Shown: positions 1 to 64,000 of the stretch, one piece after another
Position numbering within the stretch: position 1 is the stretch's first letter
Layout of the letters: the number at the start of each line of letters is the position of its first letter
DNA from: a virus
Taxonomy: Duplodnaviria; Caudoviricetes
DNA: 64,000 nucleotides
Virus record (IMG/VR): IMGVR_UViG_3300005330_000016
Location: 1 to 64,000 of that record
Direction: 5' to 3' (one strand)
Made by a program: the position numbers and the translations under genes
Notes under the pieces: generated by a model
What the model saw: the letters and a program-made list of their open reading frames with translations, nothing else
Database searches by the model: none
What the model was told of the DNA's origin: nothing

Positions 1-31
1 AATAGCTCTATGGTTGTGGTCGCTGGCTCCA

Positions 32-361
32 CTAGAGAATCGCTAGCGCACCAGTGTTGCGAACGACCGTCTCGGGGTTGTCGGCCACCTTCACGTATAC
101 GTCGTACAGCGCTCCTGCGGTCAGCGTGACGACGCCGCCGAAGCCAGGCCCAACCAGACAGCGTGCGTAGTAGACGCCGCTAACGGTTTCCCATGTGGCC
201 GACTTCCAGTCGCCTGTTATCGGAGCCACTCCCGTCGCCGGGAACGCCATCTGTACGGTGTCAGAAGTCGGGTCTACGCCAGCGTCAATCGCAACCCTGA
301 CGTATTCGGTAGTGAGTGCCGATTGACTGTGCATAAGGCCCCTATCGTTGTGGCTCGCCAA
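32..361 (-). CDS. Hypothetical phage distal-tail/virion protein (likely start at ATG 334)
   Basis: Beta-rich ORF (DPTSDTVQMAF...YYARCLVGPG) of a type I recognise from actinophage tail modules; directly follows the repeat protein. Confidence 0.6.
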   Translation of the reverse strand: MASHNDRGLMHSQSALTTEYVRVAIDAGVDPTSDTVQMAFPATGVAPITGDWKSATWETVSGVYYARCLVGPGFGGVVTLTAGALYDVYVKVADNPETVVRNTGALAIL

Positions 362-2990
362 TCACCCAGCGACCACCAACGGAACCGCTGCGCCACCGCG
401 AGCCTGGTTGTGAGGAAGTCCATTCCAGATTACGTGCCACAGACGCGGCAACTCGAATCCGAAGCCCGGCGTCAGACAGCCTGATCCCGAAGACCCGCAA
501 TCGTACCTGGGCGTCCACGTTGCGCAGGACTCGGGTGATGACCCGTACCTGGGCGTCCCAGTAGGCGAGAACTCGAACTGCGGCCCGGATAGTGGTGTCG
601 CGGTATGCGGTGATCCTGACCCGAATACGCCAGGTTGAGTCTCGGAAGCCCCGGATGTCTGAGCGGATCCGAGCAACCGAGTCGCGGTAAGCTCCAACAC
701 GGACGATGAACCGAACGGTCGAATCACGCCAGGCAGTTGCCCTGACCCGAATCCGGGCTGTTGAATCTCGCCAGCCGGTGATGCCGACCCGCAGCCGGGT
801 AGCCGCGTCTTTGTAGCCACGGATGCCGACGTAGACTCTGGCCGTGGCGTCCCGGAAGGCTCGCCCGTAGACGCGGATTCGGAACTGAGCATCTCTGTAG
901 GATTGATTCTGCGCGACAGTCCTGATGCGGAACGTGGCATCGCGGAATGCCTGCCCGAAGACCTTGACCCGTACCTGGGCATCAACGTAGTTACGGATGC
1001 TGGCGTAGATCCGGAACCGTGCATCCCGGTAGCCAAGGATGCCGACCTTGACTCGTGCCTGAGCGTCTTTCCAGGCAGTGATGCCTGTGCGAATCCTTGC
1101 GGCTGCGAACAGCCAAGCCGTCTGCCCAACCCTGACCCTGAACTGGCTATCTCGCCAGCCGGTGATCCCGGTCCGAACCCTGGCTGCGGCATCTTCCCAG
1201 CCGGTGATGCCTGTGCGTACTCGAAACTGAGCGAACTTCCACGCGGTAACAGCCGCACGAATACGAGCAGTGGCATCTCGCCAAGCGGTCTGCGCGACAC
1301 GAACGCGGAATTGCGCGTCCTTGTACGCCAGCCCTTGCGCAAGAACCTTGATCCGAACTGCTGCATCTCGCCATGCGGTAGCGATGGTGCGGATTCGAAG
1401 CTGAGAATCCCGGTAGCCACGGATGTCTGACCGAATGCGGGCAGTGGCGTCCCGGTAAGCGTCAACGCGAACCCGGACCCGAGCAGCCGAGTCTTTCCAT
1501 GCCGTAGCCGCCGAGCGCAGCCGAACTTGGGCGAACTGCCAGGCTGTGATGCCGACCCGAACTCTTGTCGCTGCGAATAGCCAAGCCGTTGCCGCTGAGC
1601 GGATTCGGACCTGGGCGAACTTCCAGCCGGTTAGGCCGACCCGAACACGGAACTGAGCATCCCGATAGGCCAGTACCGCAGTGGTGATGCGGGCGACGGC
1701 ATCTCGCCAAGCCGTTTGACCGACCCGAATCCTGAACTGGCCGTCTTTGTAGGCCAGCCCTTGGGCCAGGACCTTGATACGTACCTGGGCGTCTTTGAAC
1801 GCCGTAGCGATGGTGCGGATGCGAACCTGGCTGTCGCGGAAGCCCTGGATAACCGTGCGAATGCGGAACTGCGAATCCCGGTACGCCAGCGCAGCGGTGC
1901 GAATCCGAACCTGCGCGTCTTTCCAAGCGGTAGCTGCTGCGCGGATGCGAACCTGAGCGAACTTCCACGCCGTGATGCTCGTTCTGATCCGGAACTGAGC
2001 GTCCTTGAAGCCCCGAATGTCTGAGCGGATGCGGGCAGTGGCATCACGCCACGCGGTAGCTGACGAGCGAATGCGTACCTGAGCGTCACGCCAGGCAGTA
2101 GCCGCGACCCGAACCCTGAACTGCGCATCTCGCCACGCTGCAATCGCAGCCTTGATCCTGAACTGAGCATCCCGGTAGGCAGTCGTCTGACCAGCGACCA
2201 CGATCCTGACGGCAGCGAACTTCCAAGCCGTGATGGCCGTACGGATCCGGAACTGGGCGTCTTTCCAAGCCGTGATGGCAGATCGAATGCGAACAGACGA
2301 GTCACGCCACGCGGTTACCGCTGCTCGAATCCTGAACTGCGCATCCCGGTAGCCCTGGATGACCGTTCTGATGCGGAACTGAGCATCGCGGAACCCGCGA
2401 ATGTCCGAACGGATCCTGACTGCTGCGTCACGAAACGCCAGGACCGACGTGCGGATACGAAGCTGGGCGTCTTTCCAAGCGGTCGCCGCCGCACGCAGCC
2501 TGACCTGAGCGTCTTTCCACGCGGTCTGACCAACCCTTAGCCGAAGCTGGCTATCCCGCCACGCCGTGATGCCAACGCGAACGCGGAACTGCGCAAACTT
2601 CCAGGCAGTGATCCCCGCCCTGACCCGAAGTTGCGCGTCTTTCCACGCCGTCTGAGCGATACGGATCCTGAACTGCGCATCTCGCCAGCCCGCTATCCCA
2701 ACACGAACGCGAAGCTGAGCATCCCGGAATGCCGTGATCGCTGAGCGAATGCGGAACTGCGAATCCCGGTAAGCGGTCTGAGCGACCCGAATCCTGAACT
2801 GAGCGTCCCGGAATGCCAGGATCGCGGCTCTGATCCGGAACTGAGCATCGCGGAAGTTGCAAATGCCAACCCGAATGCGAAACGCTGCATCGCGGAATCC
2901 AAGCAGGGCAACAAGTACCCTGACGGTTGCGTCACGAAGAGCAGATGCGCCAGCCGCCGCTGCACCACGCAGCAGCAGCAGTAGGCTCAT
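342..2990 (-). CDS. Arg/Ala-rich 14-residue tandem-repeat protein (about 60 repeats), probable fibre or beta-solenoid virion protein
   Basis: 882-aa ORF with unit like TAWRDAQFRIRSAI; abuts neighbouring genes in the operon; non-repetitive N and C termini. Confidence 0.8.
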   Translation of the reverse strand: MSLLLLLRGAAAAGASALRDATVRVLVALLGFRDAAFRIRVGICNFRDAQFRIRAAILAFRDAQFRIRVAQTAYRDSQFRIRSAITAFRDAQLRVRVGIAGWRDAQFRIRIAQTAWKDAQLRVRAGITAWKFAQFRVRVGITAWRDSQLRLRVGQTAWKDAQVRLRAAATAWKDAQLRIRTSVLAFRDAAVRIRSDIRGFRDAQFRIRTVIQGYRDAQFRIRAAVTAWRDSSVRIRSAITAWKDAQFRIRTAITAWKFAAVRIVVAGQTTAYRDAQFRIKAAIAAWRDAQFRVRVAATAWRDAQVRIRSSATAWRDATARIRSDIRGFKDAQFRIRTSITAWKFAQVRIRAAATAWKDAQVRIRTAALAYRDSQFRIRTVIQGFRDSQVRIRTIATAFKDAQVRIKVLAQGLAYKDGQFRIRVGQTAWRDAVARITTAVLAYRDAQFRVRVGLTGWKFAQVRIRSAATAWLFAATRVRVGITAWQFAQVRLRSAATAWKDSAARVRVRVDAYRDATARIRSDIRGYRDSQLRIRTIATAWRDAAVRIKVLAQGLAYKDAQFRVRVAQTAWRDATARIRAAVTAWKFAQFRVRTGITGWEDAAARVRTGITGWRDSQFRVRVGQTAWLFAAARIRTGITAWKDAQARVKVGILGYRDARFRIYASIRNYVDAQVRVKVFGQAFRDATFRIRTVAQNQSYRDAQFRIRVYGRAFRDATARVYVGIRGYKDAATRLRVGITGWRDSTARIRVRATAWRDSTVRFIVRVGAYRDSVARIRSDIRGFRDSTWRIRVRITAYRDTTIRAAVRVLAYWDAQVRVITRVLRNVDAQVRLRVFGIRLSDAGLRIRVAASVARNLEWTSSQPGSRWRSGSVGGRWVIGEPQR

Positions 2991-2994
2991 GCGC

Positions 2995-3528
2995 CTACGC
3001 CTTCTTGGTTAGAACGACGTGCAGATCGTCAATGACGTTGTTGTAGTACCGAGCCTGGTGCGCGCGAGCTTCCTCAGCAGACAGTGCATAACGTCGGTCA
3101 TTGATGTTGTAGGCGTACGTGTAATCGAAGTTGCACGAGATCGGGTAGTGATCCAATTTGTTGTCCTCGCGCCACTGTCGATTCGTGTAGAGATACGACG
3201 CCTCAGAGATCGGCGGCCACTCATGCGTAGGGTCTTGGATAGCGCGCATAGACGCCCAGTACGGGGTAACGATGGTTGCCTGCGCGTCAACCTTGAGGAT
3301 GCGCCATAGCTCATCGAACAGTCGGAAGCGGTCGTGACCTGGCACGTGTTCAAGGAAGTGGCTAGAGAAAACCTCATCTACCGAGTCTGATTCAAAGGGC
3401 CAGGGGTACACGCGCAAGTCGTGAACGACATCGGCACCACAATCAGCCGAGATGTCAACGCCAATGAATCCCTCTTTTGCGGTTTGCCCGCAACCAAGAT
3501 CCAGCTTTAGCGCGGTTTCAACTACCAC
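2995..3528 (-). CDS. Class I SAM-dependent methyltransferase (Methyltransf_11-like)
   Basis: LDLGCG motif I, GVDI motif II, PFESDSVDEVFSSHFLEH motif. Confidence 0.85.
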   Translation of the reverse strand: MVVETALKLDLGCGQTAKEGFIGVDISADCGADVVHDLRVYPWPFESDSVDEVFSSHFLEHVPGHDRFRLFDELWRILKVDAQATIVTPYWASMRAIQDPTHEWPPISEASYLYTNRQWREDNKLDHYPISCNFDYTYAYNINDRRYALSAEEARAHQARYYNNVIDDLHVVLTKKA

Positions 3529-4238
3529 ACAGTATCCGTTGAATAGTCATAATGCCCGGCCAGCACGCGGGTTGAAATAGCGACTCGCTCACCATACTTA
3601 CCGCCTTCTTCGAAATGCCAAAGGTCTTGAGTAAACGCGCTAGCACCGACGCCTTGCCGGTATTGTTGTTGAGTCTTGAACCACGGTGCGGGCATCTTCT
3701 TGAAGAAGTCCAGCCTGAACAACGTGCAGCCCATGCCCAAGCCGTTGGTCGGCATTACGGTGTCAGGCTCAGGTACCCAAGGAATGAAGTTGCGCGGCAT
3801 CACCTTGGGATCTCCGTAGCACATCGGCATACCGCCCTCGCCTTTAGTCCAGTAGAGAGCACCTACCGCGTCGTATGGACCTGACTCGATGTCTTCGATG
3901 AGCTTCAGTAGAGCGTCGGGTGGCACGATGTTGTCTGTTTCCATCGTGAGCATGTACTTCCACGTACTTAGCTCAGGGTTGCCCAGGATGAAGTCAACTG
4001 CCGCGTTGTAGGCTTCGCCCACTTCCATGTTTTCCATGCACAGCCGAGTGAATCTCTGGTTCATTGGTGCCATCAAGCCCATCCACGAGAGCACCACTTT
4101 AGGCGGGATAGCCTTGATCGCTGGAATCACCATGATTGTGGAGCAGTCGGCATAAGCTCGTGTACGACTGATGCGCTTGCGAGCCTCTTCAAGCTTCGCG
4201 TTGTGGAATCCTTCGACCGGCAGAATGATCTGCGACAT
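3522..4238 (-). CDS. GT-A fold (GT2-like) glycosyltransferase
   Basis: AYNAAV helix, MLTMETDNIVP (DxD-like), GLGMGCTLF and TQDLWH motifs typical of phage GT2-like proteins. Confidence 0.7.
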   Translation of the reverse strand: MSQIILPVEGFHNAKLEEARKRISRTRAYADCSTIMVIPAIKAIPPKVVLSWMGLMAPMNQRFTRLCMENMEVGEAYNAAVDFILGNPELSTWKYMLTMETDNIVPPDALLKLIEDIESGPYDAVGALYWTKGEGGMPMCYGDPKVMPRNFIPWVPEPDTVMPTNGLGMGCTLFRLDFFKKMPAPWFKTQQQYRQGVGASAFTQDLWHFEEGGKYGERVAISTRVLAGHYDYSTDTVW

Positions 4239-4987
4239 CAGATAAACCTACGTGCGTCTAGATTGAACACGCCGGGGAACGGAGGGACGTAGCCGGGCGG
4301 GCTGGTGCCAGCCGTGTAGTGAGCGCTAATAGTGCCTGAACTCAGCGCCACGTTGTAGATAGCTACCTCGTCTATAATGCCGTTCACGTAGTAGAACGTA
4401 CCGCCATTGAACCCGCCGATGCCCAGGTTTGCAGAGCTTGTCGTCGCTGGAATCGCATTGGTATCGGTGGGACTGACGTTTGCAGCACCTGCGTTCACGT
4501 ACAGTCGACTGTTAGTACCGTCGTATGTTCCAACAACGTAGTAGGTGGTGCCTGCCAGGATGTTGGCCGTCGGGGTTCTGACCGGCGCGTTCGTCTGCCA
4601 GCGTTCGAGTTCGAGACTGCCGCCGGCAGCGATGCGTAAGTCCCAGCCCTCACGGTTCACACCATTGTTCCAAGACTTATCCACGAAGTGTTGTTCACCT
4701 ACCACGCTGGTGATGTTGATCCAACACTCAACGCTGAATGACGCCGTGCCGGTAAAGCCGTAGTTGTTGCCGTAGTTGATACCCGAGCTTGCGCCGGGGA
4801 ACGACGCGGCTGTGTTCGCATCTCCAGTAAGCAAGCCGCCAATCCCGAACGTGATCGCGGTCGGCGTCCCGTTGACCGAACCCTTGCTGTCAAGTACCGA
4901 GCCTGCGCCTGTCGTTCCAGCGGATTCGCCTAATCGCCAGTACGACTGCAAGCCAGCGGTCGCCAGGATAACGTCGCTATAGGCCAA
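4238..4987 (-). CDS. LamG / concanavalin-A-like lectin domain virion protein
   Basis: SYWRLGE, FSVECWI, YYVVGTYDGTNSRLYVN, GIIDEVAIYN motifs. Confidence 0.85.
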   Translation of the reverse strand: MAYSDVILATAGLQSYWRLGESAGTTGAGSVLDSKGSVNGTPTAITFGIGGLLTGDANTAASFPGASSGINYGNNYGFTGTASFSVECWINITSVVGEQHFVDKSWNNGVNREGWDLRIAAGGSLELERWQTNAPVRTPTANILAGTTYYVVGTYDGTNSRLYVNAGAANVSPTDTNAIPATTSSANLGIGGFNGGTFYYVNGIIDEVAIYNVALSSGTISAHYTAGTSPPGYVPPFPGVFNLDARRFI

Positions 4988-4990
4988 GGG

Positions 4991-5839
4991 TCACCACGCC
5001 GAGTGCAGTGCTTCGAGAACTACGTGCGGCACGAAGCCGCCGCTGATGCCGGTCTTGGTGACACCGCTGATGTGGATGCTCGCCGGTAGCGCAGCCGTTG
5101 CTACAACGCCTGCCCACGGTGACCAATCACGTGAGTTGTTGGTCGTACCAGACACTCCCATCGTGCCGGATCGTGGTTGCGCCTGATTGCCAAGGTAGTT
5201 GCCGAAGTACGAGAGCGACTGGGTTCCGCTTGAGCTTGAGAAGATGATGCCAACCCAGTACGAAGTCTGCGAGAACGTGAGCGATGCAGAGAACGCGCTA
5301 CTGTGCATGGTCATGTAGCGCGCGCCGTCCCACAGAGTTGACTGGTTGTTCGTGGCCGCAGCGGTGATGCTCATCGAGCCTGAGTTGAGTAGCGACAGGC
5401 TGCTCGCGCCGGCCAGCGTGTAGATGCCTACCGAAGCACGTAGCGTCTGCGCCGCTGAGTTGGCAGACGAGCCGCTGCCGAGCATGTCAAAGAACATGGT
5501 CGATGCCGTCATGTTGCCCGGAAACACGTCGTCGGCAGGACACAACGGGAATAGCTGCATCGAAGCGTTGACCGTGCCGACCGAGCCGTAGTACGACCCG
5601 GTGCTGGCACTGCCGCGAATCAGCCCGTTATCAAACCTAGTCATGCCCGGTATGCGCGGGCCGACAAAGGTGACGGTAGCCGAGCCAGCGGTCAGCGATT
5701 GACTGATCGTCATCAGGTTGCTGCCGACAAGCTGGTAGCTACCGGCAGTGGCGAAGCCGCTCGTGCCGCCGGTATTACCCTGCGTGCTTATGCCGATTGG
5801 GGTGCCGCCGCCGCTTCCGCCGGGATTGTAGAGTGGCAT
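4991..5839 (-). CDS. Gly/Ser/Thr-rich hypothetical tail-associated protein
   Basis: 282-aa ORF translationally coupled in the tail module. Confidence 0.6.
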   Translation of the reverse strand: MPLYNPGGSGGGTPIGISTQGNTGGTSGFATAGSYQLVGSNLMTISQSLTAGSATVTFVGPRIPGMTRFDNGLIRGSASTGSYYGSVGTVNASMQLFPLCPADDVFPGNMTASTMFFDMLGSGSSANSAAQTLRASVGIYTLAGASSLSLLNSGSMSITAAATNNQSTLWDGARYMTMHSSAFSASLTFSQTSYWVGIIFSSSSGTQSLSYFGNYLGNQAQPRSGTMGVSGTTNNSRDWSPWAGVVATAALPASIHISGVTKTGISGGFVPHVVLEALHSAW

Positions 5840-8800
5840 CAGGATTCCTCAGTGACGAGCGCCGCACCGTTAGCAGATGCCCATATGGCGTCTACTCGGC
5901 CCGTATAGAGTGGCGTCGGGAATTCGTAGTAGCCCGACGCAGCGAGCGCAACGGTAAACGAGCTAGTAGACGCTGTGATGCCGAACTTTAGGTAGAGCGT
6001 CTGCGTGCTGTTGTTGAAGACCATCCTGCCCTTAGCAGCGCTGTTAGCAGCCAGTAGCGTGATGCTGGTAGCCGAGGATGCAACGCTCGTGACCGTGGCC
6101 GTGCTGGATCGGGCAGGCAACGCACGTACAACGGATCCCATGTCGCTGTAGGAGGGATCTGTCGCCAGCACCCGAGCTATCAACCCGATGTCGTTGGGAT
6201 CGGTGAGCACCATGCCCTGGCGCAGCACCTCACGCCCGGTACCAATCAGCCCGGTGCCGACATTGAACGTCTCAACGCCCGCCACCGTTGACGAGCTACT
6301 CACCGGCTGAACGCTGACCAGCGTTTCACCACCAACCGATGATGCGTAGATGCCAAGGTCAGGCGTCAACTGACGCTTATCGCCAACGTAGTCCAGGCTC
6401 ATGTCGAGCGCTGCCTTGGCTAGATAGCCCTGTCCGAATGCGGTACGGGTAGTGAACTGTCCGGCACGGCTGATCGGACTACCTGGCAGCGTGTGCCAGT
6501 CGGTCAGGTAGTTGTAGAACAACGGATCCGATGCGTTAGCCCCGACCTCATTCGTCGGCGGGTTCGTGGTGATCGTGTCATCCACAAAGCCCATGTAGTA
6601 GCGCATGTTGTTGGCGTATACGACTGCGCCGCTGCCGAGATCGTTTGCTTGTGACGTGCCCCACTTGAAGCCGTAGCCAACGCTCGTATAGACCGCGCCT
6701 TGCGTAGTAGCCGGCGAAGTCAGGCCGGAAGCAAGTCCGGTGATCTGGAAGTTCGCGCCGGTCGGCGTAGAGATCGCCGCGCTAGATACGTTGTAGCCGT
6801 CAGGGAATGCGCCACGAACAGTGACAAGTTGACCCGCCAAAAGCGTATTGGGCACCGTGTACGTGCCGGTTGTGCTCGATTCGGTGATGCTCGTCGTGCT
6901 GCCGACATATACGGGCGAGCGATACCAGATGTTATTGACAATCGTTGGCGCGTCAACCTTCGGGCTTGGCGGGCTGAGAGCGCCCATAGTCGGCCATTGC
7001 CCACCGGCAAGAATGCGAGATGACACAGTACAGTTGATGGCGACGTTGTTAGCGATAGTGTCATTCGCACCGCCCTGAATGGCGAAGCCGGCATAGGCAA
7101 TTCCATCGGGATACTCAGCGATAGCAACGTTGTTGAAGCAGACGTTGTTGTAGCCCTCTTTGCCGCTGGTCGAGTTGTCATACAACCCGTTCATGTCGTT
7201 GGAGCCGCCGCCGATGTAGTAAGCGGCACCTGTCAACGGAGTACCGCCCACTGGCACCCGCACCACGTTGTTGTAGATCTGAGCGTTGCGCGTGCCACCC
7301 TTGCTCTGGATGCCATCTGCTTGACCGAGAATGCCACCATTACGAAGAGGCTGGCCGGTGCCGTTCATCAGGAACAAGTTGCCCTGGAACGTGGGTGCGT
7401 TGCTGTTGAAGCAGCCGATGGCGACATTGCAGCCTTCGACAAGGTTGTACTGGAAGACGCTGCCCGTATCTACGGCAGACTTGTAGGGCTGGTAGCCGTT
7501 GGTGATCCGCAGATATTGCGCCGTGCAGAAGTCAGCCGACTGATACCACCGAGTGCCGTTCGTGCCTGCCGTAGTTCTCGCGGGCGTAGCCGTACCGCTA
7601 GTCGCCGGTGGCGTTGTAGTGAACAACGGCATAGGTCCAACCGCATACGGGTTCTGCTGTTGAGAGTTGAAGACGATAATCAGCGCAGCCGTGCCGCCAG
7701 GACCGCCGGTCACGTTCACGTTGGTGAGCGGGCCGGCTCCAGCCGCCAGCGTAGACGTAGTAGCTCGCAAGGCTGTTTGCAAAGCTGCCGCCGTGATCGT
7801 TGGCGAGAGTGCTGTAGCTGCGCTGTTGCCTGGCAGAGTCGCCGTCCAGTTGCCCGAAGCGCCAGCACTCACCGTGATCGTCTGCACCTCGCCTTGCATC
7901 TCAGCGGTAAGCCAGCCCGTACCGGATGGCGTGCCAGTTGCAGTAGCCACTGCGACGGTGAACGTCGTGCCCGATGGCACCGTCAGGATGCTGCCGTTCG
8001 TGAAGTTGTAGCTACCGCCCGACGAACCCAGGCCCGACACGTTGACCGTGCGACCGGCAATCAGACCGTGGTTGGCTGGCGTGGTGTAGGTGACGATGCC
8101 GCTCGATACCGTGCCTGCCGTGACCGTGTTGACGCTGGTTGGGTATTGCTGCCCGAAGAACGCAATCAAGCGGTCGTTGTAGTCCGAGCCTGCCATCGGC
8201 TGATCGAACCAAAGCCCCTGGATCGTGTGATAGCACTGCTGGAGGATGTGCGACTTCTGAGCATTAGACAGGTCAATGCCTGTCACCATCGTGCCGCCCG
8301 AAGACCAAGTGCCAGGGTTCGCGGCCATCGCAATCGTGACCGTGGTGCCCGACCGGGCGATCACCAGCGCATCAGATACGTTGTAGCCAGATGGCGAAGC
8401 GCCGGTAACGGTGACGTATGAGATGCCCGCCGTAAGCGAGTTGTTCACCGTGTACGTGGTCTGCCCGCCGTTTGAAGCGCTCCACGACGCACCCGTTACC
8501 GCGTTGACTGCCGTGCCAGTGCTGAGCGTACCGAAGACGATGTGCGGCATGTGATCAGCGCTGGTCGGGATCCGAGCCGGGATCGTCTGGTCGCTCGTGA
8601 ACGTGATGCCCGAGCGCTTCGTGCCGCTATATGCCATGCACGAGTTGCTACGTACCTGCGTCTCCACATACGGTGTGCCGCTCGCGTACTGGAAGATGCA
8701 GGTATCCCCAGCCTGAGCCGTTGACGCGGCCTTGAACCACGACTGCCAGGGATTGCCGATTGCACCAGTGCCAGTCGAGTCGTTGCCGGTCGGGTGAAAG

Positions 8801-9585
8801 TAGTACGTGTGCGTCGGGAAGCCGCTCACGGTGCCCGCAACAAAGGCAGCACGGAACAGCGTGCTCACCTCAGCGTTACTCAGCGCACGGTTGTAGAGAG
8901 CCACCGGCCCTACGTCACCGTCAAGCAGAGCCGTAGAGCCGCCGTTCTGTCCACCGACCGTGAAGTTCACGGCATTGCCCGGCAAGCTTCCCACGCTCGC
9001 TGCCGAGACTGAGCCGTAGTCGTCCAAGTACACCCGCAGCGTGGTGCCGTCGTAGGTCACGGCAATGAAGTACCAGACTTGCGGGATAAGCACCTGAGTG
9101 TGCGTGACGCTCTCAGCGACACCGGCAACCCAGCGACGGAAGATGATCTGTTTATTCGCCGTGACCGCTACGTCCCAGCCATTGCGCGAAGCAGTTGGAG
9201 TCTTGTCGAGAATCTCCATCTCTGCCCACACATAGTTCGCCGGTTGATCACCGCGTAGGCGGATGAGCGCGGTTGCGCTGAAAGGCGTGGCTGTTGGGAA
9301 GTCGAAGTTGTCGCCAAAGGTGACGTAGCCTGCCGTGGTCGCCGCTGGCCCGGTGGTCGCGCCAAGGTGGATGGCACCCAGCACATCACCATTCCCGCCC
9401 AGTGGCGTGCTGGAATCTTGCGCGAGCGGTGACACCACTTGCAGCCCGACCGCGCCGGTGTATGTGCCGCTCACAGCGCCCGCAGTAGCAGTAGCAGTGA
9501 CGCCGGTCAAATCGCGGAAGAACCACGAGTTAGTGATGCCGGCTGTCGCGGCTACTGCGGTGTCGTAAGGCGAGTTAGCAGCCAT
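5839..9585 (-). CDS. Large tail spike/adhesin: N-terminal LamG plus right-handed beta-helix (pectate-lyase-like, DUF1565-like start) with inserted beta-sandwich modules
   Basis: WYFIAVTYDGTTLRVY (LamG); YYFHPTGNDSTGTGAIGNPWQS; Asn-ladder repeats (NNVVR, NNVCFNNVA, NNIWY). Confidence 0.75.
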   Translation of the reverse strand: MAANSPYDTAVAATAGITNSWFFRDLTGVTATATAGAVSGTYTGAVGLQVVSPLAQDSSTPLGGNGDVLGAIHLGATTGPAATTAGYVTFGDNFDFPTATPFSATALIRLRGDQPANYVWAEMEILDKTPTASRNGWDVAVTANKQIIFRRWVAGVAESVTHTQVLIPQVWYFIAVTYDGTTLRVYLDDYGSVSAASVGSLPGNAVNFTVGGQNGGSTALLDGDVGPVALYNRALSNAEVSTLFRAAFVAGTVSGFPTHTYYFHPTGNDSTGTGAIGNPWQSWFKAASTAQAGDTCIFQYASGTPYVETQVRSNSCMAYSGTKRSGITFTSDQTIPARIPTSADHMPHIVFGTLSTGTAVNAVTGASWSASNGGQTTYTVNNSLTAGISYVTVTGASPSGYNVSDALVIARSGTTVTIAMAANPGTWSSGGTMVTGIDLSNAQKSHILQQCYHTIQGLWFDQPMAGSDYNDRLIAFFGQQYPTSVNTVTAGTVSSGIVTYTTPANHGLIAGRTVNVSGLGSSGGSYNFTNGSILTVPSGTTFTVAVATATGTPSGTGWLTAEMQGEVQTITVSAGASGNWTATLPGNSAATALSPTITAAALQTALRATTSTLAAGAGPLTNVNVTGGPGGTAALIIVFNSQQQNPYAVGPMPLFTTTPPATSGTATPARTTAGTNGTRWYQSADFCTAQYLRITNGYQPYKSAVDTGSVFQYNLVEGCNVAIGCFNSNAPTFQGNLFLMNGTGQPLRNGGILGQADGIQSKGGTRNAQIYNNVVRVPVGGTPLTGAAYYIGGGSNDMNGLYDNSTSGKEGYNNVCFNNVAIAEYPDGIAYAGFAIQGGANDTIANNVAINCTVSSRILAGGQWPTMGALSPPSPKVDAPTIVNNIWYRSPVYVGSTTSITESSTTGTYTVPNTLLAGQLVTVRGAFPDGYNVSSAAISTPTGANFQITGLASGLTSPATTQGAVYTSVGYGFKWGTSQANDLGSGAVVYANNMRYYMGFVDDTITTNPPTNEVGANASDPLFYNYLTDWHTLPGSPISRAGQFTTRTAFGQGYLAKAALDMSLDYVGDKRQLTPDLGIYASSVGGETLVSVQPVSSSSTVAGVETFNVGTGLIGTGREVLRQGMVLTDPNDIGLIARVLATDPSYSDMGSVVRALPARSSTATVTSVASSATSITLLAANSAAKGRMVFNNSTQTLYLKFGITASTSSFTVALAASGYYEFPTPLYTGRVDAIWASANGAALVTEES

Positions 9586-9596
9586 TCAATCAACTC

Positions 9597-9998
9597 CTAT
9601 GCAAGTCCTACGTGGCTCAGCGCAATGGAGCCGACGTTCTGATACGTCATGTTGTTCACGTTATCGCTGAACGGCAATAGCTGACCCTTGTCGTAATCCC
9701 ACGACCAGCAACTACACTCGCCATTCGGCCCGTTGATTACGCCAACGACATGCGCGGTGGTATGCTGCCCGACGCCCGCCCTAAAGATGGCGCACTTGAA
9801 CTGGAAGAACTTCCGCTCCTGGGTCGTGGATAGCTCAGCGGTCTTGCCGTTGGGCGCGTAAAGCCGAAGCTCGCGCCGGCCTTCGAGCGGGAGTTGCGAC
9901 CAGTCCATATCCCACTCGTTGATCACCGTGCCATCGGCATACGTGAGCGACCAGAACGAGCGACCGAGCAGCCGTGCGCGAATCGAGCCGGTATTCAC
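9597..9998 (-). CDS. Hypothetical phage protein
   Basis: 133-aa ORF coupled to neighbours. Confidence 0.6.
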   Translation of the reverse strand: MNTGSIRARLLGRSFWSLTYADGTVINEWDMDWSQLPLEGRRELRLYAPNGKTAELSTTQERKFFQFKCAIFRAGVGQHTTAHVVGVINGPNGECSCWSWDYDKGQLLPFSDNVNNMTYQNVGSIALSHVGLA

Positions 9999-10216
9999 TC
10001 GGGCTTGAAATCCTTTGGCGCATACCAGACCATCGGTTCGCCGCGATAATCAACGCCGTCTTCCATGCGCTTGATCGTCTTGGCCTTGACCATGCCATCG
10101 AGCGTCTCGCGTAGCTCAGTGCGGTCGGCTTCTGCGTCCACGTTGTCCCGGATTGCCTCAAGACTCTGCGGCTGTCCGGGGCCTTCCAGAAAGGCTTGAA
10201 TCTGCTCTTCCATCAT
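9995..10216 (-). CDS. Small hypothetical protein, possibly winged-helix
   Basis: 73-aa ORF with helix-helix-helix then beta-hairpin pattern. Confidence 0.5.
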   Translation of the reverse strand: MMEEQIQAFLEGPGQPQSLEAIRDNVDAEADRTELRETLDGMVKAKTIKRMEDGVDYRGEPMVWYAPKDFKPE

Positions 10217-10220
10217 TGCC

Positions 10221-10964
10221 TCACGAATAAGTGTATCGACACGAAATGACCGGCGTGCTCACACCAGCAACCGAGTTCGCGCCCAGGAACAGCCGGATGA
10301 CGAGCGACCACTGATCTGCGGTCGTCGCCGCCGGGGTGAACGGTGCCGTAATGTAGTCGTTGTCACCCTGCAAGCCCTGGAAGTTAGTAAGCCAGTTCGC
10401 GCCAGCGGTCGGGCTGACCGAGCCAGTCGTGCCGTCCGTGACTACCGGAGCGTTAGTTGGCGCAGCAGCCGGAACACCACCGGAATCAACGCGACCGAAC
10501 GCATTGCCCTTCAGGTACGACCGAGCCGTACCGCCGGTGTCGGTAGTGTTGCCTTCAAGGATGCCACCAGATGGCGAGTTACGGGTGATCGCCGCGTGCG
10601 CCGTGCTGTTGTAGGCCGTGAAGATCGGGGCTGAGGCAAACGTGCCTACAGAGTCCCAGTCCAACCGCAGGAACCTGTACTGCGCGGTGTTGGAGTAAGC
10701 GACCGGCGTGCTGGTGCCGCCGCCGAAGACGCCGAGCGACGTGGTGTCAGCGGTGAAGTTGTACAGGTAGTCAACGCCTGCCGTACCCGAGAGCGGGCGG
10801 GTTACCGCCGGCCAGGAAGCCGACGCCGTAGAGCCTTGCGTGCTCAGGTCGCTGAACCGAAGCTCGAAACCTGTGCCCGCGCCAGCAGCCGGCACGCTCG
10901 TCCACGTTGGAGATGCGTTGGTGCCAGTGTTTAGCTGAAAGCGGAATGTGGTGAAGTCGGCCAA
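10221..10964 (-). CDS. Hypothetical virion structural protein
   Basis: 247-aa beta-rich ORF with GGAG SD and TTG start. Confidence 0.6.
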   Translation of the reverse strand: MADFTTFRFQLNTGTNASPTWTSVPAAGAGTGFELRFSDLSTQGSTASASWPAVTRPLSGTAGVDYLYNFTADTTSLGVFGGGTSTPVAYSNTAQYRFLRLDWDSVGTFASAPIFTAYNSTAHAAITRNSPSGGILEGNTTDTGGTARSYLKGNAFGRVDSGGVPAAAPTNAPVVTDGTTGSVSPTAGANWLTNFQGLQGDNDYITAPFTPAATTADQWSLVIRLFLGANSVAGVSTPVISCRYTYS

Positions 10965-11021
10965 TAGAGTGTCCTCTCCGGTTGAATTGATCAGCGTGCC
11001 CGTTTGGCCGGGGAGGCTGCG

Positions 11022-13139
11022 TTAGCCGATGATCTGAACTGTGCTGTGACCGGCGAGCGTGGTAAGCGTTCCGCCGGGTGCCCAATATTCGACTGCTGTA
11101 GCGGCACCGTCTACCGAGCCGCGCCCTTCGTCCGTTGCGCCCGTACCGTGGTTGCTCGCTCGCGGGTAGACCAGCCAGTAAGCGCCGCCGGTGCCATCTG
11201 CCACCGGGATCACATGTGTGACGTATCTGGTGAGCGCAACGCTGCCGCCGGTGATAGTCTGCGGAAGGTCGTCATAGGCCGCGAGTCTAACGCCTGAATC
11301 CGCCCACGTATCTAGCGCGATGTCGTACTGCCAGATGATGTGCGAAAGACCGAAGAAATATATAAAACCATCCGAGTGCTGGATATACGGACCGAAGCCG
11401 AACTCGGGCGTATCGGATACCTGCGACCACACGTCTGTTGCAGGGTCGTATACCCACACTTCTTGAGTGTAGGTGACTGCCCCTGAAAACGGTGCTGTGG
11501 CTGCATAGCCAGAGTCGAACAACCACACACGGTCATCGCTCGTGATTAGCCGCCCGCCGTGGTGCACCTGACGGTTACCCGATACCTCATCTGAGCCATG
11601 CGTATGGGGAATCTCGCCCAATTGTGTGAACAGTTGCGTTGAAGGGTCATAACGCACGAACCCGCTGCCCGTAAAGCCAGAGCCAAAGGGAAACAAGTAG
11701 ACGCGATTCAGGCTATCCACCAGCCCGCCATACTGCTGGTCACCCGCTGTGCCGTACCACTGCGTCCACGGCCAAAGGCAATTACCGCCCAGCCCGCCCT
11801 GAGTGGATGCGTAAGTCTGCGGTACGCCAGTCCACGTACCACCGGATCCACCGCTATACGTGAACACATCAGTCTCGGTTGTGGTGGTATGCCGAGTACC
11901 GCCGGTCAGCGATAGCAAACCGTTGTACGTCCAGAACGAAGCATTGAACATCTCGAATGGCAAGCTTGTTGCTGCCGTCCACACGTCCGTTGTCAGGTCG
12001 TAGGCGTAAACGCTAGCTGTTGGAATCTCGGTGATGTCGCTCGCAGTGGCGTCCACGATCTTGCTGCCGCCGGCGACATACAACTGATCACCGCTAACGC
12101 CGAACATCGGCGTGATCCGCACGTCGGGCATATTGCCGAGCGTTGTCCACGGACTTGACGTACTCTCAGGATGAATATTCGGATCTAACGCCGGGTCGTA
12201 AACCTCAACGTGCCTGTTGGTCAGATCATAGCCGCCGTAGGTATAGAACGCGCCACCACCTAGGGCTACGGCGTCATGAAGAACGGTGTGATCCCACACG
12301 CCACCCATCACGTATAGCTTGCCGTTGTAGCGAAACGCTATCGGGTCGCGTCGTGGGTACACTCGGCTAGGCAGTACCGTGTTTGGGCTGTCTACTTGCC
12401 AGCCAGCCGCCGGCCCGTTCAGGTCAATGTACGGATCTGCGTCGCTGGGATACAGGTGATATACCGGCCCTACAGTGACGGTGTGATGTCGCCACGGCTG
12501 AAGTGTTCCGAGACTATTCCCGGCCAGGCCGCTGTAGTCACCCGACGCATACCCATCTGCTACGCCATCAAAGCGAGTGTCCCAATATTGGAAGCCGCTT
12601 GGTCTTGGGTAGTACGTCATACCAGATGGGTACGCCACCATCCAGAATACGTCGCCTTGATTGAAGAATACCGGTGGCGAGAACCGCACTTCATCGCAGA
12701 ACGGATCTTGGCTGCTACGCATCGAGCCATAGAGACTTGACAGTGGAAATGTGGCAGATGTAAGCAGCGCACCGGGCGAGTTGGTGCCTTCTCGGACCTC
12801 AATGACGAGATTGTCTGACTCGTAGCCAGCAGGCTGAGCGGTAGAGAAGCTCGTAGGGCGCAGCCCCATAGCTCCAGCAATCAGTACGCCGTCTCGTGGA
12901 GCACGATGCCTGACCGCTACAACCAGATCGCAGGTTGTATCTCCTGGCCCAGGTGACCACGTAAAGCACTGGTCGGCAAGATTGATGTTGCCAGATACTA
13001 TCGGCTCAACGTTCGTGTCAATGTTGCCACTTGGCCCGTAAGACCAACTCTCAAACCATTGGGTGGAACCCAACGCGGTTGGCGTTGCCAGCACGAAAGC
13101 CGGATCATCTGGCCCGCCCCAGCGACGGTAGCTAGTCAC
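11022..13139 (-). CDS. Kelch-repeat beta-propeller protein
   Basis: Repeated LYVMGG / LYVAGG / LSLTGG and VEVYDP..W, VYAYDLTTDVW, VWVYDPATDVW motifs. Confidence 0.8.
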   Translation of the reverse strand: MTSYRRWGGPDDPAFVLATPTALGSTQWFESWSYGPSGNIDTNVEPIVSGNINLADQCFTWSPGPGDTTCDLVVAVRHRAPRDGVLIAGAMGLRPTSFSTAQPAGYESDNLVIEVREGTNSPGALLTSATFPLSSLYGSMRSSQDPFCDEVRFSPPVFFNQGDVFWMVAYPSGMTYYPRPSGFQYWDTRFDGVADGYASGDYSGLAGNSLGTLQPWRHHTVTVGPVYHLYPSDADPYIDLNGPAAGWQVDSPNTVLPSRVYPRRDPIAFRYNGKLYVMGGVWDHTVLHDAVALGGGAFYTYGGYDLTNRHVEVYDPALDPNIHPESTSSPWTTLGNMPDVRITPMFGVSGDQLYVAGGSKIVDATASDITEIPTASVYAYDLTTDVWTAATSLPFEMFNASFWTYNGLLSLTGGTRHTTTTETDVFTYSGGSGGTWTGVPQTYASTQGGLGGNCLWPWTQWYGTAGDQQYGGLVDSLNRVYLFPFGSGFTGSGFVRYDPSTQLFTQLGEIPHTHGSDEVSGNRQVHHGGRLITSDDRVWLFDSGYAATAPFSGAVTYTQEVWVYDPATDVWSQVSDTPEFGFGPYIQHSDGFIYFFGLSHIIWQYDIALDTWADSGVRLAAYDDLPQTITGGSVALTRYVTHVIPVADGTGGAYWLVYPRASNHGTGATDEGRGSVDGAATAVEYWAPGGTLTTLAGHSTVQIIG

Positions 13140-16100
13140 CCTTCCTTGAAGAACTCCGCAACGGTGTACGTCGGAATATCGCTCCAGTTCATGGCAATAC
13201 CGAAACCATTGGTACTAGCCGAAGTTGTAGCGCACCGATGGCGCACCTCGAACACTTTGGTGCCCGAAATCGTCATCTTGCCAATGACCCAGGATCGTGT
13301 CTGGATCACCGTGCTGCTAGATGCAAGCTCAGCCGTACCGCGCTTCACGATAGCTGAGTCAGTAACGTTGTAGAGCACCGCTTGATGGTAGTCCACAAGG
13401 TACGCCGGGCAACTGATCGAGTACCTATAGGTACCCGGTGGAAGCGTCAACTGATTGCCAGATAGCGATGCGATGCCAGCCGTATCCGAGTCAATCGTGT
13501 TTAGGTCGCGGGTCTGATCCGAGCCGCTGGTAAACGTACCGCCGTGAGTAAACGCGGTCTTGACATCCTTGACGCACACATACGGCACCGCGACGATGAT
13601 CGTAGGGCGAGCGTTGACCGCAAAGTGCGTGCGCTCGTCGGCCAGGACGTTGACGTTACCGCCGCTATTCTGCGTCCAGACAACCTCCACGAAGTCCCAT
13701 TGCTGGAAGCTCCTAGCCACCACAAGGTCATAGCCAGCGCTGGCGTTGATAGCTACGGGATCTCGCTGCCCAATCGCCGTGCCGCTAGTCGCAGTGGTCA
13801 GGTTGTTCAGGTAGTACTGCAACGTCACAGCGCCGGTGCTCAGCGCAGCGCTGTAGATGTTCGTCTCCAGCATGTAGAAGCCCGGTTGGCGGAACACTAC
13901 GGCTGTGTTGACCCGAGCAGCCGTTTGACCGCTAGCGCTGTTGACGAAGCCGCTGTTGACTGTCAGGCTCGTATTGCTCGCAATGGCAATCACGACGCGC
14001 TTCTCGGTCGCGGTGCCCGGTACGGCGATCACTTGACCGACGCTTAGCTCAGTCAGAAACGCCGTAGACGTGCCGGCCAATGTCGCACTGGTCGCCGTCT
14101 TGGCTACCGTGCCGGTCAGGCTTGCCGCCGACTCATAGTGCTGCTGGTCGGCGTCGTTGTCTTCGGTGTCCCATGTTATCGCCGTAGCTGTAGCTGTCGT
14201 GATCGACTGGTTGCCGCTGAGCCTGAGCCGCGTGCCGGTGCCAACTGCCGAGCCACCACTTGCTAGCGGCTCGCCATAGACACGAACGGTAGTGCCCGCC
14301 GCAAAGTTACCCGCAGCCGGAGTGAACGACAGCGACGTAACGGCTACCTGGCTCGCCCACCAGCCCGCATATCCATCGAACTGCGGCAGGTTAGAGATCA
14401 GATCGAAGCCCGTTGCCACCCACGTTTTGAAGCCGACAATCGCGGTGTAATTGTCGATGCGAAGTGATGTATTGGCGAAGACGTTTGCCGTGCCAGTGTT
14501 GGCAGGCATATTCAGGAGGACGTTGCCAGAATTTTGCCCCGTAGAAGACGTACCACCAGCAGCCGCACCATTGGCACGGATCTGCTCAAAGTTGTAGTTT
14601 GCGCCTGAGTCGCCGTTTATCCGCATCGTTACCGCTGTGGACGTAGCCGCTGTATCACCTCTGGCGAATATCTCGACTCTTAGATCGCGGTATGCCTGGC
14701 TCAGCGTGCCGGTGTTGATTGACGCAGCAGCAGCCGTCAACGTTGTCTCATACAACTGGTTGCTGGCAGGAGTAAGCAAGACACCCGCCGTGTCCATCTC
14801 GCCGTATAGACAGGCATACGAGCCTACGTCGAAGCTACCAGTCCCAGGCGTGAGGGTGATGCTGTTGATCGCCGCCGTGCTGCGCCAGTGACCTGTGCTT
14901 TCAATGTTGCGTAGGTTAGTGGTCGTTGCTGCGAGCCGGACCGTGCCGTTGCCGTGCGTGTCCTTGTTCTGCGTCGTGTCCGTATAACCGGGTATCCATA
15001 GTTCGAGCGTGCCCACATCGCCCGAAACCGACGTAGCAGCAGCGATGTCAGCAATCGGCATCGCCCCGACGCCTAGCGACTCAATCAGGTTTGAGAACGT
15101 CGTATTGTTCTGATTGATAATGCCGTCGTAGTTGTTGCCGGTATCGCCATTGAACTGAAGATCAACGCGAACCTGAGTAGCCGACGTTGTGCCCCTACCC
15201 CTGAGCACCAGCCGCAAGTTGCGGTAGCCGGTTTGCGGAATCTGCGTGAACGCAATCGTGCCTGCTGTTGCCGTGAGTGGGCCGACCACCTGAATCGGGG
15301 AGATCGCGCCAGATCCGCCGCCGCCACCAGAACCCCCACCGCTGGGCGCAGCCCACGTAGGGATCACTCCCGAGCCGCCACTGGTTAGCACCTGGCCGGC
15401 TGTGCTGCCCGCCGCTAGCCGCTGAGGAACACCGCTAGAGCCGCCGACAATCAGGTCACCCTGCGTCGTGGTAATGCCCAGCTTGTGAGCGTGGTCGCGC
15501 CGTGCCGTATATGCGCTGGTGCCGTCTGCGGCTGCTGAGCCAGTTACATCTACCGGGTCACCTTCTGAGTCAAGGAAGCCCTTGTGTGCGTGATCTCGCC
15601 GGGCAGAATAGGTGCTCGTGCCATCTGATGCCGTGCTGCCGGTCAGGTTGGCCGGGTCGCCCTCAGCATCGTTGAAGCCCTGGTGAACGTGATCGCGCCT
15701 AGCCGTAAACAGGCTAGTGCCGTCAGATGACGTACCGGCCAGATTCGCCGGGTTGCCCTCAGCATCACTGAATAGCGTTGGCGTTATGGTTGTGCTGGCG
15801 AAGGTGAGCGACGTGGTTTCAAGCGTGACAGCGCTCGACTGCGTATACATCCAGTACGTAGCAGCGTTTGCCGTGCCTTCACGTACGTAGATCTGGAAGC
15901 CGTACACGAAGTCAGAAGCCGAATCGGCATCAGGCGTTCTGACCAGCAGCGTGCTCGAACCAGCCCAGGTATAGATCCCGTTCTGCGAAGTCGTGGACTG
16001 ATTCTTGAGCAGAACGCGGTCGCCACTGCTGAGCGACACGCCGTCCATCGTTGAGCCGGGCGTAGCCAGGGTAACGTTAGCCGTAGATGCAGCACGGACA

Positions 16101-16165
16101 GGCTCTTTGATCCGCTTATCTTCGTGTAGCTCTATACCGGCTTGCGTTGAGTGTTGTACGCCCAT
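13136..16165 (-). CDS. Tail fibre protein
   Basis: N-terminal VRAASTANV...GDRVLLKNQSTTSQNGIY fibre domain; three ~33-aa ARRDHxH repeats; duplicated beta domains. Confidence 0.8.
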   Translation of the reverse strand: MGVQHSTQAGIELHEDKRIKEPVRAASTANVTLATPGSTMDGVSLSSGDRVLLKNQSTTSQNGIYTWAGSSTLLVRTPDADSASDFVYGFQIYVREGTANAATYWMYTQSSAVTLETTSLTFASTTITPTLFSDAEGNPANLAGTSSDGTSLFTARRDHVHQGFNDAEGDPANLTGSTASDGTSTYSARRDHAHKGFLDSEGDPVDVTGSAAADGTSAYTARRDHAHKLGITTTQGDLIVGGSSGVPQRLAAGSTAGQVLTSGGSGVIPTWAAPSGGGSGGGGGSGAISPIQVVGPLTATAGTIAFTQIPQTGYRNLRLVLRGRGTTSATQVRVDLQFNGDTGNNYDGIINQNNTTFSNLIESLGVGAMPIADIAAATSVSGDVGTLELWIPGYTDTTQNKDTHGNGTVRLAATTTNLRNIESTGHWRSTAAINSITLTPGTGSFDVGSYACLYGEMDTAGVLLTPASNQLYETTLTAAAASINTGTLSQAYRDLRVEIFARGDTAATSTAVTMRINGDSGANYNFEQIRANGAAAGGTSSTGQNSGNVLLNMPANTGTANVFANTSLRIDNYTAIVGFKTWVATGFDLISNLPQFDGYAGWWASQVAVTSLSFTPAAGNFAAGTTVRVYGEPLASGGSAVGTGTRLRLSGNQSITTATATAITWDTEDNDADQQHYESAASLTGTVAKTATSATLAGTSTAFLTELSVGQVIAVPGTATEKRVVIAIASNTSLTVNSGFVNSASGQTAARVNTAVVFRQPGFYMLETNIYSAALSTGAVTLQYYLNNLTTATSGTAIGQRDPVAINASAGYDLVVARSFQQWDFVEVVWTQNSGGNVNVLADERTHFAVNARPTIIVAVPYVCVKDVKTAFTHGGTFTSGSDQTRDLNTIDSDTAGIASLSGNQLTLPPGTYRYSISCPAYLVDYHQAVLYNVTDSAIVKRGTAELASSSTVIQTRSWVIGKMTISGTKVFEVRHRCATTSASTNGFGIAMNWSDIPTYTVAEFFKEG
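15478..15775 (-). repeat. Three tandem ~33-codon repeats (F.D.EG.P....G....DGTS...ARRDH.H) in tail fibre
   Basis: Read directly from the translation; approximate boundaries. Confidence 0.8.
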
Positions 16166-16166
16166 C

Positions 16167-16781
16167 CTACCCTCTAACTACGATTGATCTGCCGGAGCTA
16201 TCGACCAGCGTGTCGCCAAAAGAATCCGTCACGGTAGTCTCGCCAACACCAAGAACGCCCAGCCGTTTCAACGTAAGCGTAAGCGTGACCACCGTCACGC
16301 CTCCTGAAACCGTTGATAGGGCGAATGCCAACACGTCAGCAGGCTGTAGATCAGTGATCCAACCGTTGACATCTATGATGGCTTCAGCTTGGGCTATAAG
16401 AGCCGGGCGGCTCGTGTAGATAGGCGTAGCACCACCTGCCCATAACCCAACGTGAGACAGTCGTATATCGACACTAGCCGATGCGTTGATCGGCTCTAGA
16501 CGCAGACTACCGGGATTCCATATGCCCGCTGCTATATGACAGCCGGTGATGCGCCACGCGCCAAATGGGATCTGCGGAATGCTGCCCTGGCCTACCGTCA
16601 GGGCGCGCCCGGCCCCATCGAAGTTAGCCACAACCGCACCCATCTGAGCGTCAGGCTCATCTTGCTGCTGGCGAGCCTTCATAATGGCCGAGCGCCACAT
16701 GGCAACTAGCTCAGGCTTGGGCTGCGCGCCGAAGCCTGACTCTCGCGTGAACGGATTGTTGCCGGGGCTAAACGAACTCAT
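16167..16781 (-). CDS. Minor tail protein (hypothetical)
   Basis: Position between hub-like protein and fibre; coupled ORF. Confidence 0.6.
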   Translation of the reverse strand: MSSFSPGNNPFTRESGFGAQPKPELVAMWRSAIMKARQQQDEPDAQMGAVVANFDGAGRALTVGQGSIPQIPFGAWRITGCHIAAGIWNPGSLRLEPINASASVDIRLSHVGLWAGGATPIYTSRPALIAQAEAIIDVNGWITDLQPADVLAFALSTVSGGVTVVTLTLTLKRLGVLGVGETTVTDSFGDTLVDSSGRSIVVRG

Positions 16782-17851
16782 CCGCCGCCACCGATGTACT
16801 GGATGCTTTGAGTGACCGAGCCGCTCTGAGCAAACGTCTTGTCAACACGCTGCACCCACAGCCGCTCAGTCAAGCCGAGCCTGGTCGCATTGGCTATCTC
16901 GTGGATCTGCCCAGGCCCGATGTTGTCGTTGCGCGGTGTCGTCATGGTCAGCTTGATAAGCTCGCGGTTCAACTCGCCAAGCCAGTAGCCCGCCATCGCT
17001 TGACATGAGATGCCCTGGCCCGGCGATGAGTTAGCTCTGCGCTCGATCATCGGGCTGTCGAAGCTATAAACCTGCGTCCCGGTAACTACGTCGGCTGAGC
17101 CTTCTTCGTACCAGACTCGCGGGTCGGCAAAGTCACCCACGGCATAACCGGTCACCCGAACAGCGTTGAACGCCTCTTGGACGCTACGAGTGTTCTGGCC
17201 TTCACTGATGTCTTCGCCTTCGGTAAACGCCATATCCGTACCGCCCGATGGCACAGACGAAACTTGCGAGCGGAAGATACTGCCGCCAGTTGACTCAAAC
17301 AGCCGGTAGCCGACCGAGATTGCGTCAATCCTCTGGATGTAAGCCAGCGCTGATTCGTTGCTGCGCCAGGCAAACTCTTCGGGCGCAATCGTGCCCATCG
17401 TCGTGCCGGTCCCGCCGATACTGCCGCCGTTTAGACCAAGCCCAACCATGCCGATTACAGCGCTCACGATGGCTTCATCCGTAGCAGGCCCGCCGGTTAT
17501 ATCCTCCAGCAGCAAGCCCTTATCGGCGTTGGTCGAAGCTATATCCGTACCAGTGATCTTGTACTGGTCTAGCAGGAACATCCGCCCTCTACAGTTGAGC
17601 GTCGTAGAGCGCGGATACAGGTTGTATTGAACCTGGGTGAGCAGCCCGCTAAACCACTGATGAGAGTCGCCACCCGCGTCTACAGTGATGTCTACCGTGT
17701 CGTAGTAGGTTGCGCTGGGTGGTGGACCAGCAACGGTAACCGTAGCCGTGCCATAACTCATGTCATAACCAAGGCTCACCGTGGCAGAGATCGGCTGCTG
17801 AACCTGCGTGCCGCCTACCGTCACATTCAGATCCGCGATTCGGACAACCAT
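16778..17851 (-). CDS. Tail tip / baseplate hub-like protein
   Basis: Second gene after TMP; FAWRSNESALAYIQRI...LFESTGGSIF pattern of hub proteins. Confidence 0.65.
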   Translation of the reverse strand: MVVRIADLNVTVGGTQVQQPISATVSLGYDMSYGTATVTVAGPPPSATYYDTVDITVDAGGDSHQWFSGLLTQVQYNLYPRSTTLNCRGRMFLLDQYKITGTDIASTNADKGLLLEDITGGPATDEAIVSAVIGMVGLGLNGGSIGGTGTTMGTIAPEEFAWRSNESALAYIQRIDAISVGYRLFESTGGSIFRSQVSSVPSGGTDMAFTEGEDISEGQNTRSVQEAFNAVRVTGYAVGDFADPRVWYEEGSADVVTGTQVYSFDSPMIERRANSSPGQGISCQAMAGYWLGELNRELIKLTMTTPRNDNIGPGQIHEIANATRLGLTERLWVQRVDKTFAQSGSVTQSIQYIGGGG

Positions 17852-18180
17852 CAGGCGTTGGTGATCAAGAACGTAGCCGTGCCGGTCACCGTGCCGTCAA
17901 GCTCAGGGGCAGGGCGAGAAACGGTCATCAGCACAGCCGTATGGGTGTCCAGCGTTTCGATGCTGAGCGTTTGCTCTTGCCCAATCATCCCGTTGAGACT
18001 GCCCCACACCGACGCGTTGTCCATGACGATGTTGACGTTCAGTTTCAACGGACTTCTGCCGGCCAGGTCAACGTAGAAGTTGTCACCACCGGGGATCTCG
18101 GTCACCGCTACTCGCGCCTCACGCGACTCCTGAAAGCTATCAAGGATCACCGTGAACGCAACCCCGCCGAAGGTAGCCAT
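17851..18180 (-). CDS. Distal tail (Dit-like) protein
   Basis: Gene immediately after TMP; tube-fold-like beta pattern. Confidence 0.55.
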   Translation of the reverse strand: MATFGGVAFTVILDSFQESREARVAVTEIPGGDNFYVDLAGRSPLKLNVNIVMDNASVWGSLNGMIGQEQTLSIETLDTHTAVLMTVSRPAPELDGTVTGTATFLITNA

Positions 18181-20715
18181 CTACTGAGGCACTCCCGCCC
18201 CAAAGAGCGGTTGACCAGGCAACTGCGAGATCGGCGGCACATCGGTCAGCTTCTCGGACGTAACCATCGCAGCCGTCACTGCGTCTAGCATTTGCGTTTG
18301 CATCTGATCAAGCATCGCCTGATCGAACACGGCGGGGTTGTTGATGTTGACGATGACCGGCTGCTGTGGAATCGGTGAAACGCCCGTTTGAGTGCCAATG
18401 CCAAACGCTGCATCTGTTGGCACAGCCGTGCCCGTTGTTGACGTGAGGAAGTCGCTGAGCGTCGGCCCGAAATCAAGCTGGCCCTGAGCCACTCTGATGC
18501 CCGTTGTCGGAACACCCAGCACGCCCAGCGCATCCGTGTTGACGCCGTTTACCTGCGCTTGAATCTGCTTTTGTAGATCCGGGAAGCCGGCTTGGAATTG
18601 CTTGACGAAATCCTCGCCAGCGTCCAGCAATGGCGACGGCGGGCTGGTTGCCTGCCCCTTCTTCGCGTTATCTATGATCGACTGAAGCGAATCAGCCTCA
18701 GACTGGAATGCAGCCCTGGTCTGTGGCGTGAACCCCTGGAAGTTAGCGAATGCCTGGTCAAGATTCTTGATGAGTTCAAGAACCGGCACGACCTTTTCTT
18801 GAATGCCATTCCAGTTGGAATCCCACGCCCGCCGAAATATGGCGACGGCCACAATTACACCGGCGATGGCAAGGATCAAACCCACGGCAGGAGCGGCAGC
18901 AATCACCCAGCCAGCCGCAACCTTGACGGCTTGCAGGATCCACGTTGTGGCGAACGCCGCAAATTTCACAACCAATCCGCCGAGTGCGTTGCCAAGAACG
19001 GCGGCCATGATCACTGCGGCTGCGCCAACAATTACCACTGCCGCCCGAAGAGCGCCGCTCAGATCGCCGTTCAGTAACCTTATGATCGTCTCAACAGCCC
19101 CGCCTACGGTGTCTCTAATGTTGTTCCAATTGGTTGCCCATGCAACGGCAAGAACGCCAACAGCGGCAGCAATCAAGATCAGCGGGCTAAACAGCGAGCC
19201 TAGAACAATCACGAACAAGCCGACCGCAAACAAGACCGGCCCGAGAACGGCGGCCAGGGCAGCGAACAACAAGATGTTCCTGCGCAGCGCTGGATCTAGC
19301 TCCAAGAACTTGTCTCGTACCGAAAGCGCTACGGGAATTACCTTCGTTTCCATGAACGCGATGGCATCACGCGCCGAAGTCTCGAAGGCCGGCCACGCCT
19401 GGATAGCGATAGCTTGCAGCGTATTCTTCAGCCTGAGAAGCGTCTGAATCACCGTGCCCTGCTTCTTTGCCGTTCCCTCAGCTAGCGCGGTGTTGTCTGC
19501 CCAGGCTTTGTTGGCCGCGTTCATCGACTTGTCGAACTCGTCAGCGCCAGTTGCCAGGCCGATAAGCACGCGAGTCAATCGGGCGTCGTTGATGCCTGCC
19601 GCATCGAGAGCTTCTACGATGCGCTCTGGCCCGCCCGCACCTTGCTGGATTCGGTTCAAGCCGTGGATAACTGCCTGGAACGCCGCGCCCGGATCGGTCT
19701 TGACCATCTCCTTGAACTGGTCGGCAGTGACGCCCGAGATGTCAGCGAACGCTTTCAGCTTGTCACTGCCGCCGCCGATCTCACCTTGAAGCTTGCTCTG
19801 CGCCTCTTGGGTCTGACCAATCTCACGCTTGTACTTGTCGATCTGCGCAGCGTTTGCGCTGATCGCGCTCGCAGGCGTGTTGCGCCCAAAGGCACGCTGC
19901 CGCTCAGTCGCGGCCTGTAGTGACGAGCCAAGATCGGTCAGCTTGTCCGAATACTCTTGAAGCTTCGACTTCTGCTCGTCTGTCGTTTGTCCAGTATTGG
20001 CAACAGCCGCCGTGATCTGCAACAGGATGCGCTGAATCGCGGTACCGCCAGCTTCAGGCTCAACGCCAATAGCGCCGATGGCACCCGAGATGCCCAAGAT
20101 CTGTTGCTTGGTCAGGCCCAAGGCCGTCGCCGCGCCGGCGATTCTCTGCGTTACGTCAATGATCTGCTGTACGCCACCGTTTAGCTTGTTGCCCAGGTCG
20201 GTGATCGTTGAACCCAAGTTCGAGAACTCAGCCGCCGATGTATGCGTTAGCGTGGCGATGATACCCAACGCCTCACCGGCTTGGCCCGGATCAAGGCCGG
20301 TGTTACCTGACAACTGGGCTACGACCGCGACGAATTTGGACAGGTCTGTAGCCGCGATGCCCATCTGAGCACCAGCGGTGGCGATGTCCGTCAGCTTGCC
20401 GGGATCAAGACCGCCAGCCTGCTGCGTCTTGGCAAGCTCTAGCAGTTGGTTGTTTAGATCGGCTAGTTCCTGGGGAGTACCCTGAGCCGCACGCGCTACG
20501 TTGGCGAACTGGTTCTCGAACTCTGCGCCAAAGAACGCGACCGCGCCCACGGAAGCCAGGATCGGAGCAGTCAAGCCCTGCGTCAGGTTGGTGCCTGAGC
20601 GCTGGATGGACTGGCCGGCCTTGGTGATGGCGGCACTAACCGAGTTCAGCCCGGTAATAGCGCCGGTGACATCCGCGCCAACGGTTACGAATAGTTCGGC
20701 AACAGGTACAGGAAT
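18181..20715 (-). CDS. Tape measure protein (TP901-like); frame extends upstream of the called TTG to a probable AUU start at 20715
   Basis: FENQFANVARAA...LLELA core, Ala/Trp-periodic helical repeats; open frame from 20721 reads PTIPVPVAELFVTVGAD. Confidence 0.9.
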   Translation of the reverse strand: MPVPVAELFVTVGADVTGAITGLNSVSAAITKAGQSIQRSGTNLTQGLTAPILASVGAVAFFGAEFENQFANVARAAQGTPQELADLNNQLLELAKTQQAGGLDPGKLTDIATAGAQMGIAATDLSKFVAVVAQLSGNTGLDPGQAGEALGIIATLTHTSAAEFSNLGSTITDLGNKLNGGVQQIIDVTQRIAGAATALGLTKQQILGISGAIGAIGVEPEAGGTAIQRILLQITAAVANTGQTTDEQKSKLQEYSDKLTDLGSSLQAATERQRAFGRNTPASAISANAAQIDKYKREIGQTQEAQSKLQGEIGGGSDKLKAFADISGVTADQFKEMVKTDPGAAFQAVIHGLNRIQQGAGGPERIVEALDAAGINDARLTRVLIGLATGADEFDKSMNAANKAWADNTALAEGTAKKQGTVIQTLLRLKNTLQAIAIQAWPAFETSARDAIAFMETKVIPVALSVRDKFLELDPALRRNILLFAALAAVLGPVLFAVGLFVIVLGSLFSPLILIAAAVGVLAVAWATNWNNIRDTVGGAVETIIRLLNGDLSGALRAAVVIVGAAAVIMAAVLGNALGGLVVKFAAFATTWILQAVKVAAGWVIAAAPAVGLILAIAGVIVAVAIFRRAWDSNWNGIQEKVVPVLELIKNLDQAFANFQGFTPQTRAAFQSEADSLQSIIDNAKKGQATSPPSPLLDAGEDFVKQFQAGFPDLQKQIQAQVNGVNTDALGVLGVPTTGIRVAQGQLDFGPTLSDFLTSTTGTAVPTDAAFGIGTQTGVSPIPQQPVIVNINNPAVFDQAMLDQMQTQMLDAVTAAMVTSEKLTDVPPISQLPGQPLFGAGVPQ

Positions 20716-20721
20716 GGTCGG

Positions 20722-20907
20722 CTAGCCTCCGCGTGCCTGAGACATCGCACGACGATGCCCTTCGGCTTGTTTCATCTGCCGACGTTGCTCGTACTGCTCT
20801 AGCTGGAAGAACGCGATCCAGTGCGCGAACTCAGACCCGCTCATAGAGTGGACAAGCTGCGCCCTGGTCATGCGTAGTTCACGAGCCAACATGTACTCAA
20901 ACCTCAA
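20722..20907 (-). CDS. Tail assembly chaperone C-terminal (T) frame
   Basis: RFEYMLARELRMTRAQL...MSGSEFAHWIAFF typical of gpT-like frames; overlaps the end of the G ORF. Confidence 0.75.
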   Translation of the reverse strand: MRFEYMLARELRMTRAQLVHSMSGSEFAHWIAFFQLEQYEQRRQMKQAEGHRRAMSQARGG

Positions 20908-21289
20908 CGTCTGATCCGTCCTCAGCGCTTTTGGTGGCGTCCTTCACCGACTCATCCGATAGCCCGGATGCACTCATAATCTCGCGCATAAGCATCGCCA
21001 TGACGGCCATGCTTTTCTGTTGGAGCTTCTCGTAGTCGTCCAGCGAGAACTTGGGCTGCACGATGCTTTCCGTGAAGAGCATGGCTTCGAGCATGTCGTT
21101 GTCGATCAGGTCTTGCTTGGTGACCCGATCCTTGTACGTCGCCTTCTTGCGCAGCTTGCCGGCCTGCTCCTGCGTCAGCGAACGAATAACCACGGCCCCG
21201 CCCCACTGAGGGACCGGGACCGTGATCTCTTGGATGTCGTTGACGGCAAATATCTCGTCTGCCGACAGGATGCGAAGGTTGTTATCCAT
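20897..21289 (-). CDS. Tail assembly chaperone (G)
   Basis: VPVPQWGGAVVIRSLT motif; position between tail tube and TMP. Confidence 0.8.
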   Translation of the reverse strand: MDNNLRILSADEIFAVNDIQEITVPVPQWGGAVVIRSLTQEQAGKLRKKATYKDRVTKQDLIDNDMLEAMLFTESIVQPKFSLDDYEKLQQKSMAVMAMLMREIMSASGLSDESVKDATKSAEDGSDVEV

Positions 21290-21325
21290 GTGCCTACCTT
21301 TGAGGGAGATGGGTTAGCTGACGCT

Positions 21326-21721
21326 CTAAGCGTCGGTAACGGTGCCTACGACTGCAACCTCAGCGGTCCACGTTGCCGTGTCGTCACCGGGAGTGTCTAC
21401 CTCATAACTTGACAGGTAACCACTACCGCTGAGCGTTCTAGTGCCGCCGCCTGAGCCGGCTGGTCGGTAGGCGAATGCCTGCAAGGCCGGCGTGGCTGCG
21501 AGCATCATGCCCGACAGGATGGCGTCAACCGCTGGGTCATAGCCGCCTTCAAGGCTGATCGTGGTCGCGTATGGGCCGACAAGCGTAGAGACGGCTGAGC
21601 CGCCGATTGGCTTGATGTCGTTGGTGTCACGCTGAATCGACAGCTTGACCGATGTGACGTATGCGCTGATGTCGCTACCGCCAAGGCTAAAAGTAGCGAT
21701 ATTGCCGCTATTGAATGGCAT
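21326..21721 (-). CDS. Major tail tube protein
   Basis: 131 aa; GSGYLSSYEVDTPGDDTATWTAEVAVVG siphovirus tube motif. Confidence 0.8.
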   Translation of the reverse strand: MPFNSGNIATFSLGGSDISAYVTSVKLSIQRDTNDIKPIGGSAVSTLVGPYATTISLEGGYDPAVDAILSGMMLAATPALQAFAYRPAGSGGGTRTLSGSGYLSSYEVDTPGDDTATWTAEVAVVGTVTDA

Positions 21722-21965
21722 CCGAATTCCCTTCGTCTGAGGCTTGAGCGAGCGGGGAATCCGGTGGCTCAGTGATAGGTTGACCGATGGTGCGAATGCT
21801 GCTGTGCGGCAATCGCCACTTGACTTCGATAGCGCGTACCACGATGTTCAGGCCGCGCAGAACAGCCGCCCAAAACGGATCATTTGCCCGTTCAGCGTCA
21901 ATGGCGTGAGTGACGATAGACAGCCCACGGCGCACACGGATCCAGAACTCGCGCTCGTCGTTCAT
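21708..21965 (-). CDS. Small hypothetical protein with internal helical duplication
   Basis: ATGA-coupled start at 21965; FWIRVRRGLSIVTHAID / FWAAVLRGLNIVVRAIE. Confidence 0.6.
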   Translation of the reverse strand: MNDEREFWIRVRRGLSIVTHAIDAERANDPFWAAVLRGLNIVVRAIEVKWRLPHSSIRTIGQPITEPPDSPLAQASDEGNSDAIQ

Positions 21966-22390
21966 GTGCTTGGCTGGTACCTGATGCGATAGAAGCCGCC
22001 CAGGTAGACCGTAGGTACGCCTGATTCCATGTCTTTGCGCTGGTGCGGCTGCTCGCGCGTGCAAGAAGCGATACGAATGTCTCGAACGACTATGCCGTTA
22101 TCGGGGATCTGGCTCAGCAGCGTGTCGATGCCGTCAGCAACTTCTTCAACGCTGTTGAACGACGAACCGCGCCCCACTGCCCTGATCAGATAGATGGCAT
22201 TAGTGAACCGACTGCGAAAAGTCAGCACCTTGTCAGCCCCGCCCAGGAACGAGAACAGAATCAGTGGGAACGTCGCGCCTTGCGGTGCCATGTCGCCATA
22301 GATCCGCCCGCCGACCAGCGTGTTGAGCGTGGCGTTGCTACTCAACGTGGAGTAGATCCACTGGTCGATACGGGTTACGTCTGCGCTCAT
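21962..22390 (-). CDS. Tail terminator/completion protein (DUF3168-like)
   Basis: IYSTLSSNATLNTLVGGRIYGDMAPQGATFPLILF. Confidence 0.8.
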   Translation of the reverse strand: MSADVTRIDQWIYSTLSSNATLNTLVGGRIYGDMAPQGATFPLILFSFLGGADKVLTFRSRFTNAIYLIRAVGRGSSFNSVEEVADGIDTLLSQIPDNGIVVRDIRIASCTREQPHQRKDMESGVPTVYLGGFYRIRYQPST

Positions 22391-22866
22391 AGGTTGGCGA
22401 TACCGTCGCTCATCTTCTTGCTTAGTTCATCGCCCATCGACTCAGCCGCAGGCCGCATAAACGACTGTGGCGGCTGAAACACGGTGCCTTCTTCTTGGAA
22501 TAGACCGTAGTGCGCGGCCACGCCGATCACCGTGACGTAGACATTCGGCCCACTGGTGCTACCTTGCAGGCTGATGACGAACTCGGGATCAAGTTCGTCC
22601 AATGCCTGCATCTCGGGTCGCAGGTTGCCGGCGATAGCTACCCTGGTTGTGTAGTCGCTGCTGTCACCGTTGTTGATGTAGATGCTGTTACGCAAAGCCC
22701 CGGTGTCAACCGGAGCTAGCTGGAATGCCATCGTTTGCAGGTCTACGGCTGTGTCGTCAACGGCTTGCTTTGCGTTCGCAAGGATCGCGGCAATTACAGC
22801 GCCAGTGCGGTCGCCTTTGACGGTGACCTTGACGCTGATGTTGCCTACGTTGCGAACAGGGGGCAT
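22387..22866 (-). CDS. HK97 gp10-like neck protein
   Basis: APVDTGALRNSI and YGLFQEEGT...PQSFMRPA motifs. Confidence 0.85.
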   Translation of the reverse strand: MPPVRNVGNISVKVTVKGDRTGAVIAAILANAKQAVDDTAVDLQTMAFQLAPVDTGALRNSIYINNGDSSDYTTRVAIAGNLRPEMQALDELDPEFVISLQGSTSGPNVYVTVIGVAAHYGLFQEEGTVFQPPQSFMRPAAESMGDELSKKMSDGIANL

Positions 22867-22870
22867 GTTG

Positions 22871-23230
22871 CTAAGAAGTGCCCATCGTGATCACGCGAGC
22901 CGTGATGGACGTGCCGCTCGTCCAGTCAACCTGTACGGTGCTGGTACCGCTGTTGAACAGCGTGGTGTCGAACGGACCGCATACCTTGGTAGCCGACGCC
23001 GCAATAGCCACGGCCAGGTCTGAGATGGCATAAGCCGTGCTGCCGACGCTGTACGTGCCATTGGTAATGAAGGTCGCCGTGATTGCTGACGCCGAGCCAT
23101 TGGTGATCTCGATGAGAGCACGCCCGGCGTTGGCAAACTCGTTGCCGTTCGCGGCGTCTACCGCACCCGGCGCAGACAGCACGCTGCCCGAAGCTGAGCT
23201 AAGAACTGGGGTGAGTGGTGCGCGAGCCAT
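22871..23230 (-). CDS. Hypothetical virion protein
   Basis: 119-aa beta-rich ORF in head-tail module. Confidence 0.6.
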   Translation of the reverse strand: MARAPLTPVLSSASGSVLSAPGAVDAANGNEFANAGRALIEITNGSASAITATFITNGTYSVGSTAYAISDLAVAIAASATKVCGPFDTTLFNSGTSTVQVDWTSGTSITARVITMGTS

Positions 23231-23433
23231 TATTCAGCCTTCTCTGGAACGGCGTCCGGCGAGAGCGTGCTGTGCCGGGTAACCCCGCCGCACGTTGGGC
23301 AGATCGCGAAGTCTTGGTAGCGTTCGCACGCCTTGCAGAGCCAGTCTTCGGTCGTCGGCTCTTCCGCTGGGGCTGTGCCGCAGTGGCGGCATCTCGTGAC
23401 GCCATCGTCGGCGTCTGCTCGTTTAGCAGGCAT
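23230..23433 (-). CDS. Small Zn-ribbon protein
   Basis: CxxC..CxxC..CxxC; GGAGG SD; coupled. Confidence 0.6.
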   Translation of the reverse strand: MPAKRADADDGVTRCRHCGTAPAEEPTTEDWLCKACERYQDFAICPTCGGVTRHSTLSPDAVPEKAE

Positions 23434-23440
23434 CTGAATC

Positions 23441-23509
23441 CTCCGGCATTTTGAAAACTCGGGTGAAAGGGTATTGACAGTTCAATCAGCGGGGTGTAGG
23501 GTTACGGAC
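23441..23509 (+). promoter_or_regulatory. Promoter P1 with imperfect box CTCCGGCA; leaderless start at 23510
   Basis: TTGACA 23474-23479, 17 nt, TAGGGT 23497-23502, 7 nt to ATG; box gap 25 nt. Confidence 0.8.
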
Positions 23510-23848
23510 ATGAGCAGCGCACTTCGGATCCCAAGGGCCTACATCAACTGGGCGAAGGCGATGATCAACACTTTTTGGGAGAAGCCTCTGGACAAAGGCC
23601 AGCGACCACTCATGAGCAAGGCTCAGATCCGCGAACAGATCGTCTTCGGAATTGCTCAGATGCAAGCAGCAGATGGCGACTCGGCCACTTGGACGCCCTG
23701 CCTACATTGCGACGAAACCGGGATGTACCTGAAGGATGGAGCCGATCACGAAGAACTCTGCTACCAGTGCACAGGCAAGGGCCGACAGTCGGAAGCAGAC
23801 CGCAAGCGCAATTGGGGCTATCAAGCCCACAAGAGGGAGAACTACTAA
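23510..23848 (+). CDS. Cassette protein with DnaJ-like CxxCxGxG zinc-finger motifs
   Basis: CLHCDETG...CYQCTGKG; leaderless start. Confidence 0.7.
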   Translation: MSSALRIPRAYINWAKAMINTFWEKPLDKGQRPLMSKAQIREQIVFGIAQMQAADGDSATWTPCLHCDETGMYLKDGADHEELCYQCTGKGRQSEADRKRNWGYQAHKRENY

Positions 23849-24114
23849 TGACCGAAACGTTCTGGCTTGGGTACAGCGATACCCACTTCCGTGACCGGCC
23901 ACAACGGCCACCATTCCATCTAGTTCACCAGGCTACGCACTTTCGTCGTGCCGCGAGCATGTGCGGTATCTACGTTACCGTCAGCAAGCGCACGTATAAC
24001 ACGGCACCCGACGTACGTCTATGCAAAAAGTGCCTGAAGGCCGCTCAGCCCTTTATAGGATCTCCTGAGCGAGAACCCGGCACGCCAGATCAAGCGAGCC
24101 AGTCGCAGAGCTAA
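23848..24114 (+). CDS. Small Zn-binding cassette protein
   Basis: TAATG coupling; H...C...CKKC; converges on and overlaps head-closure gene. Confidence 0.6.
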   Translation: MTETFWLGYSDTHFRDRPQRPPFHLVHQATHFRRAASMCGIYVTVSKRTYNTAPDVRLCKKCLKAAQPFIGSPEREPGTPDQASQSQS

Positions 24115-24415
24115 CCACCTCAAACGTGCGCCCGCTGCTGACTTCTACGAGTCGGTCAGTGGGCAGCACGTCGGACCCCCAAGCGAACACGAAGATCCAG
24201 ACCGAGATGCTCCGGACCTGTACCGCGTTCTCGCGCTCTAGTGGCGTGATGCCCTGGCGATAGAACTGGCATGGCAGAGTTGACGCAACGGTATACGTGT
24301 CGGTCATACCGCCGGTGGTATCGGCTACCTGGCCCTTGCGGCTTACCTCAACGCTCGTGTTGAACGTCTGCTGAATAACCCGCTTGAGTACGTCCGTGTT
24401 ACGAGGGATCGGCAT
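24053..24415 (-). CDS. Head closure / head-tail adaptor (SPP1 gp16-like)
   Basis: DTTGGMTDTY...DVLPTDRL...GRTFEVV. Confidence 0.8.
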   Translation of the reverse strand: MPIPRNTDVLKRVIQQTFNTSVEVSRKGQVADTTGGMTDTYTVASTLPCQFYRQGITPLERENAVQVRSISVWIFVFAWGSDVLPTDRLVEVSSGRTFEVVSSATGSLDLACRVLAQEIL

Positions 24416-25053
24416 CAGGCGACGTACCCAACACCGCGACGGTACTGGTCGATAATGCTCGCGGCGCTCTTGGGCAGGTTCTTGCCCGCCACCGTCACCG
24501 TTAGCTCATTGCCGATCTTGTAGCTCTGCACGCCCGGTATAACCAGATCGCTCAAGCCAGGTCCGGCTTCGCCTTCCGCCACCATCATGCACAACGTGGT
24601 GATCGGCATCGGAACGTTCGACAGCGTGCAATAGCCAAACTTGCCCGTCACCTTGACAGCATTCGTATACGACGGGAAGCTAAAGCGACCTTGCCACCAT
24701 GACTTGCAGATGCTCGTGTACGGCTCGCCGTTCACTAGTGCGTTGATCGGCTCTAAATGGTAGTCGGTGCCCGCCGACCAGACTGTCTCGTACACGCCGT
24801 CGCCGTTCGCGTCTGTCTCAAGCGTGGTTACGCTCAGGATGTCGTCTTCGGGCCGTAGCTCCCAGTAAGCATCACACGCCGTGTAGTAGCGAATCTCGTC
24901 CGAGTCGGTCGTGTAGAAACGCCTGCCTAGCGTGCGGTCGATCCATCGGGAAGCCGTCTGCAAGGCACGGTCTAACTGCCAATCGGACTCGGTGTTAGTA
25001 ATGCCCATGCGATCACGGAACTCGGCCACCGATGCGTACAGGTTTGCGCTCAC
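24415..25053 (-). CDS. Head-tail connector (gp6/gp15-like adaptor)
   Basis: YASVAEFRDRMGI...LQTASRWIDRTLGRRF...VKVTGKFGY. Confidence 0.85.
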   Translation of the reverse strand: MSANLYASVAEFRDRMGITNTESDWQLDRALQTASRWIDRTLGRRFYTTDSDEIRYYTACDAYWELRPEDDILSVTTLETDANGDGVYETVWSAGTDYHLEPINALVNGEPYTSICKSWWQGRFSFPSYTNAVKVTGKFGYCTLSNVPMPITTLCMMVAEGEAGPGLSDLVIPGVQSYKIGNELTVTVAGKNLPKSAASIIDQYRRGVGYVA

Positions 25054-25232
25054 TGAGGCTGCGCCCCGCGTGTCTCGGCTCGTGCCGGCCCTACGTCAAC
25101 GCCGTGGTACTCCAGGCACACCTTGCAGTGGAACAGGTCAATCAGCCTGCGTTGATGCTGACCGTGCACAAGCTCGTCAGACAGCTTCACCTCTTGCCGC
25201 AGATACGCCCACTGGTGCTTGTGCTGAGTCAT
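25050..25232 (-). CDS. Small hypothetical Zn-ribbon protein
   Basis: ATGA-coupled start; HKHQW...CKVC. Confidence 0.55.
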   Translation of the reverse strand: MTQHKHQWAYLRQEVKLSDELVHGQHQRRLIDLFHCKVCLEYHGVDVGPARAETRGAQPQ

Positions 25233-26329
25233 GTAAATGCCGCCACCTTTGCCCACGAGTAAGCCTCTATGGCATCTGCTACGTATTGCCTGTCCTGCTC
25301 GCTCAGCCACCAGCCAACCGGAATGGCGACCTGATGGCCCGAGAACTTGTCAACGCCAGGTAGCGGCCCGTTGTAGTAATCAAACCCTTTGTGCGTATCG
25401 TTGCGAGCGTGAACCTGGCCGGTCATAACGCCACGATCTGCCATGAACTTGATGAAGCCCTGCTGGTTTTTCACACGCAGCGTGAACAGCCACCACGAGC
25501 CTTTAGCGTCGGGTGGCGGGAACAACACATCTGGCCCGGCTCGCAGGTTCACCATGTACCAGGCCGCATTCTCCCGGTGACGGGAAACGACCCACGGCGC
25601 ATGCGGCAGATTGGCTAGACCAATGGTCGCGTTCACGTCGTTCATGTGGTACTTGTAGCCGACTTCTCTGATATCCTGAGCGCACCGGAAATCTGCTGAA
25701 GACTCCCTATCTAGCCCATACCATCTGAGTAGCTTGGCCCGTTCGTAGTGCTTCTGAGGCACGAGAAGCGCCCCTCCGTCAACCGTGGTCAGATGCTTGA
25801 TCGCCTGGAAGCTCCAGGCCACATAGTCACCGTGGTTGTCGGGATCCACCATCAGGTTGTGCGCCGCATCTTGAATGACCGGCACAGGCAACCCTGGTGG
25901 CATGAGCCGCTTGTAGTCGCACGATCTGCCAGCCCAGTCTACGGCCATGATCGCCTTGGTTCGCCGTGTGATCTTCCTGAGCACATCATCGGGGTCAATC
26001 AGGCCCGTCTCAGGATCCACGTCTGCCCATACGATCTTGGCTCGCCGCGTGACGATTGGGCTATTGGTTGCCGTACAGGTCATGGGCGTGGTGATCACTT
26101 CGTCGCCCAGGCCAACACCGCACAGATGTAACGCCAGGTCCAGGGCTGAAGTGCAGGAGTTCATCGTTAGTGGCGTTTCCAGTCCCACCAACTCAGCGAA
26201 TTGTCGCTCGAACTCCTGCACCTTCGGACCCTGCCCGATGAACAGACGGCCATCTTCATCGGGAGTCAGTGCTAGCCACGCCGCTACGCCGGCGTCTGCC
26301 GACATAAACGGACGAAACAGATCAATCAC
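25229..26329 (-). CDS. DegT/DnrJ/EryC1/StrS family PLP-dependent sugar aminotransferase
   Basis: GPKVQEFE, NSCTSALDLAL, IQDAAH, SFQAIKHLTTVDGG (catalytic Lys), GYKYHMND; GTGA-coupled start. Confidence 0.95.
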   Translation of the reverse strand: MIDLFRPFMSADAGVAAWLALTPDEDGRLFIGQGPKVQEFERQFAELVGLETPLTMNSCTSALDLALHLCGVGLGDEVITTPMTCTATNSPIVTRRAKIVWADVDPETGLIDPDDVLRKITRRTKAIMAVDWAGRSCDYKRLMPPGLPVPVIQDAAHNLMVDPDNHGDYVAWSFQAIKHLTTVDGGALLVPQKHYERAKLLRWYGLDRESSADFRCAQDIREVGYKYHMNDVNATIGLANLPHAPWVVSRHRENAAWYMVNLRAGPDVLFPPPDAKGSWWLFTLRVKNQQGFIKFMADRGVMTGQVHARNDTHKGFDYYNGPLPGVDKFSGHQVAIPVGWWLSEQDRQYVADAIEAYSWAKVAAFT

Positions 26330-26778
26330 GGCTTGCTCCGGAAGTAAGCGTACGTGTCGTCTTCGCCTGTCTTGTCCCACCGATCCGCGTGATGCGTCTT
26401 GACTGCTGCCGGGTTGTCTAGCTTCGCCTGCGCGTACAGCGTGATGCCTAACGCCTTAGCCTCATCCGCAAGCATATCTACGATCTTGCCGCCCAGGCCA
26501 CGGCCTATATGCTTGATCCAGACGCCCGCCGATGGATGCCAACCATCCTCTGCTTGCTTGATCATACCGAACCCCACAACCTCCCCATGCTGCGAGTACA
26601 GCCACGCATGCAGCTTGTCGTGGTTGGCTCGCCACCAACCCCACTGCTCTTCTTCGGTGACTTCGCGGTTATCGTTGCTGAAGCCCGCCCTGCCCTGGTT
26701 GCGAATGAGCCGCATGCAGTTGACGTGGCCCCAGGTTGTTACTCGGGTTGCCACCAGTGGAACGGTCACAACTCCCAT
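26326..26778 (-). CDS. GNAT N-acetyltransferase (PseH-like)
   Basis: MRLIRNQGR...VTEEEQWGWW, VVGFG, HIGRGLGGKI (acetyl-CoA motif A), DNPAAV. Confidence 0.8.
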   Translation of the reverse strand: MGVVTVPLVATRVTTWGHVNCMRLIRNQGRAGFSNDNREVTEEEQWGWWRANHDKLHAWLYSQHGEVVGFGMIKQAEDGWHPSAGVWIKHIGRGLGGKIVDMLADEAKALGITLYAQAKLDNPAAVKTHHADRWDKTGEDDTYAYFRSKP

Positions 26779-26969
26779 GTGGTGATTACCGCCAAGCCGG
26801 TCGCAATCGGATGCCACGTCCACCACACCGGGGCGGCTTCGGTCGCCAGTGCTCGCGTACAGCGCATGCAGATAAGCTCTGCCGTCCACGGCTCAACGAG
26901 CGGTATCACGTACTCGGTGCTCTTGCAACGTGGGCACAGGCTGATCACAGGTAGCTCGCTCAGCTTCAC
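26766..26969 (-). CDS. Small Zn-ribbon protein
   Basis: CPRC...CMRC; coupled. Confidence 0.5.
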   Translation of the reverse strand: MKLSELPVISLCPRCKSTEYVIPLVEPWTAELICMRCTRALATEAAPVWWTWHPIATGLAVITTWEL

Positions 26970-27715
26970 GTTGAGTAGCCTCCTGACACGTTCAGCACAG
27001 TGCCCGTCACGTAGTTGCTCTCGATCAGGTACATCACGGCCCGCGCCACGTCCTGTGGTTGTCCGAAGCGTCGCATAGGAATCTGACTCAGCACCTTCTC
27101 GCGGTTCTCTTGCGAGACTTCGCTAAGCATGCCAGTGCGGTCTATGAAGCCCGGCGCTACCGCGTTGACCGTGATGCCTTTGTGCGCTAGCTCGATGGCC
27201 GTAGCCTTAGTGAAGCCGACCAGGCCCGCCTTGCTCGCCGCGTAGCTAGCTGGCCCGAGTCGGCCATCCAGCCCAACAACGCTCACGATGTTGACGATCC
27301 TGCCCCAGCCGCGAGCAATCATGGCCGGTAAGGCGATCTGTGTAATCCGGAATGTTCCGGTTAGGTTTACGTCAACAACGTTACGCCAATCAGATAACGT
27401 GGTCTTACCAACGGACCTACCAGCGGTCACACCGGCGTTGTTGACCAGAATATCGCAGTCGAGTTCGGTCAGGATCGGGTACTCGTTGACCAGCGCCACC
27501 TTGAGGATCTCGGCGTCACCACCGTAGGCACGTACTTCGCGCATGGTCATCTCTGCCTGGTCGCCACGAGTGTTGTATCCGATGGTCACAGCCGCGCCTT
27601 GGCGTGCTAGCTCTAGCGAGATCGCTCTGCCGATGCCGTGCCCGCCGCCCGTTATCAGCGCATGTCGCCCAACCAACGGCAGCGGTGGCACGAGTACGTC
27701 AATCAACGCTGTCAT
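26966..27715 (-). CDS. Short-chain dehydrogenase/reductase (FabG/PhaB-like)
   Basis: TGGGHGIG, NNAG, YAASK catalytic motif, VNAVAPGFI. Confidence 0.95.
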   Translation of the reverse strand: MTALIDVLVPPLPLVGRHALITGGGHGIGRAISLELARQGAAVTIGYNTRGDQAEMTMREVRAYGGDAEILKVALVNEYPILTELDCDILVNNAGVTAGRSVGKTTLSDWRNVVDVNLTGTFRITQIALPAMIARGWGRIVNIVSVVGLDGRLGPASYAASKAGLVGFTKATAIELAHKGITVNAVAPGFIDRTGMLSEVSQENREKVLSQIPMRRFGQPQDVARAVMYLIESNYVTGTVLNVSGGYST

Positions 27716-28287
27716 GGGCGAGCGATAGCTACGATGGCGTTGATCCAGATCGGGTCGTTGCCGAAGCCGTTTACCGTGCCTTCGATGTAGTCAAAATCCC
27801 CATTGTAGGCGTCGGTGAACTTGCCGATCTTGCCAGGCACGTTGGGTGTCACAACGCAATGCCCGCCGATGGTGTCACGTTCAAGCCTCCCCGCTTGACT
27901 CCAAAAGATCTGTCTGCCGTAGTACGACTGAAACCGGAACAGCAGCACCTTACCCGGCCAGGTCTGCGCTCCACGGCGCATCAAGGAAACCGCATCGGGC
28001 GTCCAGATGTCGTCGTCGTCGTTCAAGTGGATGTAGTCACCCTTGGCCTGGGTGATCGCGTAGTTGTGCTGGCAATGCCCGAAGCAATGGTGCCCTGCGT
28101 CCAGGCTTAGATAGCGAAGCCCCAACCCGGTCGTCAGTGCTTCTACACCGGGCAACTGGCCGTCGTGCGTATCTCCTACGACGATAACCTCATCACCTGA
28201 ACCGAGTTGGGGCTTGATGCTAGCCAGGCAACGCGCTAGTGGACGATCTTCCCTATGCGTTGCGACGATGAAAGAAAAGGTAGTCAG
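27712..28287 (-). CDS. GT2 glycosyltransferase; probable CUG start at 28287
   Basis: TTFSFIVATH...RCLASI...DEVIVVGD N-terminus lies upstream of the called TTG; GDYIHLNDDDD DxD motif. Confidence 0.85.
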   Translation of the reverse strand: MTTFSFIVATHREDRPLARCLASIKPQLGSGDEVIVVGDTHDGQLPGVEALTTGLGLRYLSLDAGHHCFGHCQHNYAITQAKGDYIHLNDDDDIWTPDAVSLMRRGAQTWPGKVLLFRFQSYYGRQIFWSQAGRLERDTIGGHCVVTPNVPGKIGKFTDAYNGDFDYIEGTVNGFGNDPIWINAIVAIARP

Positions 28288-28583
28288 GGCTTGGCTGTTG
28301 GAGTCCTGCGCTCTTCGACTACCGGATCTTCGCCAAGCGGCTGACCCATCTGGATCGGCTCGTTCTGAGACGGCTGGTCTGCCTTGGGCTTGCCCTTGAT
28401 CTCGTGCGGCTCGCCAACCTGAACCCAGCGGTCAGATCGCGCCTGGTAGACGTAGGTCTTGCCGCCAGCGGTCAGTGGCCGGTCGCGGTCGGCGTTCACG
28501 TCGTGCTCGTGCTCAACGGTGCCAACGAAGCCGCCGTTTGGGTCGTACAGGTTCACTGGATACATCTGCTTGTCTTCAGCCAT
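28284..28583 (-). CDS. Hypothetical protein immediately after capsid gene
   Basis: 99 aa, AGGAGG SD. Confidence 0.65.
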   Translation of the reverse strand: MAEDKQMYPVNLYDPNGGFVGTVEHEHDVNADRDRPLTAGGKTYVYQARSDRWVQVGEPHEIKGKPKADQPSQNEPIQMGQPLGEDPVVEERRTPTAKP

Positions 28584-28729
28584 GTGTACCTCCTGACCAA
28601 TTGTAATGCAGTGGATATGCCGGGCAGGCGAACACGGTAGCCAGGGGGAGGGAGACTACCGTGTCGCCGCTCAGCCCGGCGCGTGCTTCGTGCCGTAAAA
28701 GCACCACGCGCCGGGCGATCACGAGAGGC

Positions 28730-30284
28730 TTACAGCCCGGTGACCTTACAGAAGACCGTTGGTCGCCAGCCGACGAAGGCCACGCGCAACTCAGCCAGAA
28801 TGGTCTGCATGTTGCGGATGAACTGGTCGTTGACGGTGCCAACGCGAACCGCACCCTGCTCGCGGTCGTAGAGGGTGACGCCCTGGTTGAAGTCACCGAT
28901 CAGGCCGGTGCCCGCTGGGATGTTCGGATCCAGCACGACCGGCAGGCCCCACAGGGTATCTGCGCCGCCCAGGCTTGGCGGGCCGAACAGGTAGGTACCG
29001 GGGGTAGCAGTAGCCGCCGACTCACGGCTGAGTCGGATGTTCTGCCAGTCGGTCGGGTTGAGCACGAACGCGGTAGGTCGGCCCAAGCCGGTCCATGCCA
29101 CGTAAGTGCGGCCCTTGTACAGCGCGTCAACGCCAGCGTCAGTGCCCTTGCCCACAACGCCGATGCCGGCCAGGTTCAAAATGCCAGTCAGGTTCTCACC
29201 TGTGCCGTCACCGCTGACGATCTGGCTCTGAAGCTTCTGCTGAAGACCGAACAGCAAGCGCTGGTCGATGATCGAGCGGATGGCCGGGGCGTCAGACAAC
29301 ATGCGGTTGGTGCATCTCTTAGCGTCAGGCTCTTTATCCTGACTTCTCCTCGTTTCCAAGGAGTGTGGGACTATATCTTCACCCTGGTAGGGTGCCGCGC
29401 ACTCGTGGGGCTTTACCGTCCGGTCTGGACTCCATGCCCTAGTCTCTGAACCTTCCGACCATTCCTGATCGGCTTGGCTGCTGATTACCTGTACGGCTTC
29501 CAGCAATTCACGCGGTAACTACAGCGTATTACTACGCTGCGCGGCCAGATTCGACCGGGATCCAGTGAGCCATGGTCCTGACGGTTGCGGTCTGCGTGCT
29601 GTATGCGAGCGCAGACTCAGGCTTGACACCGCTACCACCGAGAGCAGTCGCGTCAAAGGCCGTAGCCTCAGCGACGAACGCAGCAGAGTTGGTGAACGTG
29701 GATTCACGCACGTACTCAATGGTGTCTGAGTCGGTCGGGCTGCGCGGGATCAGATCCAGCACGTTGAGCGGGTTCTGGAGGATATCCAAGAAGCCCGGCT
29801 GGTGGTCTTCCAAGACGAACGCCTGACCCGAAGTGGACGAACCACCGCGCAACAGGGTCTTCTGGTTGGCCCAGTCCAGCATGCTGGTGCCTTCGGCCAT
29901 CGTCACATCAAGGTTGACGCGGGTCAGGTTGCTGTTGAACAGACCCGACATCTTGGCTTCGCGGTAGTCCACGCTGCCCAGGAATTGCTGGCCCGGCGAA
30001 AAGCGCCGGCCTTCGGGAGTGGTGTTGTCACCAGCCGCCGATGGTCGGTTCTGCGGCTTGCTGTGCCGATCCAGCGATTGCAGGATGCGCTTGCGCCGCA
30101 CCTCAGCGTCTTCCAGGGTGACGAGCCGTGCTTCAAGGTCGTCAACCTCTTGGAAGATCTGCTTGACGTGCTCGCGCTCTTCCTGCGGCATCTTCTCGGG
30201 GTCGTCGTATCTCTTTTCGATCAGATCGGCTTCCTGCATGCGAGTCTTGATCTCGGCAGTAGCCTCTTGAACGGTCATAGCCAT
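28730..30284 (-). CDS. HK97-fold major capsid protein, two exons join(30284..29554, 29312..28730), 437 aa
   Basis: Coiled-coil delta domain, E-loop DTIEYVRE, KPESALAY; spliced junction restores AHWIPV-TNRMLSDAP; C-terminal FIRNMQTILAELRVAF. Confidence 0.95.
29313..29553 (-). mobile_element. Group I self-splicing intron (241 nt, no ORF, IA-like) in the major capsid gene
   Basis: P GAATTGCTGGAA, Q AATCAGCAGCC, R GTTCAGAGACTA, S AAGATATAGTCC; exon-terminal U in a P1 U.G pair; terminal G; P2, P3, P6a, P8, P9 helices identifiable. Confidence 0.95.
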
Positions 30285-30291
30285 GGTGGAG

Positions 30292-31152
30292 CTAAACCTC
30301 AATGCCACGCTGGCGCAGCCTGCGCCGGCGAAGCTCGAACGCCAAAGACATGTCAGCTTTTTCGTCGGCTGGCACGTCAGTGCTGGGCGGTAGTTCCGGC
30401 TCGCTTTGCTTGTGGGCCAGGACCGCTTCAGCATCGGAACGCACGGCGTCCATCTCAGAGAACGTCTCCAAGAGCGCTTCAAGGTCTGTCCGCTTGCTAT
30501 CGGTCAGGTCAAAGTCACCTGCCTGTAGCTTGGCGAGTAGATCGCGGCAGCGCTCACGGAACGCAGCCACGGTATCAGTCAGTGTTTTGGTCAGGTCGGC
30601 CAAACTCAGCCGCGAGTAGTCAAGCGTATCAACGCTCTTCATCTCGCGCATAAGCTTCTCGTAAGTGCGAATCACACCTTCAAGGTCTGTCTCAGACTTG
30701 ACGGATTGCACTCGCGCCTGGTCGTTCATGGGGATGCTGACTACGCTGTTTTCCAGCAAGTCAATCTCTTTGAGCAGCCGCGTGTCGCCTTCGTTGGCCC
30801 ACTCCCAGGTCTTGGGGATGTAGCCGATACTCATAGAGCGAATCGCGCCACGCTTGAGAAGCTTGTAGGCGTCCAGGCCCTGCTGGGTGTCGATGATCTC
30901 CCAGGTTCCGAGTAAGCCCTTGCCGTCTTCCTTGATCGACTTCTCGATGCCGATGGGCGAACGCGGGTCGTGCTGCCAGAGCAGCGGTCGGTCGCGGTTG
31001 GTGTTGGTCAGCGTGCCCTTGAAGGCACCCTTCTCGATGATGTCGCCGCCGTGGTCTTCGTTACCAAAAGTCGATGCGTAGGCGGTGAAAGTCATGGCGT
31101 CGGAGCCGTCTTTCACGTCAACCAGCGTTAGCGGAATGGACTTGTAGAGCAC
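30292..31152 (-). CDS. HK97-family prohead protease with C-terminal helical extension
   Basis: FTAYASTFGNED, LLWQHD, SMSIGY, LKEIDLLENSVVSIPMN. Confidence 0.95.
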   Translation of the reverse strand: MLYKSIPLTLVDVKDGSDAMTFTAYASTFGNEDHGGDIIEKGAFKGTLTNTNRDRPLLWQHDPRSPIGIEKSIKEDGKGLLGTWEIIDTQQGLDAYKLLKRGAIRSMSIGYIPKTWEWANEGDTRLLKEIDLLENSVVSIPMNDQARVQSVKSETDLEGVIRTYEKLMREMKSVDTLDYSRLSLADLTKTLTDTVAAFRERCRDLLAKLQAGDFDLTDSKRTDLEALLETFSEMDAVRSDAEAVLAHKQSEPELPPSTDVPADEKADMSLAFELRRRRLRQRGIEV

Positions 31153-31201
31153 AGTAGGCCGGCTCCCTTCGTGAGCGCAGGATGGGCCGGGGAACGTGGT
31201 G

Positions 31202-31270
31202 CGCCGGCGGTTTTAGAATTGGTCTTGAAAAAGTGTTGACAGATCAATGAGGAAGGTGTAAGTTACGCAT
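31202..31270 (+). promoter_or_regulatory. Promoter P2 with CGCCGGCG box; leaderless start at 31271
   Basis: Box 31202-31209, gap 26, TTGACA 31236, 17 nt, TAAGTT 31259, 6 nt to ATG. Confidence 0.85.
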
Positions 31271-31537
31271 ATGGCAAACGCAGCTTGGGAAGTGACCTTC
31301 GTAGGTCGATTCGATTCTCGCCCTTACGCAACTGGTCTTACGGAAGATCAGGCCCGTAACGTTATTGATTGGCTTCAAGATCGTGATGAGGGTGCGCTTT
31401 ACGTAGCTAGCCCGATGGATCTCGAAGAACCCGACGATCTAGACGATTGGGAGGGTCCAGAAGCTCTCGGTTATTCCGAGTCGGACCCGGAAGCTTTTGA
31501 CGAGATGGTTCGTGACGATATGCGGGGAGCCTTCTAA
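31271..31537 (+). CDS. Highly acidic small cassette protein
   Basis: 88 aa, Asp/Glu-rich C-terminus; leaderless. Confidence 0.7.
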   Translation: MANAAWEVTFVGRFDSRPYATGLTEDQARNVIDWLQDRDEGALYVASPMDLEEPDDLDDWEGPEALGYSESDPEAFDEMVRDDMRGAF

Positions 31538-31716
31538 TGGCTTCCCAGGAGGTTCAGACGATGGAACAGCTACTAGAAGAACTCAAGGTCACAGCCAATC
31601 GAGCCGAATACGCCTTTCTGGAAACACCCGGTGACATCGAGAGCAAACGAAAGTTCATGCTCTTGGCGTCTCACATTGACGCTGTGGTGCGCCGCTTCCA
31701 AGGTGAAGCGGCATGA
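31537..31716 (+). CDS. Small hypothetical cassette protein (59 aa, MASQEVQ...)
   Basis: TAATG coupling; manually translated. Confidence 0.6.
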   Translation: MASQEVQTMEQLLEELKVTANRAEYAFLETPGDIESKRKFMLLASHIDAVVRRFQGEAA

Positions 31717-31856
31717 ACAGCAAGTTCTGTCACAACTGCAAGGGCACCAAGGGCTGGACGTGCCGCGTGTGCGGTCGTCAGGTCTGTGCCCACTACTGCG
31801 GCAACAAGGTTGGCACGATGGCTACCTGTGGCAAGTGCAGGATGAGCAAACCGTAA
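31713..31856 (+). CDS. 47-aa Cys-rich zinc-finger protein
   Basis: ATGA coupling; CHNC..CRVC..CAHYC..CGKC. Confidence 0.65.
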   Translation: MNSKFCHNCKGTKGWTCRVCGRQVCAHYCGNKVGTMATCGKCRMSKP

Positions 31857-31942
31857 CGTGTTCCGGTATGTTCCGGTATGTCCAAGAGTAAGAGTAACCG
31901 TAACGTAGTTACTTACTTAGGGTGTTCCGGTATTACGGAATG
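31849..31942. repeat. Cluster of CCGTAAC / GTTCCGGTA repeats
   Basis: aaccgtaacgtgttccggtatgttccggtatg...taaccgtaac...gtgttccggtattacgg in an intergenic convergent gap. Confidence 0.7.
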
Positions 31943-31958
31943 GACTTTGAGAACGAAA

Positions 31959-33083
31959 TCAGGCTGTTTTCGAGAGGATTAGCTGGGGCTTGTTCCGGAA
32001 TCTTTCGATGGCATCTTCCCAAGCATCCGGCCATCTCCACCAGTTGTTCTCAAGGCTGTGCTCGGTCATAACCGTCTTACGGGCGTTCCGCTGCAAGGTC
32101 TTCCGTAGCTCTTCCGATTCGATCAGCCGTGAGATCGCAACCACGAGTTCTTCGGTTGTCTCGGCTATCAGAGCGTCGTGACCGTCTGTAGCCTCACGAC
32201 CGTACACAGTAGGGCTGACAACGCTCACAGCGCCGCCTAGCGTGGCTTCGTACCACTTGATGCAGGACTTGCTGTGATTGAAGCCCATTGGCGCTACGAC
32301 GCAGCAGGCTATGTCTATGTTGAGCCATGCTCGTGGGTACTCGGGTAGCTGAAGCCACGGCAGCGAGTGCCTGCGCTCTGCGGAAATCGAATCGTACAGC
32401 TTGCCTGGGATGAAGCCCTGAATCACGAACTGCACTTCGGGGTAACGCTCAGCGATGATCGACCAGGCTTCGGACAGTGCTGCCACGTCGATCTGCTCAC
32501 GAGCACCACCGGCCCAGCCGACCGTCAGCTTGCCCTTTAGCTCAGGTATGCGGTCGCAGCCGCGCAACGTCTCCTTGAACCAGCGGGCGTCAATACTGTT
32601 GGGGATCACGTAGACGGGTGGCGGATTGTCGCCAGCATGCGCCTTGACCACGGTTGCCAGCCGTTGAGTTGTGACGGTGACACCATCGCACACACTCAGC
32701 AGCCGGATCCGCTCCTGCCTCTCCCAATCAAGCTGTGCGTAGCCCTTGGCTGCTTCTGTCTCGAACAGCCGCGACTGGCGCGGGATGATCATGGGCGAGA
32801 ACACGTCGTCATCCACCTCGTACAACCAGGCCAGCCCGGCCTTGTGGATAATGTTGATCCAGCGTTCACCGATATCCTTGTGCGGCCACACGATCCTGGG
32901 CGTGATGATCGCGTCGTAGCGACCCGCTGCAACTAGCGGCAGTACCACGTCAGCCTTGTCTTTGTGTGCCCACTCGGCTACGAAGCCACGCTTCTCTAGC
33001 TCAGCGAACGGTTGCCAAACGCGCCACAGCGAGCAGCCGGTCTCGTCGCCAAGTAACGCCAGGACTCTAGGTGCGCGGTTCAT
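31959..33083 (-). CDS. GT-B (GT4-like) glycosyltransferase
   Basis: GCSLWRVWQP, YEVDDD, VTVTTQRL, VIPNSID, VGWAGG, KSCIKWYEA motifs. Confidence 0.85.
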   Translation of the reverse strand: MNRAPRVLALLGDETGCSLWRVWQPFAELEKRGFVAEWAHKDKADVVLPLVAAGRYDAIITPRIVWPHKDIGERWINIIHKAGLAWLYEVDDDVFSPMIIPRQSRLFETEAAKGYAQLDWERQERIRLLSVCDGVTVTTQRLATVVKAHAGDNPPPVYVIPNSIDARWFKETLRGCDRIPELKGKLTVGWAGGAREQIDVAALSEAWSIIAERYPEVQFVIQGFIPGKLYDSISAERRHSLPWLQLPEYPRAWLNIDIACCVVAPMGFNHSKSCIKWYEATLGGAVSVVSPTVYGREATDGHDALIAETTEELVVAISRLIESEELRKTLQRNARKTVMTEHSLENNWWRWPDAWEDAIERFRNKPQLILSKTA

Positions 33084-33357
33084 AGATCGGGTTTGACAGC
33101 CGCTTGTTGGGCCGGCGCTTCGGAACCGTAACGTGTTCCGGAACATGTGCCGGTTTATCCAGATGCGCCTGGACGCCGCGAGCGACGTTCTCGAAGGCGT
33201 GGGCCAGGTTCAGGAACTCTTCGGGTGGCATGCGCTCTTCGACAAGGATCACACCTTCGCGGGCAATCCTGACCATCACGTGAGTGCCCTGCGCAGCGGT
33301 ATCTTCGCCAAATGCGAAGTTCCACTCGTGCGCGATATCAAAGTCCATCGGAGTCAT
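33067..33357 (-). CDS. Hypothetical protein
   Basis: 96-aa coupled ORF. Confidence 0.5.
   Translation of the reverse strand: MTPMDFDIAHEWNFAFGEDTAAQGTHVMVRIAREGVILVEERMPPEEFLNLAHAFENVARGVQAHLDKPAHVPEHVTVPKRRPNKRLSNPIYEPRT
33124..33155. repeat. 32-bp interrupted palindrome centred on GTTCCGGAAC
   Basis: AACCGTAACGTGTTCCGGAACATGTGCCGGTT; related copies at 31849, 57188, 58528, 59111, 62606. Confidence 0.8.
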
Positions 33358-33563
33358 CGGCAGTACGCCGGCCAGTAACCGCGTATCGCGTCAGCGTTGC
33401 AGCGCTCGATGATCGCGTTGCCCGGGCCGCGCATCGTGACTTCCGCCGTAGTCATCGGGTTGACCAGGGCGAACGACAGGATGACGAGCGCTGGCAGGAT
33501 CACGAAGACCACGAAGAGCGCAGCCTCACCGCACCAGTGCCAGAAGTTGCTCGGCGGCTTCAC
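33354..33563 (-). CDS. Small membrane protein
   Basis: One hydrophobic helix ALFVVFVILPALVILSFALV. Confidence 0.55.
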   Translation of the reverse strand: MKPPSNFWHWCGEAALFVVFVILPALVILSFALVNPMTTAEVTMRGPGNAIIERCNADAIRGYWPAYCR

Positions 33564-34146
33564 GGATCCTCGCCTTCTCTTCAGCGGCTTGAGCCGTCAC
33601 AAGCATCGTGTTGCGCTCTGCCAGGCCCGCCAGCCGCGTGATCTCGCCATCGGCGGCAGTCAGCTTGGCTTCTAGCTCGGCCCGCTGAGCCGCTTCCTGT
33701 GCAGCCGTGGCGTGCGCCTGCTGGTGGATAGCGTGGATCTGGTTGCCCAGGTCGCCAAGGTCCGTCATTAGCTTGGTGTTCGTCTCGGTCTTTGCCTGTA
33801 CGTCGGCTTGAGCGTCCTGTAGCGCGGCTACCGCGTCGGCTAGCTCTTCTTGAAGCACCTTGATCTGGTCGCGCAGCTTCTTGACCTGAGCCTTCTCCCA
33901 AAGGCCCGTAGACGTTTCCTGCCAGCGCTCAGCCACGACCGGCAGCGGGTCGTCGGAATGGTCACCGAACTTGTCGCGTGCTTCATGCTGCTCGGCTCGC
34001 ATCACCGCTAGCTCTTGCAGAAGCTTGGGGATGTCGTTGCCGTACCAGGCTTGCGCACCATCGGGCGTCAGGAACGTGTTGGCACGTGTCGCCATCGCGG
34101 CCAGGTCGGCTGGCTCTAAACGAACGTACTCGGCTGTTGCCGGCAT
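33526..34146 (-). CDS. Coiled-coil protein
   Basis: Long heptad Ala/Gln/Glu pattern; ATG CCG GCA start overlaps a TGCCGGCA box. Confidence 0.7.
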   Translation of the reverse strand: MPATAEYVRLEPADLAAMATRANTFLTPDGAQAWYGNDIPKLLQELAVMRAEQHEARDKFGDHSDDPLPVVAERWQETSTGLWEKAQVKKLRDQIKVLQEELADAVAALQDAQADVQAKTETNTKLMTDLGDLGNQIHAIHQQAHATAAQEAAQRAELEAKLTAADGEITRLAGLAERNTMLVTAQAAEEKARIREAAEQLLALVR

Positions 34147-34200
34147 TCTTTCCCTCTCCCTTGATTCCATATTGACATCTCGCGAGTGCAGGCGTAAGGT
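34138..34200 (+). promoter_or_regulatory. Promoter P3 with TGCCGGCA box (drives candidate ncRNA)
   Basis: Box 34138-34145, gap 26, TTGACA 34172, 17 nt, TAAGGT 34195. Confidence 0.8.
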
Positions 34201-34206
34201 AACGGT

Positions 34207-34360
34207 AACAGAAGAAGCGGCGCGGCTAAGCCCTAACAGCCATCAGAAAGGGCAGCGTCACAGTCACCGACCCCTGGATTTAGTCGAGTGAACGTATCCG
34301 ATTAGAACGGATGGGGGCTTCGCTCAAACGAGTCACCGGGCACTCTCGCGCCGCCCTCTA
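34207..34360 (+). ncRNA. Candidate structured non-coding RNA (~150 nt)
   Basis: Own promoter, no ORF of 60 aa or more; closing stem GCGGCGCG/CGCGCCGC enclosing several hairpins. Confidence 0.55.
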
Positions 34361-34421
34361 GCCCAGGTCAGCCTTAGACCAGACTCAGCCAACGTCCACT
34401 CAACGACCCGAGTATATAGCT

Positions 34422-34490
34422 CGCCGGCATTTTGAAAACTCGCTCGAAACCCTATTGACAGTCTCGAAAAGGCATGATACGTTCAAGGGG
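34422..34490 (+). promoter_or_regulatory. Promoter P4 with CGCCGGCA box; leaderless start at 34491
   Basis: Gap 25, TTGACA 34455, 17 nt, TACGTT 34478, 7 nt to ATG. Confidence 0.8.
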
Positions 34491-34667
34491 ATGAAGAAAA
34501 CCGCATGGCCGATGGGACCAGCGCTCAGCCAGAGCCTCAAGGCCTTTGACTCAGCCAAGCATCAGGCAGAGGAAGATCGCCAGAACGCTCAGATCCGCCG
34601 ACTAGCTCGCACAATGCGATTCGCAAACCTGCGAAACACCAATCGCATTGCTTGGAAAGGAAACTGA
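34491..34667 (+). CDS. Small basic cassette protein
   Basis: Leaderless ATG, 58 aa. Confidence 0.6.
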   Translation: MKKTAWPMGPALSQSLKAFDSAKHQAEEDRQNAQIRRLARTMRFANLRNTNRIAWKGN

Positions 34668-34669
34668 CC

Positions 34670-34882
34670 GTGGACAATCGCTACCCCAACGGACTCGGCA
34701 TTGACGAGATGGGCGAGATCCTCTCGTGCCACTACTGCGGCAACTACAGCGAGCCGCTCAAAGACAACCCACGCGGCCAGGTCGTGTGCAAAAGCTTCGA
34801 GAACTGCGTTTGGAATCGCGTAGAGAACGGCTCGATGACCGAAGCTCGCGCCAAGGAACTTCTGACAAGGAAGGTGAAGTGA
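34670..34882 (+). CDS. Small Zn-binding cassette protein
   Basis: GTG after GGAAAGG SD; CHYC...C....C. Confidence 0.6.
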   Translation: MDNRYPNGLGIDEMGEILSCHYCGNYSEPLKDNPRGQVVCKSFENCVWNRVENGSMTEARAKELLTRKVK

Positions 34883-35154
34883 TGGCAAGCCCGCTGGTTT
34901 GGAAGGTCTACAACGACATGGGCGAGATGGTCGCCGCCACCATGCACGCGGAAGACGCCGCGATTATGGTCGCCACCACCGATAGCGGCAAGATCAAGGT
35001 TGACGGGCGCGTGGTATGGACCGAAGGGCTTGAGAGTCAGCCCGCCAGCTACAGCTACGACCAGGCCGCGAGTCTGATGCATGCCCGTCGCCGGGAGCAT
35101 TGGAATCAGCGACTTGAACGACTGCGCTTCGCAGTCACCGGAAGGGGGTCCTAA
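34882..35154 (+). CDS. Hypothetical cassette protein
   Basis: TGATG coupling; MASPLVWKVY... Confidence 0.6.
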   Translation: MASPLVWKVYNDMGEMVAATMHAEDAAIMVATTDSGKIKVDGRVVWTEGLESQPASYSYDQAASLMHARRREHWNQRLERLRFAVTGRGS

Positions 35155-35345
35155 TGACCCATCTCGTTTGCATCAGCCGCCGCAAGGCTGACCGCTTTCT
35201 ACCGTTCCTGATCTGCCAGGAGCACTACGCAACCCTGATCGCAGCGGATCAGGTCAAATACGCGGTCTGTGACAAAGACTGCGGTTGTAGCGCCGCCGAC
35301 TGCTGGCGCTGTGATGACGGGAGGGATGACGATGATCAAGCGTAG
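35154..35345 (+). CDS. Small Cys-rich cassette protein
   Basis: TAATG coupling; multiple Cys. Confidence 0.5.
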   Translation: MTHLVCISRRKADRFLPFLICQEHYATLIAADQVKYAVCDKDCGCSAADCWRCDDGRDDDDQA

Positions 35346-35973
35346 GGACACTCAACGCCTCAAGGTCTACCGCGCCGGTTGGATAGCTCTGCCCGAAGAC
35401 GTTATCGGCAACTCGCTACCGGTCGTTCAGGCTTACGTTGATCGCGTATGCAACGCGGCGTGGTTCCGCCGTCGATGGGGCACCAAAAAGATCACCGTCA
35501 AGTTCAAGAAAGGCACCGGCGGCTACAACCCGGCCTACAGCAACGTGATTGTGGTCGGGCAGAACGCTACAGGACGCCTGGGGCGCGCTCCGGGTGCCAC
35601 CAAGGCCACTGTGCTGCACGAGATGGCCCACGTGCTCACCGGTCACTGTAACGGAGCCTGGCATGGCCCTGAGTTCGCGCGCATCCTGCTAGAGCTAGTC
35701 GGCTTCGAGTTCGGGCCAGTGACTTCCGAAAACCTCAAAGCCGCCTACAAGACACAGCGGGTCACAGTGGGTAAGTCGCTCACGCTCAAGCCTGCTGACG
35801 CAACGCCCGCACCGCGCCCGAAACTCAAGGCGTGGCGCGTCGTGATTGGTGACCAGTCGTTTCAGATCGAAGGAGCAAACCTGCTCGCGGCAGTTCGCCA
35901 CATTAGCAACATGGCTACGCTAACCACTGCAACCGACATCCGAATCTACAAGTCAAGGAGAGTAAGCAAGTGA
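35332..35973 (+). CDS. HExxH zinc metallopeptidase (SprT/Rv0185-like)
   Basis: VQAYVDRV, TVLHEMAHVL...HGPEF motif. Confidence 0.75.
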   Translation: MIKRRDTQRLKVYRAGWIALPEDVIGNSLPVVQAYVDRVCNAAWFRRRWGTKKITVKFKKGTGGYNPAYSNVIVVGQNATGRLGRAPGATKATVLHEMAHVLTGHCNGAWHGPEFARILLELVGFEFGPVTSENLKAAYKTQRVTVGKSLTLKPADATPAPRPKLKAWRVVIGDQSFQIEGANLLAAVRHISNMATLTTATDIRIYKSRRVSK

Positions 35974-36176
35974 CCCACGGAGGAAAGCGCCCAGGCTCGG
36001 GCGCAAAGCCCAAGGGGGCTGACGGCAAGAACCTGACTCTACGCTTCTACGGGGCTGACCGTGAGCGGATCGCTAACTGGCGCATGTGGTACGCGCTACC
36101 GTCTGACGCAGCCGCCGTGCGGCACATGATGCTGGTCGCGGAAGCCGCTCGAAGTCGAATCGCCGGCGAATCCTGA
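35970..36176 (+). CDS. Small DNA-binding protein (GG.RPGSG.KP motif plus ribbon-helix-helix-like body)
   Basis: THGGKRPGSGAKP then beta-strand and two helices; paralogue at 61587. Confidence 0.6.
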   Translation: MTHGGKRPGSGAKPKGADGKNLTLRFYGADRERIANWRMWYALPSDAAAVRHMMLVAEAARSRIAGES

Positions 36177-36223
36177 AACTCGTTTGAAAAACTATTGACA
36201 GGTCTGCGCTACGGGTGTATCTT
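36160..36223 (+). promoter_or_regulatory. Promoter P5 with perfect TCGCCGGCGA box
   Basis: Box 36161-36168, gap 26, TTGACA 36195, 17 nt, TATCTT 36218. Confidence 0.85.
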
Positions 36224-36229
36224 GAGAGT

Positions 36230-36480
36230 GTCAAGGGAACCTGAAAAACAAAAGAGAGTCCAAGCGACCGTCGCGTATCGAGTGTACGAAGAGCGGAAGT
36301 GGGTAAGAGGGCCTTGGGAACCCTGGCTGCATCGGCAACAGGGAGTCGTACCAAACCTGTAATTGGGATGGATGTACAGTAACCACCTAACGGTGGCGAA
36401 ACCCCACACGCAGCACCAGTGCTCCAGTTCCCAGGTGAACTGGCCGGCCAGTCAAGCAGACTCTCTTGGTTCCCCTGGCA
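36230..36480 (+). ncRNA. Candidate large structured RNA or structured 5' leader (~250 nt)
   Basis: GGGAACC/GGTTCCC and AAGAGAGTC/GACTCTCTT closing helices; internal CCACC/GGTGG, CCAGTTC/GAACTGG, CTGTA/TACAG stems. Confidence 0.6.
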
Positions 36481-36514
36481 ACACCCACAAGATCAAATCG
36501 AAAGGGGATCTTCG

Positions 36515-36715
36515 ATGGAAGATTCTTTCGCCTTCCCAGTCTCGGACTGGACTCCCCAGGTTGGGGAAATCATCGAGAACTTCGGGCAGATCGCCCGGAT
36601 TCTCGCCTTCGATCCCGAACGTGGGATCCTAGTCAGGGCCATGCCGGGCCAGGGCTTCGGCAAAGGCCGGGATCGCTGGTACGCGAATCCCGAGAAGATC
36701 CGCCCGGTGCGCTAG
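36515..36715 (+). CDS. Small SH3-like-fold hypothetical protein
   Basis: AAAGGGGA SD; PQVGEIIE...ARIL..D..RGILV...W pattern. Confidence 0.6.
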   Translation: MEDSFAFPVSDWTPQVGEIIENFGQIARILAFDPERGILVRAMPGQGFGKGRDRWYANPEKIRPVR

Positions 36716-36732
36716 GACCGGGCTTTTTCTTT
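36702..36732 (+). terminator. Rho-independent terminator
   Basis: GCCCGGT-loop-ACCGGGC followed by TTTTTCTTT. Confidence 0.85.
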
Positions 36733-37312
36733 ATGCTTGCCCGCCAACAATTGGGCTGATCGTGAGATGACAGTGCGGGTGAGCTAGCTCGGGCGCGTTG
36801 TTTACCGCCACTACCGTGCCATCCCGGCCAGCACAGAACGAATCGTAGTCGCCGTCGTGGACGAGCAATGCGGTCACTATGCCACGACCAAGGGTCTGGA
36901 ACTTCTGCACGGTCGCCTGTAGCTGAGCCTTCTGTAGCTCGGTCTTCGCCACGGTCAACGAGCGATGCTTCCACGTGCGCGTGAACAGGCTGTCAATACC
37001 TTCGAAGTCTTCCGCCCCGTACGCGATCTCGTACGGCGTCAGCCCTCTGCTAGCGCCGTCTGCGATGCGCTGGGCTATCTGCTTCCGCGTGGCTGCGTCC
37101 ACGGCCACGGCACCGGCGCGAGCGTTGAGAATGGCAGAACGCACAGCCGCGTCATCGAGCGGTACCGGCCCTAGGTCAAGCAACCTGATCGTCAAGCCGT
37201 GAACGGCCTTGGCAATCGTGCCGTACCACTTGACGAAAATCAACGTGAGCAGCGCTAGCTCCAGATCGTTATCGCGTACGTCATGCTCTTCGTCAGCTTT
37301 GGTCGCCGGCAT
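36731..37312 (-). CDS. Minor head morphogenesis protein (Mu F / SPP1 gp7-like)
   Basis: RSLTVAKTEL, C..RDG, HPHCHLTI motif; follows portal on the same strand. Confidence 0.8.
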   Translation of the reverse strand: MPATKADEEHDVRDNDLELALLTLIFVKWYGTIAKAVHGLTIRLLDLGPVPLDDAAVRSAILNARAGAVAVDAATRKQIAQRIADGASRGLTPYEIAYGAEDFEGIDSLFTRTWKHRSLTVAKTELQKAQLQATVQKFQTLGRGIVTALLVHDGDYDSFCAGRDGTVVAVNNAPELAHPHCHLTISPIVGGQA

Positions 37313-37373
37313 CTCTAACATTCGTCTTGAAAACCCCTTGACAGATCTAGAGCGGCGGGCGTAAGCTACGGAC
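37304..37373 (+). promoter_or_regulatory. Promoter P6 with CGCCGGCA box; leaderless start at 37374
   Basis: Gap 26, TTGACA 37338, 18 nt, TAAGCT 37362, 6 nt to ATG. Confidence 0.85.
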
Positions 37374-37733
37374 ATGAGCAACCACATCGAGAACCTGAGC
37401 GACGAACTGGTAGCCGCGAACGCCGAGAGCCTGAGCCTTCAGGACGGCATGATGAGCCTGGTTAGCTACCTGATGAGCGACAAGTTCGCCACTGACCAGA
37501 ACGTGAACGTAGCCGATGTCATCCTGCGGATCTCTGAGACGCTGAGCGCAGCACGTGACGAGCGTGACGCGGCACTGCTCAACGAGCGCGGCCCGAAGCC
37601 CGTAGCAAGCTTCAAAGGCTGGGCTTGCCCGATCTGCCGCGAAACGCTGCAAGACAGCCCGATCTGGGACGCCGACGCCAAGGCTGAGCGTCGGATGCGA
37701 GATCACTGGACAGCCAACCACAAGGCCCGCTAA
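37374..37733 (+). CDS. Cassette protein with C-terminal C2H2-like zinc finger
   Basis: WACPIC...RDHWTANH. Confidence 0.7.
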   Translation: MSNHIENLSDELVAANAESLSLQDGMMSLVSYLMSDKFATDQNVNVADVILRISETLSAARDERDAALLNERGPKPVASFKGWACPICRETLQDSPIWDADAKAERRMRDHWTANHKAR

Positions 37734-37756
37734 GCGGGCCGGAAAGGCAAACGACC

Positions 37757-37930
37757 ATGAAGCAACCAATGACGCCCGAGAAGCTCGCTCAGAACGCATA
37801 CCTGAAGCGAGAGCGCATGTACCAGATCATGCACATCCGCGAGCAGGCGAACTATGACGAGCACGTCGTGGACTTCGCCGGCGAGCCAGTTAGCCTCAGC
37901 GAACTGGCCGAGTTGTGGGTGCCGGCATAA
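37757..37930 (+). CDS. Small hypothetical cassette protein (57 aa, MKQPMTPEK...)
   Basis: GGAAAGG SD; manually translated. Confidence 0.55.
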   Translation: MKQPMTPEKLAQNAYLKRERMYQIMHIREQANYDEHVVDFAGEPVSLSELAELWVPA

Positions 37931-37980
37931 CGCCGGCATTCCCTATTGACAGATCAAGCGCGCAGGAGTAAGTTACGAGT
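37875..37980 (+). promoter_or_regulatory. Promoter P7 with three boxes; leaderless start at 37981
   Basis: TCGCCGGCGA 37875, TGCCGGCA 37920, CGCCGGCA 37931; TTGACA 37946, 17 nt, TAAGTT 37969, 6 nt to ATG. Confidence 0.85.
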
Positions 37981-38190
37981 ATGAACAGCACCCAAGCAGC
38001 CAAGCTCCAGAGCTTTGAAGAACTCGCCGCCCGCCAGATCGACCGACTGGCCCAGTCGCCCGAGAGCAAGATGGTTCAGAACGAGACTCGCGGGTTCCGC
38101 CTGACTTGGACGAAGGCTCTGGTCACCAAGTACGGATGCGACAAAGCCGACATCAACGCAGCTTGGAATCGAGCGAAGGAGGGACGATGA
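37981..38190 (+). CDS. Small hypothetical cassette protein
   Basis: Leaderless, 69 aa. Confidence 0.65.
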   Translation: MNSTQAAKLQSFEELAARQIDRLAQSPESKMVQNETRGFRLTWTKALVTKYGCDKADINAAWNRAKEGR

Positions 38191-38348
38191 TCCCAACCTA
38201 CACCGTGATCTACGGATCACACACCCTCAACACCGAGTGGGTTCTCGGAACCTACTCCACCATCGAAGCCGCAATGCGGCAGTTCGATTCCCTCTCTTCC
38301 ATCCGCCACAGCGACGAGTACGTCGTTGTTCACACTGAGTGGGCCTAG
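38187..38348 (+). CDS. Small hypothetical cassette protein (53 aa)
   Basis: ATGA coupling, GGAGGG SD. Confidence 0.55.
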   Translation: MIPTYTVIYGSHTLNTEWVLGTYSTIEAAMRQFDSLSSIRHSDEYVVVHTEWA

Positions 38349-38371
38349 TTGGCCCACTCGCGGAGCAAGCC

Positions 38372-38563
38372 ATGACCACCAACAAGTCACCGTGGGAACT
38401 TCTAGCCTACGCCCAGGGCCGCAAGGCTTACATGATCGGGCGAACGCTCGCCAGCAACCCGTATACGTCCGGCTCGGATCTCGCACAAGCCTTCTACGAT
38501 GGATTCGATGACGAGATGCACCGACCTGATCGCCCGCTTGACCCGCCGGACTTGCCACTCTAG
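38372..38563 (+). CDS. Rmf/CrpP-fold-like small protein
   Basis: AYAQGRKAYMIG...NPY...AFYDGF pattern resembling ribosome modulation factor. Confidence 0.5.
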   Translation: MTTNKSPWELLAYAQGRKAYMIGRTLASNPYTSGSDLAQAFYDGFDDEMHRPDRPLDPPDLPL

Positions 38564-40068
38564 TGGCTCGTGCCGTTGACCAGCCGTGCCGTGATGCGCC
38601 TGCGCTGATTGTTCTGTAGCTTGTCGAGATCCACGGCCATTCCCTCAGCCGCCGTGTCAACTACAGCCTGAATAGCCTCAGCGAACGCATCGCCACGAGC
38701 CTTACTGCCAGCAGGAGCACCACTTGGACCACCGGGCGGCAGCGTTGGCTTACGGGCTTCCTGTAGCGCTAGCTGTTGAGCCGCTTCCTCTGCGGGATCC
38801 GTCACGCTGTCGTCTACCTTGACCCACTTGCCCGACGTAGGCACCCACAGCGAATCATCGCCAGCCAGCACGTCGAAGCCTAGCTCTCGCAGGCCCATCT
38901 CACGAGACATCAGCCCGCCCATCACGTCTGCCAGAATGCGGGCGTGCTTGGCGTTCTCGTCTTCCTGCAACGAGCGCACCTCGCTCAGGTCGTGAGCAAT
39001 GACGATACGCCGGTCGCTCGTGAAGTCTTTGCGCAGCTTGCGGTTCCACTTGGCTTCGTCCATCACCCACAGCGGAACGATGGTTAGCTCCGTGAAGTTC
39101 TCGCGCACTTGCCTTGCAGAGGCATAGTTGCTGGTCTGCTCCAGCCCGACGCCTAGCCGGGCAACGAGAGGATCAACGCCCATAACGGCTGCGATTCGAG
39201 TCTCGGGCACGTCGTGCAGGATCTTCAGGTTCATCTGCTCCGGCGAGAAGCCAAACTGATCCATATCGGCTCCACCCGTTAGCACGCTCACCGTGCCGCG
39301 CCGCTCGCCACCGAATGCGTTCGCAATGGAGTTCTTTAGCTCTTGTACCTGCTTCTCGCTGAGCATCGTCTCAGAGGGTATTTTGGCGACCAGGCCCGGC
39401 GTGCCAAAGTTCCTGAGCAAGGCGTCTGCATAACGAGTCGCTTCGCCGTCTGAGGCAATCTCGCGGATCAGCCGCTTCAGTGGCGCGATGCCCTTGCGTA
39501 CGTCCAGCGGGTCAACGCCAAGCTTGAAGTGGATGACGTTCTCAACCGGGATCTGCTCGGGGCCGCGACCGTCGAACCGATCCATCTCGTAGAAGTCGAT
39601 GAAGTTGCTAGAGCCGCGCCCGGTTTTGGGCCGCATAACGCTCGGGCTGACCGGCCATAGCTCAACGACGTTACCCGCGCCTGATCGGACTTTGAGTAGG
39701 TAAGCGTTGCCGTCAATGTGCCGCGCCCAGGCCGACCACCAGCGGATTTCGTTCAGGTCTAGCTCGGGATGCGGCTCATCGAACAGGTCAAGGATTGGAT
39801 GCTCGAAGAGCGGCTCACGCTCCTGCTTGGCGTCCAGCTTGTAGACGCGCAGCGGAGCTTCGATGCTGGCAAAGGCCAGGGCGCGCAAGCAAGCGAAAAC
39901 AGCCGAGTTGCCGTCGCCGCCGTACTCACCGTCGTATGGTCGCGTGCCTGCCGTGTAGACGAGATGGTTTACGTACTGCCAGTTGACCGTAGGATCGGCC
40001 GGCGTGAACTTCTGCTCGATTGACTGGCCGGTGATAGCCGACCACGCGGCTTGGAAGATGTTAGCCAC
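38560..40068 (-). CDS. Portal protein (HK97 family)
   Basis: AVFACL, HPILDLFDEPHP, GNAYL, IHFK, GIAPL, G.PG, IAAVMGVDP. Confidence 0.95.
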   Translation of the reverse strand: MANIFQAAWSAITGQSIEQKFTPADPTVNWQYVNHLVYTAGTRPYDGEYGGDGNSAVFACLRALAFASIEAPLRVYKLDAKQEREPLFEHPILDLFDEPHPELDLNEIRWWSAWARHIDGNAYLLKVRSGAGNVVELWPVSPSVMRPKTGRGSSNFIDFYEMDRFDGRGPEQIPVENVIHFKLGVDPLDVRKGIAPLKRLIREIASDGEATRYADALLRNFGTPGLVAKIPSETMLSEKQVQELKNSIANAFGGERRGTVSVLTGGADMDQFGFSPEQMNLKILHDVPETRIAAVMGVDPLVARLGVGLEQTSNYASARQVRENFTELTIVPLWVMDEAKWNRKLRKDFTSDRRIVIAHDLSEVRSLQEDENAKHARILADVMGGLMSREMGLRELGFDVLAGDDSLWVPTSGKWVKVDDSVTDPAEEAAQQLALQEARKPTLPPGGPSGAPAGSKARGDAFAEAIQAVVDTAAEGMAVDLDKLQNNQRRRITARLVNGTSH

Positions 40069-40102
40069 GTGGCCTGCCTCCTTATCGAATCTTTGAAATT
40101 GG

Positions 40103-40150
40103 TGCCGGCAACTATTGACACCCCTTGACTACCTATGCTATATTCAAGTT
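40103..40150 (+). promoter_or_regulatory. Promoter P8 (extended -10) with TGCCGGCA box
   Basis: Box 40103-40110, gap 4, TTGACA 40115, 18 nt, TGcTATATT 40136-40144. Confidence 0.8.
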
Positions 40151-40153
40151 GGC

Positions 40154-40257
40154 AAGAGAGAGAGGACCGCAAGTAAGGGGCCTGGGATCACCCGAAAGGG
40201 TCTGTCCCAATCTCACGAGACTGCGGATAGGGGGTTCGAATCCCCCCTCTCTTACCA
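40154..40257 (+). ncRNA. tRNA-like RNA: 7-bp acceptor stem, canonical T-arm and encoded ACCA, without a canonical anticodon arm
   Basis: AAGAGAG/CTCTCTT-ACCA; GGGGG-TTCGAAT-CCCCC; interior CCGCA/TGCGG, TGGGA/TCCCA, ACCC-GAAA-GGGT. Confidence 0.75.
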
Positions 40258-40270
40258 CTCAAACCAGTAG

Positions 40271-42316
40271 CTATCGTGCGTTGTAGTGAGTGCTGATCGT
40301 GCCGCTGCTCAACGCGGTCCCGCTCCAGACAGCAATCTCGTCCAGCGTGCCCTTGACGTAGTAGAACGTGCCGCCGTCCAGATCTACGCCGAAGTTCGCG
40401 GTCGTCGGAGTTGCAGCCGTGATGCTGGTCGAATCGCTCGCCGTAGACGCCGTGCCGTTGTTGACGTAGAGCTTCATGGTCGTGCCGTCGTAGGTCGCTA
40501 CGACGTGGTACCAAGTGCTCGTAGCCAGCGTCGTCGTGTTCGTCGTTGCCACTTGCGCGTTGGTGTCATGCCAGCGCTGGAAGTAGAAGTGCGGGGTTGT
40601 GTCTACACTGACGTTCCAGCCATGACGATTGCCTGAGCCGTCATTGCGGCTCTTCTGAACAAGCATCTGCGTCGTGCCCGGCCAGGACGAAGGCGACTTG
40701 TACCAGAACTCAACGCTAAAGCTTGTCGTCCCGGTGAAACCGTAGTTGTCACCCATGCTGAGCGCGTCGTTGGTGCCGTCGAACGTGACCGCTGTGTCGG
40801 CATCACAAGTCAGGTTGCTGGTCGCGCCCAGTGTCGGGCCACCGGCATACGTGCCGCTAATTGCACCCACGTACGGGCTTGCCGTGGTCCCGCTTGGTTC
40901 CCCCAGTCGCCAGTAGCTCGATGGACTCGAAGCGGCTACTTCATGGGCGTACAGACCGTTCGTGAACGTCTGGTACGCACCGATCTGAACCGGGCAGCCG
41001 CTCGTCCTGCTCAGGCCGGCTCGGTCTACGTTGAGCGGGATAGACTCGCTGTAGTAGCCGGTCTTGCTGGCGATGTACGTAGCGTGGTTGTAAGCCGCAG
41101 AGCTTTGGCTGCTCAGTGTCCAGTTAGACGCCCAGTTGGTGATCAGTGGGTCGCCGGTCTGCGGGTTGCTCTGGCTCGGGATGTTGGTCGTGCAGCCAGG
41201 ATTCCTGAACAGGTTGTAGTCAACCGTGCGCCCGGTCGTGTTGCCGTCGTCGGTCAAGCCGTTCGAGCAGGTTTCAACGATGTTGTTCTTCCAGACCGGG
41301 TTGTGGTTGTGGCTACTCCAGCCGCCGCCGTTCTGCTCGCGCATTGCGGTACCGGCCTTGTAGATGTCGTTGTGGTACGCGCCGCACTCTTCACAGCCCT
41401 GCATCATCATGCCGTAGGCCCAGCCAGCCGTCGTGTTGGACGTGACGATGTTGTTGACCGCCGTGTTGTAGTAGCCCTCATACGAGCAGCCCGTACAGTC
41501 GCCGGTCGCGCCACCTGACGAGCCGCCCAGGTCAATGCCAATACCGGCTGTGTTGGTGCTCGTTAGCTGGATCAGGTTGTCTCGTACCTGAGCGGATCTC
41601 GTGCCGCCTTTGGTCTGGATGCCGTCACCTGGCGTGCCAGGCGTAGCGAACAGCAGCGGGTTCTGGATCGTGTTGCGCTGGAAGACCGGGCGAACGCCAC
41701 CATACGAAGCCAGGCACTGGTAGCAATCGTAGATTGTGTTGTTGTCGATCAGCGCATCAGCGCTACTCGTCGTCACCTTGATCGGCGTCTGCGAGTTGTG
41801 CAGCTTCGAGTTCTTGACCGTGACGTTGTTGCTAGCTCCGTTGACGCCAATCCAGATGAGCTTGTCGTCATAGCTCGCGCTGTCACCGAGAGTCGCCTGC
41901 GTGAACTCGAAGCCATCGAAAACCACGTTTGACTTGGCGTCAAGGCCCAGCTTGTACGTGTTCTTCGCGCCGGTTGGAGCGGTGATGATCGCGCCGTACT
42001 GGCTCGTGCTGACGAACGTGATCGGGTTGCCCGCTGAGCCTGAGCTAGCAAAGTTGATCATGCCGTTGCTCGGGTCGGTGTACGTGCCCGACGCGAAGTT
42101 GACTACATCGCCGGCTGACAACGTGTGCTCGGCGGCATAGCGGAACGTCAGCCACGGCCCATGCCCGCCACCAACGGTTGCAGACAGGCCGTCGTTTGAG
42201 TTGCTGCCCGTAGAAGCGTTGACGTAGTACTGCGTCCCGGCGTGCACCACGCTAGCCGGAACGATGAAGACCGCCAACAGGCAGAGCACCAGGGCTGATC
42301 GTCGCAAGAAGTTCAT
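40271..42316 (-). CDS. Signal-peptide-bearing right-handed beta-helix plus C-terminal LamG protein
   Basis: MNFLRRSALVLCLLAVFIVPASVVHA signal; YYVNASTGSNSNDGLS...PWLT (DUF1565-like); LamG SYWRLGE...GTLDEIAVW. Confidence 0.85.
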   Translation of the reverse strand: MNFLRRSALVLCLLAVFIVPASVVHAGTQYYVNASTGSNSNDGLSATVGGGHGPWLTFRYAAEHTLSAGDVVNFASGTYTDPSNGMINFASSGSAGNPITFVSTSQYGAIITAPTGAKNTYKLGLDAKSNVVFDGFEFTQATLGDSASYDDKLIWIGVNGASNNVTVKNSKLHNSQTPIKVTTSSADALIDNNTIYDCYQCLASYGGVRPVFQRNTIQNPLLFATPGTPGDGIQTKGGTRSAQVRDNLIQLTSTNTAGIGIDLGGSSGGATGDCTGCSYEGYYNTAVNNIVTSNTTAGWAYGMMMQGCEECGAYHNDIYKAGTAMREQNGGGWSSHNHNPVWKNNIVETCSNGLTDDGNTTGRTVDYNLFRNPGCTTNIPSQSNPQTGDPLITNWASNWTLSSQSSAAYNHATYIASKTGYYSESIPLNVDRAGLSRTSGCPVQIGAYQTFTNGLYAHEVAASSPSSYWRLGEPSGTTASPYVGAISGTYAGGPTLGATSNLTCDADTAVTFDGTNDALSMGDNYGFTGTTSFSVEFWYKSPSSWPGTTQMLVQKSRNDGSGNRHGWNVSVDTTPHFYFQRWHDTNAQVATTNTTTLATSTWYHVVATYDGTTMKLYVNNGTASTASDSTSITAATPTTANFGVDLDGGTFYYVKGTLDEIAVWSGTALSSGTISTHYNAR

Positions 42317-42375
42317 GCCGGCATTCCTCCGATTGGTTGTTGACAAGTCAAGAGCGTAGGTGTAAGTTGAAGGAG
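42316..42375 (+). promoter_or_regulatory. Promoter P9 with TGCCGGCA box; leaderless start at 42376
   Basis: Gap 16, TTGACA 42340, 17 nt, TAAGTT 42363, 7 nt to ATG. Confidence 0.85.
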
Positions 42376-42582
42376 ATGAAGAACTACCAGCCAGGCACCA
42401 GCGTTGAGGTTCTCATTCGAGACTTCTCCCTCGCCGGCTTCCCCCAGGTCTGGCAGGCCGCTACCGTCGAGTCGGTCGAACTGCTCGAACGCGGCCTTGC
42501 GGATGTCACCCTGCGCCTAGCCGATGGTACGCCGAACGTACAGCGTATCGGCAAGCGTGGATCCAAGTTCTTGCGGGCATGA
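42376..42582 (+). CDS. Small SH3-like-fold hypothetical protein
   Basis: YQPGTSVEVLI...WQAATVESV pattern. Confidence 0.65.
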   Translation: MKNYQPGTSVEVLIRDFSLAGFPQVWQAATVESVELLERGLADVTLRLADGTPNVQRIGKRGSKFLRA

Positions 42583-42758
42583 ACCGCGCAGAGCACGCGG
42601 CTACCGACTGCAAGGCTTGGTTTGATGACGAGTGGTATCGCCATAGCGACTCTTGCCCGAAGTCAAGTGCCACTTACGGCATGACGTTCACGCCGACTCG
42701 CTGCCGGGTCTGTGGCGAGTACAACGACGATCCCGAGATGCCCTGCTGCTGCCGGTAA
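42579..42758 (+). CDS. Small Cys-rich protein (59 aa)
   Basis: ATGA coupling; CRVC...PCCC. Confidence 0.55.
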   Translation: MNRAEHAATDCKAWFDDEWYRHSDSCPKSSATYGMTFTPTRCRVCGEYNDDPEMPCCCR

Positions 42759-42829
42759 CGGTAACAACGCCTAACTACGCGGAAATACCACGATCCGGCG
42801 TGTAACCCGGTGGCGATTCGGCTCTAACT

Positions 42830-44323
42830 CTAATAAAAAGCTACGCCCGAGTGGATTGGTGGCATAGCCGCGAGCACCACGGCGTCACCGGCGTCGGGGC
42901 TTCGGCCTAATCGCTCCTTGATATCGTCTTTACTCTCTACTTGGATGCCCGTCACGCGCATCATCCACCGTGCTGAGCACAGATCTGCCTTTAGCTCGGT
43001 GTCCGGCGGAAGCATGATGCCGTCGCCCTTCTCGGGATCCAGGGCTTCACGCATGCTCCAGTAAGCGTAGGCTCGGACGTTCGTGAACTTGAGCAGGTTC
43101 GTGCGGTCGTGCCGCTTGGTGCCGGCCCCGAAGTTGACCGGGACTACGTTCATGTCCATCTCGCGGCACAGATCTACCACCGCTGCGCCTACGCCGATCA
43201 CGTCCACGTTCACGTAGCCGCCTCGCTGTAGCGCGTTCCAAGCGATCTGACGCCCAAACGTGCCGTCAGGCGTATCCTTGCCTGGATGCTTCTCCAGTGG
43301 TGCAAACCAGTTGCCCCAGCGCTGAGCGAGTACCGTCGCGTCTTTGCCGCCACGAGCTACGTCCAAACCGGCACATGTTGCGGTTTCATCCGGTTTATGT
43401 TCCGGTTTCCATCTGCGCTGGGCTGCTTCTACCCACGCTGAGGGAATGATCTGCCACGGATCGTCTGTTAGCCCAATCGAGTAGTCGCCGTACAGCAGTT
43501 GGCTCCTGAGAGGCTCTGGAAGCGCTTGTAGCTGTGCGCCGTAGCCTGACAGGGCCAGGAATGCGTTGTCTTTGAGCGCAGCGGGTATGAACGTCCTGCT
43601 CTTGGGCGTGATTGTCTCGCCCTGGAACTCGAACGGCTTTGGGCCTTCTACCTCTACGTCTTTGTCTTCGAGCCGCGCAAACCAGCGTAGCTCACCTGGC
43701 GCAGCGGGATTGGAATGCTGGGAATCGAGCCAAGCAGCCCAACGCCTGATCACCCACTCGCCTTCTACTGTACTCGGCGGGTTGCCGGCTCCTACGACTC
43801 TTGTGTGCTGAGTCGGATCCGTGCTTCTCAGCCAGCCGATCAAGAACAGGTACATCTGCTCTACGAACTCGGGTAGCTCGTCAAACGCCTTGAGATCGTG
43901 CGGTCGTCCGCGCCACTTGCCGAGTTCGCCCAGGTCTTCAACGCCGCCGAATTCAATCGTCCTGCCGTCTTTCATCAGCAGCCCGTTGATCCTGCTGGCG
44001 AAGTGACCCTTGCCTGCCGCTACGTTCATGGCCCGACTCATCAGCCCGTCGCCACCCTTGAATTGGGTGTAGTTGCGACGGAAGATGATCGAACGCTTGT
44101 GAGCCGTCAGAGCTAAACCTAAGAGTAGGTCGCTCTTGCCGCCACCCGCCTGACCACCGAAGTACAACTCGTCAGCCGGCGTCAGCCAAGCCTGTGTCTG
44201 CGGTCCCTCCTGGGGAAGCCAGATCGGATCGTCCTGCGAGAGCAAGAGGATCAGGTCTTCCTCTTGCTTGCTCAACGATGGCAAGGATTCGTCGCTGGCG
44301 TTCTTCAATGCTGACGTTGACAC
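42830..44323 (-). CDS. terL: Terminase large subunit
   Basis: Walker A GGQAGGGKS, Walker B AFDELPEF, GNPP coupling motif, nuclease GLDVARGGKD and SPDAGDA. Confidence 0.95.
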   Translation of the reverse strand: MSTSALKNASDESLPSLSKQEEDLILLLSQDDPIWLPQEGPQTQAWLTPADELYFGGQAGGGKSDLLLGLALTAHKRSIIFRRNYTQFKGGDGLMSRAMNVAAGKGHFASRINGLLMKDGRTIEFGGVEDLGELGKWRGRPHDLKAFDELPEFVEQMYLFLIGWLRSTDPTQHTRVVGAGNPPSTVEGEWVIRRWAAWLDSQHSNPAAPGELRWFARLEDKDVEVEGPKPFEFQGETITPKSRTFIPAALKDNAFLALSGYGAQLQALPEPLRSQLLYGDYSIGLTDDPWQIIPSAWVEAAQRRWKPEHKPDETATCAGLDVARGGKDATVLAQRWGNWFAPLEKHPGKDTPDGTFGRQIAWNALQRGGYVNVDVIGVGAAVVDLCREMDMNVVPVNFGAGTKRHDRTNLLKFTNVRAYAYWSMREALDPEKGDGIMLPPDTELKADLCSARWMMRVTGIQVESKDDIKERLGRSPDAGDAVVLAAMPPIHSGVAFY

Positions 44324-44705
44324 TTAGCTCCTGCTCAACCTGTATTGCCTGGCCGTTTGGACCGCTCACCTCAGAACGCTTTGGTGCGTCCAGTCCGTTC
44401 ATCGCAGCCCGACGCTCCATGATCCTCAGTAGTCGATCCGTAGCCAGCCATTGGCCCCTGAGTGCTGCCGACCACAACGGTACCGTCAAGGCGTCCAGCC
44501 GTTGATTCTCTAACTCGATCATGGCTTCAACGTTCTGATTGCGAACGCTCATAGCTTCGTTCATCGAGCGCTGAACTGCCTTGAACGCACCACCCTTGTT
44601 GGCATAGCCCATCTGCTTGGCTATCTGGTCAAAGCTCGCTCCTGCCCTTCTCAGTTCAAGGGCTTGAGCGTCTTTGAGTCGCTGTGCTTCCGGTTTCCTA
44701 GCCAC
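44172..44705 (-). CDS. terS: Terminase small subunit
   Basis: ALELRRAGASFDQIAKQMGY HTH; ERRAAMNGLDAPKRSEVSGPNGQAIQ; precedes TerL. Confidence 0.8.
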   Translation of the reverse strand: MARKPEAQRLKDAQALELRRAGASFDQIAKQMGYANKGGAFKAVQRSMNEAMSVRNQNVEAMIELENQRLDALTVPLWSAALRGQWLATDRLLRIMERRAAMNGLDAPKRSEVSGPNGQAIQVEQELSVNVSIEERQRRILAIVEQARGRPDPLALAGRSDLASPGGTADTGLADAG

Positions 44706-44737
44706 TAGGGTTTCCTGTCACTATTTATTATGTCTAC

Positions 44738-47700
44738 TTACAGGCAGGGCTTCCAAGAACGGTCTACCACCCCGTCCTGAGCCGTGAGCGTAAAGCATCC
44801 TGACGCCGGTGGGGCGGGTACCTGAATCGGTTGTGCCGTTGGTGCCACTGTAGGCGTAAACGTGGCTGTAGGGGCTACCGTAGGCGTCTGCGTTGGTTGT
44901 GGCGTGTTGGTCGCCGTAGCCGTTGGTACAACGCCCAGCAGATGATCACGGAAGCCTATGCCGTAGTTGGTCGGCGTGCCGCTGTAGTCACTTACCAGGC
45001 TCGGGAAGCCACCGCAGTCATACACGTCCCATGCCCAGGCCAGGTAGTTCGCCTTGTGCTGGTCTAGCCAGGTCATGAGCGGCACGATGTAGTCACTCGC
45101 ACAATCGGTCTGCCCGATCTCGCCTGCGATCAGCGGAACGCTTGCGGCTATCGGGGCTAGTACTGAGTCCCAGCACGCTTGAGTGTTGCATTGATTGCTG
45201 TTGGGCTTGTACGTGTGCCAGCTAGCCGCAAGGTTGCCTGTTGAGTCGTTCGGCTTGAACTCTAGCCAGCGACTCGCGCCACCCGCGTACAGGATGCCCG
45301 GCGACATGATCACGTTCTTGGCTCCTGTAGCTCTCACCGTGTTCACGAGTGTCTGCATGCCTGCTGCCTGGTAGCTGACCCCTGGACACGTGCCGCCGTC
45401 TCTCAGACACGTCCACGCGGCTGTGGTGTCTTGATTGTTGTCCGGGAAGGGCTCGTTGAACAGGTCGAACAGGACGTTCGGATAGTTACCGAACGTCTGA
45501 GCAATGCTCGTCCAGAACGCCGGCGTGTGATCCATGTCCGGCATTGGCATCTGGCCGGTTGACTGCTGGGTGCCCGGCGCGTTCCAGTGCAGATCAAGGA
45601 TCACGTACAGGCCATTAGCCGAGAGCAAGTCTACGAATGCCTTGACCTGTTGCCTGTACTTGTCCACGGTCATGTTGGTCGGGATCCCGTTGATCCCCAG
45701 CCAGCAGTCTTCGTTCATCGACACACGTACTACGTTGACGCCCCATGCTTTGATCGCGTCAATGCTCGCCTGGTCGGTCGGCCCGTCGAAGCTATCGCTA
45801 GAGCCGCTTGAGCACATGTACTCGCCACCTGAGCGACTCACGCCACGTAGCTGTACCGGCGACCCGTCTACTAGCTGGTTGCCTACAACGTGCAAGCCAG
45901 TAACCGGCACAGGCGTTCCGGTTTGTGTCGGAATGGGTGTTACGGTTTGCCCATACGTCAGTAGCTCTACGTTTGCCAGGATCGGCGGATAGCCAGCACT
46001 CACGCCATCTGACGCTATCTCGACTGTCGTCGGGCCACCAGGCACGGTCACCGGCACCGAGAAGCCCATCGACCAGTTGCAGTCGGTATTACCGCCCCAG
46101 GCTTGGCACCTCAGTGCGTTAGCATACTCGGCGCTAATGCTCTGCCATGCGCCACCGTTGAAGCGGTACTTGGCCGCATACGTGCTGCTGTTGTGCGTAC
46201 TGTCGTTGACGTACAGAATGCTAAACGTGAGCTTACCGCTACCGCCGGCCACATTGCCCAGGTTGAACGGCGTATTCAGCCCATAGCCGATATTCAGCTT
46301 GCTTCCGTTCGGCGTGAGTGCGTCAGGCACTACGTAGGCAGTCTCCTGAGCCACTACCGGCCCGTCAAAGCTCATTCCACTCCACAGGTAGTTGCTGCTC
46401 GGGGTGTTGAAGTACTTGCCCGGCGCTCGTTGACCGTGCTGGAAGTGAACGTAACCCTGACTGAAGTTCAGGCTGAGCGGTGCTGAGCCGATCATCCGCC
46501 AGTTAGGGAACGTCACGCCATCGGGCGAGAAGTCAGACGCCCACACCTCAATGCGGCTCGTGCTGAGCTTGATCTCTATGTGGTTCTGTGAGCCGGCCTT
46601 GGTCTGGATACACACACTGTTGTTGAACGGAACGGAAGTCTCGGCGTAGTCGTTGAAAGTGAAAGCGTTGTTGACTCGAACCGACGTGCCGAGATTCCCG
46701 GAACAGTTGTTGCCGTCGAAGTTCACCCCGACGCCATTGCGCGGTGTCATGCCCGATACCTGACTCGTGTTGGCCGCCCCTGGCACCGGATCCTGCGTCA
46801 CGTAGACCGAGTGCCACCAGCCTTGTGGTGAGCCGGTCGCAGCGTCCACGTTGTAGCTGATCACGCCTGAGCGATTCGTGAAGTCGAATGCCTGGCGCGG
46901 TCGCATGCTCAGCAGAGCGTAGTTCTGTGCGCCTAGCGCCGTCTCAAAGCCACTGCCGCACGAGAAGATGTCGTTGTCCGGGCTGACGTTGCCCGCCTTG
47001 CAGCGAGCCGCTACAGACGGAAACGGCATCATGTTCGGTGGCGCGTACTCACCGTCAACTCTACCGACGCTCCATCGGCTGTCGTCCAAGTCGCCCGCAC
47101 GCCCACCGGGGCTGGCCTTGCCGTCTTCACAGAACGCCGCCGTGCCGCCTAGCTTGAACGTGCATGCTCCCGACGCCGGGACAGGCGTGCTGGTAGGCGT
47201 CTGAGTGACTACAGGCGTGTTCGTAGACGTAGACGTAGCTGTAGACACAGGTGTAGACGCACCGGCGTTAACGAGCACGACATTGACGTTGCTCACGACC
47301 ATACCCTGGTCGCCGCCGATCTGAACCTTGTTGGTGCCCGGTACTAGCTCGGTGATCGGCACCAGCACGTCCAGCGTGTGCCACGTGCCCCACACGGCAT
47401 CTGGATAGGGCCACGGCACGGCGTGCGCATGCCCGTTGACCACCACGTTCAGTGCGATTGGGGTTGACGTTGGAGCCTGGAAATTGAACAGAACGCGAAC
47501 CGCTTCGGCTTGCGGGTTGGCTGGCATGCCCAGCACGTCCCATGACGTAGTGGCGTTCGCCTGAGCTACCTTGCCCAGGTCAATCGAGCCATCGGCATTG
47601 CCCGGCACCAGCGAGTCTAGAGCGTCGAAGCTCAGATCGTGGTACGTGAACGGCCCGTCAAAGCCTACGTTATCCCATGCGAACGTATGGTTGCGGTGCG

Positions 47701-48625
47701 GTCCCTGGTCGTTACAGCACGCCTTCTCAGCGTTGTAGTGAACGTCCTCAAGCCAGATCAGCCCTCGACTGAGCGTCAGGTTGACGTTGTTGGCTACCGC
47801 GATGTGCTTCAACGTGGTCGCACCGGCGTCCGTGGCGTACACGTCGATCTGGTTCTGCGATATGTCTAGCTCTACGTGGTTCATGGCACCGGGCGAGCCA
47901 GCGGTTACGCAATCGAGCACCTTGAAAGTGACCTGTCGCGGCCCGAAGCCGTTGGTGTCGTCCAGCACGTAGTCGCGCACCACCGCTACCGAGTCCACCG
48001 TCCAGCGCTGCTTGTCCAAGTTGTTGCCGTTCGGACAGTAGCCGTAACCACCAGGCCCAACGCCCGAACCGAAGCGAACCGCTAAGCCGTGGCGCGGAAG
48101 TGTCTGCCAGCTATCAAAGTGGTTGAACGGAGCAGGGCTAGGCTTATCGCTCAGCCAGAACTCGGGCCATGCGTCGTGCGTGTTGAGCGTGTCGTTGCTC
48201 ACGTCAAACACAACCTTGCCGGTCCTGCCCGCGAAGTCAAACGGTTGCTTCGGGTACATGGCAAGCGTCGTCACTTGATGGCCGTCGTTCGTCACTTCGC
48301 GCATCTGACCGTTGCAGATGATCACGTCGCCCGGTGGCTGTACGTGGTGCGAGCCATCACAAGCTTGAACGTCAGCAGCAAACCAGCCGTTGAGCACACC
48401 CTGGCCGGCGTTGACGTTGCCCGTCAGCCGCGACACACCCCATACAACCGGGTTCAGATCGCCGCTCCGAGTGCCACCGTTCTGAGGCTGGTCGAACGTG
48501 TCGCAGAACGCGGCTTGCGTTAGCCCGCAGCCTGTTGCCTGGGCACTGTTGACGAACAGTTCGTCACGCCCGGCAAACACGCCAAGCAGCACAACAACAA
48601 TCAGCGTGGGTACGGCTAGTCGCAT
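44738..48625 (-). CDS. Secreted multidomain glycoside hydrolase: signal peptide, two homologous beta-sandwich/lectin-like domains, PT linkers and GH5 (endoglucanase-like) catalytic domain
   Basis: MRLAVPTLIVVVLLGVFAG; LRGVSRSGGEY, ILDLHW, FDLFNEP (acid/base Glu), WHTY, IAGEIG (nucleophile Glu), YLAWAW. Confidence 0.9.
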   Translation of the reverse strand: MRLAVPTLIVVVLLGVFAGRDELFVNSAQATGCGLTQAAFCDTFDQPQNGGTRSGDLNPVVWGVSRLTGNVNAGQGVLNGWFAADVQACDGSHHVQPPGDVIICNGQMREVTNDGHQVTTLAMYPKQPFDFAGRTGKVVFDVSNDTLNTHDAWPEFWLSDKPSPAPFNHFDSWQTLPRHGLAVRFGSGVGPGGYGYCPNGNNLDKQRWTVDSVAVVRDYVLDDTNGFGPRQVTFKVLDCVTAGSPGAMNHVELDISQNQIDVYATDAGATTLKHIAVANNVNLTLSRGLIWLEDVHYNAEKACCNDQGPHRNHTFAWDNVGFDGPFTYHDLSFDALDSLVPGNADGSIDLGKVAQANATTSWDVLGMPANPQAEAVRVLFNFQAPTSTPIALNVVVNGHAHAVPWPYPDAVWGTWHTLDVLVPITELVPGTNKVQIGGDQGMVVSNVNVVLVNAGASTPVSTATSTSTNTPVVTQTPTSTPVPASGACTFKLGGTAAFCEDGKASPGGRAGDLDDSRWSVGRVDGEYAPPNMMPFPSVAARCKAGNVSPDNDIFSCGSGFETALGAQNYALLSMRPRQAFDFTNRSGVISYNVDAATGSPQGWWHSVYVTQDPVPGAANTSQVSGMTPRNGVGVNFDGNNCSGNLGTSVRVNNAFTFNDYAETSVPFNNSVCIQTKAGSQNHIEIKLSTSRIEVWASDFSPDGVTFPNWRMIGSAPLSLNFSQGYVHFQHGQRAPGKYFNTPSSNYLWSGMSFDGPVVAQETAYVVPDALTPNGSKLNIGYGLNTPFNLGNVAGGSGKLTFSILYVNDSTHNSSTYAAKYRFNGGAWQSISAEYANALRCQAWGGNTDCNWSMGFSVPVTVPGGPTTVEIASDGVSAGYPPILANVELLTYGQTVTPIPTQTGTPVPVTGLHVVGNQLVDGSPVQLRGVSRSGGEYMCSSGSSDSFDGPTDQASIDAIKAWGVNVVRVSMNEDCWLGINGIPTNMTVDKYRQQVKAFVDLLSANGLYVILDLHWNAPGTQQSTGQMPMPDMDHTPAFWTSIAQTFGNYPNVLFDLFNEPFPDNNQDTTAAWTCLRDGGTCPGVSYQAAGMQTLVNTVRATGAKNVIMSPGILYAGGASRWLEFKPNDSTGNLAASWHTYKPNSNQCNTQACWDSVLAPIAASVPLIAGEIGQTDCASDYIVPLMTWLDQHKANYLAWAWDVYDCGGFPSLVSDYSGTPTNYGIGFRDHLLGVVPTATATNTPQPTQTPTVAPTATFTPTVAPTAQPIQVPAPPASGCFTLTAQDGVVDRSWKPCL

Positions 48626-48861
48626 TCTACGCCTTCTTCGGCCTTGTACTTCGCAGCCAAGGTCTTCGCGTAGAGCAGCCCGTCCAGAGCACGTTGGTCT
48701 TCTATAAGCATCTTGTGGGACGCGCATGTCGTCATACGCATGCCCATCAATCCGTACGTACAGTGCTCGCCTTCGCCCTTCTGAGTGCACCAGTAGGTGA
48801 GCACACGAGTAAGGGCTTGGCTTTCATCTGGCGTACCGTGCCAGGTCGTCGTTGCCACCAT
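48616..48861 (-). CDS. Small hypothetical protein
   Basis: GGAGGA SD; 81 aa. Confidence 0.6.
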   Translation of the reverse strand: MVATTTWHGTPDESQALTRVLTYWCTQKGEGEHCTYGLMGMRMTTCASHKMLIEDQRALDGLLYAKTLAAKYKAEEGVECD

Positions 48862-48891
48862 AGCGATCCTCCAACCCCCCTGGCGACAATG

Positions 48892-48920
48892 CAAAAGCCC
48901 GGCCATCCTTGGGCCGGGCA
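48892..48920 (-). terminator. Rho-independent terminator downstream of tRNA
   Basis: Minus strand GCCCGGCCC-AAGGAT-GGCCGGGC-TTTT. Confidence 0.65.
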
Positions 48921-48988
48921 CCATTTCGGGCATGGCTATGCCCGTGGTCGGGACTATAGAGCTAAACCGTAGCCTGCGACAACCTTTG

Positions 48989-49063
<75 letters not shown>

Positions 49064-49237
49064 GCGCTCAGTATAGATTGTGCGGGCTGGTGGCCTCAAC
49101 CTAACCACCGATTTACGGTCCTTCTTGACGGGTTCCACTCCGTGCGCTGGGCCAGTTACCTATTCAAAGGATACTCACCGACACGAACGCCGTTTGGTGA
49201 GCACTGACGTATGAAGCTTGACCGCACCCGCATCAAC

Positions 49238-49462
49238 CTATCTCGCGTCTTCGTGAAATCCTTTCTTGCCGTAGGCTTGGTAGCACAACTGGCAACAGCA
49301 GGTTGCCGTATGGGCTGGGAGCTTGAACGCCTCAACTTCTTCGGGCGTCAGCGTGTCTAGCACTGGCCTCCAGTGCTCGCCGCGACTCTTGCCGCACACC
49401 TTGCAGGCTTTGCCGCCGATGGCACTCATGAAGCCGGCCTTGTACTCGTGATCAGTGCCCAT
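49238..49462 (-). CDS. Small Cys-rich hypothetical protein
   Basis: CKVC..H..; CCCQLC. Confidence 0.5.
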   Translation of the reverse strand: MGTDHEYKAGFMSAIGGKACKVCGKSRGEHWRPVLDTLTPEEVEAFKLPAHTATCCCQLCYQAYGKKGFHEDAR

Positions 49463-49546
49463 GACGTATCTCCAGCCAGGCAAACATAGTTGCCAGACCA
49501 AAGCCGGCTATGAACCACACTCCCGACAGATCAGGGCATCCGCTCA

Positions 49547-49765
49547 TTACACTTCCTCTTCAGCCCGCCCAAGCAGCCGGCGTGCCTTGTTCAGCATCGC
49601 CTGCCGAACGTAGACCTGTGCCCAGCCGCCGCTATCGTAGTGGACCGTGCGAGTTGCGCCGTTCAGGATCGTGTTGAGCGCATCGCGCAACTGCTCGTTC
49701 ATCACTCGAAGATCGGCCAACTGCTGACCCTGCTCTTCGATGGTTGCTTGCTTGACCATGATCAT
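49547..49765 (-). CDS. Hypothetical protein
   Basis: 72-aa coupled ORF with SD. Confidence 0.55.
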   Translation of the reverse strand: MIMVKQATIEEQGQQLADLRVMNEQLRDALNTILNGATRTVHYDSGGWAQVYVRQAMLNKARRLLGRAEEEV

Positions 49766-50007
49766 CTCCCCTTGTTAGCGCCCCATGCGCTGCTATCAAG
49801 TCCACTTGAGCTACGCTTCTGGAACGAGCCGCTGATGGTCTTCAGCCCAACCTTGGCTCGGCACTTGCCGCAAGTCACTACCTGCTCCAGCGAGCAGAGA
49901 TGGTTGATCTTGACCGTTGAGGCAACCGTGCCGCAGATGAGCGTCTTGTCTTCGTTCGCCAGATGGACGTTGCCGGCCTGGTTGCGTCGGGCCACTAAGT
50001 TCTTCAT
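49762..50007 (-). CDS. Small Zn-binding protein (leaderless)
   Basis: H...LICG...VTCGKC. Confidence 0.65.
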   Translation of the reverse strand: MKNLVARRNQAGNVHLANEDKTLICGTVASTVKINHLCSLEQVVTCGKCRAKVGLKTISGSFQKRSSSGLDSSAWGANKGR

Positions 50008-50067
50008 GTCCCTACCCTACGCCCGTATCGCTTGCCTGTCAACAACTAATCTAGTCAGATGCCGGCA
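50008..50067 (-). promoter_or_regulatory. Promoter P10 with TGCCGGCA box
   Basis: Box 50060-50067, gap 17, TTGACA 50042-50037, 17 nt, TAGGGT, 6 nt to ATG. Confidence 0.85.
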
Positions 50068-50237
50068 GACTGTTTGCACTTGGCGCACAACGTGTGCTCG
50101 CTGTCCGAAGCAACCTGCCAAGGATCGCTCAGCCGCCGACCGCACAGTGTCCAGTTGCCGGTGCCGGCGATGTGCTTGACGTGAGGCTTCAGGTTGAGTC
50201 GCCCGAAGGCATTAGCCCGAGTAGCTATGTACTTCAT
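50055..50237 (-). CDS. Small Zn-binding protein (leaderless), paralogue-like to 49762 ORF
   Basis: H...TLCG...LCAKC. Confidence 0.65.
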   Translation of the reverse strand: MKYIATRANAFGRLNLKPHVKHIAGTGNWTLCGRRLSDPWQVASDSEHTLCAKCKQSAGI

Positions 50238-50307
50238 GTACTGAACCTACACCCACCGCGATAGCCCCGTCAATACCTTTTCAGGCTACTTCGTCATATG
50301 CCGGCAT
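50238..50307 (-). promoter_or_regulatory. Promoter P11 with ATGCCGGCAT box
   Basis: Box 50299-50306, gap 25, TTGACG 50273-50268, 18 nt, TAGGTT, 6 nt to ATG. Confidence 0.8.
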
Positions 50308-50895
50308 TTTGCCCCAACCTAGCCAGCGAGCCATTCTGTTGATGGCTATAGCTCTTGGGAAGACCGGCTCGGGTTCTACGCTTGCCATGCCCAGCTTCAC
50401 GTCGCGCCGCCACTCGGCCACTCTCCTGGCGATGCTCATCGGGTGAATCAACTGGTCGTGCCAGATCCTGCGCGTAGCGAGCCACCCCGGCGGTAGCTCT
50501 TCGGCTGCTCGCATCAGGTCAGCGTAGACGCACAGCACCGCTGTCGGCCCTGAGTCATACGCACCTCCCCCGCGTGGCTCATGCTTGCAAGCCGGATCTA
50601 CTGCCAGGCTATCGACCTGATGCTGCTCCAGGCAGATGCAGTAGCGCATGCGTACCTGTAGGTGCATCCACTCTTCGTTGAGATGCTCAGCTATGTGAGC
50701 CGAACTCTTGGGTGTCTTCACCAACGCATCTAGCTCTTCCCAGTGAGCCAGCCAGAACTCGATTTTTTTGGGAGAGTAGCTAGGCTCAAACGGATCTTCG
50801 CTCAACTGTACTCCCCTCTCCACGCCGGCAGCATGCCATCGGCTAACTGCTTCTCGACAAATGGCCCGTCCTTGTCCGGCTTGGTTGCTATCCAT
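50281..50895 (-). CDS. Hypothetical protein (true start probably near 50805); position compatible with a late regulator
   Basis: Last large early ORF before tRNA and late operon; function not recognised. Confidence 0.5.
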   Translation of the reverse strand: MDSNQAGQGRAICREAVSRWHAAGVERGVQLSEDPFEPSYSPKKIEFWLAHWEELDALVKTPKSSAHIAEHLNEEWMHLQVRMRYCICLEQHQVDSLAVDPACKHEPRGGGAYDSGPTAVLCVYADLMRAAEELPPGWLATRRIWHDQLIHPMSIARRVAEWRRDVKLGMASVEPEPVFPRAIAINRMARWLGWGKMPAYDEVA

Positions 50896-51281
50896 AGCTC
50901 ATGCGGCACGTTACGCTTCCATAGCTTCACCTTGAACAGAAACGCTGGCAAGATCCTTCCCTTGGCGTCAATGTACCTTGACGGTATATCCCGGTACATC
51001 ACCCAAAAGTCAACAATCAGCCGTATCTTGTCGCGCGCCTTCGGCCCGTCCAGCACGGTCACCGGCACCTGTCGCTCCCAGTCAATCACCACGCCTAGCT
51101 TCTGCTGTAGATCCAGATGTGCCGCGTACTCGGCTTCCAGGCAGGAATCGTACTTCTCGCCGCGATAGTACGCGGTTCGATTGCCCATCTTGTTGCGCTT
51201 GCCCGGCACCAACGTGATGCCCATCGCAGCAAAGCGAGCCTCTACCTCGGCGTGGTGCTTCTTGGTCGCGGCTGTAACCAT
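50802..51281 (-). CDS. PD-(D/E)XK nuclease-like protein (DUF1064-like)
   Basis: KYDSCLEAEYAAHL, WERQV, VDFWV, YIDAKG. Confidence 0.75.
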   Translation of the reverse strand: MVTAATKKHHAEVEARFAAMGITLVPGKRNKMGNRTAYYRGEKYDSCLEAEYAAHLDLQQKLGVVIDWERQVPVTVLDGPKARDKIRLIVDFWVMYRDIPSRYIDAKGRILPAFLFKVKLWKRNVPHELWIATKPDKDGPFVEKQLADGMLPAWRGEYS

Positions 51282-51464
51282 CTAAGCCGATCTCCTGCGG
51301 TACTCTCGCTGGTACTCTCGGTACCGTTCACGATTATCGTCTACCCAGCGCTTGGTCCGGATCACCATACACGGCTTGCAGTATGCCCGTACCCTGTCGG
51401 ATCCTGTTCGCCAGCCGAAGTCAATGATGTCTTTCACCTGGCCGCAGTCCGGACAACGCCTCAT
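51282..51464 (-). CDS. Small Zn-finger protein
   Basis: CPDCGQVK...YCKPC. Confidence 0.65.
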   Translation of the reverse strand: MRRCPDCGQVKDIIDFGWRTGSDRVRAYCKPCMVIRTKRWVDDNRERYREYQREYRRRSA

Positions 51465-52906
51465 AACAACTCCGATTGACCAATCACTTCACGCCCGAGT
51501 CGGTTAGCCGCGATGGCGCAGTAGCTCTCGTCCATCTCAATACCAATAGCGCGAAAGCCCTTCGCCGCCAGCAACGTGGTCCCGCTGCCCATGAACGGAT
51601 CTAGCACGCAGCCATCCGGTGGAGTCACCATAGCAACCAGCCAGCGCATGAGCGCCAACGGCTTGACCGTGGGGTGCGAGTTGCCTTCGCCACGTTCTGA
51701 TCGGCTGGCCTTGGCCGTGTAGAAGAATCGAGAAGCGCCGCCGGTGTCGCCATACGTATTGCTATCGTTGTAGATCGCGTCCTCAAAAACGCTGTAGGCG
51801 GTCCCATGAGAACGCTCTCGACTGTTATGGGGTTGCCGCTTACTACTCTTTAGCTCCCCGCTCATCTGATCGAGCAAGGCCGCAGCGTCTTCGTCCAGGC
51901 ACACGTTGGCCGGCCAGCGACCGGCGGGGTGGCGATGGGTACCTACAGTTTCGCCGTCTGCATCACGGAATCCCCATCCATCCTGCCTGGTATTACCGCG
52001 ATTCTTTGCACCCCACGTCCCCTCCAGACCGGGCGTGTGCTCAATCCTGCATCCGTCCACATTGATAGCGCCGGTGCCGTAGCGCTGGACGTTCTCAGCT
52101 ACCGTGCCCTGGAGTGGTTTCCGGGCCATGATGATCGGCTCCCAGGCCGGCTTGAGCGCCGTGCCCCAGCCTTCCCACTGTTTTGCTGCGTCGGTAGCAG
52201 GGGCGGTGATTGGTGCAACGTCGCCGTGGTGTTCGAGTGTCCAAGCATCCTGGGCATACACGCCGTTACTTCCACCACCGTGCCGATTGCCTGGCCCAGT
52301 AACCTCGCGCTCAACACCCGCTGCCTTGTCGATTGCCTTGCTCACGTCCAGCGATTTGGGGAAACCTGAGCCGTACAGCCAACTCAGGCAATCTCGAATC
52401 TCAAAGCCCGCGTCCTCAATCGCACACGTCAAGCGGTGGAAGGTTCTGCTTCCGCCAAATGCCAGCAGATGCCCGCCCGGCTTCAAGACGCGGAGTGCCT
52501 CACGCGCCCAGGCTTCGTGCCATTCCTGCATGAGCTTTGCCTGATCTGGCCGCGCACTCGGGAAATCCGGCTTGTCACAGTGACACCGCTTGCCGCCGCC
52601 GCCCGCATCGCCCTCTGTATGGCCCCACTTCCACTTACCGCAATTACGGCACCGAACGTTGCTTGATCCATTGAAGTTCACGCGTGCAGCGCGTCCAAAT
52701 ACTGTCGAGCCATCATATTTCGGGATGCCGCCGTGGCTCACCTTGCCAATATCACCAAGCCGATCCCACTCCTTGCCCATAAACTCAAGCCCGTAGGGCG
52801 GGTCGCACACGATGGCGTCGATGCTCTCCGGCTCCATCTCGGACATGGCGATACGGCAATCCGCGTTGTAGATCACGACGCCGGGTCGCTCGTAATACGG
52901 AGTCAC
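51461..52906 (-). CDS. N4-cytosine/N6-adenine DNA methyltransferase (beta class)
   Basis: DPPY motif IV, HPTVKP, VLDPFMGSGTT motif I; GTGA-coupled start. Confidence 0.95.
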   Translation of the reverse strand: MTPYYERPGVVIYNADCRIAMSEMEPESIDAIVCDPPYGLEFMGKEWDRLGDIGKVSHGGIPKYDGSTVFGRAARVNFNGSSNVRCRNCGKWKWGHTEGDAGGGGKRCHCDKPDFPSARPDQAKLMQEWHEAWAREALRVLKPGGHLLAFGGSRTFHRLTCAIEDAGFEIRDCLSWLYGSGFPKSLDVSKAIDKAAGVEREVTGPGNRHGGGSNGVYAQDAWTLEHHGDVAPITAPATDAAKQWEGWGTALKPAWEPIIMARKPLQGTVAENVQRYGTGAINVDGCRIEHTPGLEGTWGAKNRGNTRQDGWGFRDADGETVGTHRHPAGRWPANVCLDEDAAALLDQMSGELKSSKRQPHNSRERSHGTAYSVFEDAIYNDSNTYGDTGGASRFFYTAKASRSERGEGNSHPTVKPLALMRWLVAMVTPPDGCVLDPFMGSGTTLLAAKGFRAIGIEMDESYCAIAANRLGREVIGQSELL

Positions 52907-53205
52907 GCAGCCCGAGACACCAGATGGTCTACCCGGCTCAGCGTCACGCCCCTGCCCTTGCACTTCGGGCACACAAGCCTGTACCGCGTCACCAGCTTGT
53001 CGTGATCTTCTTCGGTCATCTCGTGGAATGTCTCGTGCGAGCACACGAAGCACGTCTGCACCCAGGTCAGCGTTGGCTCAACCTTGACCAGCAGGCTCTT
53101 GGTCATGTCGGTACCGTGGTCTTCGCAGTACACGTCACCATCTGCCGCTAACGAACGGCAGTAATCCGCTACGCACTTTTCAATCGCTTTGCGCGGCTTG
53201 CCCAT
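52903..53205 (-). CDS. Cys-rich hypothetical protein
   Basis: 100 aa, several CxxC. Confidence 0.55.
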   Translation of the reverse strand: MGKPRKAIEKCVADYCRSLAADGDVYCEDHGTDMTKSLLVKVEPTLTWVQTCFVCSHETFHEMTEEDHDKLVTRYRLVCPKCKGRGVTLSRVDHLVSRAA

Positions 53206-53313
53206 TAGGCACCCCCTTGTTGATGATCTCGCGTTGCGCTTCCAGGCAAGGGTAGCGCACCTTGCACAGCTTGCATACCGTCCTACCGTCAGTTGTCTTG
53301 GCCGGCGCGTGCT

Positions 53314-54771
53314 TCACGATACGTCCATCTCGGTGAACATCGGTGCTTCGCCTGTCACGCGATTCACTGCCTGCTGCGCATACTCTGGATTCAACTCACA
53401 GCCGATGGCGTTACGCCCCAGTCGCTCGGCCACCATGCCCACCGTGCCACTGCCGAAGAACGGGTCAAGTACCACTTGCGGTACGGGCGTCAGGTCCGCA
53501 TGAACGCAGGTCGGTTGCCAGCCGGTGGTCGTAACTTCGGTACCAGAACTCTGCCCGTTGGTATTGTGTATGCGCTGTTGCGTCCAGCCAGTAGTAGGAG
53601 CATAAGGTATCGCGCCACGGGCTAAGCCGTCGCGTTCTTCCCGCTCGTTCCATCGCTGTTTTTCAACCACCCGCGCCCACGGCGCACCGCACTCCGGGCA
53701 CTGGCCCTTCTCGGACGTGCCGGCCTTGATCATCGGCTCGACCAGCTTCGGCGGAAAGGTTGCGTAGTGCGAACCCTTGTACGGGGCCGGATTCACGATC
53801 AGCGCAAGTGGCTCGCCGTCTTCGTCTAACTCTAGCCCCTGCCACGACTCGAAAAACCAATCGCTGTTACGACGGCTGCGACCGGTTAGGCTGTCCGGTG
53901 CGGCACGTCCCACGCCTTCGGGTCGCGCAGCCGAGTTGCCGATTTTATCGGCTACGTGATCCTTGTATACGCCCACACCCCGGAACTCTTCGTTACGCCT
54001 GGTCGGCTCGCCTACCCTGGTACGCACCGCGTCGGCGTCCCAGTAGTAGCGAGCCGACTTGCTCAGCAGAAACACGTACTCCACGGCTGACGCTGGTCGG
54101 TCGGTCACGCTCTCGGGCATGCTGTTGCGTTTGAGCCACGGTATCTGGCTACGCAGGTACCAGCCGTCAGCCTGTAGAGCCATCGCCACCCTGACCGGCA
54201 TCATCATCAGGTCTTTGGCCTTGAAGCCCACGTCTACCCTGGTCGGTGCAGCCGTGAAGCCCTGGCGATTGCCCTGATCACCGATGCCGTTATGCCCAGT
54301 CGGCCCCTTGCCGGATCCTGCGTAGCTATCACCCATGTTGACCCATATGCAGCCGTCGTCCCTGAGCACGCGGCGCACTGCACGAAACACCTCTACCAGA
54401 TGCTCTAGAAATAGCTCGGGTGTCGGCTCTAGCCCTAATGAGCCACACCACGCACCGCACTCGCACACTGAGCCTTGAGAAATATCTGTCGTCCTGACCT
54501 TATCGGCGTACACCTTGGCCGGCTCGTGACTCCCTGCCCAATTGGTAAGAGTGCTACTTGGGCCGCCAAGTGTTGCGCCCAAAGTGACTCGCCGGGTGGC
54601 AGCCTCACCCCACTCATGCGCGTGCTGCGTGTCACCACCCCACACCAATGGCTCTAGCCCGTAATCTCTTAGCCCGTAGTAGGGCGGGCTGGTTACGACG
54701 CACTGCACGCTCTTCTCGGGCAGCGTAGCCAGCGTGTCAACGCAATGCCCGACCAGCAGCCGCGTAGACAT
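53314..54771 (-). CDS. Second N4/N6 DNA methyltransferase (beta class)
   Basis: VTSPPYYGL, W.K.NSMPESVTDRP, HYATFP, VLDPFFGSGT. Confidence 0.95.
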   Translation of the reverse strand: MSTRLLVGHCVDTLATLPEKSVQCVVTSPPYYGLRDYGLEPLVWGGDTQHAHEWGEAATRRVTLGATLGGPSSTLTNWAGSHEPAKVYADKVRTTDISQGSVCECGAWCGSLGLEPTPELFLEHLVEVFRAVRRVLRDDGCIWVNMGDSYAGSGKGPTGHNGIGDQGNRQGFTAAPTRVDVGFKAKDLMMMPVRVAMALQADGWYLRSQIPWLKRNSMPESVTDRPASAVEYVFLLSKSARYYWDADAVRTRVGEPTRRNEEFRGVGVYKDHVADKIGNSAARPEGVGRAAPDSLTGRSRRNSDWFFESWQGLELDEDGEPLALIVNPAPYKGSHYATFPPKLVEPMIKAGTSEKGQCPECGAPWARVVEKQRWNEREERDGLARGAIPYAPTTGWTQQRIHNTNGQSSGTEVTTTGWQPTCVHADLTPVPQVVLDPFFGSGTVGMVAERLGRNAIGCELNPEYAQQAVNRVTGEAPMFTEMDVS

Positions 54772-55037
54772 CAGATCGGCAACTCCGATGGCACGTACGT
54801 CTCGCCATCTACCGTGATCGGCTTGGGCTTCCAGTCTCGCGCATGCTTGGTCGGAACGCCCTTCGCCAGCTTCGCCGTGTTGAGCACGCCTGGGCACCGC
54901 GACTTGTTCTGGTGATCAACCTGGCATGTGCCGAACCCAAACTCGTCTAGCACCGCGCCGTGCTGTTCTTCGGCGTGATCGTGCCAGCCGTGATGTGTCT
55001 CCTGCTGATTCCAGCAAACCCCGCAAGTGTGCTTCAT
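54771..55037 (-). CDS. Cys/His-rich hypothetical protein
   Basis: 88-aa coupled ORF. Confidence 0.55.
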   Translation of the reverse strand: MKHTCGVCWNQQETHHGWHDHAEEQHGAVLDEFGFGTCQVDHQNKSRCPGVLNTAKLAKGVPTKHARDWKPKPITVDGETYVPSELPI

Positions 55038-55645
55038 CGGACTTCACCGCACTTCGGGCATGCCGATTGGTGCCAGTCGCCTGGGCACGTACCGTCGTCT
55101 TCTTCGAGTGCCTTGGCTAGCTCAGTTACCGCGTCGTCCGGGTCTTCGGTCGGGTGTAGAGCCGCCTGGGCAACTTGGCGCAGTTGCTTCACCGTCCACT
55201 CGTTCAACTCGGCCATGTCCAGCAGCCGGTCGGCTTGCTCGTAGGTCAGGTCGCTGCTTGACACCGCTTCGTGGTGCGACCACTCCAAAGATTCCCGGCG
55301 ACGGGACGGCTCGAAGCGACTAGACACCCACGCCGCGTTCTGAAGGCTCTTCTTCTTCAGCCCAATGGCGTCAGTGAACTGACTCGCCTCCTGACCGTAG
55401 TGCTTCTCGGCGTGGATCCACCAGTCGCCCGCGTACCAGCGCAGCCCTTCGCCCAGCTTGCGCAACGTGATGCCGACTTCTGACCACTCGTCCATCGTCA
55501 TGTCGTCGGGCAGGTTCAGGCTCGTCTTGGTCGGTCGTCCCGGCAGTACTAGCGCGTTGTCGTCCAGCACGCTGTGCACAACGCCATTGCCGTGTCGTTC
55601 CTGATCCTGGGCCATCAGCCTCAGCATTCCCGGTCGATCACTCAT
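55034..55645 (-). CDS. LmbU-family transcriptional regulator
   Basis: LNLPDDMTMDEWSEVG, WYAGDWW, GLKKKSLQNAAWVSSRFEPSRRRESLEWSHHEAV, EWTVKQLR align by eye with LmbU/HrmB/NovE motifs (W.LGDW, TLRNYAWV.RRF...RRR..LSF.HH.EVA, WT.KQLR). Confidence 0.85.
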   Translation of the reverse strand: MSDRPGMLRLMAQDQERHGNGVVHSVLDDNALVLPGRPTKTSLNLPDDMTMDEWSEVGITLRKLGEGLRWYAGDWWIHAEKHYGQEASQFTDAIGLKKKSLQNAAWVSSRFEPSRRRESLEWSHHEAVSSSDLTYEQADRLLDMAELNEWTVKQLRQVAQAALHPTEDPDDAVTELAKALEEDDGTCPGDWHQSACPKCGEVR

Positions 55646-55959
55646 GCTACCTCTCCCTTGTAAAGCTTGCTCAGGTACTCACGCTGTTGTTGACGAACCA
55701 TCCTGCTCGGTCCGTCCACGTTAGCCTGCCAACACATCGCTGTCAAGTGCCGCATATCGCTTGGCGCTCGCTTGCCCCTGACGCCGCCGGGCACGTCATG
55801 CACGTGGTCTACGGTCAGCTTGCCCAGCGCAAACGCACTATGCTCGTTGCCCCACTGATCCCGACATGTATGCCCACGGTTTACGAAGAACATGAAGCAC
55901 ATACCGTCGCGCCGCACAACGTGATCGTGTAGCTCAGGCGTCACGGCGTCTTTCCTCAC
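55642..55959 (-). CDS. HNH endonuclease-like protein
   Basis: VVRRDGMC...C...LTVDHVH...LTAMCWQAN. Confidence 0.7.
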   Translation of the reverse strand: MRKDAVTPELHDHVVRRDGMCFMFFVNRGHTCRDQWGNEHSAFALGKLTVDHVHDVPGGVRGKRAPSDMRHLTAMCWQANVDGPSRMVRQQQREYLSKLYKGEVA

Positions 55960-56120
55960 GCCTCGCTCGATTCTAACCGGCCCATCAACGACAAAACACC
56001 AAACATAGCGCAGACCGCGTTTGCCCACATCCAGAGCATGTCGTCGCGGGCCATGCACCAGCCCGCGACGAACATGTTGAGCATAAGGTTGAGCATAAGG
56101 ATTAGCAGCGACAATCTCAT
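55956..56120 (-). CDS. Small two-helix membrane protein (54 aa)
   Basis: MRLSLLILMLNLMLNMFVAGWC...; coupled at both ends. Confidence 0.55.
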   Translation of the reverse strand: MRLSLLILMLNLMLNMFVAGWCMARDDMLWMWANAVCAMFGVLSLMGRLESSEA

Positions 56121-56782
56121 GCCAACTCTCTATCTCGAAGCTCGGCCAACCGTAAGTGTTGCCGTGGTCTTCCTGTAGCGCAGAAATAGCATTGCCCAGT
56201 GCCGACAATCCACTTCGGTTTACCGCCCGGTCCCTGCGTACAAGGCTTGCCCCAGCGACCACGGCATTTGCTGTCCATCTTCCAGAACTCGCCCAACGCG
56301 AACTCCATGTATCGCTCAGGCTTTTCCTGTCGGCCCTTGCTGGTCTTGAGTACACGAGCGTTCCGGTCATAGGCGGCTTGCTTGGCTCGCTTGTCAGCGA
56401 ACTCGTCATCGGTCAAACGCTTCTTCACCCGGATTCGTGCTGCATCAGCGTGGACTCGGCACCGCGATGGCTGGCCGTTCCTGTTGCGAGCACACGGCGT
56501 ACCACAGTCAGCGCACCTATGCGGTGGCTCATACTTGCCGTCACGTCCACACGCCCTACAGCACGGCGCACGACCCGCTCGTGCCGCGTTGCGCAGAACG
56601 GCCTTGCAGTGGACGCAGATGTACCGCTCAATGTTGCCTTCCTTGCGTGCAGCGGCTTGACGAGCTTTGCTCTCACGCTTGCGGATACGCTCACACGCCC
56701 GGCACGTTGGGCGAACGTACGCACCCTCAAAGGGAAACAGATCAAGCGTCTTCTCAACGCCGCAATCCCGACAGGTCTTCAC
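56117..56782 (-). CDS. Multi-zinc-finger basic protein
   Basis: Five or more CxxC pairs. Confidence 0.6.
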   Translation of the reverse strand: MKTCRDCGVEKTLDLFPFEGAYVRPTCRACERIRKRESKARQAAARKEGNIERYICVHCKAVLRNAARAGRAPCCRACGRDGKYEPPHRCADCGTPCARNRNGQPSRCRVHADAARIRVKKRLTDDEFADKRAKQAAYDRNARVLKTSKGRQEKPERYMEFALGEFWKMDSKCRGRWGKPCTQGPGGKPKWIVGTGQCYFCATGRPRQHLRLAELRDRELA

Positions 56783-57012
56783 GCCGCGTTCAACTCCTGC
56801 TTCTTGTCGCGCAGGCTCTTAGCCATCGTCCGGACCTTCTCGATTGTTTCAACTCGTTCGGGCACAGTGCGCTGTAGCTCCATCACGGTGTCTTCGAGAA
56901 AGTCAACTGCACGAGCCGCCCAGTAGCGAGCCAGGTCGGTGTGCCCCTGCCGTTCGCACCGCTCCATCTGGTTCATGGCTAGCTTCGCCATATCGTACAT
57001 CGCCAGGCTCAC
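56779..57012 (-). CDS. Hypothetical helical protein
   Basis: 77-aa coupled ORF. Confidence 0.55.
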   Translation of the reverse strand: MSLAMYDMAKLAMNQMERCERQGHTDLARYWAARAVDFLEDTVMELQRTVPERVETIEKVRTMAKSLRDKKQELNAA

Positions 57013-57014
57013 CC

Positions 57015-57220
57015 GGTATACCTCCCGGAACTTTTATCTTCTAGCGAACTACTCCGGTTACCGGTAATTGACTCACCGGGTTTTGGAGTTACGGTCTCCC
57101 GGAAAGTATCGTCTCCGGTACTACGTACGTACTGAGAAGTATTACCTTCCGCACGCGCCCGCGTACGCGTGGGTAGATCGGCCCCATACCGGAACGTGTT
57201 CCGGAACATGTTCCGGTTAC
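57015..57220. other. Candidate replication origin / iteron-rich region
   Basis: Locally AT-richer, about ten CCGG-core repeats and a 30-bp near-perfect palindrome at 57188-57217, directly downstream of the helicase gene. Confidence 0.4.
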
Positions 57221-58494
57221 TCACCCTGCACCTTCAAGCCCCATACGCTTGGGTGACCCTTGCCGCCGCCCGGCTCCAGGGCAATCGTGTCGGGCATCCG
57301 GTTGAGCGTTGTTCGCACCTTGTCCGGTGTCGAATCTACCGCTTCCGCTAGCTCGATCAACGACGCCTTGCCGCGCTTGAGCATCTGTCGCAATCGAGTC
57401 GGCATCGACTGGCCTTGTGCCAGGTCGGGCACGTCAATCAAGTCCTGCTCATCGAACGCAATCGGCCCGGCCAATCCGTCGAACGCCACTCGTAATGCTA
57501 AGTCTCGGTGCTTCGGCCCGTCGTTACCTTTACGCGGATAGATGCCCAGGTCAATCACGTCGTCGTCACCGTTAGTGCCTTCCTTGGCCCGGCGGATCTC
57601 CAGCCCTTCGCGCATGCCGTTCCAGAAGAACCGACTGCCGAACGGTGACGCTTTGTTGGTCGGGTTCTTAGCGGTGTCTGCCGAGACATGTCCAATCACC
57701 AATCGCGTGCATTCCATCTGGCGTAATGCCGAGATGGCTTGACGAGCCGTGTCGTCGTCAACGAGTGATCCGGTCACGGCAAACCCGATGCTGTCACAGA
57801 CCACTAGCGAGATGTTCTTGCGGCTGATGTCTTCGATGATGCTCGGCAACTCGTCGTGGATGCTGCGCTTGCATTGGCGGTAAAGAATGCTCGGAACAGA
57901 TACACCCATCCCGGCGCAGATTCGCCGCAACCTGCTGGCAACCGTCTTGCCGTTCGTTTCGAAGTCCAAGTACATCACTTTGCCTACCGCTGGTGCCGGC
58001 CCCCACGGTGTTGGCAAGCCTAACGAATGGCTCACCGACAGCATCAACGCGATCAGGCTCTTGGCGCTTTCACCGTCGCCGTACAGGATGGTTGTTTCGT
58101 TCAGCGGAATCAGCCGATCCCACATGAACTGCACCGGCCCGGCGTCTGCCGCCAGGTCGCGCAGATCAACCGTTGGGCTACCCGCCCGCCACTCCTGCGA
58201 CACCTTGCTACACGCCTGGGCTACTAGCGTGAGCCAGGTTGACTTGTCCATACCGTTGACGCGCTCAGCGAGCGTATCGGCCATCTCACGCTGGCCCTTG
58301 ACGTTCTCCAGGCCCAGGATCACCGGACCGAACGCGATGCCACGTGTCTCGGCTGTGATCGCCTCCACGGTCAGGTAGCCCTGTAGCCCGTAAAAGCCTT
58401 TATCGTTCAGACGGTTGATGCCAAAGGCTATGCCCTTGTCCTGCCATGTCAGAAAGAATGAATCACCGTGCCGTTCGTAGGCGGGCTTTTGCAT
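57217..58494 (-). CDS. AAA_25 / RepA-like replicative helicase with C-terminal winged helix
   Basis: TILYGDGESAKS (variant Walker A), VMYLDFE, LVVCDS Walker B, LVIGHV, PFGSRFF. Confidence 0.8.
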   Translation of the reverse strand: MQKPAYERHGDSFFLTWQDKGIAFGINRLNDKGFYGLQGYLTVEAITAETRGIAFGPVILGLENVKGQREMADTLAERVNGMDKSTWLTLVAQACSKVSQEWRAGSPTVDLRDLAADAGPVQFMWDRLIPLNETTILYGDGESAKSLIALMLSVSHSLGLPTPWGPAPAVGKVMYLDFETNGKTVASRLRRICAGMGVSVPSILYRQCKRSIHDELPSIIEDISRKNISLVVCDSIGFAVTGSLVDDDTARQAISALRQMECTRLVIGHVSADTAKNPTNKASPFGSRFFWNGMREGLEIRRAKEGTNGDDDVIDLGIYPRKGNDGPKHRDLALRVAFDGLAGPIAFDEQDLIDVPDLAQGQSMPTRLRQMLKRGKASLIELAEAVDSTPDKVRTTLNRMPDTIALEPGGGKGHPSVWGLKVQGE

Positions 58495-58497
58495 AAG

Positions 58498-59010
58498 TCA
58501 GAACTCCAGAATGCTGTCTGCTAGTGAAACCGGAACGTTGTTCCGGAACGTGTTACGGTTTGAGCCGAGAGCCGCGTTCGCTCTCCGCACGTCACCACGC
58601 CATGCGTGGGTTGCTATGTCCTGCGCCTGACTGACGAGCCGCCGCGCTTCGTGGAAGCGTTCGAGCCGCGCCAGCCAATACATGAAGCTACCAAACTCGC
58701 CACCGCTGCTGACGTGCTCTACACGAGCCTCTACGGCGTTCATGGTCGAATGCCATACGTCGGCCCATGCCTTCGGCTCACGTGCTTGTAGCGCGTCCAG
58801 CGTGCGCTGTGCGAAGGCGTCAGGGCTGATCGGCCCGGCCACTTGCACCATCGCACGCCAGAGTGCCTTGTGCTTCCAGTCCCACAACCACTCACCCACT
58901 TCCGGGTACTGAGCGATGCGGTCGGGCACAAGCGCGAAAGCGTTGAGCACGACGGCTTCGGCCAGCGGGTCATGTGGCGCCGCTTGCCAGTCACGCTGGT
59001 ACTGGTTCAC
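58498..59010 (-). CDS. DnaB N-terminal-domain-like protein
   Basis: PHDPLAEAVVLNAF...HKALWRAM pattern. Confidence 0.6.
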   Translation of the reverse strand: MNQYQRDWQAAPHDPLAEAVVLNAFALVPDRIAQYPEVGEWLWDWKHKALWRAMVQVAGPISPDAFAQRTLDALQAREPKAWADVWHSTMNAVEARVEHVSSGGEFGSFMYWLARLERFHEARRLVSQAQDIATHAWRGDVRRANAALGSNRNTFRNNVPVSLADSILEF

Positions 59011-59527
59011 TTCTCGGTACGTCCCTGGCGCAGTAGAGCCGACCACCAACGAACCGACCACCAGCACCGCGCAACACAACCGTGTTACAGGCTGAGCATC
59101 GGGCTTCGGTATCCGGAGCGCGTTCCGGAACATGTGACGGTTCGTCTTTAGCCGACAGGTACAGACCAACGCCCAGCGCAGCCGCGCACTTCTTGAGTGC
59201 GTCAGATGCCGCGCCCTTCATGTCCATGCCGATCTCGATGTGCGAGCCGTCACGCTTCTTATTGCGTTGCTGCGAGCCGAACTGCTCACGTACCGCATGC
59301 TCGCCACCGGCTGTGACCACCAGCCGCCCGCGCACCCACTCTTCATCGGTGCTCTCGTGGTAGCCGTGTTCTACGATCTCGAACGACCAGCCAAAGACAC
59401 CGAGAGCCGTGTTCAACCTTGTGATTACCTGCTCCGTGGTGACGTAGGTCAGGTCAATGCCGCTGATGCGCCGCGAGTGCGTTGTCTCGAACGGCGCAGC
59501 TAGCTCTTCGTAGATTGGATCCATCAT
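58991..59527 (-). CDS. Rad52/Rad22 (Sak) single-strand annealing protein
   Basis: LTYV..EQVITRLN..LG..GW, MKGAASDALKKCAAALGVGLYL. Confidence 0.9.
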   Translation of the reverse strand: MMDPIYEELAAPFETTHSRRISGIDLTYVTTEQVITRLNTALGVFGWSFEIVEHGYHESTDEEWVRGRLVVTAGGEHAVREQFGSQQRNKKRDGSHIEIGMDMKGAASDALKKCAAALGVGLYLSAKDEPSHVPERAPDTEARCSACNTVVLRGAGGRFVGGRLYCARDVPRSEPVPA

Positions 59528-59877
59528 GCTACCCCGAGTTCTGCATTCAACTGCCGTTCAGCCAGCAGTAGCTCGCGCTCCTTGCGGGCGTCCCTCAGCG
59601 CTTCCAGTTCAGCCGCGACCAGCGCCACGCCACGCTCGAAGCCGCGCAGTTCAAGAAGGGCACGACCCACAACGTGATCACTCAGCGCAGCTACGGCAAA
59701 CGCCTGCTTGCGTGCGTCTTCGGACGAGCCGATAGCTTTGAAATCGCCGCCGTGCTCATCAATGAGAACCTGATGCGCCCGCACAATCGCAGCCGCATAC
59801 TCATCCTGCGCATCGCGTAAGTCGGCCTGCTGCTCAGCCAGTTGATGGCGTAGCTCGGCCATACGTTCAACACTCAT
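59524..59877 (-). CDS. Hypothetical coiled-coil protein
   Basis: 117-aa coupled ORF. Confidence 0.6.
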   Translation of the reverse strand: MSVERMAELRHQLAEQQADLRDAQDEYAAAIVRAHQVLIDEHGGDFKAIGSSEDARKQAFAVAALSDHVVGRALLELRGFERGVALVAAELEALRDARKERELLLAERQLNAELGVA

Positions 59878-59957
59878 TAGATCAAACCCCCTTCAAGTTA
59901 GGATGCGATTTTACGCCCAAACGACGTAGCGCGTCACGTCACAAACCATTGTCAGAC

Positions 59958-60440
59958 CTAACCATCTTTAGGTCGATCAAGCGTTCCGTAGACCGAGCAA
60001 TGGCACTCGCCTGCCTCGGCACGGTCCTGCTCACAGTCACTCCGCGTGCAGATGTTGGCAGAGGGGATCGGTGGGGTCATCGCGTGACCGCAGCGGGCTG
60101 CTTCGGCCAAGGCTCGATATAGCTTCTCGCCGTCTACGCCGTGATCCATTTCTAGCGCGCTGTAGAACGGCGTTGATTGTGTCAGTAGAGCGCACGCAGC
60201 ACTTCGTAGCCGCTCCTCGGTTTCAGATGCGGCGGTGCCAGGTCGAGGTCGACTCACCCGGTTATTCGTCGAAAGTGCCTCATCGGCTAGATCAATACAC
60301 GTCTGTATCGTGTATCCACCCCTTGACGATGCAGGCGCGTAGGCACTCGCCATCATGTCGGCCAGCCATTCACGGATGATGAGCAAGGCTTGTTTGCTAC
60401 GTTCGTTCTCATACTCTAGTTCCATCTTTAGGCCTGCCAA
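59958..60440 (-). CDS. Hypothetical protein
   Basis: 160-aa ORF. Confidence 0.5.
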   Translation of the reverse strand: MAGLKMELEYENERSKQALLIIREWLADMMASAYAPASSRGGYTIQTCIDLADEALSTNNRVSRPRPGTAASETEERLRSAACALLTQSTPFYSALEMDHGVDGEKLYRALAEAARCGHAMTPPIPSANICTRSDCEQDRAEAGECHCSVYGTLDRPKDG

Positions 60441-60670
60441 AGGTTAAGTGCCTTGCCGGTTTCAGTCTCGTATGCAGCGATCATTTCACGCAACGTGCGG
60501 CGTCGTGGATCAGGGTTGCCGGCGCGGCACCATTGGCAGATGTAGCCACCCTGCCCGCAGTTGCGGTGGTGAGTATCGCAGGCGTCGGTGCAGCAGCAAT
60601 CCCACTCGGCCGTTGGGCCTTCGACGGCTCGGCACGGCCGACCGCATTGATGACAAATCTTGTCAGTCAT
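60428..60670 (-). CDS. Cys-rich hypothetical protein
   Basis: 80 aa, multiple Cys. Confidence 0.5.
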   Translation of the reverse strand: MTDKICHQCGRPCRAVEGPTAEWDCCCTDACDTHHRNCGQGGYICQWCRAGNPDPRRRTLREMIAAYETETGKALNLWQA

Positions 60671-60782
60671 ATCAACAATTAGCCTCTACCAAACCGCGAT
60701 GCAGAGCAGGATGAAAAGCCAGAGCGCGAGCGCAATCTGTACGGGGTAGCTGATCTCCATGCTTGGTCACCTCTAACAACAA

Positions 60783-61577
60783 TTAGCTCTGACTGACTGC
60801 CTTGAGGATCACGGCGTAGGCCTCGTCCAGTTCGATATTGTCACCAACGTGCTGGTTGCCATCTGTAATGCCGGCTGCCCACGTCTGTAACCGCTCGTCG
60901 TATTGCTTGAATGCCTCGACTACCGCCCGCAGCCGCTCGACCTCAGCGCGTAGGGCTGCATTCTCAACGAGCCGTTTGGTATCACTGGCAAGTCGGGCAT
61001 CACGCTCCAGCGTCAACGTGACGGTCCGCGTCTGCCACATGTCGCGGCTTTCCGTTAGTTGCTCGACCTCGTCGCGCAGGGTGTCGCGCTCGGCATCCCG
61101 CTCAGCTAACGCCTGTTCCGTTTCCGACAGTTCCACAGTCAGCCGACCAGCCAATTCATCCAGCTTGCCCGCCGCATCGCGGAGCGACTCGTTATCGGCG
61201 CGGAAGTCGTCACGCTCAGTCTGAGTTTCAGTTAGCTCGGCGCGCAGGGTGTCGCGCTCGGCCTGTAACTCGTCGCGTTCGCGGGCAGTCGCCACCATCG
61301 CCGCGTGGGTGGCTTCATAGGCTCGGAGCAACGCCTCGTTCTCGGCGCGCAGGGCGTCGCGCTCGGCGGCGACATGACCGATCTGTGAGCGCCAGTTGTC
61401 CGGCCTAATTTGATTCGCGTGGTTGATCGCGTCTGCGCGTTCTTTTGAGATGCGGCTGATCTTGTCAAGCAAGTACGCTACCTGACACTCATGACCCGGC
61501 TGGTGGCCTCCCGCGTGGGTGGCATCATGCCAGCGGCGCACGTCATCTATGGAACGGAATCTCTCGGGCGCGTCCAT
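60783..61577 (-). CDS. Coiled-coil protein with AERDxLRxE repeats
   Basis: Heptad repeats in translation. Confidence 0.7.
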   Translation of the reverse strand: MDAPERFRSIDDVRRWHDATHAGGHQPGHECQVAYLLDKISRISKERADAINHANQIRPDNWRSQIGHVAAERDALRAENEALLRAYEATHAAMVATARERDELQAERDTLRAELTETQTERDDFRADNESLRDAAGKLDELAGRLTVELSETEQALAERDAERDTLRDEVEQLTESRDMWQTRTVTLTLERDARLASDTKRLVENAALRAEVERLRAVVEAFKQYDERLQTWAAGITDGNQHVGDNIELDEAYAVILKAVSQS

Positions 61578-61586
61578 TAGCTCTGA

Positions 61587-61973
61587 CTAGGGCACCGCGA
61601 TGGCGATGATCCGCCGTAATGCTTCACTGGCATGCTGAGCACCGACCAGGCCGTGCTCTTGGCGGAATCGTTCGAGCCGTGCGTTTGCCTGCTCGTCCAG
61701 AACGAAGGCCCGAGTCGTGCTGCCGACCAGCGTAGGCTTGCGACCTGACCCTGGCCGGTAGCCGCCGTGAGTCTTCGGAATGCTCCGCGTCAGTGCCACG
61801 TTGCGAGCCACGATATCGGCCACCATCGGATCCGCCAGTCGCTTGACCGCTTCGGCCCGTAGCTCTGAGTTCACCTTGTGAGCCGCCACATGCCTGCCGT
61901 GGTTGCCACCGTTGTTGCTGACCTTGCCGCACCGCTCGCACGTATAGGTCTTCGTAGAGACGTTCGCTGTCAT
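61587..61973 (-). CDS. DNA-binding protein: C2H2-like finger, GG.RPGSG.KP motif, RHH-like C-terminus
   Basis: YTCERCG...H.RHVAAH; THGGYRPGSGRKP. Confidence 0.65.
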   Translation of the reverse strand: MTANVSTKTYTCERCGKVSNNGGNHGRHVAAHKVNSELRAEAVKRLADPMVADIVARNVALTRSIPKTHGGYRPGSGRKPTLVGSTTRAFVLDEQANARLERFRQEHGLVGAQHASEALRRIIAIAVP

Positions 61974-62022
61974 ATGCACGTAGCGTATCAGGCTTCCGGC
62001 AATCGGTCAATACGATGTCAAG
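61974..62022 (-). promoter_or_regulatory. Promoter P12 (no perfect box; TGCCGGAA in spacer)
   Basis: TTGACC 62010-62005, 17 nt, TACGCT 61987-61982, 8 nt to ATG. Confidence 0.6.
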
Positions 62023-62290
62023 CCTGCTTGTACGCCTCACGCGCCCAGCGGGCCATGTCGCGTTCTTGCTGCCGCTTGTGTGCCTTCAGCCGTCGCTGGT
62101 AGATCTTGGCTTGCTCCAGCAACACGGTTGCGTTGTCCACCAGCCGCTGAGCTATCTCTAGGTCTAGATCACTGGCGTGGTCGGGCACGGCTACTTCAAC
62201 GTTGTAGGCAATGAGCGCTCGCACGGCGGCATGGGCATAATCAGTGGCGTCAGCGACCCGCATGCCCATGCCGCTGTCTATGGTGTTCAT
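62018..62290 (-). CDS. Hypothetical helical protein
   Basis: ATGA-coupled 90-aa ORF. Confidence 0.6.
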   Translation of the reverse strand: MNTIDSGMGMRVADATDYAHAAVRALIAYNVEVAVPDHASDLDLEIAQRLVDNATVLLEQAKIYQRRLKAHKRQQERDMARWAREAYKQA

Positions 62291-62604
62291 GCGTCCATCT
62301 CCACTACTTCAACGTTAGTCTCGAATGGCGAGATGCTGTACTGCTCGCCTTGTCGCTCAACCAACACCTGGCAGTTGAACGTGTGCGGGTCGCCTGCGAT
62401 CCCGACAACGCGAACGATCTCGTCATGAACCAGAACATCATCGCCAACCTTGGGCTGGCGGCTCAGGACTGTGTAGCTCTTCATCCCCCCTACCTTATAC
62501 CCATGCGCTTGATCCGTCAATACCCCAATCCTGCCAATGCCGGCATAAACCGTAACCGGCACACCTATAGGAAACCGGACGTTACGGTTCCGTCTTTTCC
62601 CCAT
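62287..62604 (-). CDS. Hypothetical beta-rich (SH3-like) protein
   Basis: RFPIGVPVTVY...IGVL; PKVGDDVLV. Confidence 0.6.
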   Translation of the reverse strand: MGKRRNRNVRFPIGVPVTVYAGIGRIGVLTDQAHGYKVGGMKSYTVLSRQPKVGDDVLVHDEIVRVVGIAGDPHTFNCQVLVERQGEQYSISPFETNVEVVEMDA

Positions 62605-62639
62605 TCCATAACACGTTCCGGAACACGTTACGCTTTGCC

Positions 62640-62704
62640 CGCCGGCGAGTTTTGAAATTGGTACCGAAAACCTATTGACAATCAACGAGAGACGGGTGTA
62701 AGGT
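62640..62704 (+). promoter_or_regulatory. Promoter P13 with CGCCGGCG box
   Basis: Box 62640-62647, gap 27, TTGACA 62675, 18 nt, TAAGGT 62699. Confidence 0.85.
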
Positions 62705-62730
62705 CAGGGGGTAGGAAATGAGAAGGAGCC

Positions 62731-62913
62731 ATGACTGAGATCACGAAGATAATCAAGCTCACGCCATTCGAGCTAGCGCGGCTGCAAGCCGCAACTGGCG
62801 TAAATGTACCAGGGGCCAGAGTACTCGGTGACGTTTGGGATCTGATCGACGTAGCTCGCCTGACGAGCATTCGACGGGCCGTAGAGAACGGCTTCTACAC
62901 GGACAAGCGATGA
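62731..62913 (+). CDS. Small hypothetical protein
   Basis: AAGGAG SD, 60 aa. Confidence 0.65.
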   Translation: MTEITKIIKLTPFELARLQAATGVNVPGARVLGDVWDLIDVARLTSIRRAVENGFYTDKR

Positions 62914-63005
62914 TCTGGATAGCGCTCGTTGCCGCCTGGACGGTACTGGCCTTCTTCGTTTGGTGCCTGTGCCGCATGAGCGCTCTCTCGGAGGAAGACG
63001 AATGA
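62910..63005 (+). CDS. 31-aa single-helix membrane peptide
   Basis: ATGA coupling; MIWIALVAAWTVLAFFVWCLCR. Confidence 0.5.
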   Translation: MIWIALVAAWTVLAFFVWCLCRMSALSEEDE

Positions 63006-63066
63006 CACCACGCAGACTCATCGTTACCCGCCTGGGGCTTCGGCCCCGTTCCATCAGGGGGATCTG

Positions 63067-64000
63067 ATGACTACCAATCTCATGGCCGCTTCCAATCAGT
63101 GGGCTTCGCGTCCCGACGATCAGCGGTTTCTGAATCTTGACGCGCTAAGCGATGCCGTTGCCCGCCGCCGCTCGCTGAGCCACGACCGCGTACTGCGGCT
63201 GGACACGCTGAGCCTGGGCCACGACAGCACCAACAACAGGTTGTTCCTGAGCGGCCACAACGGTGCCGCCGTGAACTTCACCCATTGGAGCTTCGGGCAA
63301 CTCGCCAGTGCTGTCGGCGCTCCGGCTGCTTACATGCGCAAACTGCCTGCCGCGTTGGCGGAAGTCAACATCGAGTATGGGCTGAAGTTCAACGACGCCG
63401 GGCGTGAGGAAGCGAAACTCCTGTATACCTATGGCGAAGACGGCCAGGCCGTTGGTGAAGCACGAGCCTTCACCGGACCAACCTACGGTCGCATTTGGGA
63501 TCAGCAGATCGTGGACGCCGTGCGACGCATGAACGACGACAACCGCTGGTCAGTGCCCACGCCGTTCAAGACGGCTGACGGCTCGCGCACCAACGACGGG
63601 TTTACCGTTGACAAGCGTTCGACCACGCTCTACGCGAGCGACCGCGACATCTTCATCTTCCTAGTGGACGAACGCAACCCGATCCTGATTGACGATCAGG
63701 CTTACTTCCGGGGCTTCTACACGTGGAACTCGGAAGTTGGCAAGGCAACCTTCGGGCTGAGCACCTTCCTGTACTCCTACGTCTGCGCCAACCGCATCAT
63801 TTGGGGTGCGGCGGAAGTCGAAGAGCTTCGCATCCGTCACACGTCATCCGCGCCTGATCGGTTCATCGAAGAGGCTACGCCAGCACTCGCAGCGCTGAGC
63901 GATTCATCGCCTCAACCGATCATCAACGCCATCCGCAAGGCGAAGGAAACCAAGATCGCCAACACACCGGCGGAAGTCGAGAAGTGGCTCGCTGGCAAGG
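63067..64000 (+). CDS. DUF932-family protein (truncated by window end)
   Basis: WASRPDDQRF, THWSFGQLA, YGRIWD, LYASDRDIFIFLVD, WNSEVGK, VCANRIIWG. Confidence 0.8.
   Translation, partial: MTTNLMAASNQWASRPDDQRFLNLDALSDAVARRRSLSHDRVLRLDTLSLGHDSTNNRLFLSGHNGAAVNFTHWSFGQLASAVGAPAAYMRKLPAALAEVNIEYGLKFNDAGREEAKLLYTYGEDGQAVGEARAFTGPTYGRIWDQQIVDAVRRMNDDNRWSVPTPFKTADGSRTNDGFTVDKRSTTLYASDRDIFIFLVDERNPILIDDQAYFRGFYTWNSEVGKATFGLSTFLYSYVCANRIIWGAAEVEELRIRHTSSAPDRFIEEATPALAALSDSSPQPIINAIRKAKETKIANTPAEVEKWLAGK

Follow-up and report, generated by a model that had tools for sequence, protein, structure and literature searches.

A candidate LmbU-family regulon in an uncultured soil phage: promoters with a helically phased GCCGGC box and a phage-encoded LmbU homologue

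The locus raises the question of whether a phage-encoded protein of the LmbU family governs a dispersed set of the phage's own promoters through a short palindromic box. The window, by which we mean the whole stretch of DNA analysed here, covers 64 kb out of a 78-kb rhizosphere virus record. The phage is uncultured and comes from soil, the sequencing runs behind the record are rhizosphere metagenomes, the genes are mostly without annotation, and the region at 31-38.5 kb gave no DNA match among GenBank phages. A sequence-only reading of the window had proposed such a regulon, naming CGCCGGCG as the palindrome bound by LmbU. This site is borne out by two papers, according to which LmbU of Streptomyces lincolnensis binds 5'-CGCCGGCG-3' and its lmb promoter regions, lmbAp and lmbWp, are bound by SACE_5599 as well (PMC6510168, PMC10763038).

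The same reading had claimed 13 promoters, 12 of them with a box of the form YGCCGGCR. A mechanical scan for TTGACN-N16-19-TANNNT recovers the same 13, between 23474 and 62675, and 12 carry a perfect GCCGGC core upstream, the exception being the imperfect site (CCGGCA) at 23474. A consensus scan that demands a TATAAT-like -10 overlooked the majority of these promoters for that reason. The promoters are as follows, with gaps given from the end of the core to the -35:

23441..23502, plus strand: promoter with imperfect box CCGGCA; -35 at 23474, -10 at 23497-23502, ATG 7 nt past the -10
31202..31264, plus strand: boxed promoter; CGCCGGCG at 31202, gap 27, -35 at 31236, -10 TAAGTT; leaderless ATG at 31271; orthologue kept in L205
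34138..34200, plus strand: boxed promoter; TGCCGGCA at 34138, gap 27, -35 at 34172; no ORF begins directly 3'; box overlaps the start (MPAT...) of the divergent gene 33526-34146
34422..34483, plus strand: boxed promoter; CGCCGGCA at 34422, gap 26, -35 at 34455, ATG 7 nt past the -10
36161..36223, plus strand: boxed promoter; (T)CGCCGGCG(A) at 36161, gap 27, -35 at 36195; no ORF called over the roughly 300 nt that come next
37304..37367, plus strand: boxed promoter; CGCCGGCA at 37304, gap 27, -35 at 37338, spacer 18; leaderless ATG at 37374; gap of 17 in the L003 orthologue
37920..37974, plus strand: double-box promoter; TGCCGGCA at 37920 and CGCCGGCA at 37931, gaps 19 and 8, cores 11 bp apart centre to centre, hairpin possible; -35 at 37946, ATG at 37981; L003 orthologue 9 nt longer
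40103..40144, plus strand: boxed promoter; TGCCGGCA at 40103, gap 5, -35 at 40115, -10 TATATT; drives a predicted structured tRNA-like RNA at about 40151-40257
42316..42368, plus strand: boxed promoter; TGCCGGCA at 42316, gap 17, -35 at 42340, ATG 7 nt past the -10; gap likewise 17 in the L003 orthologue
50014..50067, minus strand: boxed promoter; box 50060-50067, gap 18, -35 at 50042, leaderless ATG
50244..50306, minus strand: boxed promoter; box 50299-50306, gap 26, -35 TTGACG at 50273, spacer 18, leaderless ATG
62492..62545, minus strand: boxed promoter; box 62538-62545, gap 18, -35 at 62520; heads a long leftward operon with P0001 (below) and both methyltransferase genes
62640..62704, plus strand: boxed promoter; CGCCGGCG at 62640, gap 28, -35 at 62675, spacer 18; divergent from the minus-strand promoter at 62520

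Five further boxed promoters lie outside the window, at genome positions 66763, 67845, 69594, 69818 and 71113. In the whole genome, the pattern scan yields 19 convincing promoters of the form TTGACA-N17/18-TANNNT, predicted sites that are of the sigma-70/sigma-A leaderless type, 14 of them with an ATG 6-7 nt past the -10. A perfect GCCGGC lies at most 36 nt upstream of the -35 at 17 of the 25 pattern-defined sites genome-wide, where 3.9% per site is expected (binomial, 9e-19). The gaps fall into classes of 26-28 nt (11 boxes), 16-19 nt (6) and 5-8 nt (2), with a Rayleigh R of 0.84 at a 10-bp period that none of 20,000 uniform draws matched, although the p-values for position and phasing exaggerate independence because the promoters are paralogous. 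The clustering by helical turns seen in the earlier reading extends to the entire genome: many promoters have one and the same palindrome 5' of the -35, shifted from one promoter to another by full turns of the helix.

The enrichment is one of position and very strong as such, whereas the overall abundance of YGCCGGCR is only mildly raised (24 found versus 12.8 expected; 2 of 100 shuffles reach 24). These 24 sites in the window include every box coordinate listed in the sequence-only reading, which did miss the box at 62538 of the minus-strand promoter 62520, and the positions it gave for exact CGCCGGCG (31202, 36161, 37876 and 62640) are correct. The conserved site is compact: the hexamer is invariant, the stretch that separates it from the -35 varies freely, and the sequence 5' of the box is without conservation. 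The regulon-like promoter set is real. We also considered whether the box marks the coding start of divergent genes, an explanation that fits only 3 of 18 promoters (divergent genes beginning MPAT or MPAK).

The box recurs in related phages. Boxed promoters account for 5/6 and 1/1 in L003 and L205 (portal 91% identical), and the box is also kept in the L177 lineage. Furthermore, all three promoters of L011 (portal 68%) have a changed -10 (GATACT) and retain GCCGGC, at gaps of 8, 7 and 36. Orthologous promoters differ by indels of 9-10 nt, with gaps of 27 versus 17 at 37338 and 8 versus 17 at 37946, and indels of this size fit a face-of-helix constraint. In IMG/VR, the strict boxed-promoter pattern was found only in the sister phage (L003/L208, L205) and in two chance matches. 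The L011-type pattern matched only L011 and L235, and a repeat search in L005 and L007 revealed no alternative promoter family.

The candidate regulator lies in an operon with two methyltransferase genes:

55034..55645, minus strand: P0001, LmbU-family homologue of 203 aa; ParB/KorB-type helix-turn-helix core at about residues 67-165, C-terminal CPxCG motif
53314..54771, minus strand: N6_N4 DNA methyltransferase, downstream of P0001 with one small gene in between
51461..52906, minus strand: second N6_N4 DNA methyltransferase, same operon as P0001

The reading frame exists as had been described, and its assignment to the LmbU family holds in that P0001 matches the NF038070 profile at E 3.4e-28 over profile positions 1-140 of 171, although its 98.7 bits lie below the curated cut-off of 125. 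In a tblastn search, 23 Streptomyces and Pseudonocardia plasmids were matched (32-38% identity, E down to 4e-15); wherever annotated, the 22 plasmid matches listed are called "LmbU family transcriptional regulator". Likewise, all 40 of the HMMER matches nearest to P0001 also match NF038070. In a quick IQ-TREE analysis in which deep branching is unsettled, a Streptomyces/Nocardia/Saccharothrix/Thermoleophilia clade with 100% SH-aLRT excludes P0001. The CPxCG motif is common to P0001 and the actinomycete homologues, and the putative recognition (second) helix, KSLQNAAWVSSRF in P0001 versus QTLMNMAYVASRF in the actinomycete consensus, is identical at 7 of 13 positions; the LmbU-like protein of L177 has a different helix again, QTLYNLTWVANAF. 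Judged by its sequence, P0001 is a genuine LmbU-family homologue, yet one that appears to fall outside the actinomycete LmbU clade.

The predicted fold of P0001 matches ParB/Spo0J/KorB DNA-binding domains with Z 8.7 (rmsd 3.1, 92 aligned), 8.5, 7.1 and down to 6.7. Residues 1-26 are predicted with low confidence and without regular structure, and neither a Pfam search nor the model, a helical DNA-binding core plus this N-terminus, shows an N-terminal ParB/Srx CTPase domain. A symmetric homodimer is predicted in silico with a score of 0.75 versus 0.00 for the best control. Among solved structures, 20 of 30 homodimers and 1 of 23 monomers attain that mark; the runs share no fewer than 63% of contacts, with pLDDT of at least 70. 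P0001 matched no Pfam family at E up to 1 and nothing in PHROGs, its profile found no match among PDB sequences, and Foldseek against the PDB returned weak rows only (E >0.2). A 76%-identical homologue, P0002, is known, and scans of viral contigs for P0001 and of metagenome contigs for P0002 found nothing. That proteins of this kind are unknown in phages can be said only with a qualification: a search with P0001 found none among GenBank phages, but relatives are encoded by at least 23 IMG/VR contigs. The NF038070 profile had no match in the fragments L003, L205, L011, L007 and L004, which represent 6-19% of a genome.

This phage combines the LmbU-like gene with boxed promoters, and in the L177/L179/L168 lineage a promoter of the form GCCGGC-N26-TTGACA-N17-TAAGGT is found about 520 nt 5' of the LmbU-like gene. 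Both LmbU and boxed promoters are absent from G002, a complete relative, and the boxed family occurred in 0 of 22 phage loci with a methyltransferase homologue and no LmbU-like gene; L217 has a single boxed site, consistent with chance. At about 158 other LmbU-like loci, however, GCCGGC is enriched neither upstream of TTGACR (57 observed versus 70 expected) nor 5' of the LmbU-like genes themselves (42 versus 64). The evidence for co-occurrence comes from two or three related lineages.

We tentatively propose, as a plausible reading, that P0001 may regulate the boxed promoters by binding the box. The recognisable phage promoters form one family, mostly leaderless, of the host sigma-A/sigma-70 type and predicted to be strong. 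Each has a short palindrome, Y-GCCGGC-R, as its putative operator, which keeps to a single helical face at about 45, 55 or 65 bp 5' of the start site; between operator and -35 lie 0, 1 or 2 A/T-rich modules of about 10 bp (of the TTGAAAA or GATTNGTTG type). The operator would most likely be bound by a symmetric dimer of P0001, with its ParB/KorB-type helix-turn-helix, which would modulate RNA polymerase at all boxed promoters simultaneously. Since the boxed promoter at 62520 heads the operon of P0001, the protein would also regulate itself. The sign of the effect, like the binding, is something we infer: because the core promoter elements are near consensus, we favor timed repression or modulation over simple activation.

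An alternative that we consider quite possible is that the box is a real operator but bound by something other than P0001, be it a second phage protein or a regulator of the host that might belong to the LmbU family, and that P0001 serves the neighbouring methyltransferase(s), either by controlling their transcription, as C proteins do in restriction-modification, or as a DNA-targeting domain that has become detached. Most near relatives of P0001 occur as N-terminal domains fused to DNA methyltransferases, with MT-A70, N6_N4 or Dam domains in 70 of the best 120 profile matches and in 5 of 10 long HMMER matches. Furthermore, the LmbU-like/methyltransferase module is kept in L177/L178, where the methyltransferase segments are about 60-87% identical to those of this phage (protein, tblastx) versus 33% for the LmbU-like protein, and the placement of P0001 in a conserved module suggests a methylation-linked role. 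The absence of box co-occurrence at LmbU-like genes elsewhere also favors a different factor, as do the promoters of L007 (portal identity 71%), which carry another upstream motif, TTTGTGACAC, indicating that upstream elements are swapped among relatives; a second candidate DNA binder, with DUF6551 and a phage zinc finger, is encoded at genome positions 64752-65804. However, no other protein of the genome has a documented link to GCCGGC, and the agreement of the box with the published LmbU site would be a coincidence. Moreover, P0001 is not part of a fusion and carries at its C-terminus the CPxCG motif seen in the actinomycete regulators, and methyltransferase homologues without an LmbU-like partner are common, so that the enzyme needs no such partner.

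The box could also do without a trans-acting partner. It would then be the conserved outer border of a promoter cassette that duplication and recombination have spread, here and there serving as a hairpin or terminator arm, and the spacing classes would reflect whether A/T modules of about 10 bp are present or absent, not selection on the helical phase. The promoters clearly are paralogous, sharing spacer and upstream modules, and mosaic breakpoints between this phage and L003 coincide with boxed promoters, including a 2.2-kb indel (about 40086-42315) with box-like repeats on its flanks and a cassette replaced right past promoter 37946. Both double boxes (37920/37931 and a pair at about 69785/69796) can form hairpins of 6-7 bp just past stop codons. 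We nevertheless regard this explanation as unlikely: hitch-hiking predicts decaying similarity, and an invariant hexamer in diverging surroundings counts against it, as do the survival of the box in L011 despite the altered -10 and the Y/R flanks, found at 17 of 19 promoter boxes versus 13 of 67 other copies of GCCGGC. Single boxes cannot form hairpins, and a hairpin or terminator reading of them was rejected because a complementary arm is not found consistently upstream. Even less probable, to our mind, is an epigenetic switch, in which a phage methyltransferase, possibly guided by P0001, would modify GCCGGC and the methylation state would tune the activity or timing of the promoters. Two N6_N4 methyltransferases do share the operon with P0001, the LmbU-like domain is recurrently fused to such enzymes, and GCCGGC, with 86 copies, is tolerated unlike most GC-rich 6-bp palindromes in the genome (of 34 palindromes tested, 9 are absent and many others strongly depleted), which could mean protection by modification. 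But G002, which is without the LmbU-like and methyltransferase genes, has GCCGGC equally often (76 copies), so that nothing special is required to account for its tolerance, and boxes are absent from loci that have only the methyltransferase homologue. We likewise give little credence to a dual-purpose ParB-fold module, in which binding of P0001 to GCCGGC would both regulate promoters and guide or control the neighbouring methyltransferase, coupling promoter use to box methylation, and in which the LmbU regulators of antibiotic clusters would descend from a methyltransferase DNA-targeting domain of mobile elements.

Binding of the box by P0001 would make this the first regulon of the LmbU family to lie outside antibiotic gene clusters and a compact natural case of one operator governing almost every promoter of a phage in whole helical turns. 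The LmbU family, which is poorly understood, would then belong to a far larger, mostly methyltransferase-fused radiation of mobile elements (6,532 representatives of clusters, E up to 0.001), and actinomycete synthetic biology would gain a defined set of promoters that are strong, leaderless and addressable by a regulator. With or without a link to LmbU, the promoters and their upstream operator describe how transcription is organised in this phage lineage, as does their role as a recombination junction for small antisense cassettes.

Among known systems, the LmbU family (LmbU, SACE_5599, HmtD, HrmB; NF038070) comes closest, with significant homology to the core of P0001, a published site identical to 5 of the 19 phage promoter boxes whose core is common to all 19, and the shared C-terminal motif. 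A ParB/Spo0J-like helix-turn-helix was modelled for LmbU by its authors, resembling the fold predicted for P0001, and the homodimer is published for LmbU and predicted for P0001. Unlike the family, the P0001 gene lies in a phage beside DNA methyltransferases rather than in a biosynthetic cluster, and the protein departs from it in cut-off, clade and recognition helix as described above. LmbU has an N-terminal auto-inhibitory domain. The putative targets of P0001 are about 18 dispersed consensus promoters as opposed to a few biosynthetic operons.

KorB of plasmid RK2, a global repressor of the ParB family, has 12 palindromic OB operators, whose distance to the promoters varies. The KorB structures 1r71 and 8qa8 have the same DNA-binding fold as the P0001 model (Z 7.1 and 6.7), and both RK2 and the phage are mobile elements that repeat one palindromic operator 5' of many promoters of their own, with several fixed spacings to the -35. 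Unlike KorB, P0001 is without the N-terminal ParB CTPase domain, its operator would span 8 bp versus 13 bp, and a KorA-like partner was not identified in the phage. In actinophages, operator networks such as the stoperators of cluster A mycobacteriophages and the conserved inverted repeats of phiC31 are controlled by one phage protein, and they share with this phage a short operator in many copies genome-wide that is tied to transcription control. Those operators are situated inside promoters or downstream of them and stop initiation or elongation, whereas here nearly every promoter has the site 5' of its -35 and in helical phase. This placement on one face is that of phi29 p4 and class I activators such as CRP, proteins without homology to P0001, whose upstream sites can be moved in whole turns and whose binding can activate or over-stabilise RNA polymerase; in contrast to that case, the phage promoters already have consensus -35 and -10 elements.

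A mechanical scan of the whole phage genome (G000) for the pattern TTGACN-N16-19-TANNNT returned 25 sites, 19 of which are convincing promoters, located between genes or at gene ends and alike in their spacers (for example, GATCAAG follows the -35 element and GGTG precedes the -10 element). A perfect GCCGGC core is located at most 36 nt upstream of the -35 in 17 of these 19; the exceptions are the promoters at 23474 (promoters are named by the position of their -35), where the box reads CCGGCA, and at 64694, which has no box. The box and promoter coordinates reported in the sequence-only reading of this DNA were all correct, and the set now extends to 19 promoters genome-wide, including one with an overlooked box and five beyond the end of the window:

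62520 (box at 62538), minus strand, boxed promoter missing from the earlier list
66763, 67845, 69594, 69818 and 71113, boxed promoters past the window end

GCCGGC occurs in 86 copies in 78 kb, such that 3.9% of the pattern sites would be expected to carry it, compared with the observed 17/25 (binomial tail 9e-19), and the distances from core to -35 fall into clusters of 26-28, 16-19 and 5-8 nt with a 10-bp periodicity (R = 0.84, reached in 0/20,000 uniform draws), as anticipated when box enrichment and spacing by one helical turn were first proposed, but these statistics overstate independence because the promoters are paralogues. For the same reason, the comparative evidence weighs more.

When the promoters were aligned on the box, the information content was limited to Y-GCCGGC-R, often followed by T; the sequence upstream was not conserved, and downstream there were just loose A/T-rich modules. 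The Y/R flanks are found at 17/19 promoter boxes, compared with 13/67 of the remaining GCCGGC copies in the genome. Up to two modules of about 10 bp (in some promoters none) separate the box from the -35, the proximal module being cTTGAAAAnnTA or GATTnGTTG and the distal one TTTTGAAAACTCG-like. An ATG is located 6-7 nt past the -10 in 14/19 promoters, which indicates that the corresponding mRNAs are probably leaderless, and with a leaderless start 7 nt past the -10 the box centers would be placed near -45, -55 and -65. Double boxes, 11 bp apart from center to center, are present at two promoters and are also able to form short hairpins directly past a stop codon.

The IMG/VR record of 77,982 bp, of which the window covers bases 1-64000, is rated complete, has a GC content of about 59-60% and represents a tailed phage with the following genes:

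18181-20574, tape measure gene
29532-30434, major capsid gene
38560-40068, portal gene

Further genes code for two N6_N4 DNA methyltransferases, a Rad52-like protein and an AAA_25 ATPase. Rhizosphere metagenome runs contain the same DNA, the listed runs including none of RNA, and no near DNA match was found among GenBank phages. An actinomycete host is suggested by the leaderless consensus promoters, by the extreme avoidance of restriction palindromes and by protein matches on plasmids of Streptomyces and Pseudonocardia. Genome-wide, CGATCG, CTCGAG, CTGCAG, GACGTC, GAGCTC, TGGCCA, CCGCGG and GGGCCC are absent (0 copies each), CAGCTG, GGCGCC and CCCGGG occur once each and TTAA twice; tolerated palindromes are GCCGGC, AGCGCT (45 copies), GCTAGC (38) and GGATCC (34). 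Such extreme avoidance of 6-bp palindromes suggests a host with many restriction systems; it is far weaker in the complete relative G002, where most sites have normal counts and a few are rare (e.g., CCCGGG, GGGCCC, CAGCTG). Other features of the genome include a group I intron (29346-29563, minus strand; Rfam RF00028, 74.7 bits) that splits the major capsid gene, and the exact intron segment is missing from the related fragment L205, the alignment of which connects 29311 to 29554. In the portal-side operon, downstream of a tRNA-Met gene (48989-49063), a gene on the minus strand (44738-48625) encodes a protein of 1295 aa that carries a GH5 cellulase domain at its C-terminus (Pfam E 2e-37). Finally, two neighbouring genes (genome 73182-76584, L124:13182-16584, minus strand) make up a conjugation-like module, unusual company for phage tail genes aside, and encode a TraG/VirD4-like P-loop ATPase of 537 aa and a 550-aa protein, the C-terminal part of which matches an HNH endonuclease weakly and below threshold (E 6e-4, 19.9 bits versus a cut-off of 24.8 bits).

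Relatives were gathered by a portal protein search. Of the six such promoters in L003 (91% portal identity), five are boxed and one has GCCAGC. Promoter 31236 has an orthologue in L205, which stems from the sample of L003, and there the box is kept while the sequence between box and promoter is altered. The gap of promoter 37338 is 27 nt in G000 versus 17 in its L003 orthologue, and that of promoter 37946 is 8 versus 17, so that indels close to a helical turn in length set orthologous promoters apart. The three promoters of L011 (portal 68%) differ in their core, TTGACT-N17-GATACT, and GCCGGC is located upstream of every one, with gaps of 8, 7 and 36 nt. The metagenomic lineage L177/L179/L168 contains GCCGGC-N26-TTGACA-N17-TAAGGT together with a GAATTGGT module that resembles those in G000. 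Boxed promoters were not found in L004-L006 and L008-L010 (portal 71-73%), including the complete 61-kb genome G002. In L007 (71% portal identity), promoters at 3494 and 6917 (minus strand) are preceded by TTTGTGACAC instead of, or besides, GCCGGC, which may be an alternative upstream operator. Being kept in L003/L205, L011 and the L177 lineage and missing from the 71-73% relatives, the box is an upstream element under selection and specific to certain lineages, as would be expected of an operator for a lineage-specific DNA-binding protein.

The repeated promoters serve also as recombination junctions: boxed promoters mark the exact points at which the similarity between G000 and L003 ends, and box-like repeats are located on both sides of a 2.2-kb segment (about 40086-42315). 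In 23441-42600, the minus-strand structural operons are interspersed with small antisense cassettes on the plus strand, every cassette having a boxed promoter to itself; G000 and L003 differ by exchanged cassette contents, and the breakpoints fall at the promoters. The 2.2-kb segment, which is missing from L003, includes a putative structured RNA of about 105 nt (40151-40257, plus strand) downstream of boxed promoter 40115, which is predicted to drive it. This RNA has a 7-bp acceptor-like stem, a GGGGGUUCGAAUCCCCC T-arm and a 3' ACCA (z-score -2.8), and ARAGORN made no tRNA call for it.

Which protein might bind the box? The candidate regulator is encoded within a long operon that runs leftward from the boxed promoter 62520, for which reason autoregulation is possible:

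55034-55645, minus strand, P0001, LmbU-like protein of 203 aa

No match to P0001 was found in Pfam or PHROG. The predicted relationship to the LmbU family was borne out by the NCBIfam profile NF038070 (LmbU_fam_TF; E 3.4e-28), at 98.7 bits and thus below the curated cut-off of 125 bits, and in a quick tree P0001 was placed outside a clade with 100% support formed by stand-alone proteins from actinomycetes and Thermoleophilia. In view of these two results we consider P0001 an LmbU-family homologue and do not class it as an LmbU orthologue. A C-terminal CPxCG motif is common to P0001 and the actinomycete homologues. Another homologue, P0002, has 76% identity to P0001. The best structural matches to its AlphaFold2 model (mean pLDDT 83) are DNA-binding domains, namely ParB (Z 8.7, rmsd 3.1 Å, 92 residues aligned), Spo0J (8.5), KorB (7.1, 6.7) and SopB, a likeness that is suggestive, Z scores of this size being weak for helical proteins, yet fits published modelling of the family. 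The predicted homodimer scored 0.75 versus 0.00 for the best control, a mark reached in calibration by 20/30 solved homodimers and 1/23 solved monomers; at least 63% of the contacts were shared between runs of the P0001 model, and pLDDT was at least 70. The LmbU-like family is very large, numbering 6,532 cluster representatives with an E-value of no more than 0.001, and in some marine Alphaproteobacteria (Ruegeria and Roseovarius MAGs) the domain is present in 10-20 near-identical copies per genome, which suggests that a multicopy element, such as an insertion sequence, carries it.

The box is very probably a protein-binding operator when every reading that places a protein on it is counted. 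The best single hypothesis, albeit a tentative one, is that P0001 acts there, because the family has an identical published site, a symmetric dimer is predicted, the fold is fitting and there is limited co-occurrence. LmbU recognizes the conserved site 5'-CGCCGGCG-3', in agreement with the palindrome given in the sequence-only reading, extended at lmbA to TCGCCGGCGA; the lmb promoter regions bound by LmbU are also bound by its homologue SACE_5599, and LmbU is a homodimer with an HTH modelled on Spo0J (PMC6510168, PMC10763038). Nearly as likely is a role for P0001 linked to methylation, with a different factor at the box. Methyltransferase domains (MT-A70, N6_N4 or Dam) are fused to 70 of the best 120 profile hits and to 5/10 long HMMER hits, such that most of the nearest relatives of P0001 are something other than antibiotic-cluster regulators. 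An N6_N4 methyltransferase gene is located one small gene downstream of P0001, and L177/L178 contain this module too, with an identity of about 60-87% in the methyltransferase segments (tblastx) but only 33% in the LmbU-like protein. The proposal of a phage LmbU regulon stands as regards a regulon-like set of boxed promoters, while P0001 is a tentative candidate for the binder of the box, its relatives being mostly methyltransferase-fused and its putative recognition helix sharing 7/13 residues with the actinomycete consensus and being different again in the L177 protein.

Among the surveyed loci with LmbU-like genes (23 viral, 79 genomic and 80 metagenomic), boxed promoters were confined to G000-related lineages. 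Co-occurrence did not extend beyond these lineages: GCCGGC was not enriched upstream of TTGACR (57 observed versus 70 expected in about 158 of the loci), nor upstream of the LmbU-like genes themselves (42 versus 64). The positive co-occurrence is thin; L003, L205 and L011 are short fragments and the count rests on G000 and the L177 lineage, which have both gene and boxed promoters, and G002, which has neither. The boxed promoter family was found in 0/22 phage loci with a methyltransferase and no LmbU-like gene.

The boxed phage promoters would work like the KorB network of plasmid RK2, as a repeated-operator arrangement, or like a class I upstream-site regulon.

Follow-up and report, generated by a model that had tools for sequence, protein, structure and literature searches.

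The only major capsid gene of an uncultured 78-kb soil phage (full record 77,982 bp, rated 100% complete by CheckV) breaks off in its most conserved stretch and resumes in a different reading frame. Is this gene broken, or is its message restored by splicing and, if so, what is an intron doing in it? [quoted passage not shown] The interval proved exact to the base, as judged by a 74.7-bit match to the Rfam group I model RF00028 and a clean 241-nt insert, and the two broken genes are indeed seen as ORFs 29532..30482 and 28730..29506. From the sequence comparisons described below, we consider it very probable (roughly 93%) that the element is a genuine, ORF-less, self-splicing group I intron of the IA type in a single HK97-type capsid gene, and that it is a selfish but harmless passenger there.

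The interrupted capsid gene

The capsid gene follows a protease gene on the minus strand, its ATG lying 8 nt past the protease stop codon. The locus is organized as follows.

30292..31152, minus strand: prohead (head maturation) protease gene (PHROG 80, E 3.5e-57), directly upstream of the capsid gene
29554..30284, minus strand: capsid exon 1, 731 nt (243 codons plus GT), from its translation
29313..29553, minus strand: group I intron, 241 nt, ORF-less, with C29553 as its first base and G29313 as its terminal (omega) G
28730..29312, minus strand: capsid exon 2, 583 nt (C plus 193 codons plus stop)

The capsid frame opens at the ATG at 30284 and ends exon 1 as ...CAC TGG ATC CCG GT. Left unspliced, it continues past the junction as GTC GAA TCT GGC CGC GCA GCG and then meets a TAG (29534-29532), seven codons into the intron. 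Capsid-like sequence restarts in a second frame at 29311 (TNRMLSDAPAIRS...), and the original codon is completed at C29312, where the frame resumes as (GT)C ACC AAC CGC ATG. The end of exon 1, ...ATCCCGGT, and the start of exon 2, CACCAACC, are adjacent in the predicted spliced RNA, whose coding sequence of 1314 nt specifies a 437-aa HK97-type capsid protein that reads MAHWIPVTNRML across the junction.

The exon 1 product has a delta-like coiled coil in its N-terminal region, followed by the initial portion of the HK97 fold up to ...TMAHWIP(V). It has no match in Pfam on its own, and it can be aligned end to end with intronless homologues. The exon 2 product, which runs from (V)TNRMLSDAP... 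through the C terminus, matches the Phage_capsid family (PF05065, E 2.4e-26) and is 90% identical to one homologue, P0003. This homologue matches HK97 gp5 chains over residues 147-435 (E about 6e-46), and a comparison of the two shows conservation at the positions that correspond to the HK97 cross-link residues (K169, N356, E363). The Val|Thr pair at the junction aligns with Ala192|Ser193 of gp5, right before the DDAPMLQSYINNRL stretch, the start of the long spine helix. The junction block, AHWIPV|TNRML, is the most conserved of the family, with H, W, P, T, N, R, M and L nearly invariant.

The protease and capsid genes are probably co-transcribed. A scan of 28500-31400 for promoters and terminators returned none on the capsid strand, and nothing promoter-like between the two genes.

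Splice boundaries

The intron sits between the second and third bases of a valine codon (GT|C), and its ends follow the U|...G| rule of group I introns to the base. Exon 2 has at least 120 homologues that are uninterrupted single proteins, nearly all of about 430-459 aa, with identities of up to 90%. Across the junction, the 13 intronless homologues that were aligned (436-444 aa) read MAHW[IVL]P[VI]TNRML with no gap and no extra residue, so that the spliced product V-T-N-R-M is as it had been predicted from the sequence. At the nucleotide level, alignment with ten intronless alleles shows the intron as a clean insert of 241 nt, and one related locus, L008, has the identical site in uninterrupted form (CACTGGATCCCGGTCACCAACCGCATG). 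The insert is absent from all 38 related loci in IMG/VR; matches to exon 1 and exon 2 lie in the same frame and exactly one codon apart in 33 of these. G29313 immediately precedes exon 2 and is the sole in-frame choice that fits the homologues. The predicted P10 pairing is only about 2 bp long (CA/UG), and the 3' splice site is therefore placed by the terminal G and by alignment with homologues.

Other readings of the junction were considered and rejected. A 3' splice site at G29316 would also be in frame, but adds a cysteine (WIPVCTNR) that is seen in no homologue. The other reading of the duplicated C, in which the intron would run GAAU...GAUGC, violates the rules that U precedes the intron and G ends it. 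An intein, a frameshift and translational bypass are ruled out by the in-frame stop, the frame change and the ribozyme match.

Structure of the intron

The search with Infernal against RF00028, which had been suggested as a check, returned a match to the whole model (positions 1-253 of 253) at 29346-29563 on the minus strand, scoring 74.7 bits where the gathering score is 50, with an E-value of 3.9e-17. It is the only RF00028 match in the full 77,982-bp record. The intron has a GC content of 55%, compared to 60-64% in the exons, and no ORF beyond the read-through frames. The predicted elements, all on the minus strand, are listed below.

29542..29558, minus strand: P1 hairpin, in which CCGGU of the exon and CG of the intron pair with the guide UGGCCG; loop AAUC
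29521..29540, minus strand: P2 hairpin with a GUAA tetraloop
29369..29515, minus strand: catalytic core with P3, P4-P5, P6/P6a, J6/7, P7, P7.1, P3', P8 and J8/7 (AAGAUA)
29407-29439, minus strand: P7.1 hairpin, 33 nt, between P7 and P3'
29346-29363, minus strand: P9 with a GAAA loop
29324-29343, minus strand: P9.1, an extra peripheral hairpin with the loop AUAAAGAG

U29554, the last base of exon 1, forms a U.G wobble with a G of the guide in the predicted P1. The in-frame UAG (29534-29532) spans the end of the 5' strand of P2 and its loop. P3 is formed by CCGCGU/GCGCGG and P8 by CACCCU/AGGGUG. The junctions of the core agree with the Rfam consensus nearly letter for letter, namely J3/4 (AAU before P4), J6/7-P7 (GGUUCAGAGACUA) and J8/7-P7' (AAGAUAUAGUC). 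Toward the 3' end, the AUAAAGAG loop of P9.1 lies inside a motif, GAUAAAGAGCC, that is conserved in related introns.

The minimum free energy fold (-94.3 kcal/mol, z = -3.6 against shuffled sequences) recovers P1, P2, P3, P4-P6a, P7.1, P8, P9 and P9.1. In an alignment of the window intron with seven related introns, compensatory changes are found in 24 of the 45 consensus pairs, distributed over P3, P4, P5, P6a, P7.1, P8 and P9. In group I introns, P7 is the helix that binds guanosine and forms a pseudoknot with P3. Its two strands here, GACUA (29440-29444) and UAGUC (29369-29373), can pair with each other and do not differ among the eight aligned introns, and hence display no covariation. Together, the features of a group I intron are present here far beyond chance. 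The initial annotation had named helices from P1 to P9, the GUAA and GAAA loops, the U.G pair and the terminal G, and all of them are found at the places it gave.

It had also described the element as IA-like, on account of a P7.1-like insertion. Relative to the Rfam consensus, there is an insertion of 36 nt between P7 and P3', which folds as a hairpin whose pairs covary. The P7.1/P7.2 elements of subgroup IA introns are located between P7 and P3'. From this position of P7.1, together with 77% identity to DNA polymerase introns of Bacillus phages, the intron is likely to be of the IA type and IA2-like. The IA2 subgroup makes up over half of viral introns (PMC11835236).

Proposed splicing and arrival of the intron

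We infer that the intron is spliced in vivo from the ribozyme match and the intact core, present in an essential, single-copy capsid gene. Late in infection, the protease and capsid genes would be transcribed together, and the intron would fold. A free guanosine nucleotide bound by P7 would attack the phosphate that follows U29554, a position identified by the U.G wobble in P1. The 3'-OH of exon 1, once freed, would in turn attack after G29313, giving joined exons and the mRNA for the 437-aa capsid protein. Ribosomes on unspliced RNA would halt seven codons into the intron. Since this in-frame stop lies inside P2, translation and RNA folding must interact, an interplay that is known for T4 introns.

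The intron would be harmless to the phage because of efficient splicing, and its ribozyme lineage appears to be a mobile one that has colonised capsid genes repeatedly. The reading as a selfish passenger follows from two observations: every relative of the capsid gene lacks the intron, and the same ribozyme occurs at many unrelated sites. It probably arrived by endonuclease-assisted homing with subsequent loss of the endonuclease ORF, by help acting in trans, or by reverse splicing.

Relatives of the ribozyme

In cultured phages, the ribozyme core (from P3 on) is found with 72-84% identity in several kinds of genes: DNA polymerase genes of Bacillus and Enterococcus phages, the thyX gene of the crAss-like Kehishuvirus, the primase-helicase region of a Vibrio phage, and the tape-measure gene of a Sporosarcina phage. 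The closest copies in IMG/VR and JGI (84-88% core identity) interrupt capsid genes of the SU10 type (PF17236). Three of the related copies, L045, L046 and L052, share the insertion site ISP|EETPF, while L056 occupies a second site in an SU10-type gene. Core identity is 79-88% for these four and L055, and lower for the other capsid copies listed. In a quick maximum-likelihood tree, the window intron groups with eight SU10-type and three tape-measure copies in a clade with an SH-aLRT support of 99, and the class of the host gene switches at least ten times on the tree. L046 and L052 have a nearly identical intron and a few flanking bases in common, but their capsid proteins are only 36% identical, which indicates horizontal transfer.

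To follow the lineage further, it was defined by its P7.1 signature, GGAGUCCAGANCGGACGGUAAA; the signature GGAGTCCAGANCGGACGGTAAA matches 54 IMG/VR loci. Host genes were assigned by masking intron-like DNA, clustering the flanking ORFs and scanning them against PHROG and Pfam. The 55 loci of the lineage, which form 37 clusters when grouped at 95% identity, are distributed over host genes as follows.

SU10-type major capsid protein: 33 loci, one of them inferred from the scaffold gene (e.g. L045, L046, L052, L056)
PHROG 9953 major capsid protein: 6 loci (e.g. L054, L055)
PHROG 1357 major capsid protein: 5 loci (e.g. L066, L098)
PHROG 267 major capsid protein: 3 loci (e.g. L059, L069)
HK97-type major capsid protein: 1 locus (the window)
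DNA polymerase: 4 loci
Tape measure protein: 3 loci

Thus, 48 of the 55 loci are in major capsid genes, which belong to five sequence families; this count covers the present lineage alone, and the signature captures only part of the family. The seven non-capsid loci are all in low-GC Firmicutes phages or prophages. Several distinct insertion sites are used per family (at least four in the SU10-type genes), with the guide retargeted at each, and in several genes the intron-like blocks number two to four. All 13 copies on metagenome-derived contigs of at least 15 kb are capsid cases, or 14 when L077 is counted in. The prefix of the L077 identifier suggests an isolate-genome record.

According to the initial annotation, DNA-metabolism genes are the usual location of group I introns in phages. 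This generalisation holds for cultured phages, including the cultured relatives of the present intron, but fails for its own lineage with 48 of 55 loci in capsid genes. It needs tempering in any case, given that introns in capsid genes have been published before.

Whether the P7.1 lineage preferentially colonises major capsid genes is a separate matter. In IMG/VR, recognition of a short contig as viral depends in part on its hallmark genes, the capsid gene among them, and the sample is biased accordingly; even so, the 13 metagenome-derived contigs of at least 15 kb are without exception capsid cases. We regard such a preference, suggested by the counts above, as possible but on balance doubtful. 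If the bias is true and not a matter of sampling, target choice would be tied to the capsid message itself. A candidate route would be reverse splicing, the target being whichever late mRNA of a co-infecting phage is most abundant. To our knowledge, transposition of a group I intron by reverse splicing has never been shown directly. A literature search for a capsid-biased intron lineage found nothing specific; the capsid-biased lineage is new here, and it is worth follow-up.

Mobility and alternative roles

ORFs of the GIY-YIG, HNH, LAGLIDADG or Endo VII-like type are found in some copies of the related introns. The phage genome was searched for three nuclease families, of which PF01844 (HNH) and PF01541 (GIY-YIG) returned no match. 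PF13392 (HNH_3) has one match, at 73251-73403, inside a 562-aa ORF that is 44 kb away and outside the window. No endonuclease gene was found beside the capsid gene of this genome. Intron-bearing alleles of this HK97-type gene were found neither in the 38 IMG/VR relatives nor among exact-signature matches in IMG/VR and JGI metagenomes, and a signature scan of GTDB genomes gave no match whatsoever. Homing at this site is therefore not demonstrated.

These results bear on the possibility that the intron is retained for protection: by occupying the site, it would destroy the target of homing endonucleases of competitor phages and confer immunity in co-infection. Its position in the most conserved block of both DNA and protein is that of a typical endonuclease target, and related introns in capsid genes carry or adjoin HNH, GIY-YIG, LAGLIDADG and Endo VII-like ORFs. 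A precedent exists in collaborative homing, where ORF-less introns and free-standing endonucleases share the same target site (PMC3984707). However, neither an endonuclease for this HK97-type site nor an intron-plus relative at the site was found (IMG/VR, JGI, GTDB), and the capsid gene has no neighbouring endonuclease gene. We consider a protective role unlikely.

A regulatory role, which the initial annotation had raised as a timing or GTP-sensitive control, appears more improbable still. The efficiency of splicing, set by the level of guanosine nucleotides, by translation or by growth state, would gate the capsid protein, and the intron would serve as a late-phase timing device or nutrient sensor. 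Capsid production is absolutely dependent on splicing, and the stop seven codons into the intron, inside P2, means that ribosomes and folding must interact. Splicing of T4 introns reportedly depends on translation and growth state, going by the title of a 2007 article by Sandegren and Sjoberg, which counts in favour. On the other hand, 38 related phages and hundreds of homologues do without the intron, so that it is not part of a conserved programme of capsid expression. The ribozyme lineage occurs at many unrelated sites and in many unrelated genes, as is typical of a mobile parasite rather than a dedicated regulator, and the intron has no sensor-like extra domain. As a matter of general knowledge, the affinity of group I introns for their guanosine cofactor lies far below cellular GTP levels, which also speaks against a sensor. 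Control by GTP or timing has no sequence support and is not needed for explaining the element; it is low-probability speculation.

That the intron is a dead element, with a ribozyme that does not splice and a pseudogene capsid in a defective or mis-assembled genome, would suit a singleton among its relatives but is very improbable, given the intact core helices and consensus junction nucleotides (74.7 bits), two open exons that are 78-91% identical to functional-looking homologues, the lack of any other capsid gene in a record rated 100% complete, and boundaries that conform exactly to the U|...G| rule.

Comparison with known phage introns

Group I introns in capsid genes of phages are already known, and the reading as a self-splicing passenger adds a case to them. 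The major capsid subunit gene of mycobacteriophage LittleE, a tailed phage, is split by a self-splicing intron that is missing from its relatives (Pope et al. 2013, PMC3706429), and efficient removal of this intron has been established by RT-PCR and N-terminal sequencing (PMC3706429). The LittleE intron, 819 bp long and with an endonuclease ORF on the opposite strand, is located close to the mature N terminus, and its assignment to group I was only tentative (PMC3706429). In contrast, the window intron is 241 nt long, ORF-less and clearly of group I, and is located just before the residue aligned to gp5 193. A minor tail gene of the phages BAKA and Optimus contains an endonuclease-free intron of 265 bp, with a U before the 5' site and a G at the 3' end (PMC3706429). 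It resembles the window intron in being small and ORF-less, in the U/G ends and in its location in a virion structural gene, a likeness drawn from features alone, while its host is a tail gene and not a capsid gene.

Among cultured phages, the closest introns are those in DNA polymerase genes of Bacillus phages (Wphvirus/Bastille-type and SPO1-group), with 77% identity over about 200 nt. They share P7.1 (33 of 36 bases), the junctions and the GAAA-capped P9 with the window intron, and the copies in OmnioDeoPrimus and Hakuna are likewise ORF-less. They differ in the host gene, in residing in low-GC Firmicutes phages, and in P1 and P2, which are unrelated to those of the window intron, as expected for a different target site.

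Further capsid cases have been reported in other phage groups. The crAss-like phages of the Delta and Zeta groups have group I introns in their major capsid protein genes (Yutin et al. 2021, PMC7886860), and one in the major head protein gene of the lactococcal phage Tuc2009 is listed in PMC2504315. Like the window intron, these have capsid genes as hosts, sometimes with several introns per gene, a likeness taken from descriptions alone; unlike it, they belong to other phage groups and were found through endonuclease domains. Dense intron loads in late genes are described for the Jug phages (PMC12880540).

The environmental capsid introns with the P7.1 signature belong to the same lineage as the window intron; all of them are in major capsid protein genes, and many are ORF-less. 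They differ in occupying other capsid families and sites, with P1 guides of their own, and some carry HNH, GIY-YIG or LAGLIDADG ORFs. None of these copies is in a gene of the HK97/PF05065 type, for which the window provides the only case.

Implications

The interruption has practical consequences. In automated gene calls, this hallmark gene falls apart into fragments of 316 and 258 aa, to the detriment of virus detection, phylogeny and proteome matching that rely on the capsid; the annotation is repaired by the exact exon coordinates. Compact ORF-less ribozymes of about 240 nt with known exon contexts may also provide raw material for RNA circularisation tools.

For the biology of these phages, the locus would be another clear case of a phage that relies on ribozyme chemistry for its most abundant virion protein. 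The locus also links an HK97-type gene of a soil phage to an intron lineage found otherwise in four other capsid families. This lineage offers a good system for studying how endonuclease-free group I introns reach new sites.

Capsid gene and head module of the phage

In the major capsid protein, the residues corresponding to K169 and N356 of HK97, which form the chain-mail cross-links, and to the catalytic E363 are conserved, in motifs encoded on both sides of the intron. The capsid of this phage may therefore be covalently cross-linked, as judged from residue conservation. Directly 3' of the capsid stop codon, the sequence GCCCGGCGCGTGGTGC...GCACGCGCCGGGC makes up an extended GC-rich inverted repeat, which was not flagged in the terminator scan because it lacks a T-run. 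It may form a hairpin that stabilises the transcript or acts as an attenuator. Genes for sugar modification lie among those of the head module (25229-28155 and 31959-33146, minus strand), and their presence hints at glycosylation of the virion or modification of the host envelope.

Features of the capsid gene and head module
near 29610, minus strand: cross-link motif GVKPES, exon 1
near 28790, minus strand: cross-link motif FIRNMQTILAELR, exon 2
28680-28725, minus strand: inverted repeat after the capsid gene
26966-27715, minus strand: FabG-like SDR (PHROG 3142), shortly downstream of the capsid gene
25229-26380, minus strand: aminotransferase, shortly downstream of the capsid gene
31959-33146, minus strand: glycosyltransferase, upstream of the prohead protease gene

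Elsewhere, the phage encodes a tRNA (48992-49063, minus strand, 63 bits) whose anticodon loop, CUCAUAA, gives a CAU anticodon (Met or Ile2 type). The sole HNH-type domain of the phage, which lies beyond the window (73251-73403 of the full record, G000:C1, minus strand), forms part of a 562-aa ORF; it does not represent a free-standing homing endonuclease.

Distribution of the intron lineage across other loci

Introns related to that of the window occur in other IMG/VR or JGI loci (L numbers). Two nearly identical copies, L046:2311-2562 and L052:~3060-3311, both interrupt SU10-type capsid genes (PF17236), and the proteins encoded by these genes share only 36% identity. Away from the 3' junction, exon identity drops within about 20 nt. 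This sequence comparison suggests a recent horizontal transfer of the intron with a short co-conversion tract.

In the capsid genes of L062, L064, L080, L083, L093, L095, L098 and L099, two to four intron-like blocks occur in a stretch of no more than 2 kb; these are therefore multi-intron genes. The tape-measure gene of L043, a low-GC prophage, carries a pair of group I introns separated by some 350 nt (9751-10587, minus strand), which break it into fragments of 278, 120 and 1251 aa.

In L055 (11209-11859, plus strand), an Endo VII/HNH-like ORF of 216 aa runs antisense to the capsid gene, with the scaffold gene on one side of it and the ribozyme core of a capsid intron on the other. This arrangement is similar to that of mycobacteriophage LittleE, whose capsid intron is associated with an antisense endonuclease. 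Three homing-endonuclease families (GIY-YIG, HNH and LAGLIDADG) are represented within the related capsid introns of four loci.

Endonuclease ORFs in related capsid introns
L054:9786-10253
L059:6118-6837
L069:4302-4886
L098:8056-8745

Different nuclease genes have apparently invaded a single ribozyme lineage, that of the window intron, on repeated occasions.

Follow-up and report, generated by a model that had tools for sequence, protein, structure and literature searches.

Comparison of sequence variants points to a genuine and previously undescribed RNA domain, conserved and held together by compensatory changes, in a phage of soil and rhizosphere. The window examined here is a stretch of 64,000 nucleotides from the beginning of a complete IMG/VR virus record of 77,982 bp, and the RNA element occupies positions 36230-36479 on its plus strand. 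In the consensus fold it is a multi-branched molecule of about 245-250 nt whose two ends pair over about 20 bp. An initial annotation made from the letters of the window had proposed a novel phage non-coding RNA at this place, and the proposal is borne out by the covarying structure, the lack of coding capacity, the promoter and the absence of any match in Rfam.

The element lies immediately 3' of a sigma-70-type promoter (TTGACA-17-TATCTT, 36195-36223, 10/12 matches), as the initial annotation had pointed out, and the promoter sequence is identical across all variants of the locus. A perfect palindromic box, TCGCCGGCGA (36160-36169), stands 25 nt 5' of the -35 hexamer, and the position of its GCCGGC is unchanged in the two variant relatives, L026 and L028. 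The spacing of the promoter predicts a transcript start at about 36230. Some 285 nt without a credible open reading frame (ORF) separate the promoter from an ATG at 36515, the layout being TATCTT-GAGAGTGT-[283 nt]-ATG. This ATG opens a 66-amino acid ORF (36515-36715, plus strand) that would be co-transcribed with the RNA and that ends in the sole terminator of the unit, an intrinsic-terminator-like hairpin followed by a T-run (36702-36723); the RNA element has no terminator of its own.

The RNA belongs to a plus-strand cassette of small genes (about 34.2-36.7 kb), in which ORFs of 66 and 68 amino acids lie next to it. The cassette is flanked by two minus-strand head genes, one coding for a 218-amino acid head-morphogenesis-like protein (36731-37387) and the other being the next late gene (33526-34170). 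In relatives at 51-73% portal identity the portal, head-morphogenesis and subsequent late genes are nearly contiguous and the cassette is missing. Plus-strand cassettes are interposed among the minus-strand late genes of the window at 34200-36730 and 37374-38560, and relatives L010-L019 are mostly devoid of them. If late transcription reads through the cassettes, their RNAs, including the one starting at 36230, would be fully complementary to the late transcript. A second ORF-less stretch (34170-34420, plus strand) comes after a promoter that is again of this type (TTGACA at 34172), with a further GCCGGC box and promoter on its 3' side at about 34424-34460.

Core motifs and proteins of the neighbourhood, used as queries, yielded only three distinct variants of the RNA, all of them from close relatives in rhizosphere or soil assemblies: that of the window (W), which is identical to L030-L032 from other samples; L026, contributed by a scan of metagenomes; and L028, which is identical to L029 and to the 5'-truncated L002, L009 and L027. 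Examination of contigs from four DNA runs revealed extra variants, and in a further soil run the contigs carry the same variant letters in helices H2 and HP3 and add a variant of the 5' region. Among the public runs that contain the element, none of those listed is an RNA run. A model of eight helices and 56 pairs was scored on the alignment (A5) of the three variants, and 98.2% of its cells are canonical. The initial annotation had named a lack of covariation among homologues as evidence that would count against an RNA; in fact 8/56 pairs are changed on both sides and still paired, a number reached by 0/500 shuffles. When the partners were slid by 1-3 columns, paired cells fell to 35-45%, with at most one double-changed pair.

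The terminal helix begins with GUCA (H0) and GGGAACC (H1) at 36230-36241, which pair with 36468-36479 and are invariant in the three variants; the pairing of GGGAACC (36235-41) with GGTTCCC (36468-74) proposed from the sequence is thus present. It is followed by an A-rich bulge of 10 nt, UGAAAAACAA (36242-36251), which undergoes A to C changes and remains unpaired, and by the 5' strand of H2, AAGAGAGTC and one further C (36252-36261), which pairs with 36458-36467. The pairing of AAGAGAGTC (36252-60) with GACTCTCTT (36459-67) around an A-rich bulge had also been proposed, and it covaries: two pairs of H2 are changed on both sides in L028, where AAGAGAGTC/GACTCTCTT becomes AGAGGATCC/GGATCCTCT, and the soil run has the same variant letters. 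On the 3' side the strands of H2, H1 and H0 follow one another as GACTCTCTT-GGTTCCC-C-TGGC (36458-36479), with an invariant tail CCTGGCAACA; the 3' tail GGTTCCCCTGGCAACA shows no change in any variant.

Within this helix lie a fast-evolving 5' domain (36262-36298), which the three variants fold differently and for which no consistent fold emerges, and a core domain (36299-36407). The core is closed by helix Pa, GTGGG/CCCAC (36299-303 and 36403-07), which encloses a purine-rich invariant strand of 17 nt (36304-36320) without a nested partner and three hairpins, HP1 (36321-36343), HP2 (36345-36377) and HP3 (36383-36396). A variable linker (36408-36423) leads to HP4 (36424-36443). Both junctions, two in total, are multi-way in the consensus fold, and the molecule is not a rod.

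Pa, HP3 and HP4 had all been noticed in the sequence and all of them covary. One pair of Pa is changed on both sides (GTGGG/CCCAC to GTGAG/CTCAC). Two pairs are changed in HP3, CCACC-TAAC-GGTGG in the window, whose stem passes from CCACC/GGTGG to CCGTC/GGCGG and CCGGC/GCCGG, so that three stems carry one invariant UAAC loop. In HP4 both stem and loop are replaced in the relatives and the pairing is kept (CCAGTTC/GAACTGG to CCAGCC/GGCTGG and TCAGCC/GGCTGA), with three pairs changed on both sides. Five helices are kept by compensatory change, H2, Pa, HP3 and HP4 among them. H0, H1, HP1 and HP2 never vary among just three closely related variants, and covariation therefore neither supports nor contradicts them. 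Two other proposed pairings are not supported by the comparison. CTGTA/TACAG shows no covariation and has one pair broken in L026, and the 10-bp hairpin HP2 fits better, in all three variants. In the GTACGA/TCGTAC pseudoknot the 5' strand varies freely (GTATCT in L026, GCACTC in L028) opposite a TCGTAC that never changes, and the pairing therefore fails.

Conservation is very uneven along the RNA. A 91-nt core has 87-89/91 columns identical (96-98%), against about 30-66% in the segments beside it, the 5' domain and HP4. The 5' domain has 21-27/32 identical columns (21/32 between W and L028), the linker 7-9/13 and HP4 6-8/20. An aptamer-like conserved core surrounded by variable peripheral helices (HP3, HP4 and H2 covary) is a property shared with riboswitches.

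The folding energy of the window copy is unremarkable (z-score -1.0 for 36225-36515 and -1.5 for 36232-36476), so the case for structure rests on the comparison of variants, not on energy; L028, the most divergent relative, has a folding z-score of -3.6. A coding region, which the initial annotation had also listed as a finding that would speak against an RNA, is ruled out, since an indel of 1 nt at 36333 and a net indel of 5 nt further downstream break every frame between variants. A small peptide encoded within the RNA was rejected on the same frame disruption.

In the window copy the minus strand gives a better z-score (-2.7) than the plus strand, which would favour a minus-strand RNA. The invariant and variant G-U pairs would however become C-A mismatches on that strand, and these pairs together with the direction of the promoter assign the RNA to the plus strand. 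An element acting at the DNA level, such as a MITE-like inverted repeat, an operator or an origin, would agree with an inverted repeat that reaches into untranscribed DNA (36219-31 with 36481-93) and with an internal palindrome, GGCCGGCC, similar to the promoter boxes. A 6-nt deletion in L028 nevertheless removes the extension of the repeat, the palindrome of L028 is devoid of GCCGGC, and neither a MITE nor an operator would be expected to show compensatory changes in four internal helices. The element is moreover single-copy in the phage genome, with no target duplication at its junctions and no other insertion sites found, and it is therefore not a MITE. Taken with chance complementarity, the DNA-level and minus-strand readings are the most improbable of those considered.

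Some contacts may extend beyond the nested fold. The palindrome ACTGGCCGGCCAGT (36439-36452) reads GACCGGTC in L028, where it is palindromic too, and it may pair with GGCC at 36310-13 as a pseudoknot or may mediate dimers; the variants retain this 4-bp pseudoknot with a single G-U pair. The 17-nt core strand has two candidate partners outside the core, the GGCC of the palindrome and the 3' strand of the terminal helix. Conversely, the 3' strand GGTTCCCCTGGC has two sites, the 5' end and the invariant strand 36311-22, to which at least 10/12 of its bases are complementary. Two such sites occurred in 0.02% of shuffles and one in 3.1%; a second such site has a p-value of about 0.03. As far as sequence can tell, the dual partners, invariant in all three sequences, may represent a switch, a pseudoknot or the relic of a duplication. 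A new class of RNA switch or catalyst, in which GGTTCCCCTGGC would toggle between the 5' end of the transcript and 36311-22, seems to us a long shot. Were it true, the state of the conserved four-way-junction core would govern, through the toggle, whether the 5' end is exposed, and from there processing or expression of the small protein, and the arrangement would constitute a regulatory or ribozyme architecture without described relative.

The RNA is joined to the 66-amino acid ORF by a linker (36480-36514) that carries the Shine-Dalgarno sequence AAAGGGGA (36501-08) and has a 6-nt deletion in L028. The start region can form a hairpin, CGAA..GGGAUCUUC-[GAUG]-GAAGAUUCU-UUCG (36499-36530), in which the Shine-Dalgarno stem is paired with codons 2-4 and the AUG lies in the loop. 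L028 retains this hairpin through two double-changed pairs, of which one goes with a codon change from Asp to Asn, an observation made on two sequences and with no statistic attached. A smaller hairpin predicted by the initial annotation, AAGATC (36489-94) with GATCTT (36507-12), is indeed present as a complementarity, and it is excluded by the stronger start hairpin. In folds of the full transcripts of W and L028, the RNA domain closes on itself from the first transcribed bases (GUCA/UGGC) and the start hairpin folds apart from it, with about 20-25 unpaired nt between the two.

Homologues of the 66-amino acid ORF share 71-88% identity. In L021 and L022, GAGTGT stands between a promoter of this type and the ATG, which makes their mRNAs leaderless; the homologue in L023 is leaderless too, and those in L024 and L025 have leaders of about 35-40 nt or less. 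The leaderless homologues are also driven by the same promoter type. The RNA is absent from all five loci (L021-L025), a covariance-model search included. Because these homologues are leaderless or short-leadered and lack the RNA, the RNA and the 40-nt linker with its Shine-Dalgarno sequence constitute a lineage-specific addition. Judged by this comparison of loci, the added RNA and the linker carrying AAAGGGGA would have turned a leaderless gene into a leadered one. In the short leaders L025:240-311 and L024:1660-1703 the start codon likewise lies in a small hairpin (GGUCC-ACAU-GGACC), and structure at the start may be typical of the gene family as a whole. The AlphaFold model of the 66-amino acid protein has a pLDDT of 54.8, too low for a structure search. 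Its nearest protein-language-model clusters are unnamed and labelled mostly Acidobacteriota, which is a weak lead on host or function, and its nearest named family, the FtsZ inhibitor KilR, scores 0.87, which is the level expected by chance.

These observations bear on the possibility that the RNA is a cis-regulatory leader, in which the domain would sense a ligand, a protein or temperature and control translation of the 66-amino acid ORF via the start hairpin. Its position in the 5' UTR, the lack of its own terminator and the retention of the hairpin 36499-36530 through two double-changed pairs all agree with such a role, as do the ability of AAGATC (36489-94) to compete for the same strand and the switch-like choice of GGTTCCCCTGGC between the 5' end and 36311-22. 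Like a riboswitch or another structured 5' leader, the element has a conserved folded domain 5' of a Shine-Dalgarno and start hairpin, and competing complementary strands. It differs in its closing helix of about 20 bp, which is very long and much more stable than a ligand-dependent P1, and in having no strand in common with the expression platform: in neither fold, W or L028, is the Shine-Dalgarno hairpin linked to the domain by pairing or able to exclude the closing helix through a shared strand, and the possible alternative pairings between domain and platform are only weak ones. Every putative switch strand is in addition invariant. The gene association is not conserved either, the 66-amino acid gene lacking the RNA in four or more other contexts (L021, L023, L024 and L025), and the gene implies no ligand. 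The terminal helix and the RNA-less homologues argue against a classical riboswitch, and we regard a cis-regulatory leader in general as unlikely, though it is the main rival of the reading preferred below.

Searches for further copies traced the RNA to a single small lineage of uncultured phages from soil and rhizosphere, and to no other. In BLASTN, the phage, plasmid and E. coli collections yielded nothing that matches the RNA; core-motif scans of IMG/VR retrieved only an already known relative and chance matches in coding regions; and the core motif had no copy in 185,579 species genomes, a single match being due to chance and rejected by the covariance model. A covariance model, R1, built for the search of homologues found nothing new in 12 portal-related loci, in five whole related virus records or in the phage's own genome. 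The RNA is absent from relatives at 51-73% portal identity, among them a complete 61-kb genome, and from the loci of the homologues (L035, L036) of the upstream 68-amino acid ORF. It is thus an accessory, inserted component of the genome. Duplex scans of the phage genome for trans targets with four invariant segments yielded only the self-complement and ordinary extremes.

The element matches no known RNA family. Rfam 15 was searched with 4227 models, including raiA, ROOL, GOLLD, HEARO, 6S, RNase P, tmRNA, Y RNA, pRNA, riboswitches and ribozymes, a check that the initial annotation had recommended. No match on the element was obtained at gathering score; a search of 901 nt at E<=10 gave none on it either, and one of 265 nt under lax filters brought up no match of any kind. 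Elsewhere in the window, the same scan does recover a group I intron as well as a tRNA. The intron lies in the capsid gene (29346-29563, minus strand; RF00028, 74.7 bits, E 3.9e-17), and the tRNA-Met (CAT) at 48989-49063 (minus strand) is the only canonical tRNA of the window. RNase P-like and tmRNA-like readings were dropped, as they consisted of short motif resemblances in a different module order, with no support from Rfam.

If the element were a ribozyme that cleaves or splices itself, or a selfish RNA of another sort, it would remove itself and restore a short-leader mRNA. Insertion-like behaviour relative to the leaderless homologues, the group I intron in the capsid gene of the same phage and a compatible size and conserved core lend this some appeal, and group I introns also resemble the element in having an A-rich bulge and several hairpins around the core. 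No ribozyme or intron model matches the element, however, RF00028 missing it while finding the capsid intron at 74.7 bits, and no arrangement of P7 and G-binding site can be assigned. The start at about 36230, inferred from promoter spacing, leaves a 5' exon of 0-2 nt, in effect none, and the element is single-copy without other insertion sites found. This origin seems very improbable to us.

Orphan RNA motifs that comparative genomics has uncovered in phages and metagenomes, those of the Weinberg type with the larger GOLLD and ROOL included, are comparable in being promoter-driven, non-coding, multi-branched and supported by covariation, as well as phage-borne and accessory. The RNA described here matches none of those in Rfam 15 in sequence or structure; GOLLD and ROOL are far larger, and it differs from these orphan RNAs in being represented by three variants only and in occupying the 5' UTR that precedes a small ORF. 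The pairing of 5' and 3' ends in a long bulged helix recalls 6S RNA, Y RNA and the pRNA of phi29, as does a possible self-complementary sequence permitting oligomerisation, and phi29 pRNA is further evoked by the location among head-assembly genes, in keeping with the function of pRNA. However, 6S RNA is a rod with a large central bubble mimicking an open promoter, a shape that the present RNA does not share. An essential packaging RNA is excluded because a complete relative with the same portal lacks the element. No Ro/TROVE protein was matched among the proteins of the phage (a Ro protein of the host is conceivable), and no RVT_1 match indicative of a reverse transcriptase was obtained in the complete 78-kb record; the phage-encoded partners that Y RNAs and retron RNAs would need are thereby removed.

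A further promoter-driven RNA of the window, at 40154-40257 (plus strand), is tRNA-like: its T-arm reads GGGGG-TTCGAAT-CCCCC, its acceptor stem has 7 bp and its ACCA end is encoded. This tRNA mimic is undetected by ARAGORN and by the tRNA model of Rfam, and nhmmer found no copy of it in the contig of the closest relative (L009). The initial annotation had remarked that the AAGAGAG/CTCTCTT helix of the 36230 RNA is identical to this acceptor stem; the identity is real in the window, over 7 bp, and is not kept in L028. The local alignment score of the two RNAs was reached by 19/500 shuffles and by 51/981 random genome segments. A link between them was rejected as an established relationship, given this chance-level similarity and the loss of the shared helix sequence in L028.

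The reading that we tentatively prefer, while holding it to be somewhat short of probable, is that of an autonomous, end-sealed non-coding RNA module whose core binds some factor and which is co-transcribed with the small gene. Transcription would proceed from about 36230, and the first bases, pairing with the 3' tail, would seal both ends in a long helix. The sealed ends would protect the RNA from decay that depends on the 5' end, and the long helix could be cleaved by a double-strand-specific RNase. The working surface would be the invariant core, made of the four-way junction, the purine-rich 17-nt strand and the UAAC loop, and it would bind a host or phage factor. The RNA would then act as an autonomous module, either as a stable 5' domain or in excised form, and not as a sensor for the 66-amino acid gene. 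The separate folding of the domain and the Shine-Dalgarno hairpin in W and L028, as well as the homologues of the gene that lack the RNA, speak for such a module. The lack of its own terminator and the conserved start hairpin speak against it, and a cis-acting leader fits these two features equally well.

5'-terminal stem-loops, such as that of the ompA leader, stabilise bacterial mRNAs. An end-paired domain that shields the mRNA from decay and has no further function would agree with a helix that starts at the predicted transcript start or at most 5 nt from it. A simple hairpin would suffice for that purpose, and the 91-nt near-invariant core, the invariant tetraloop and the 17-nt invariant strand suggest a sequence-specific function instead, which makes stabilisation or insulation alone rather improbable.

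The structured phage RNA reported here is real and new, and its narrow distribution limits its immediate value. If confirmed, it would add a new family to the few complex phage-borne RNAs of more than 200 nt. It shows that a phage gene without a leader can gain both a large structured one and a Shine-Dalgarno site. Besides a group I intron, this phage seems to have two more promoter-driven RNAs that contain no ORF, and it may therefore be a useful system for the study of RNA-based accessory functions in soil phages.
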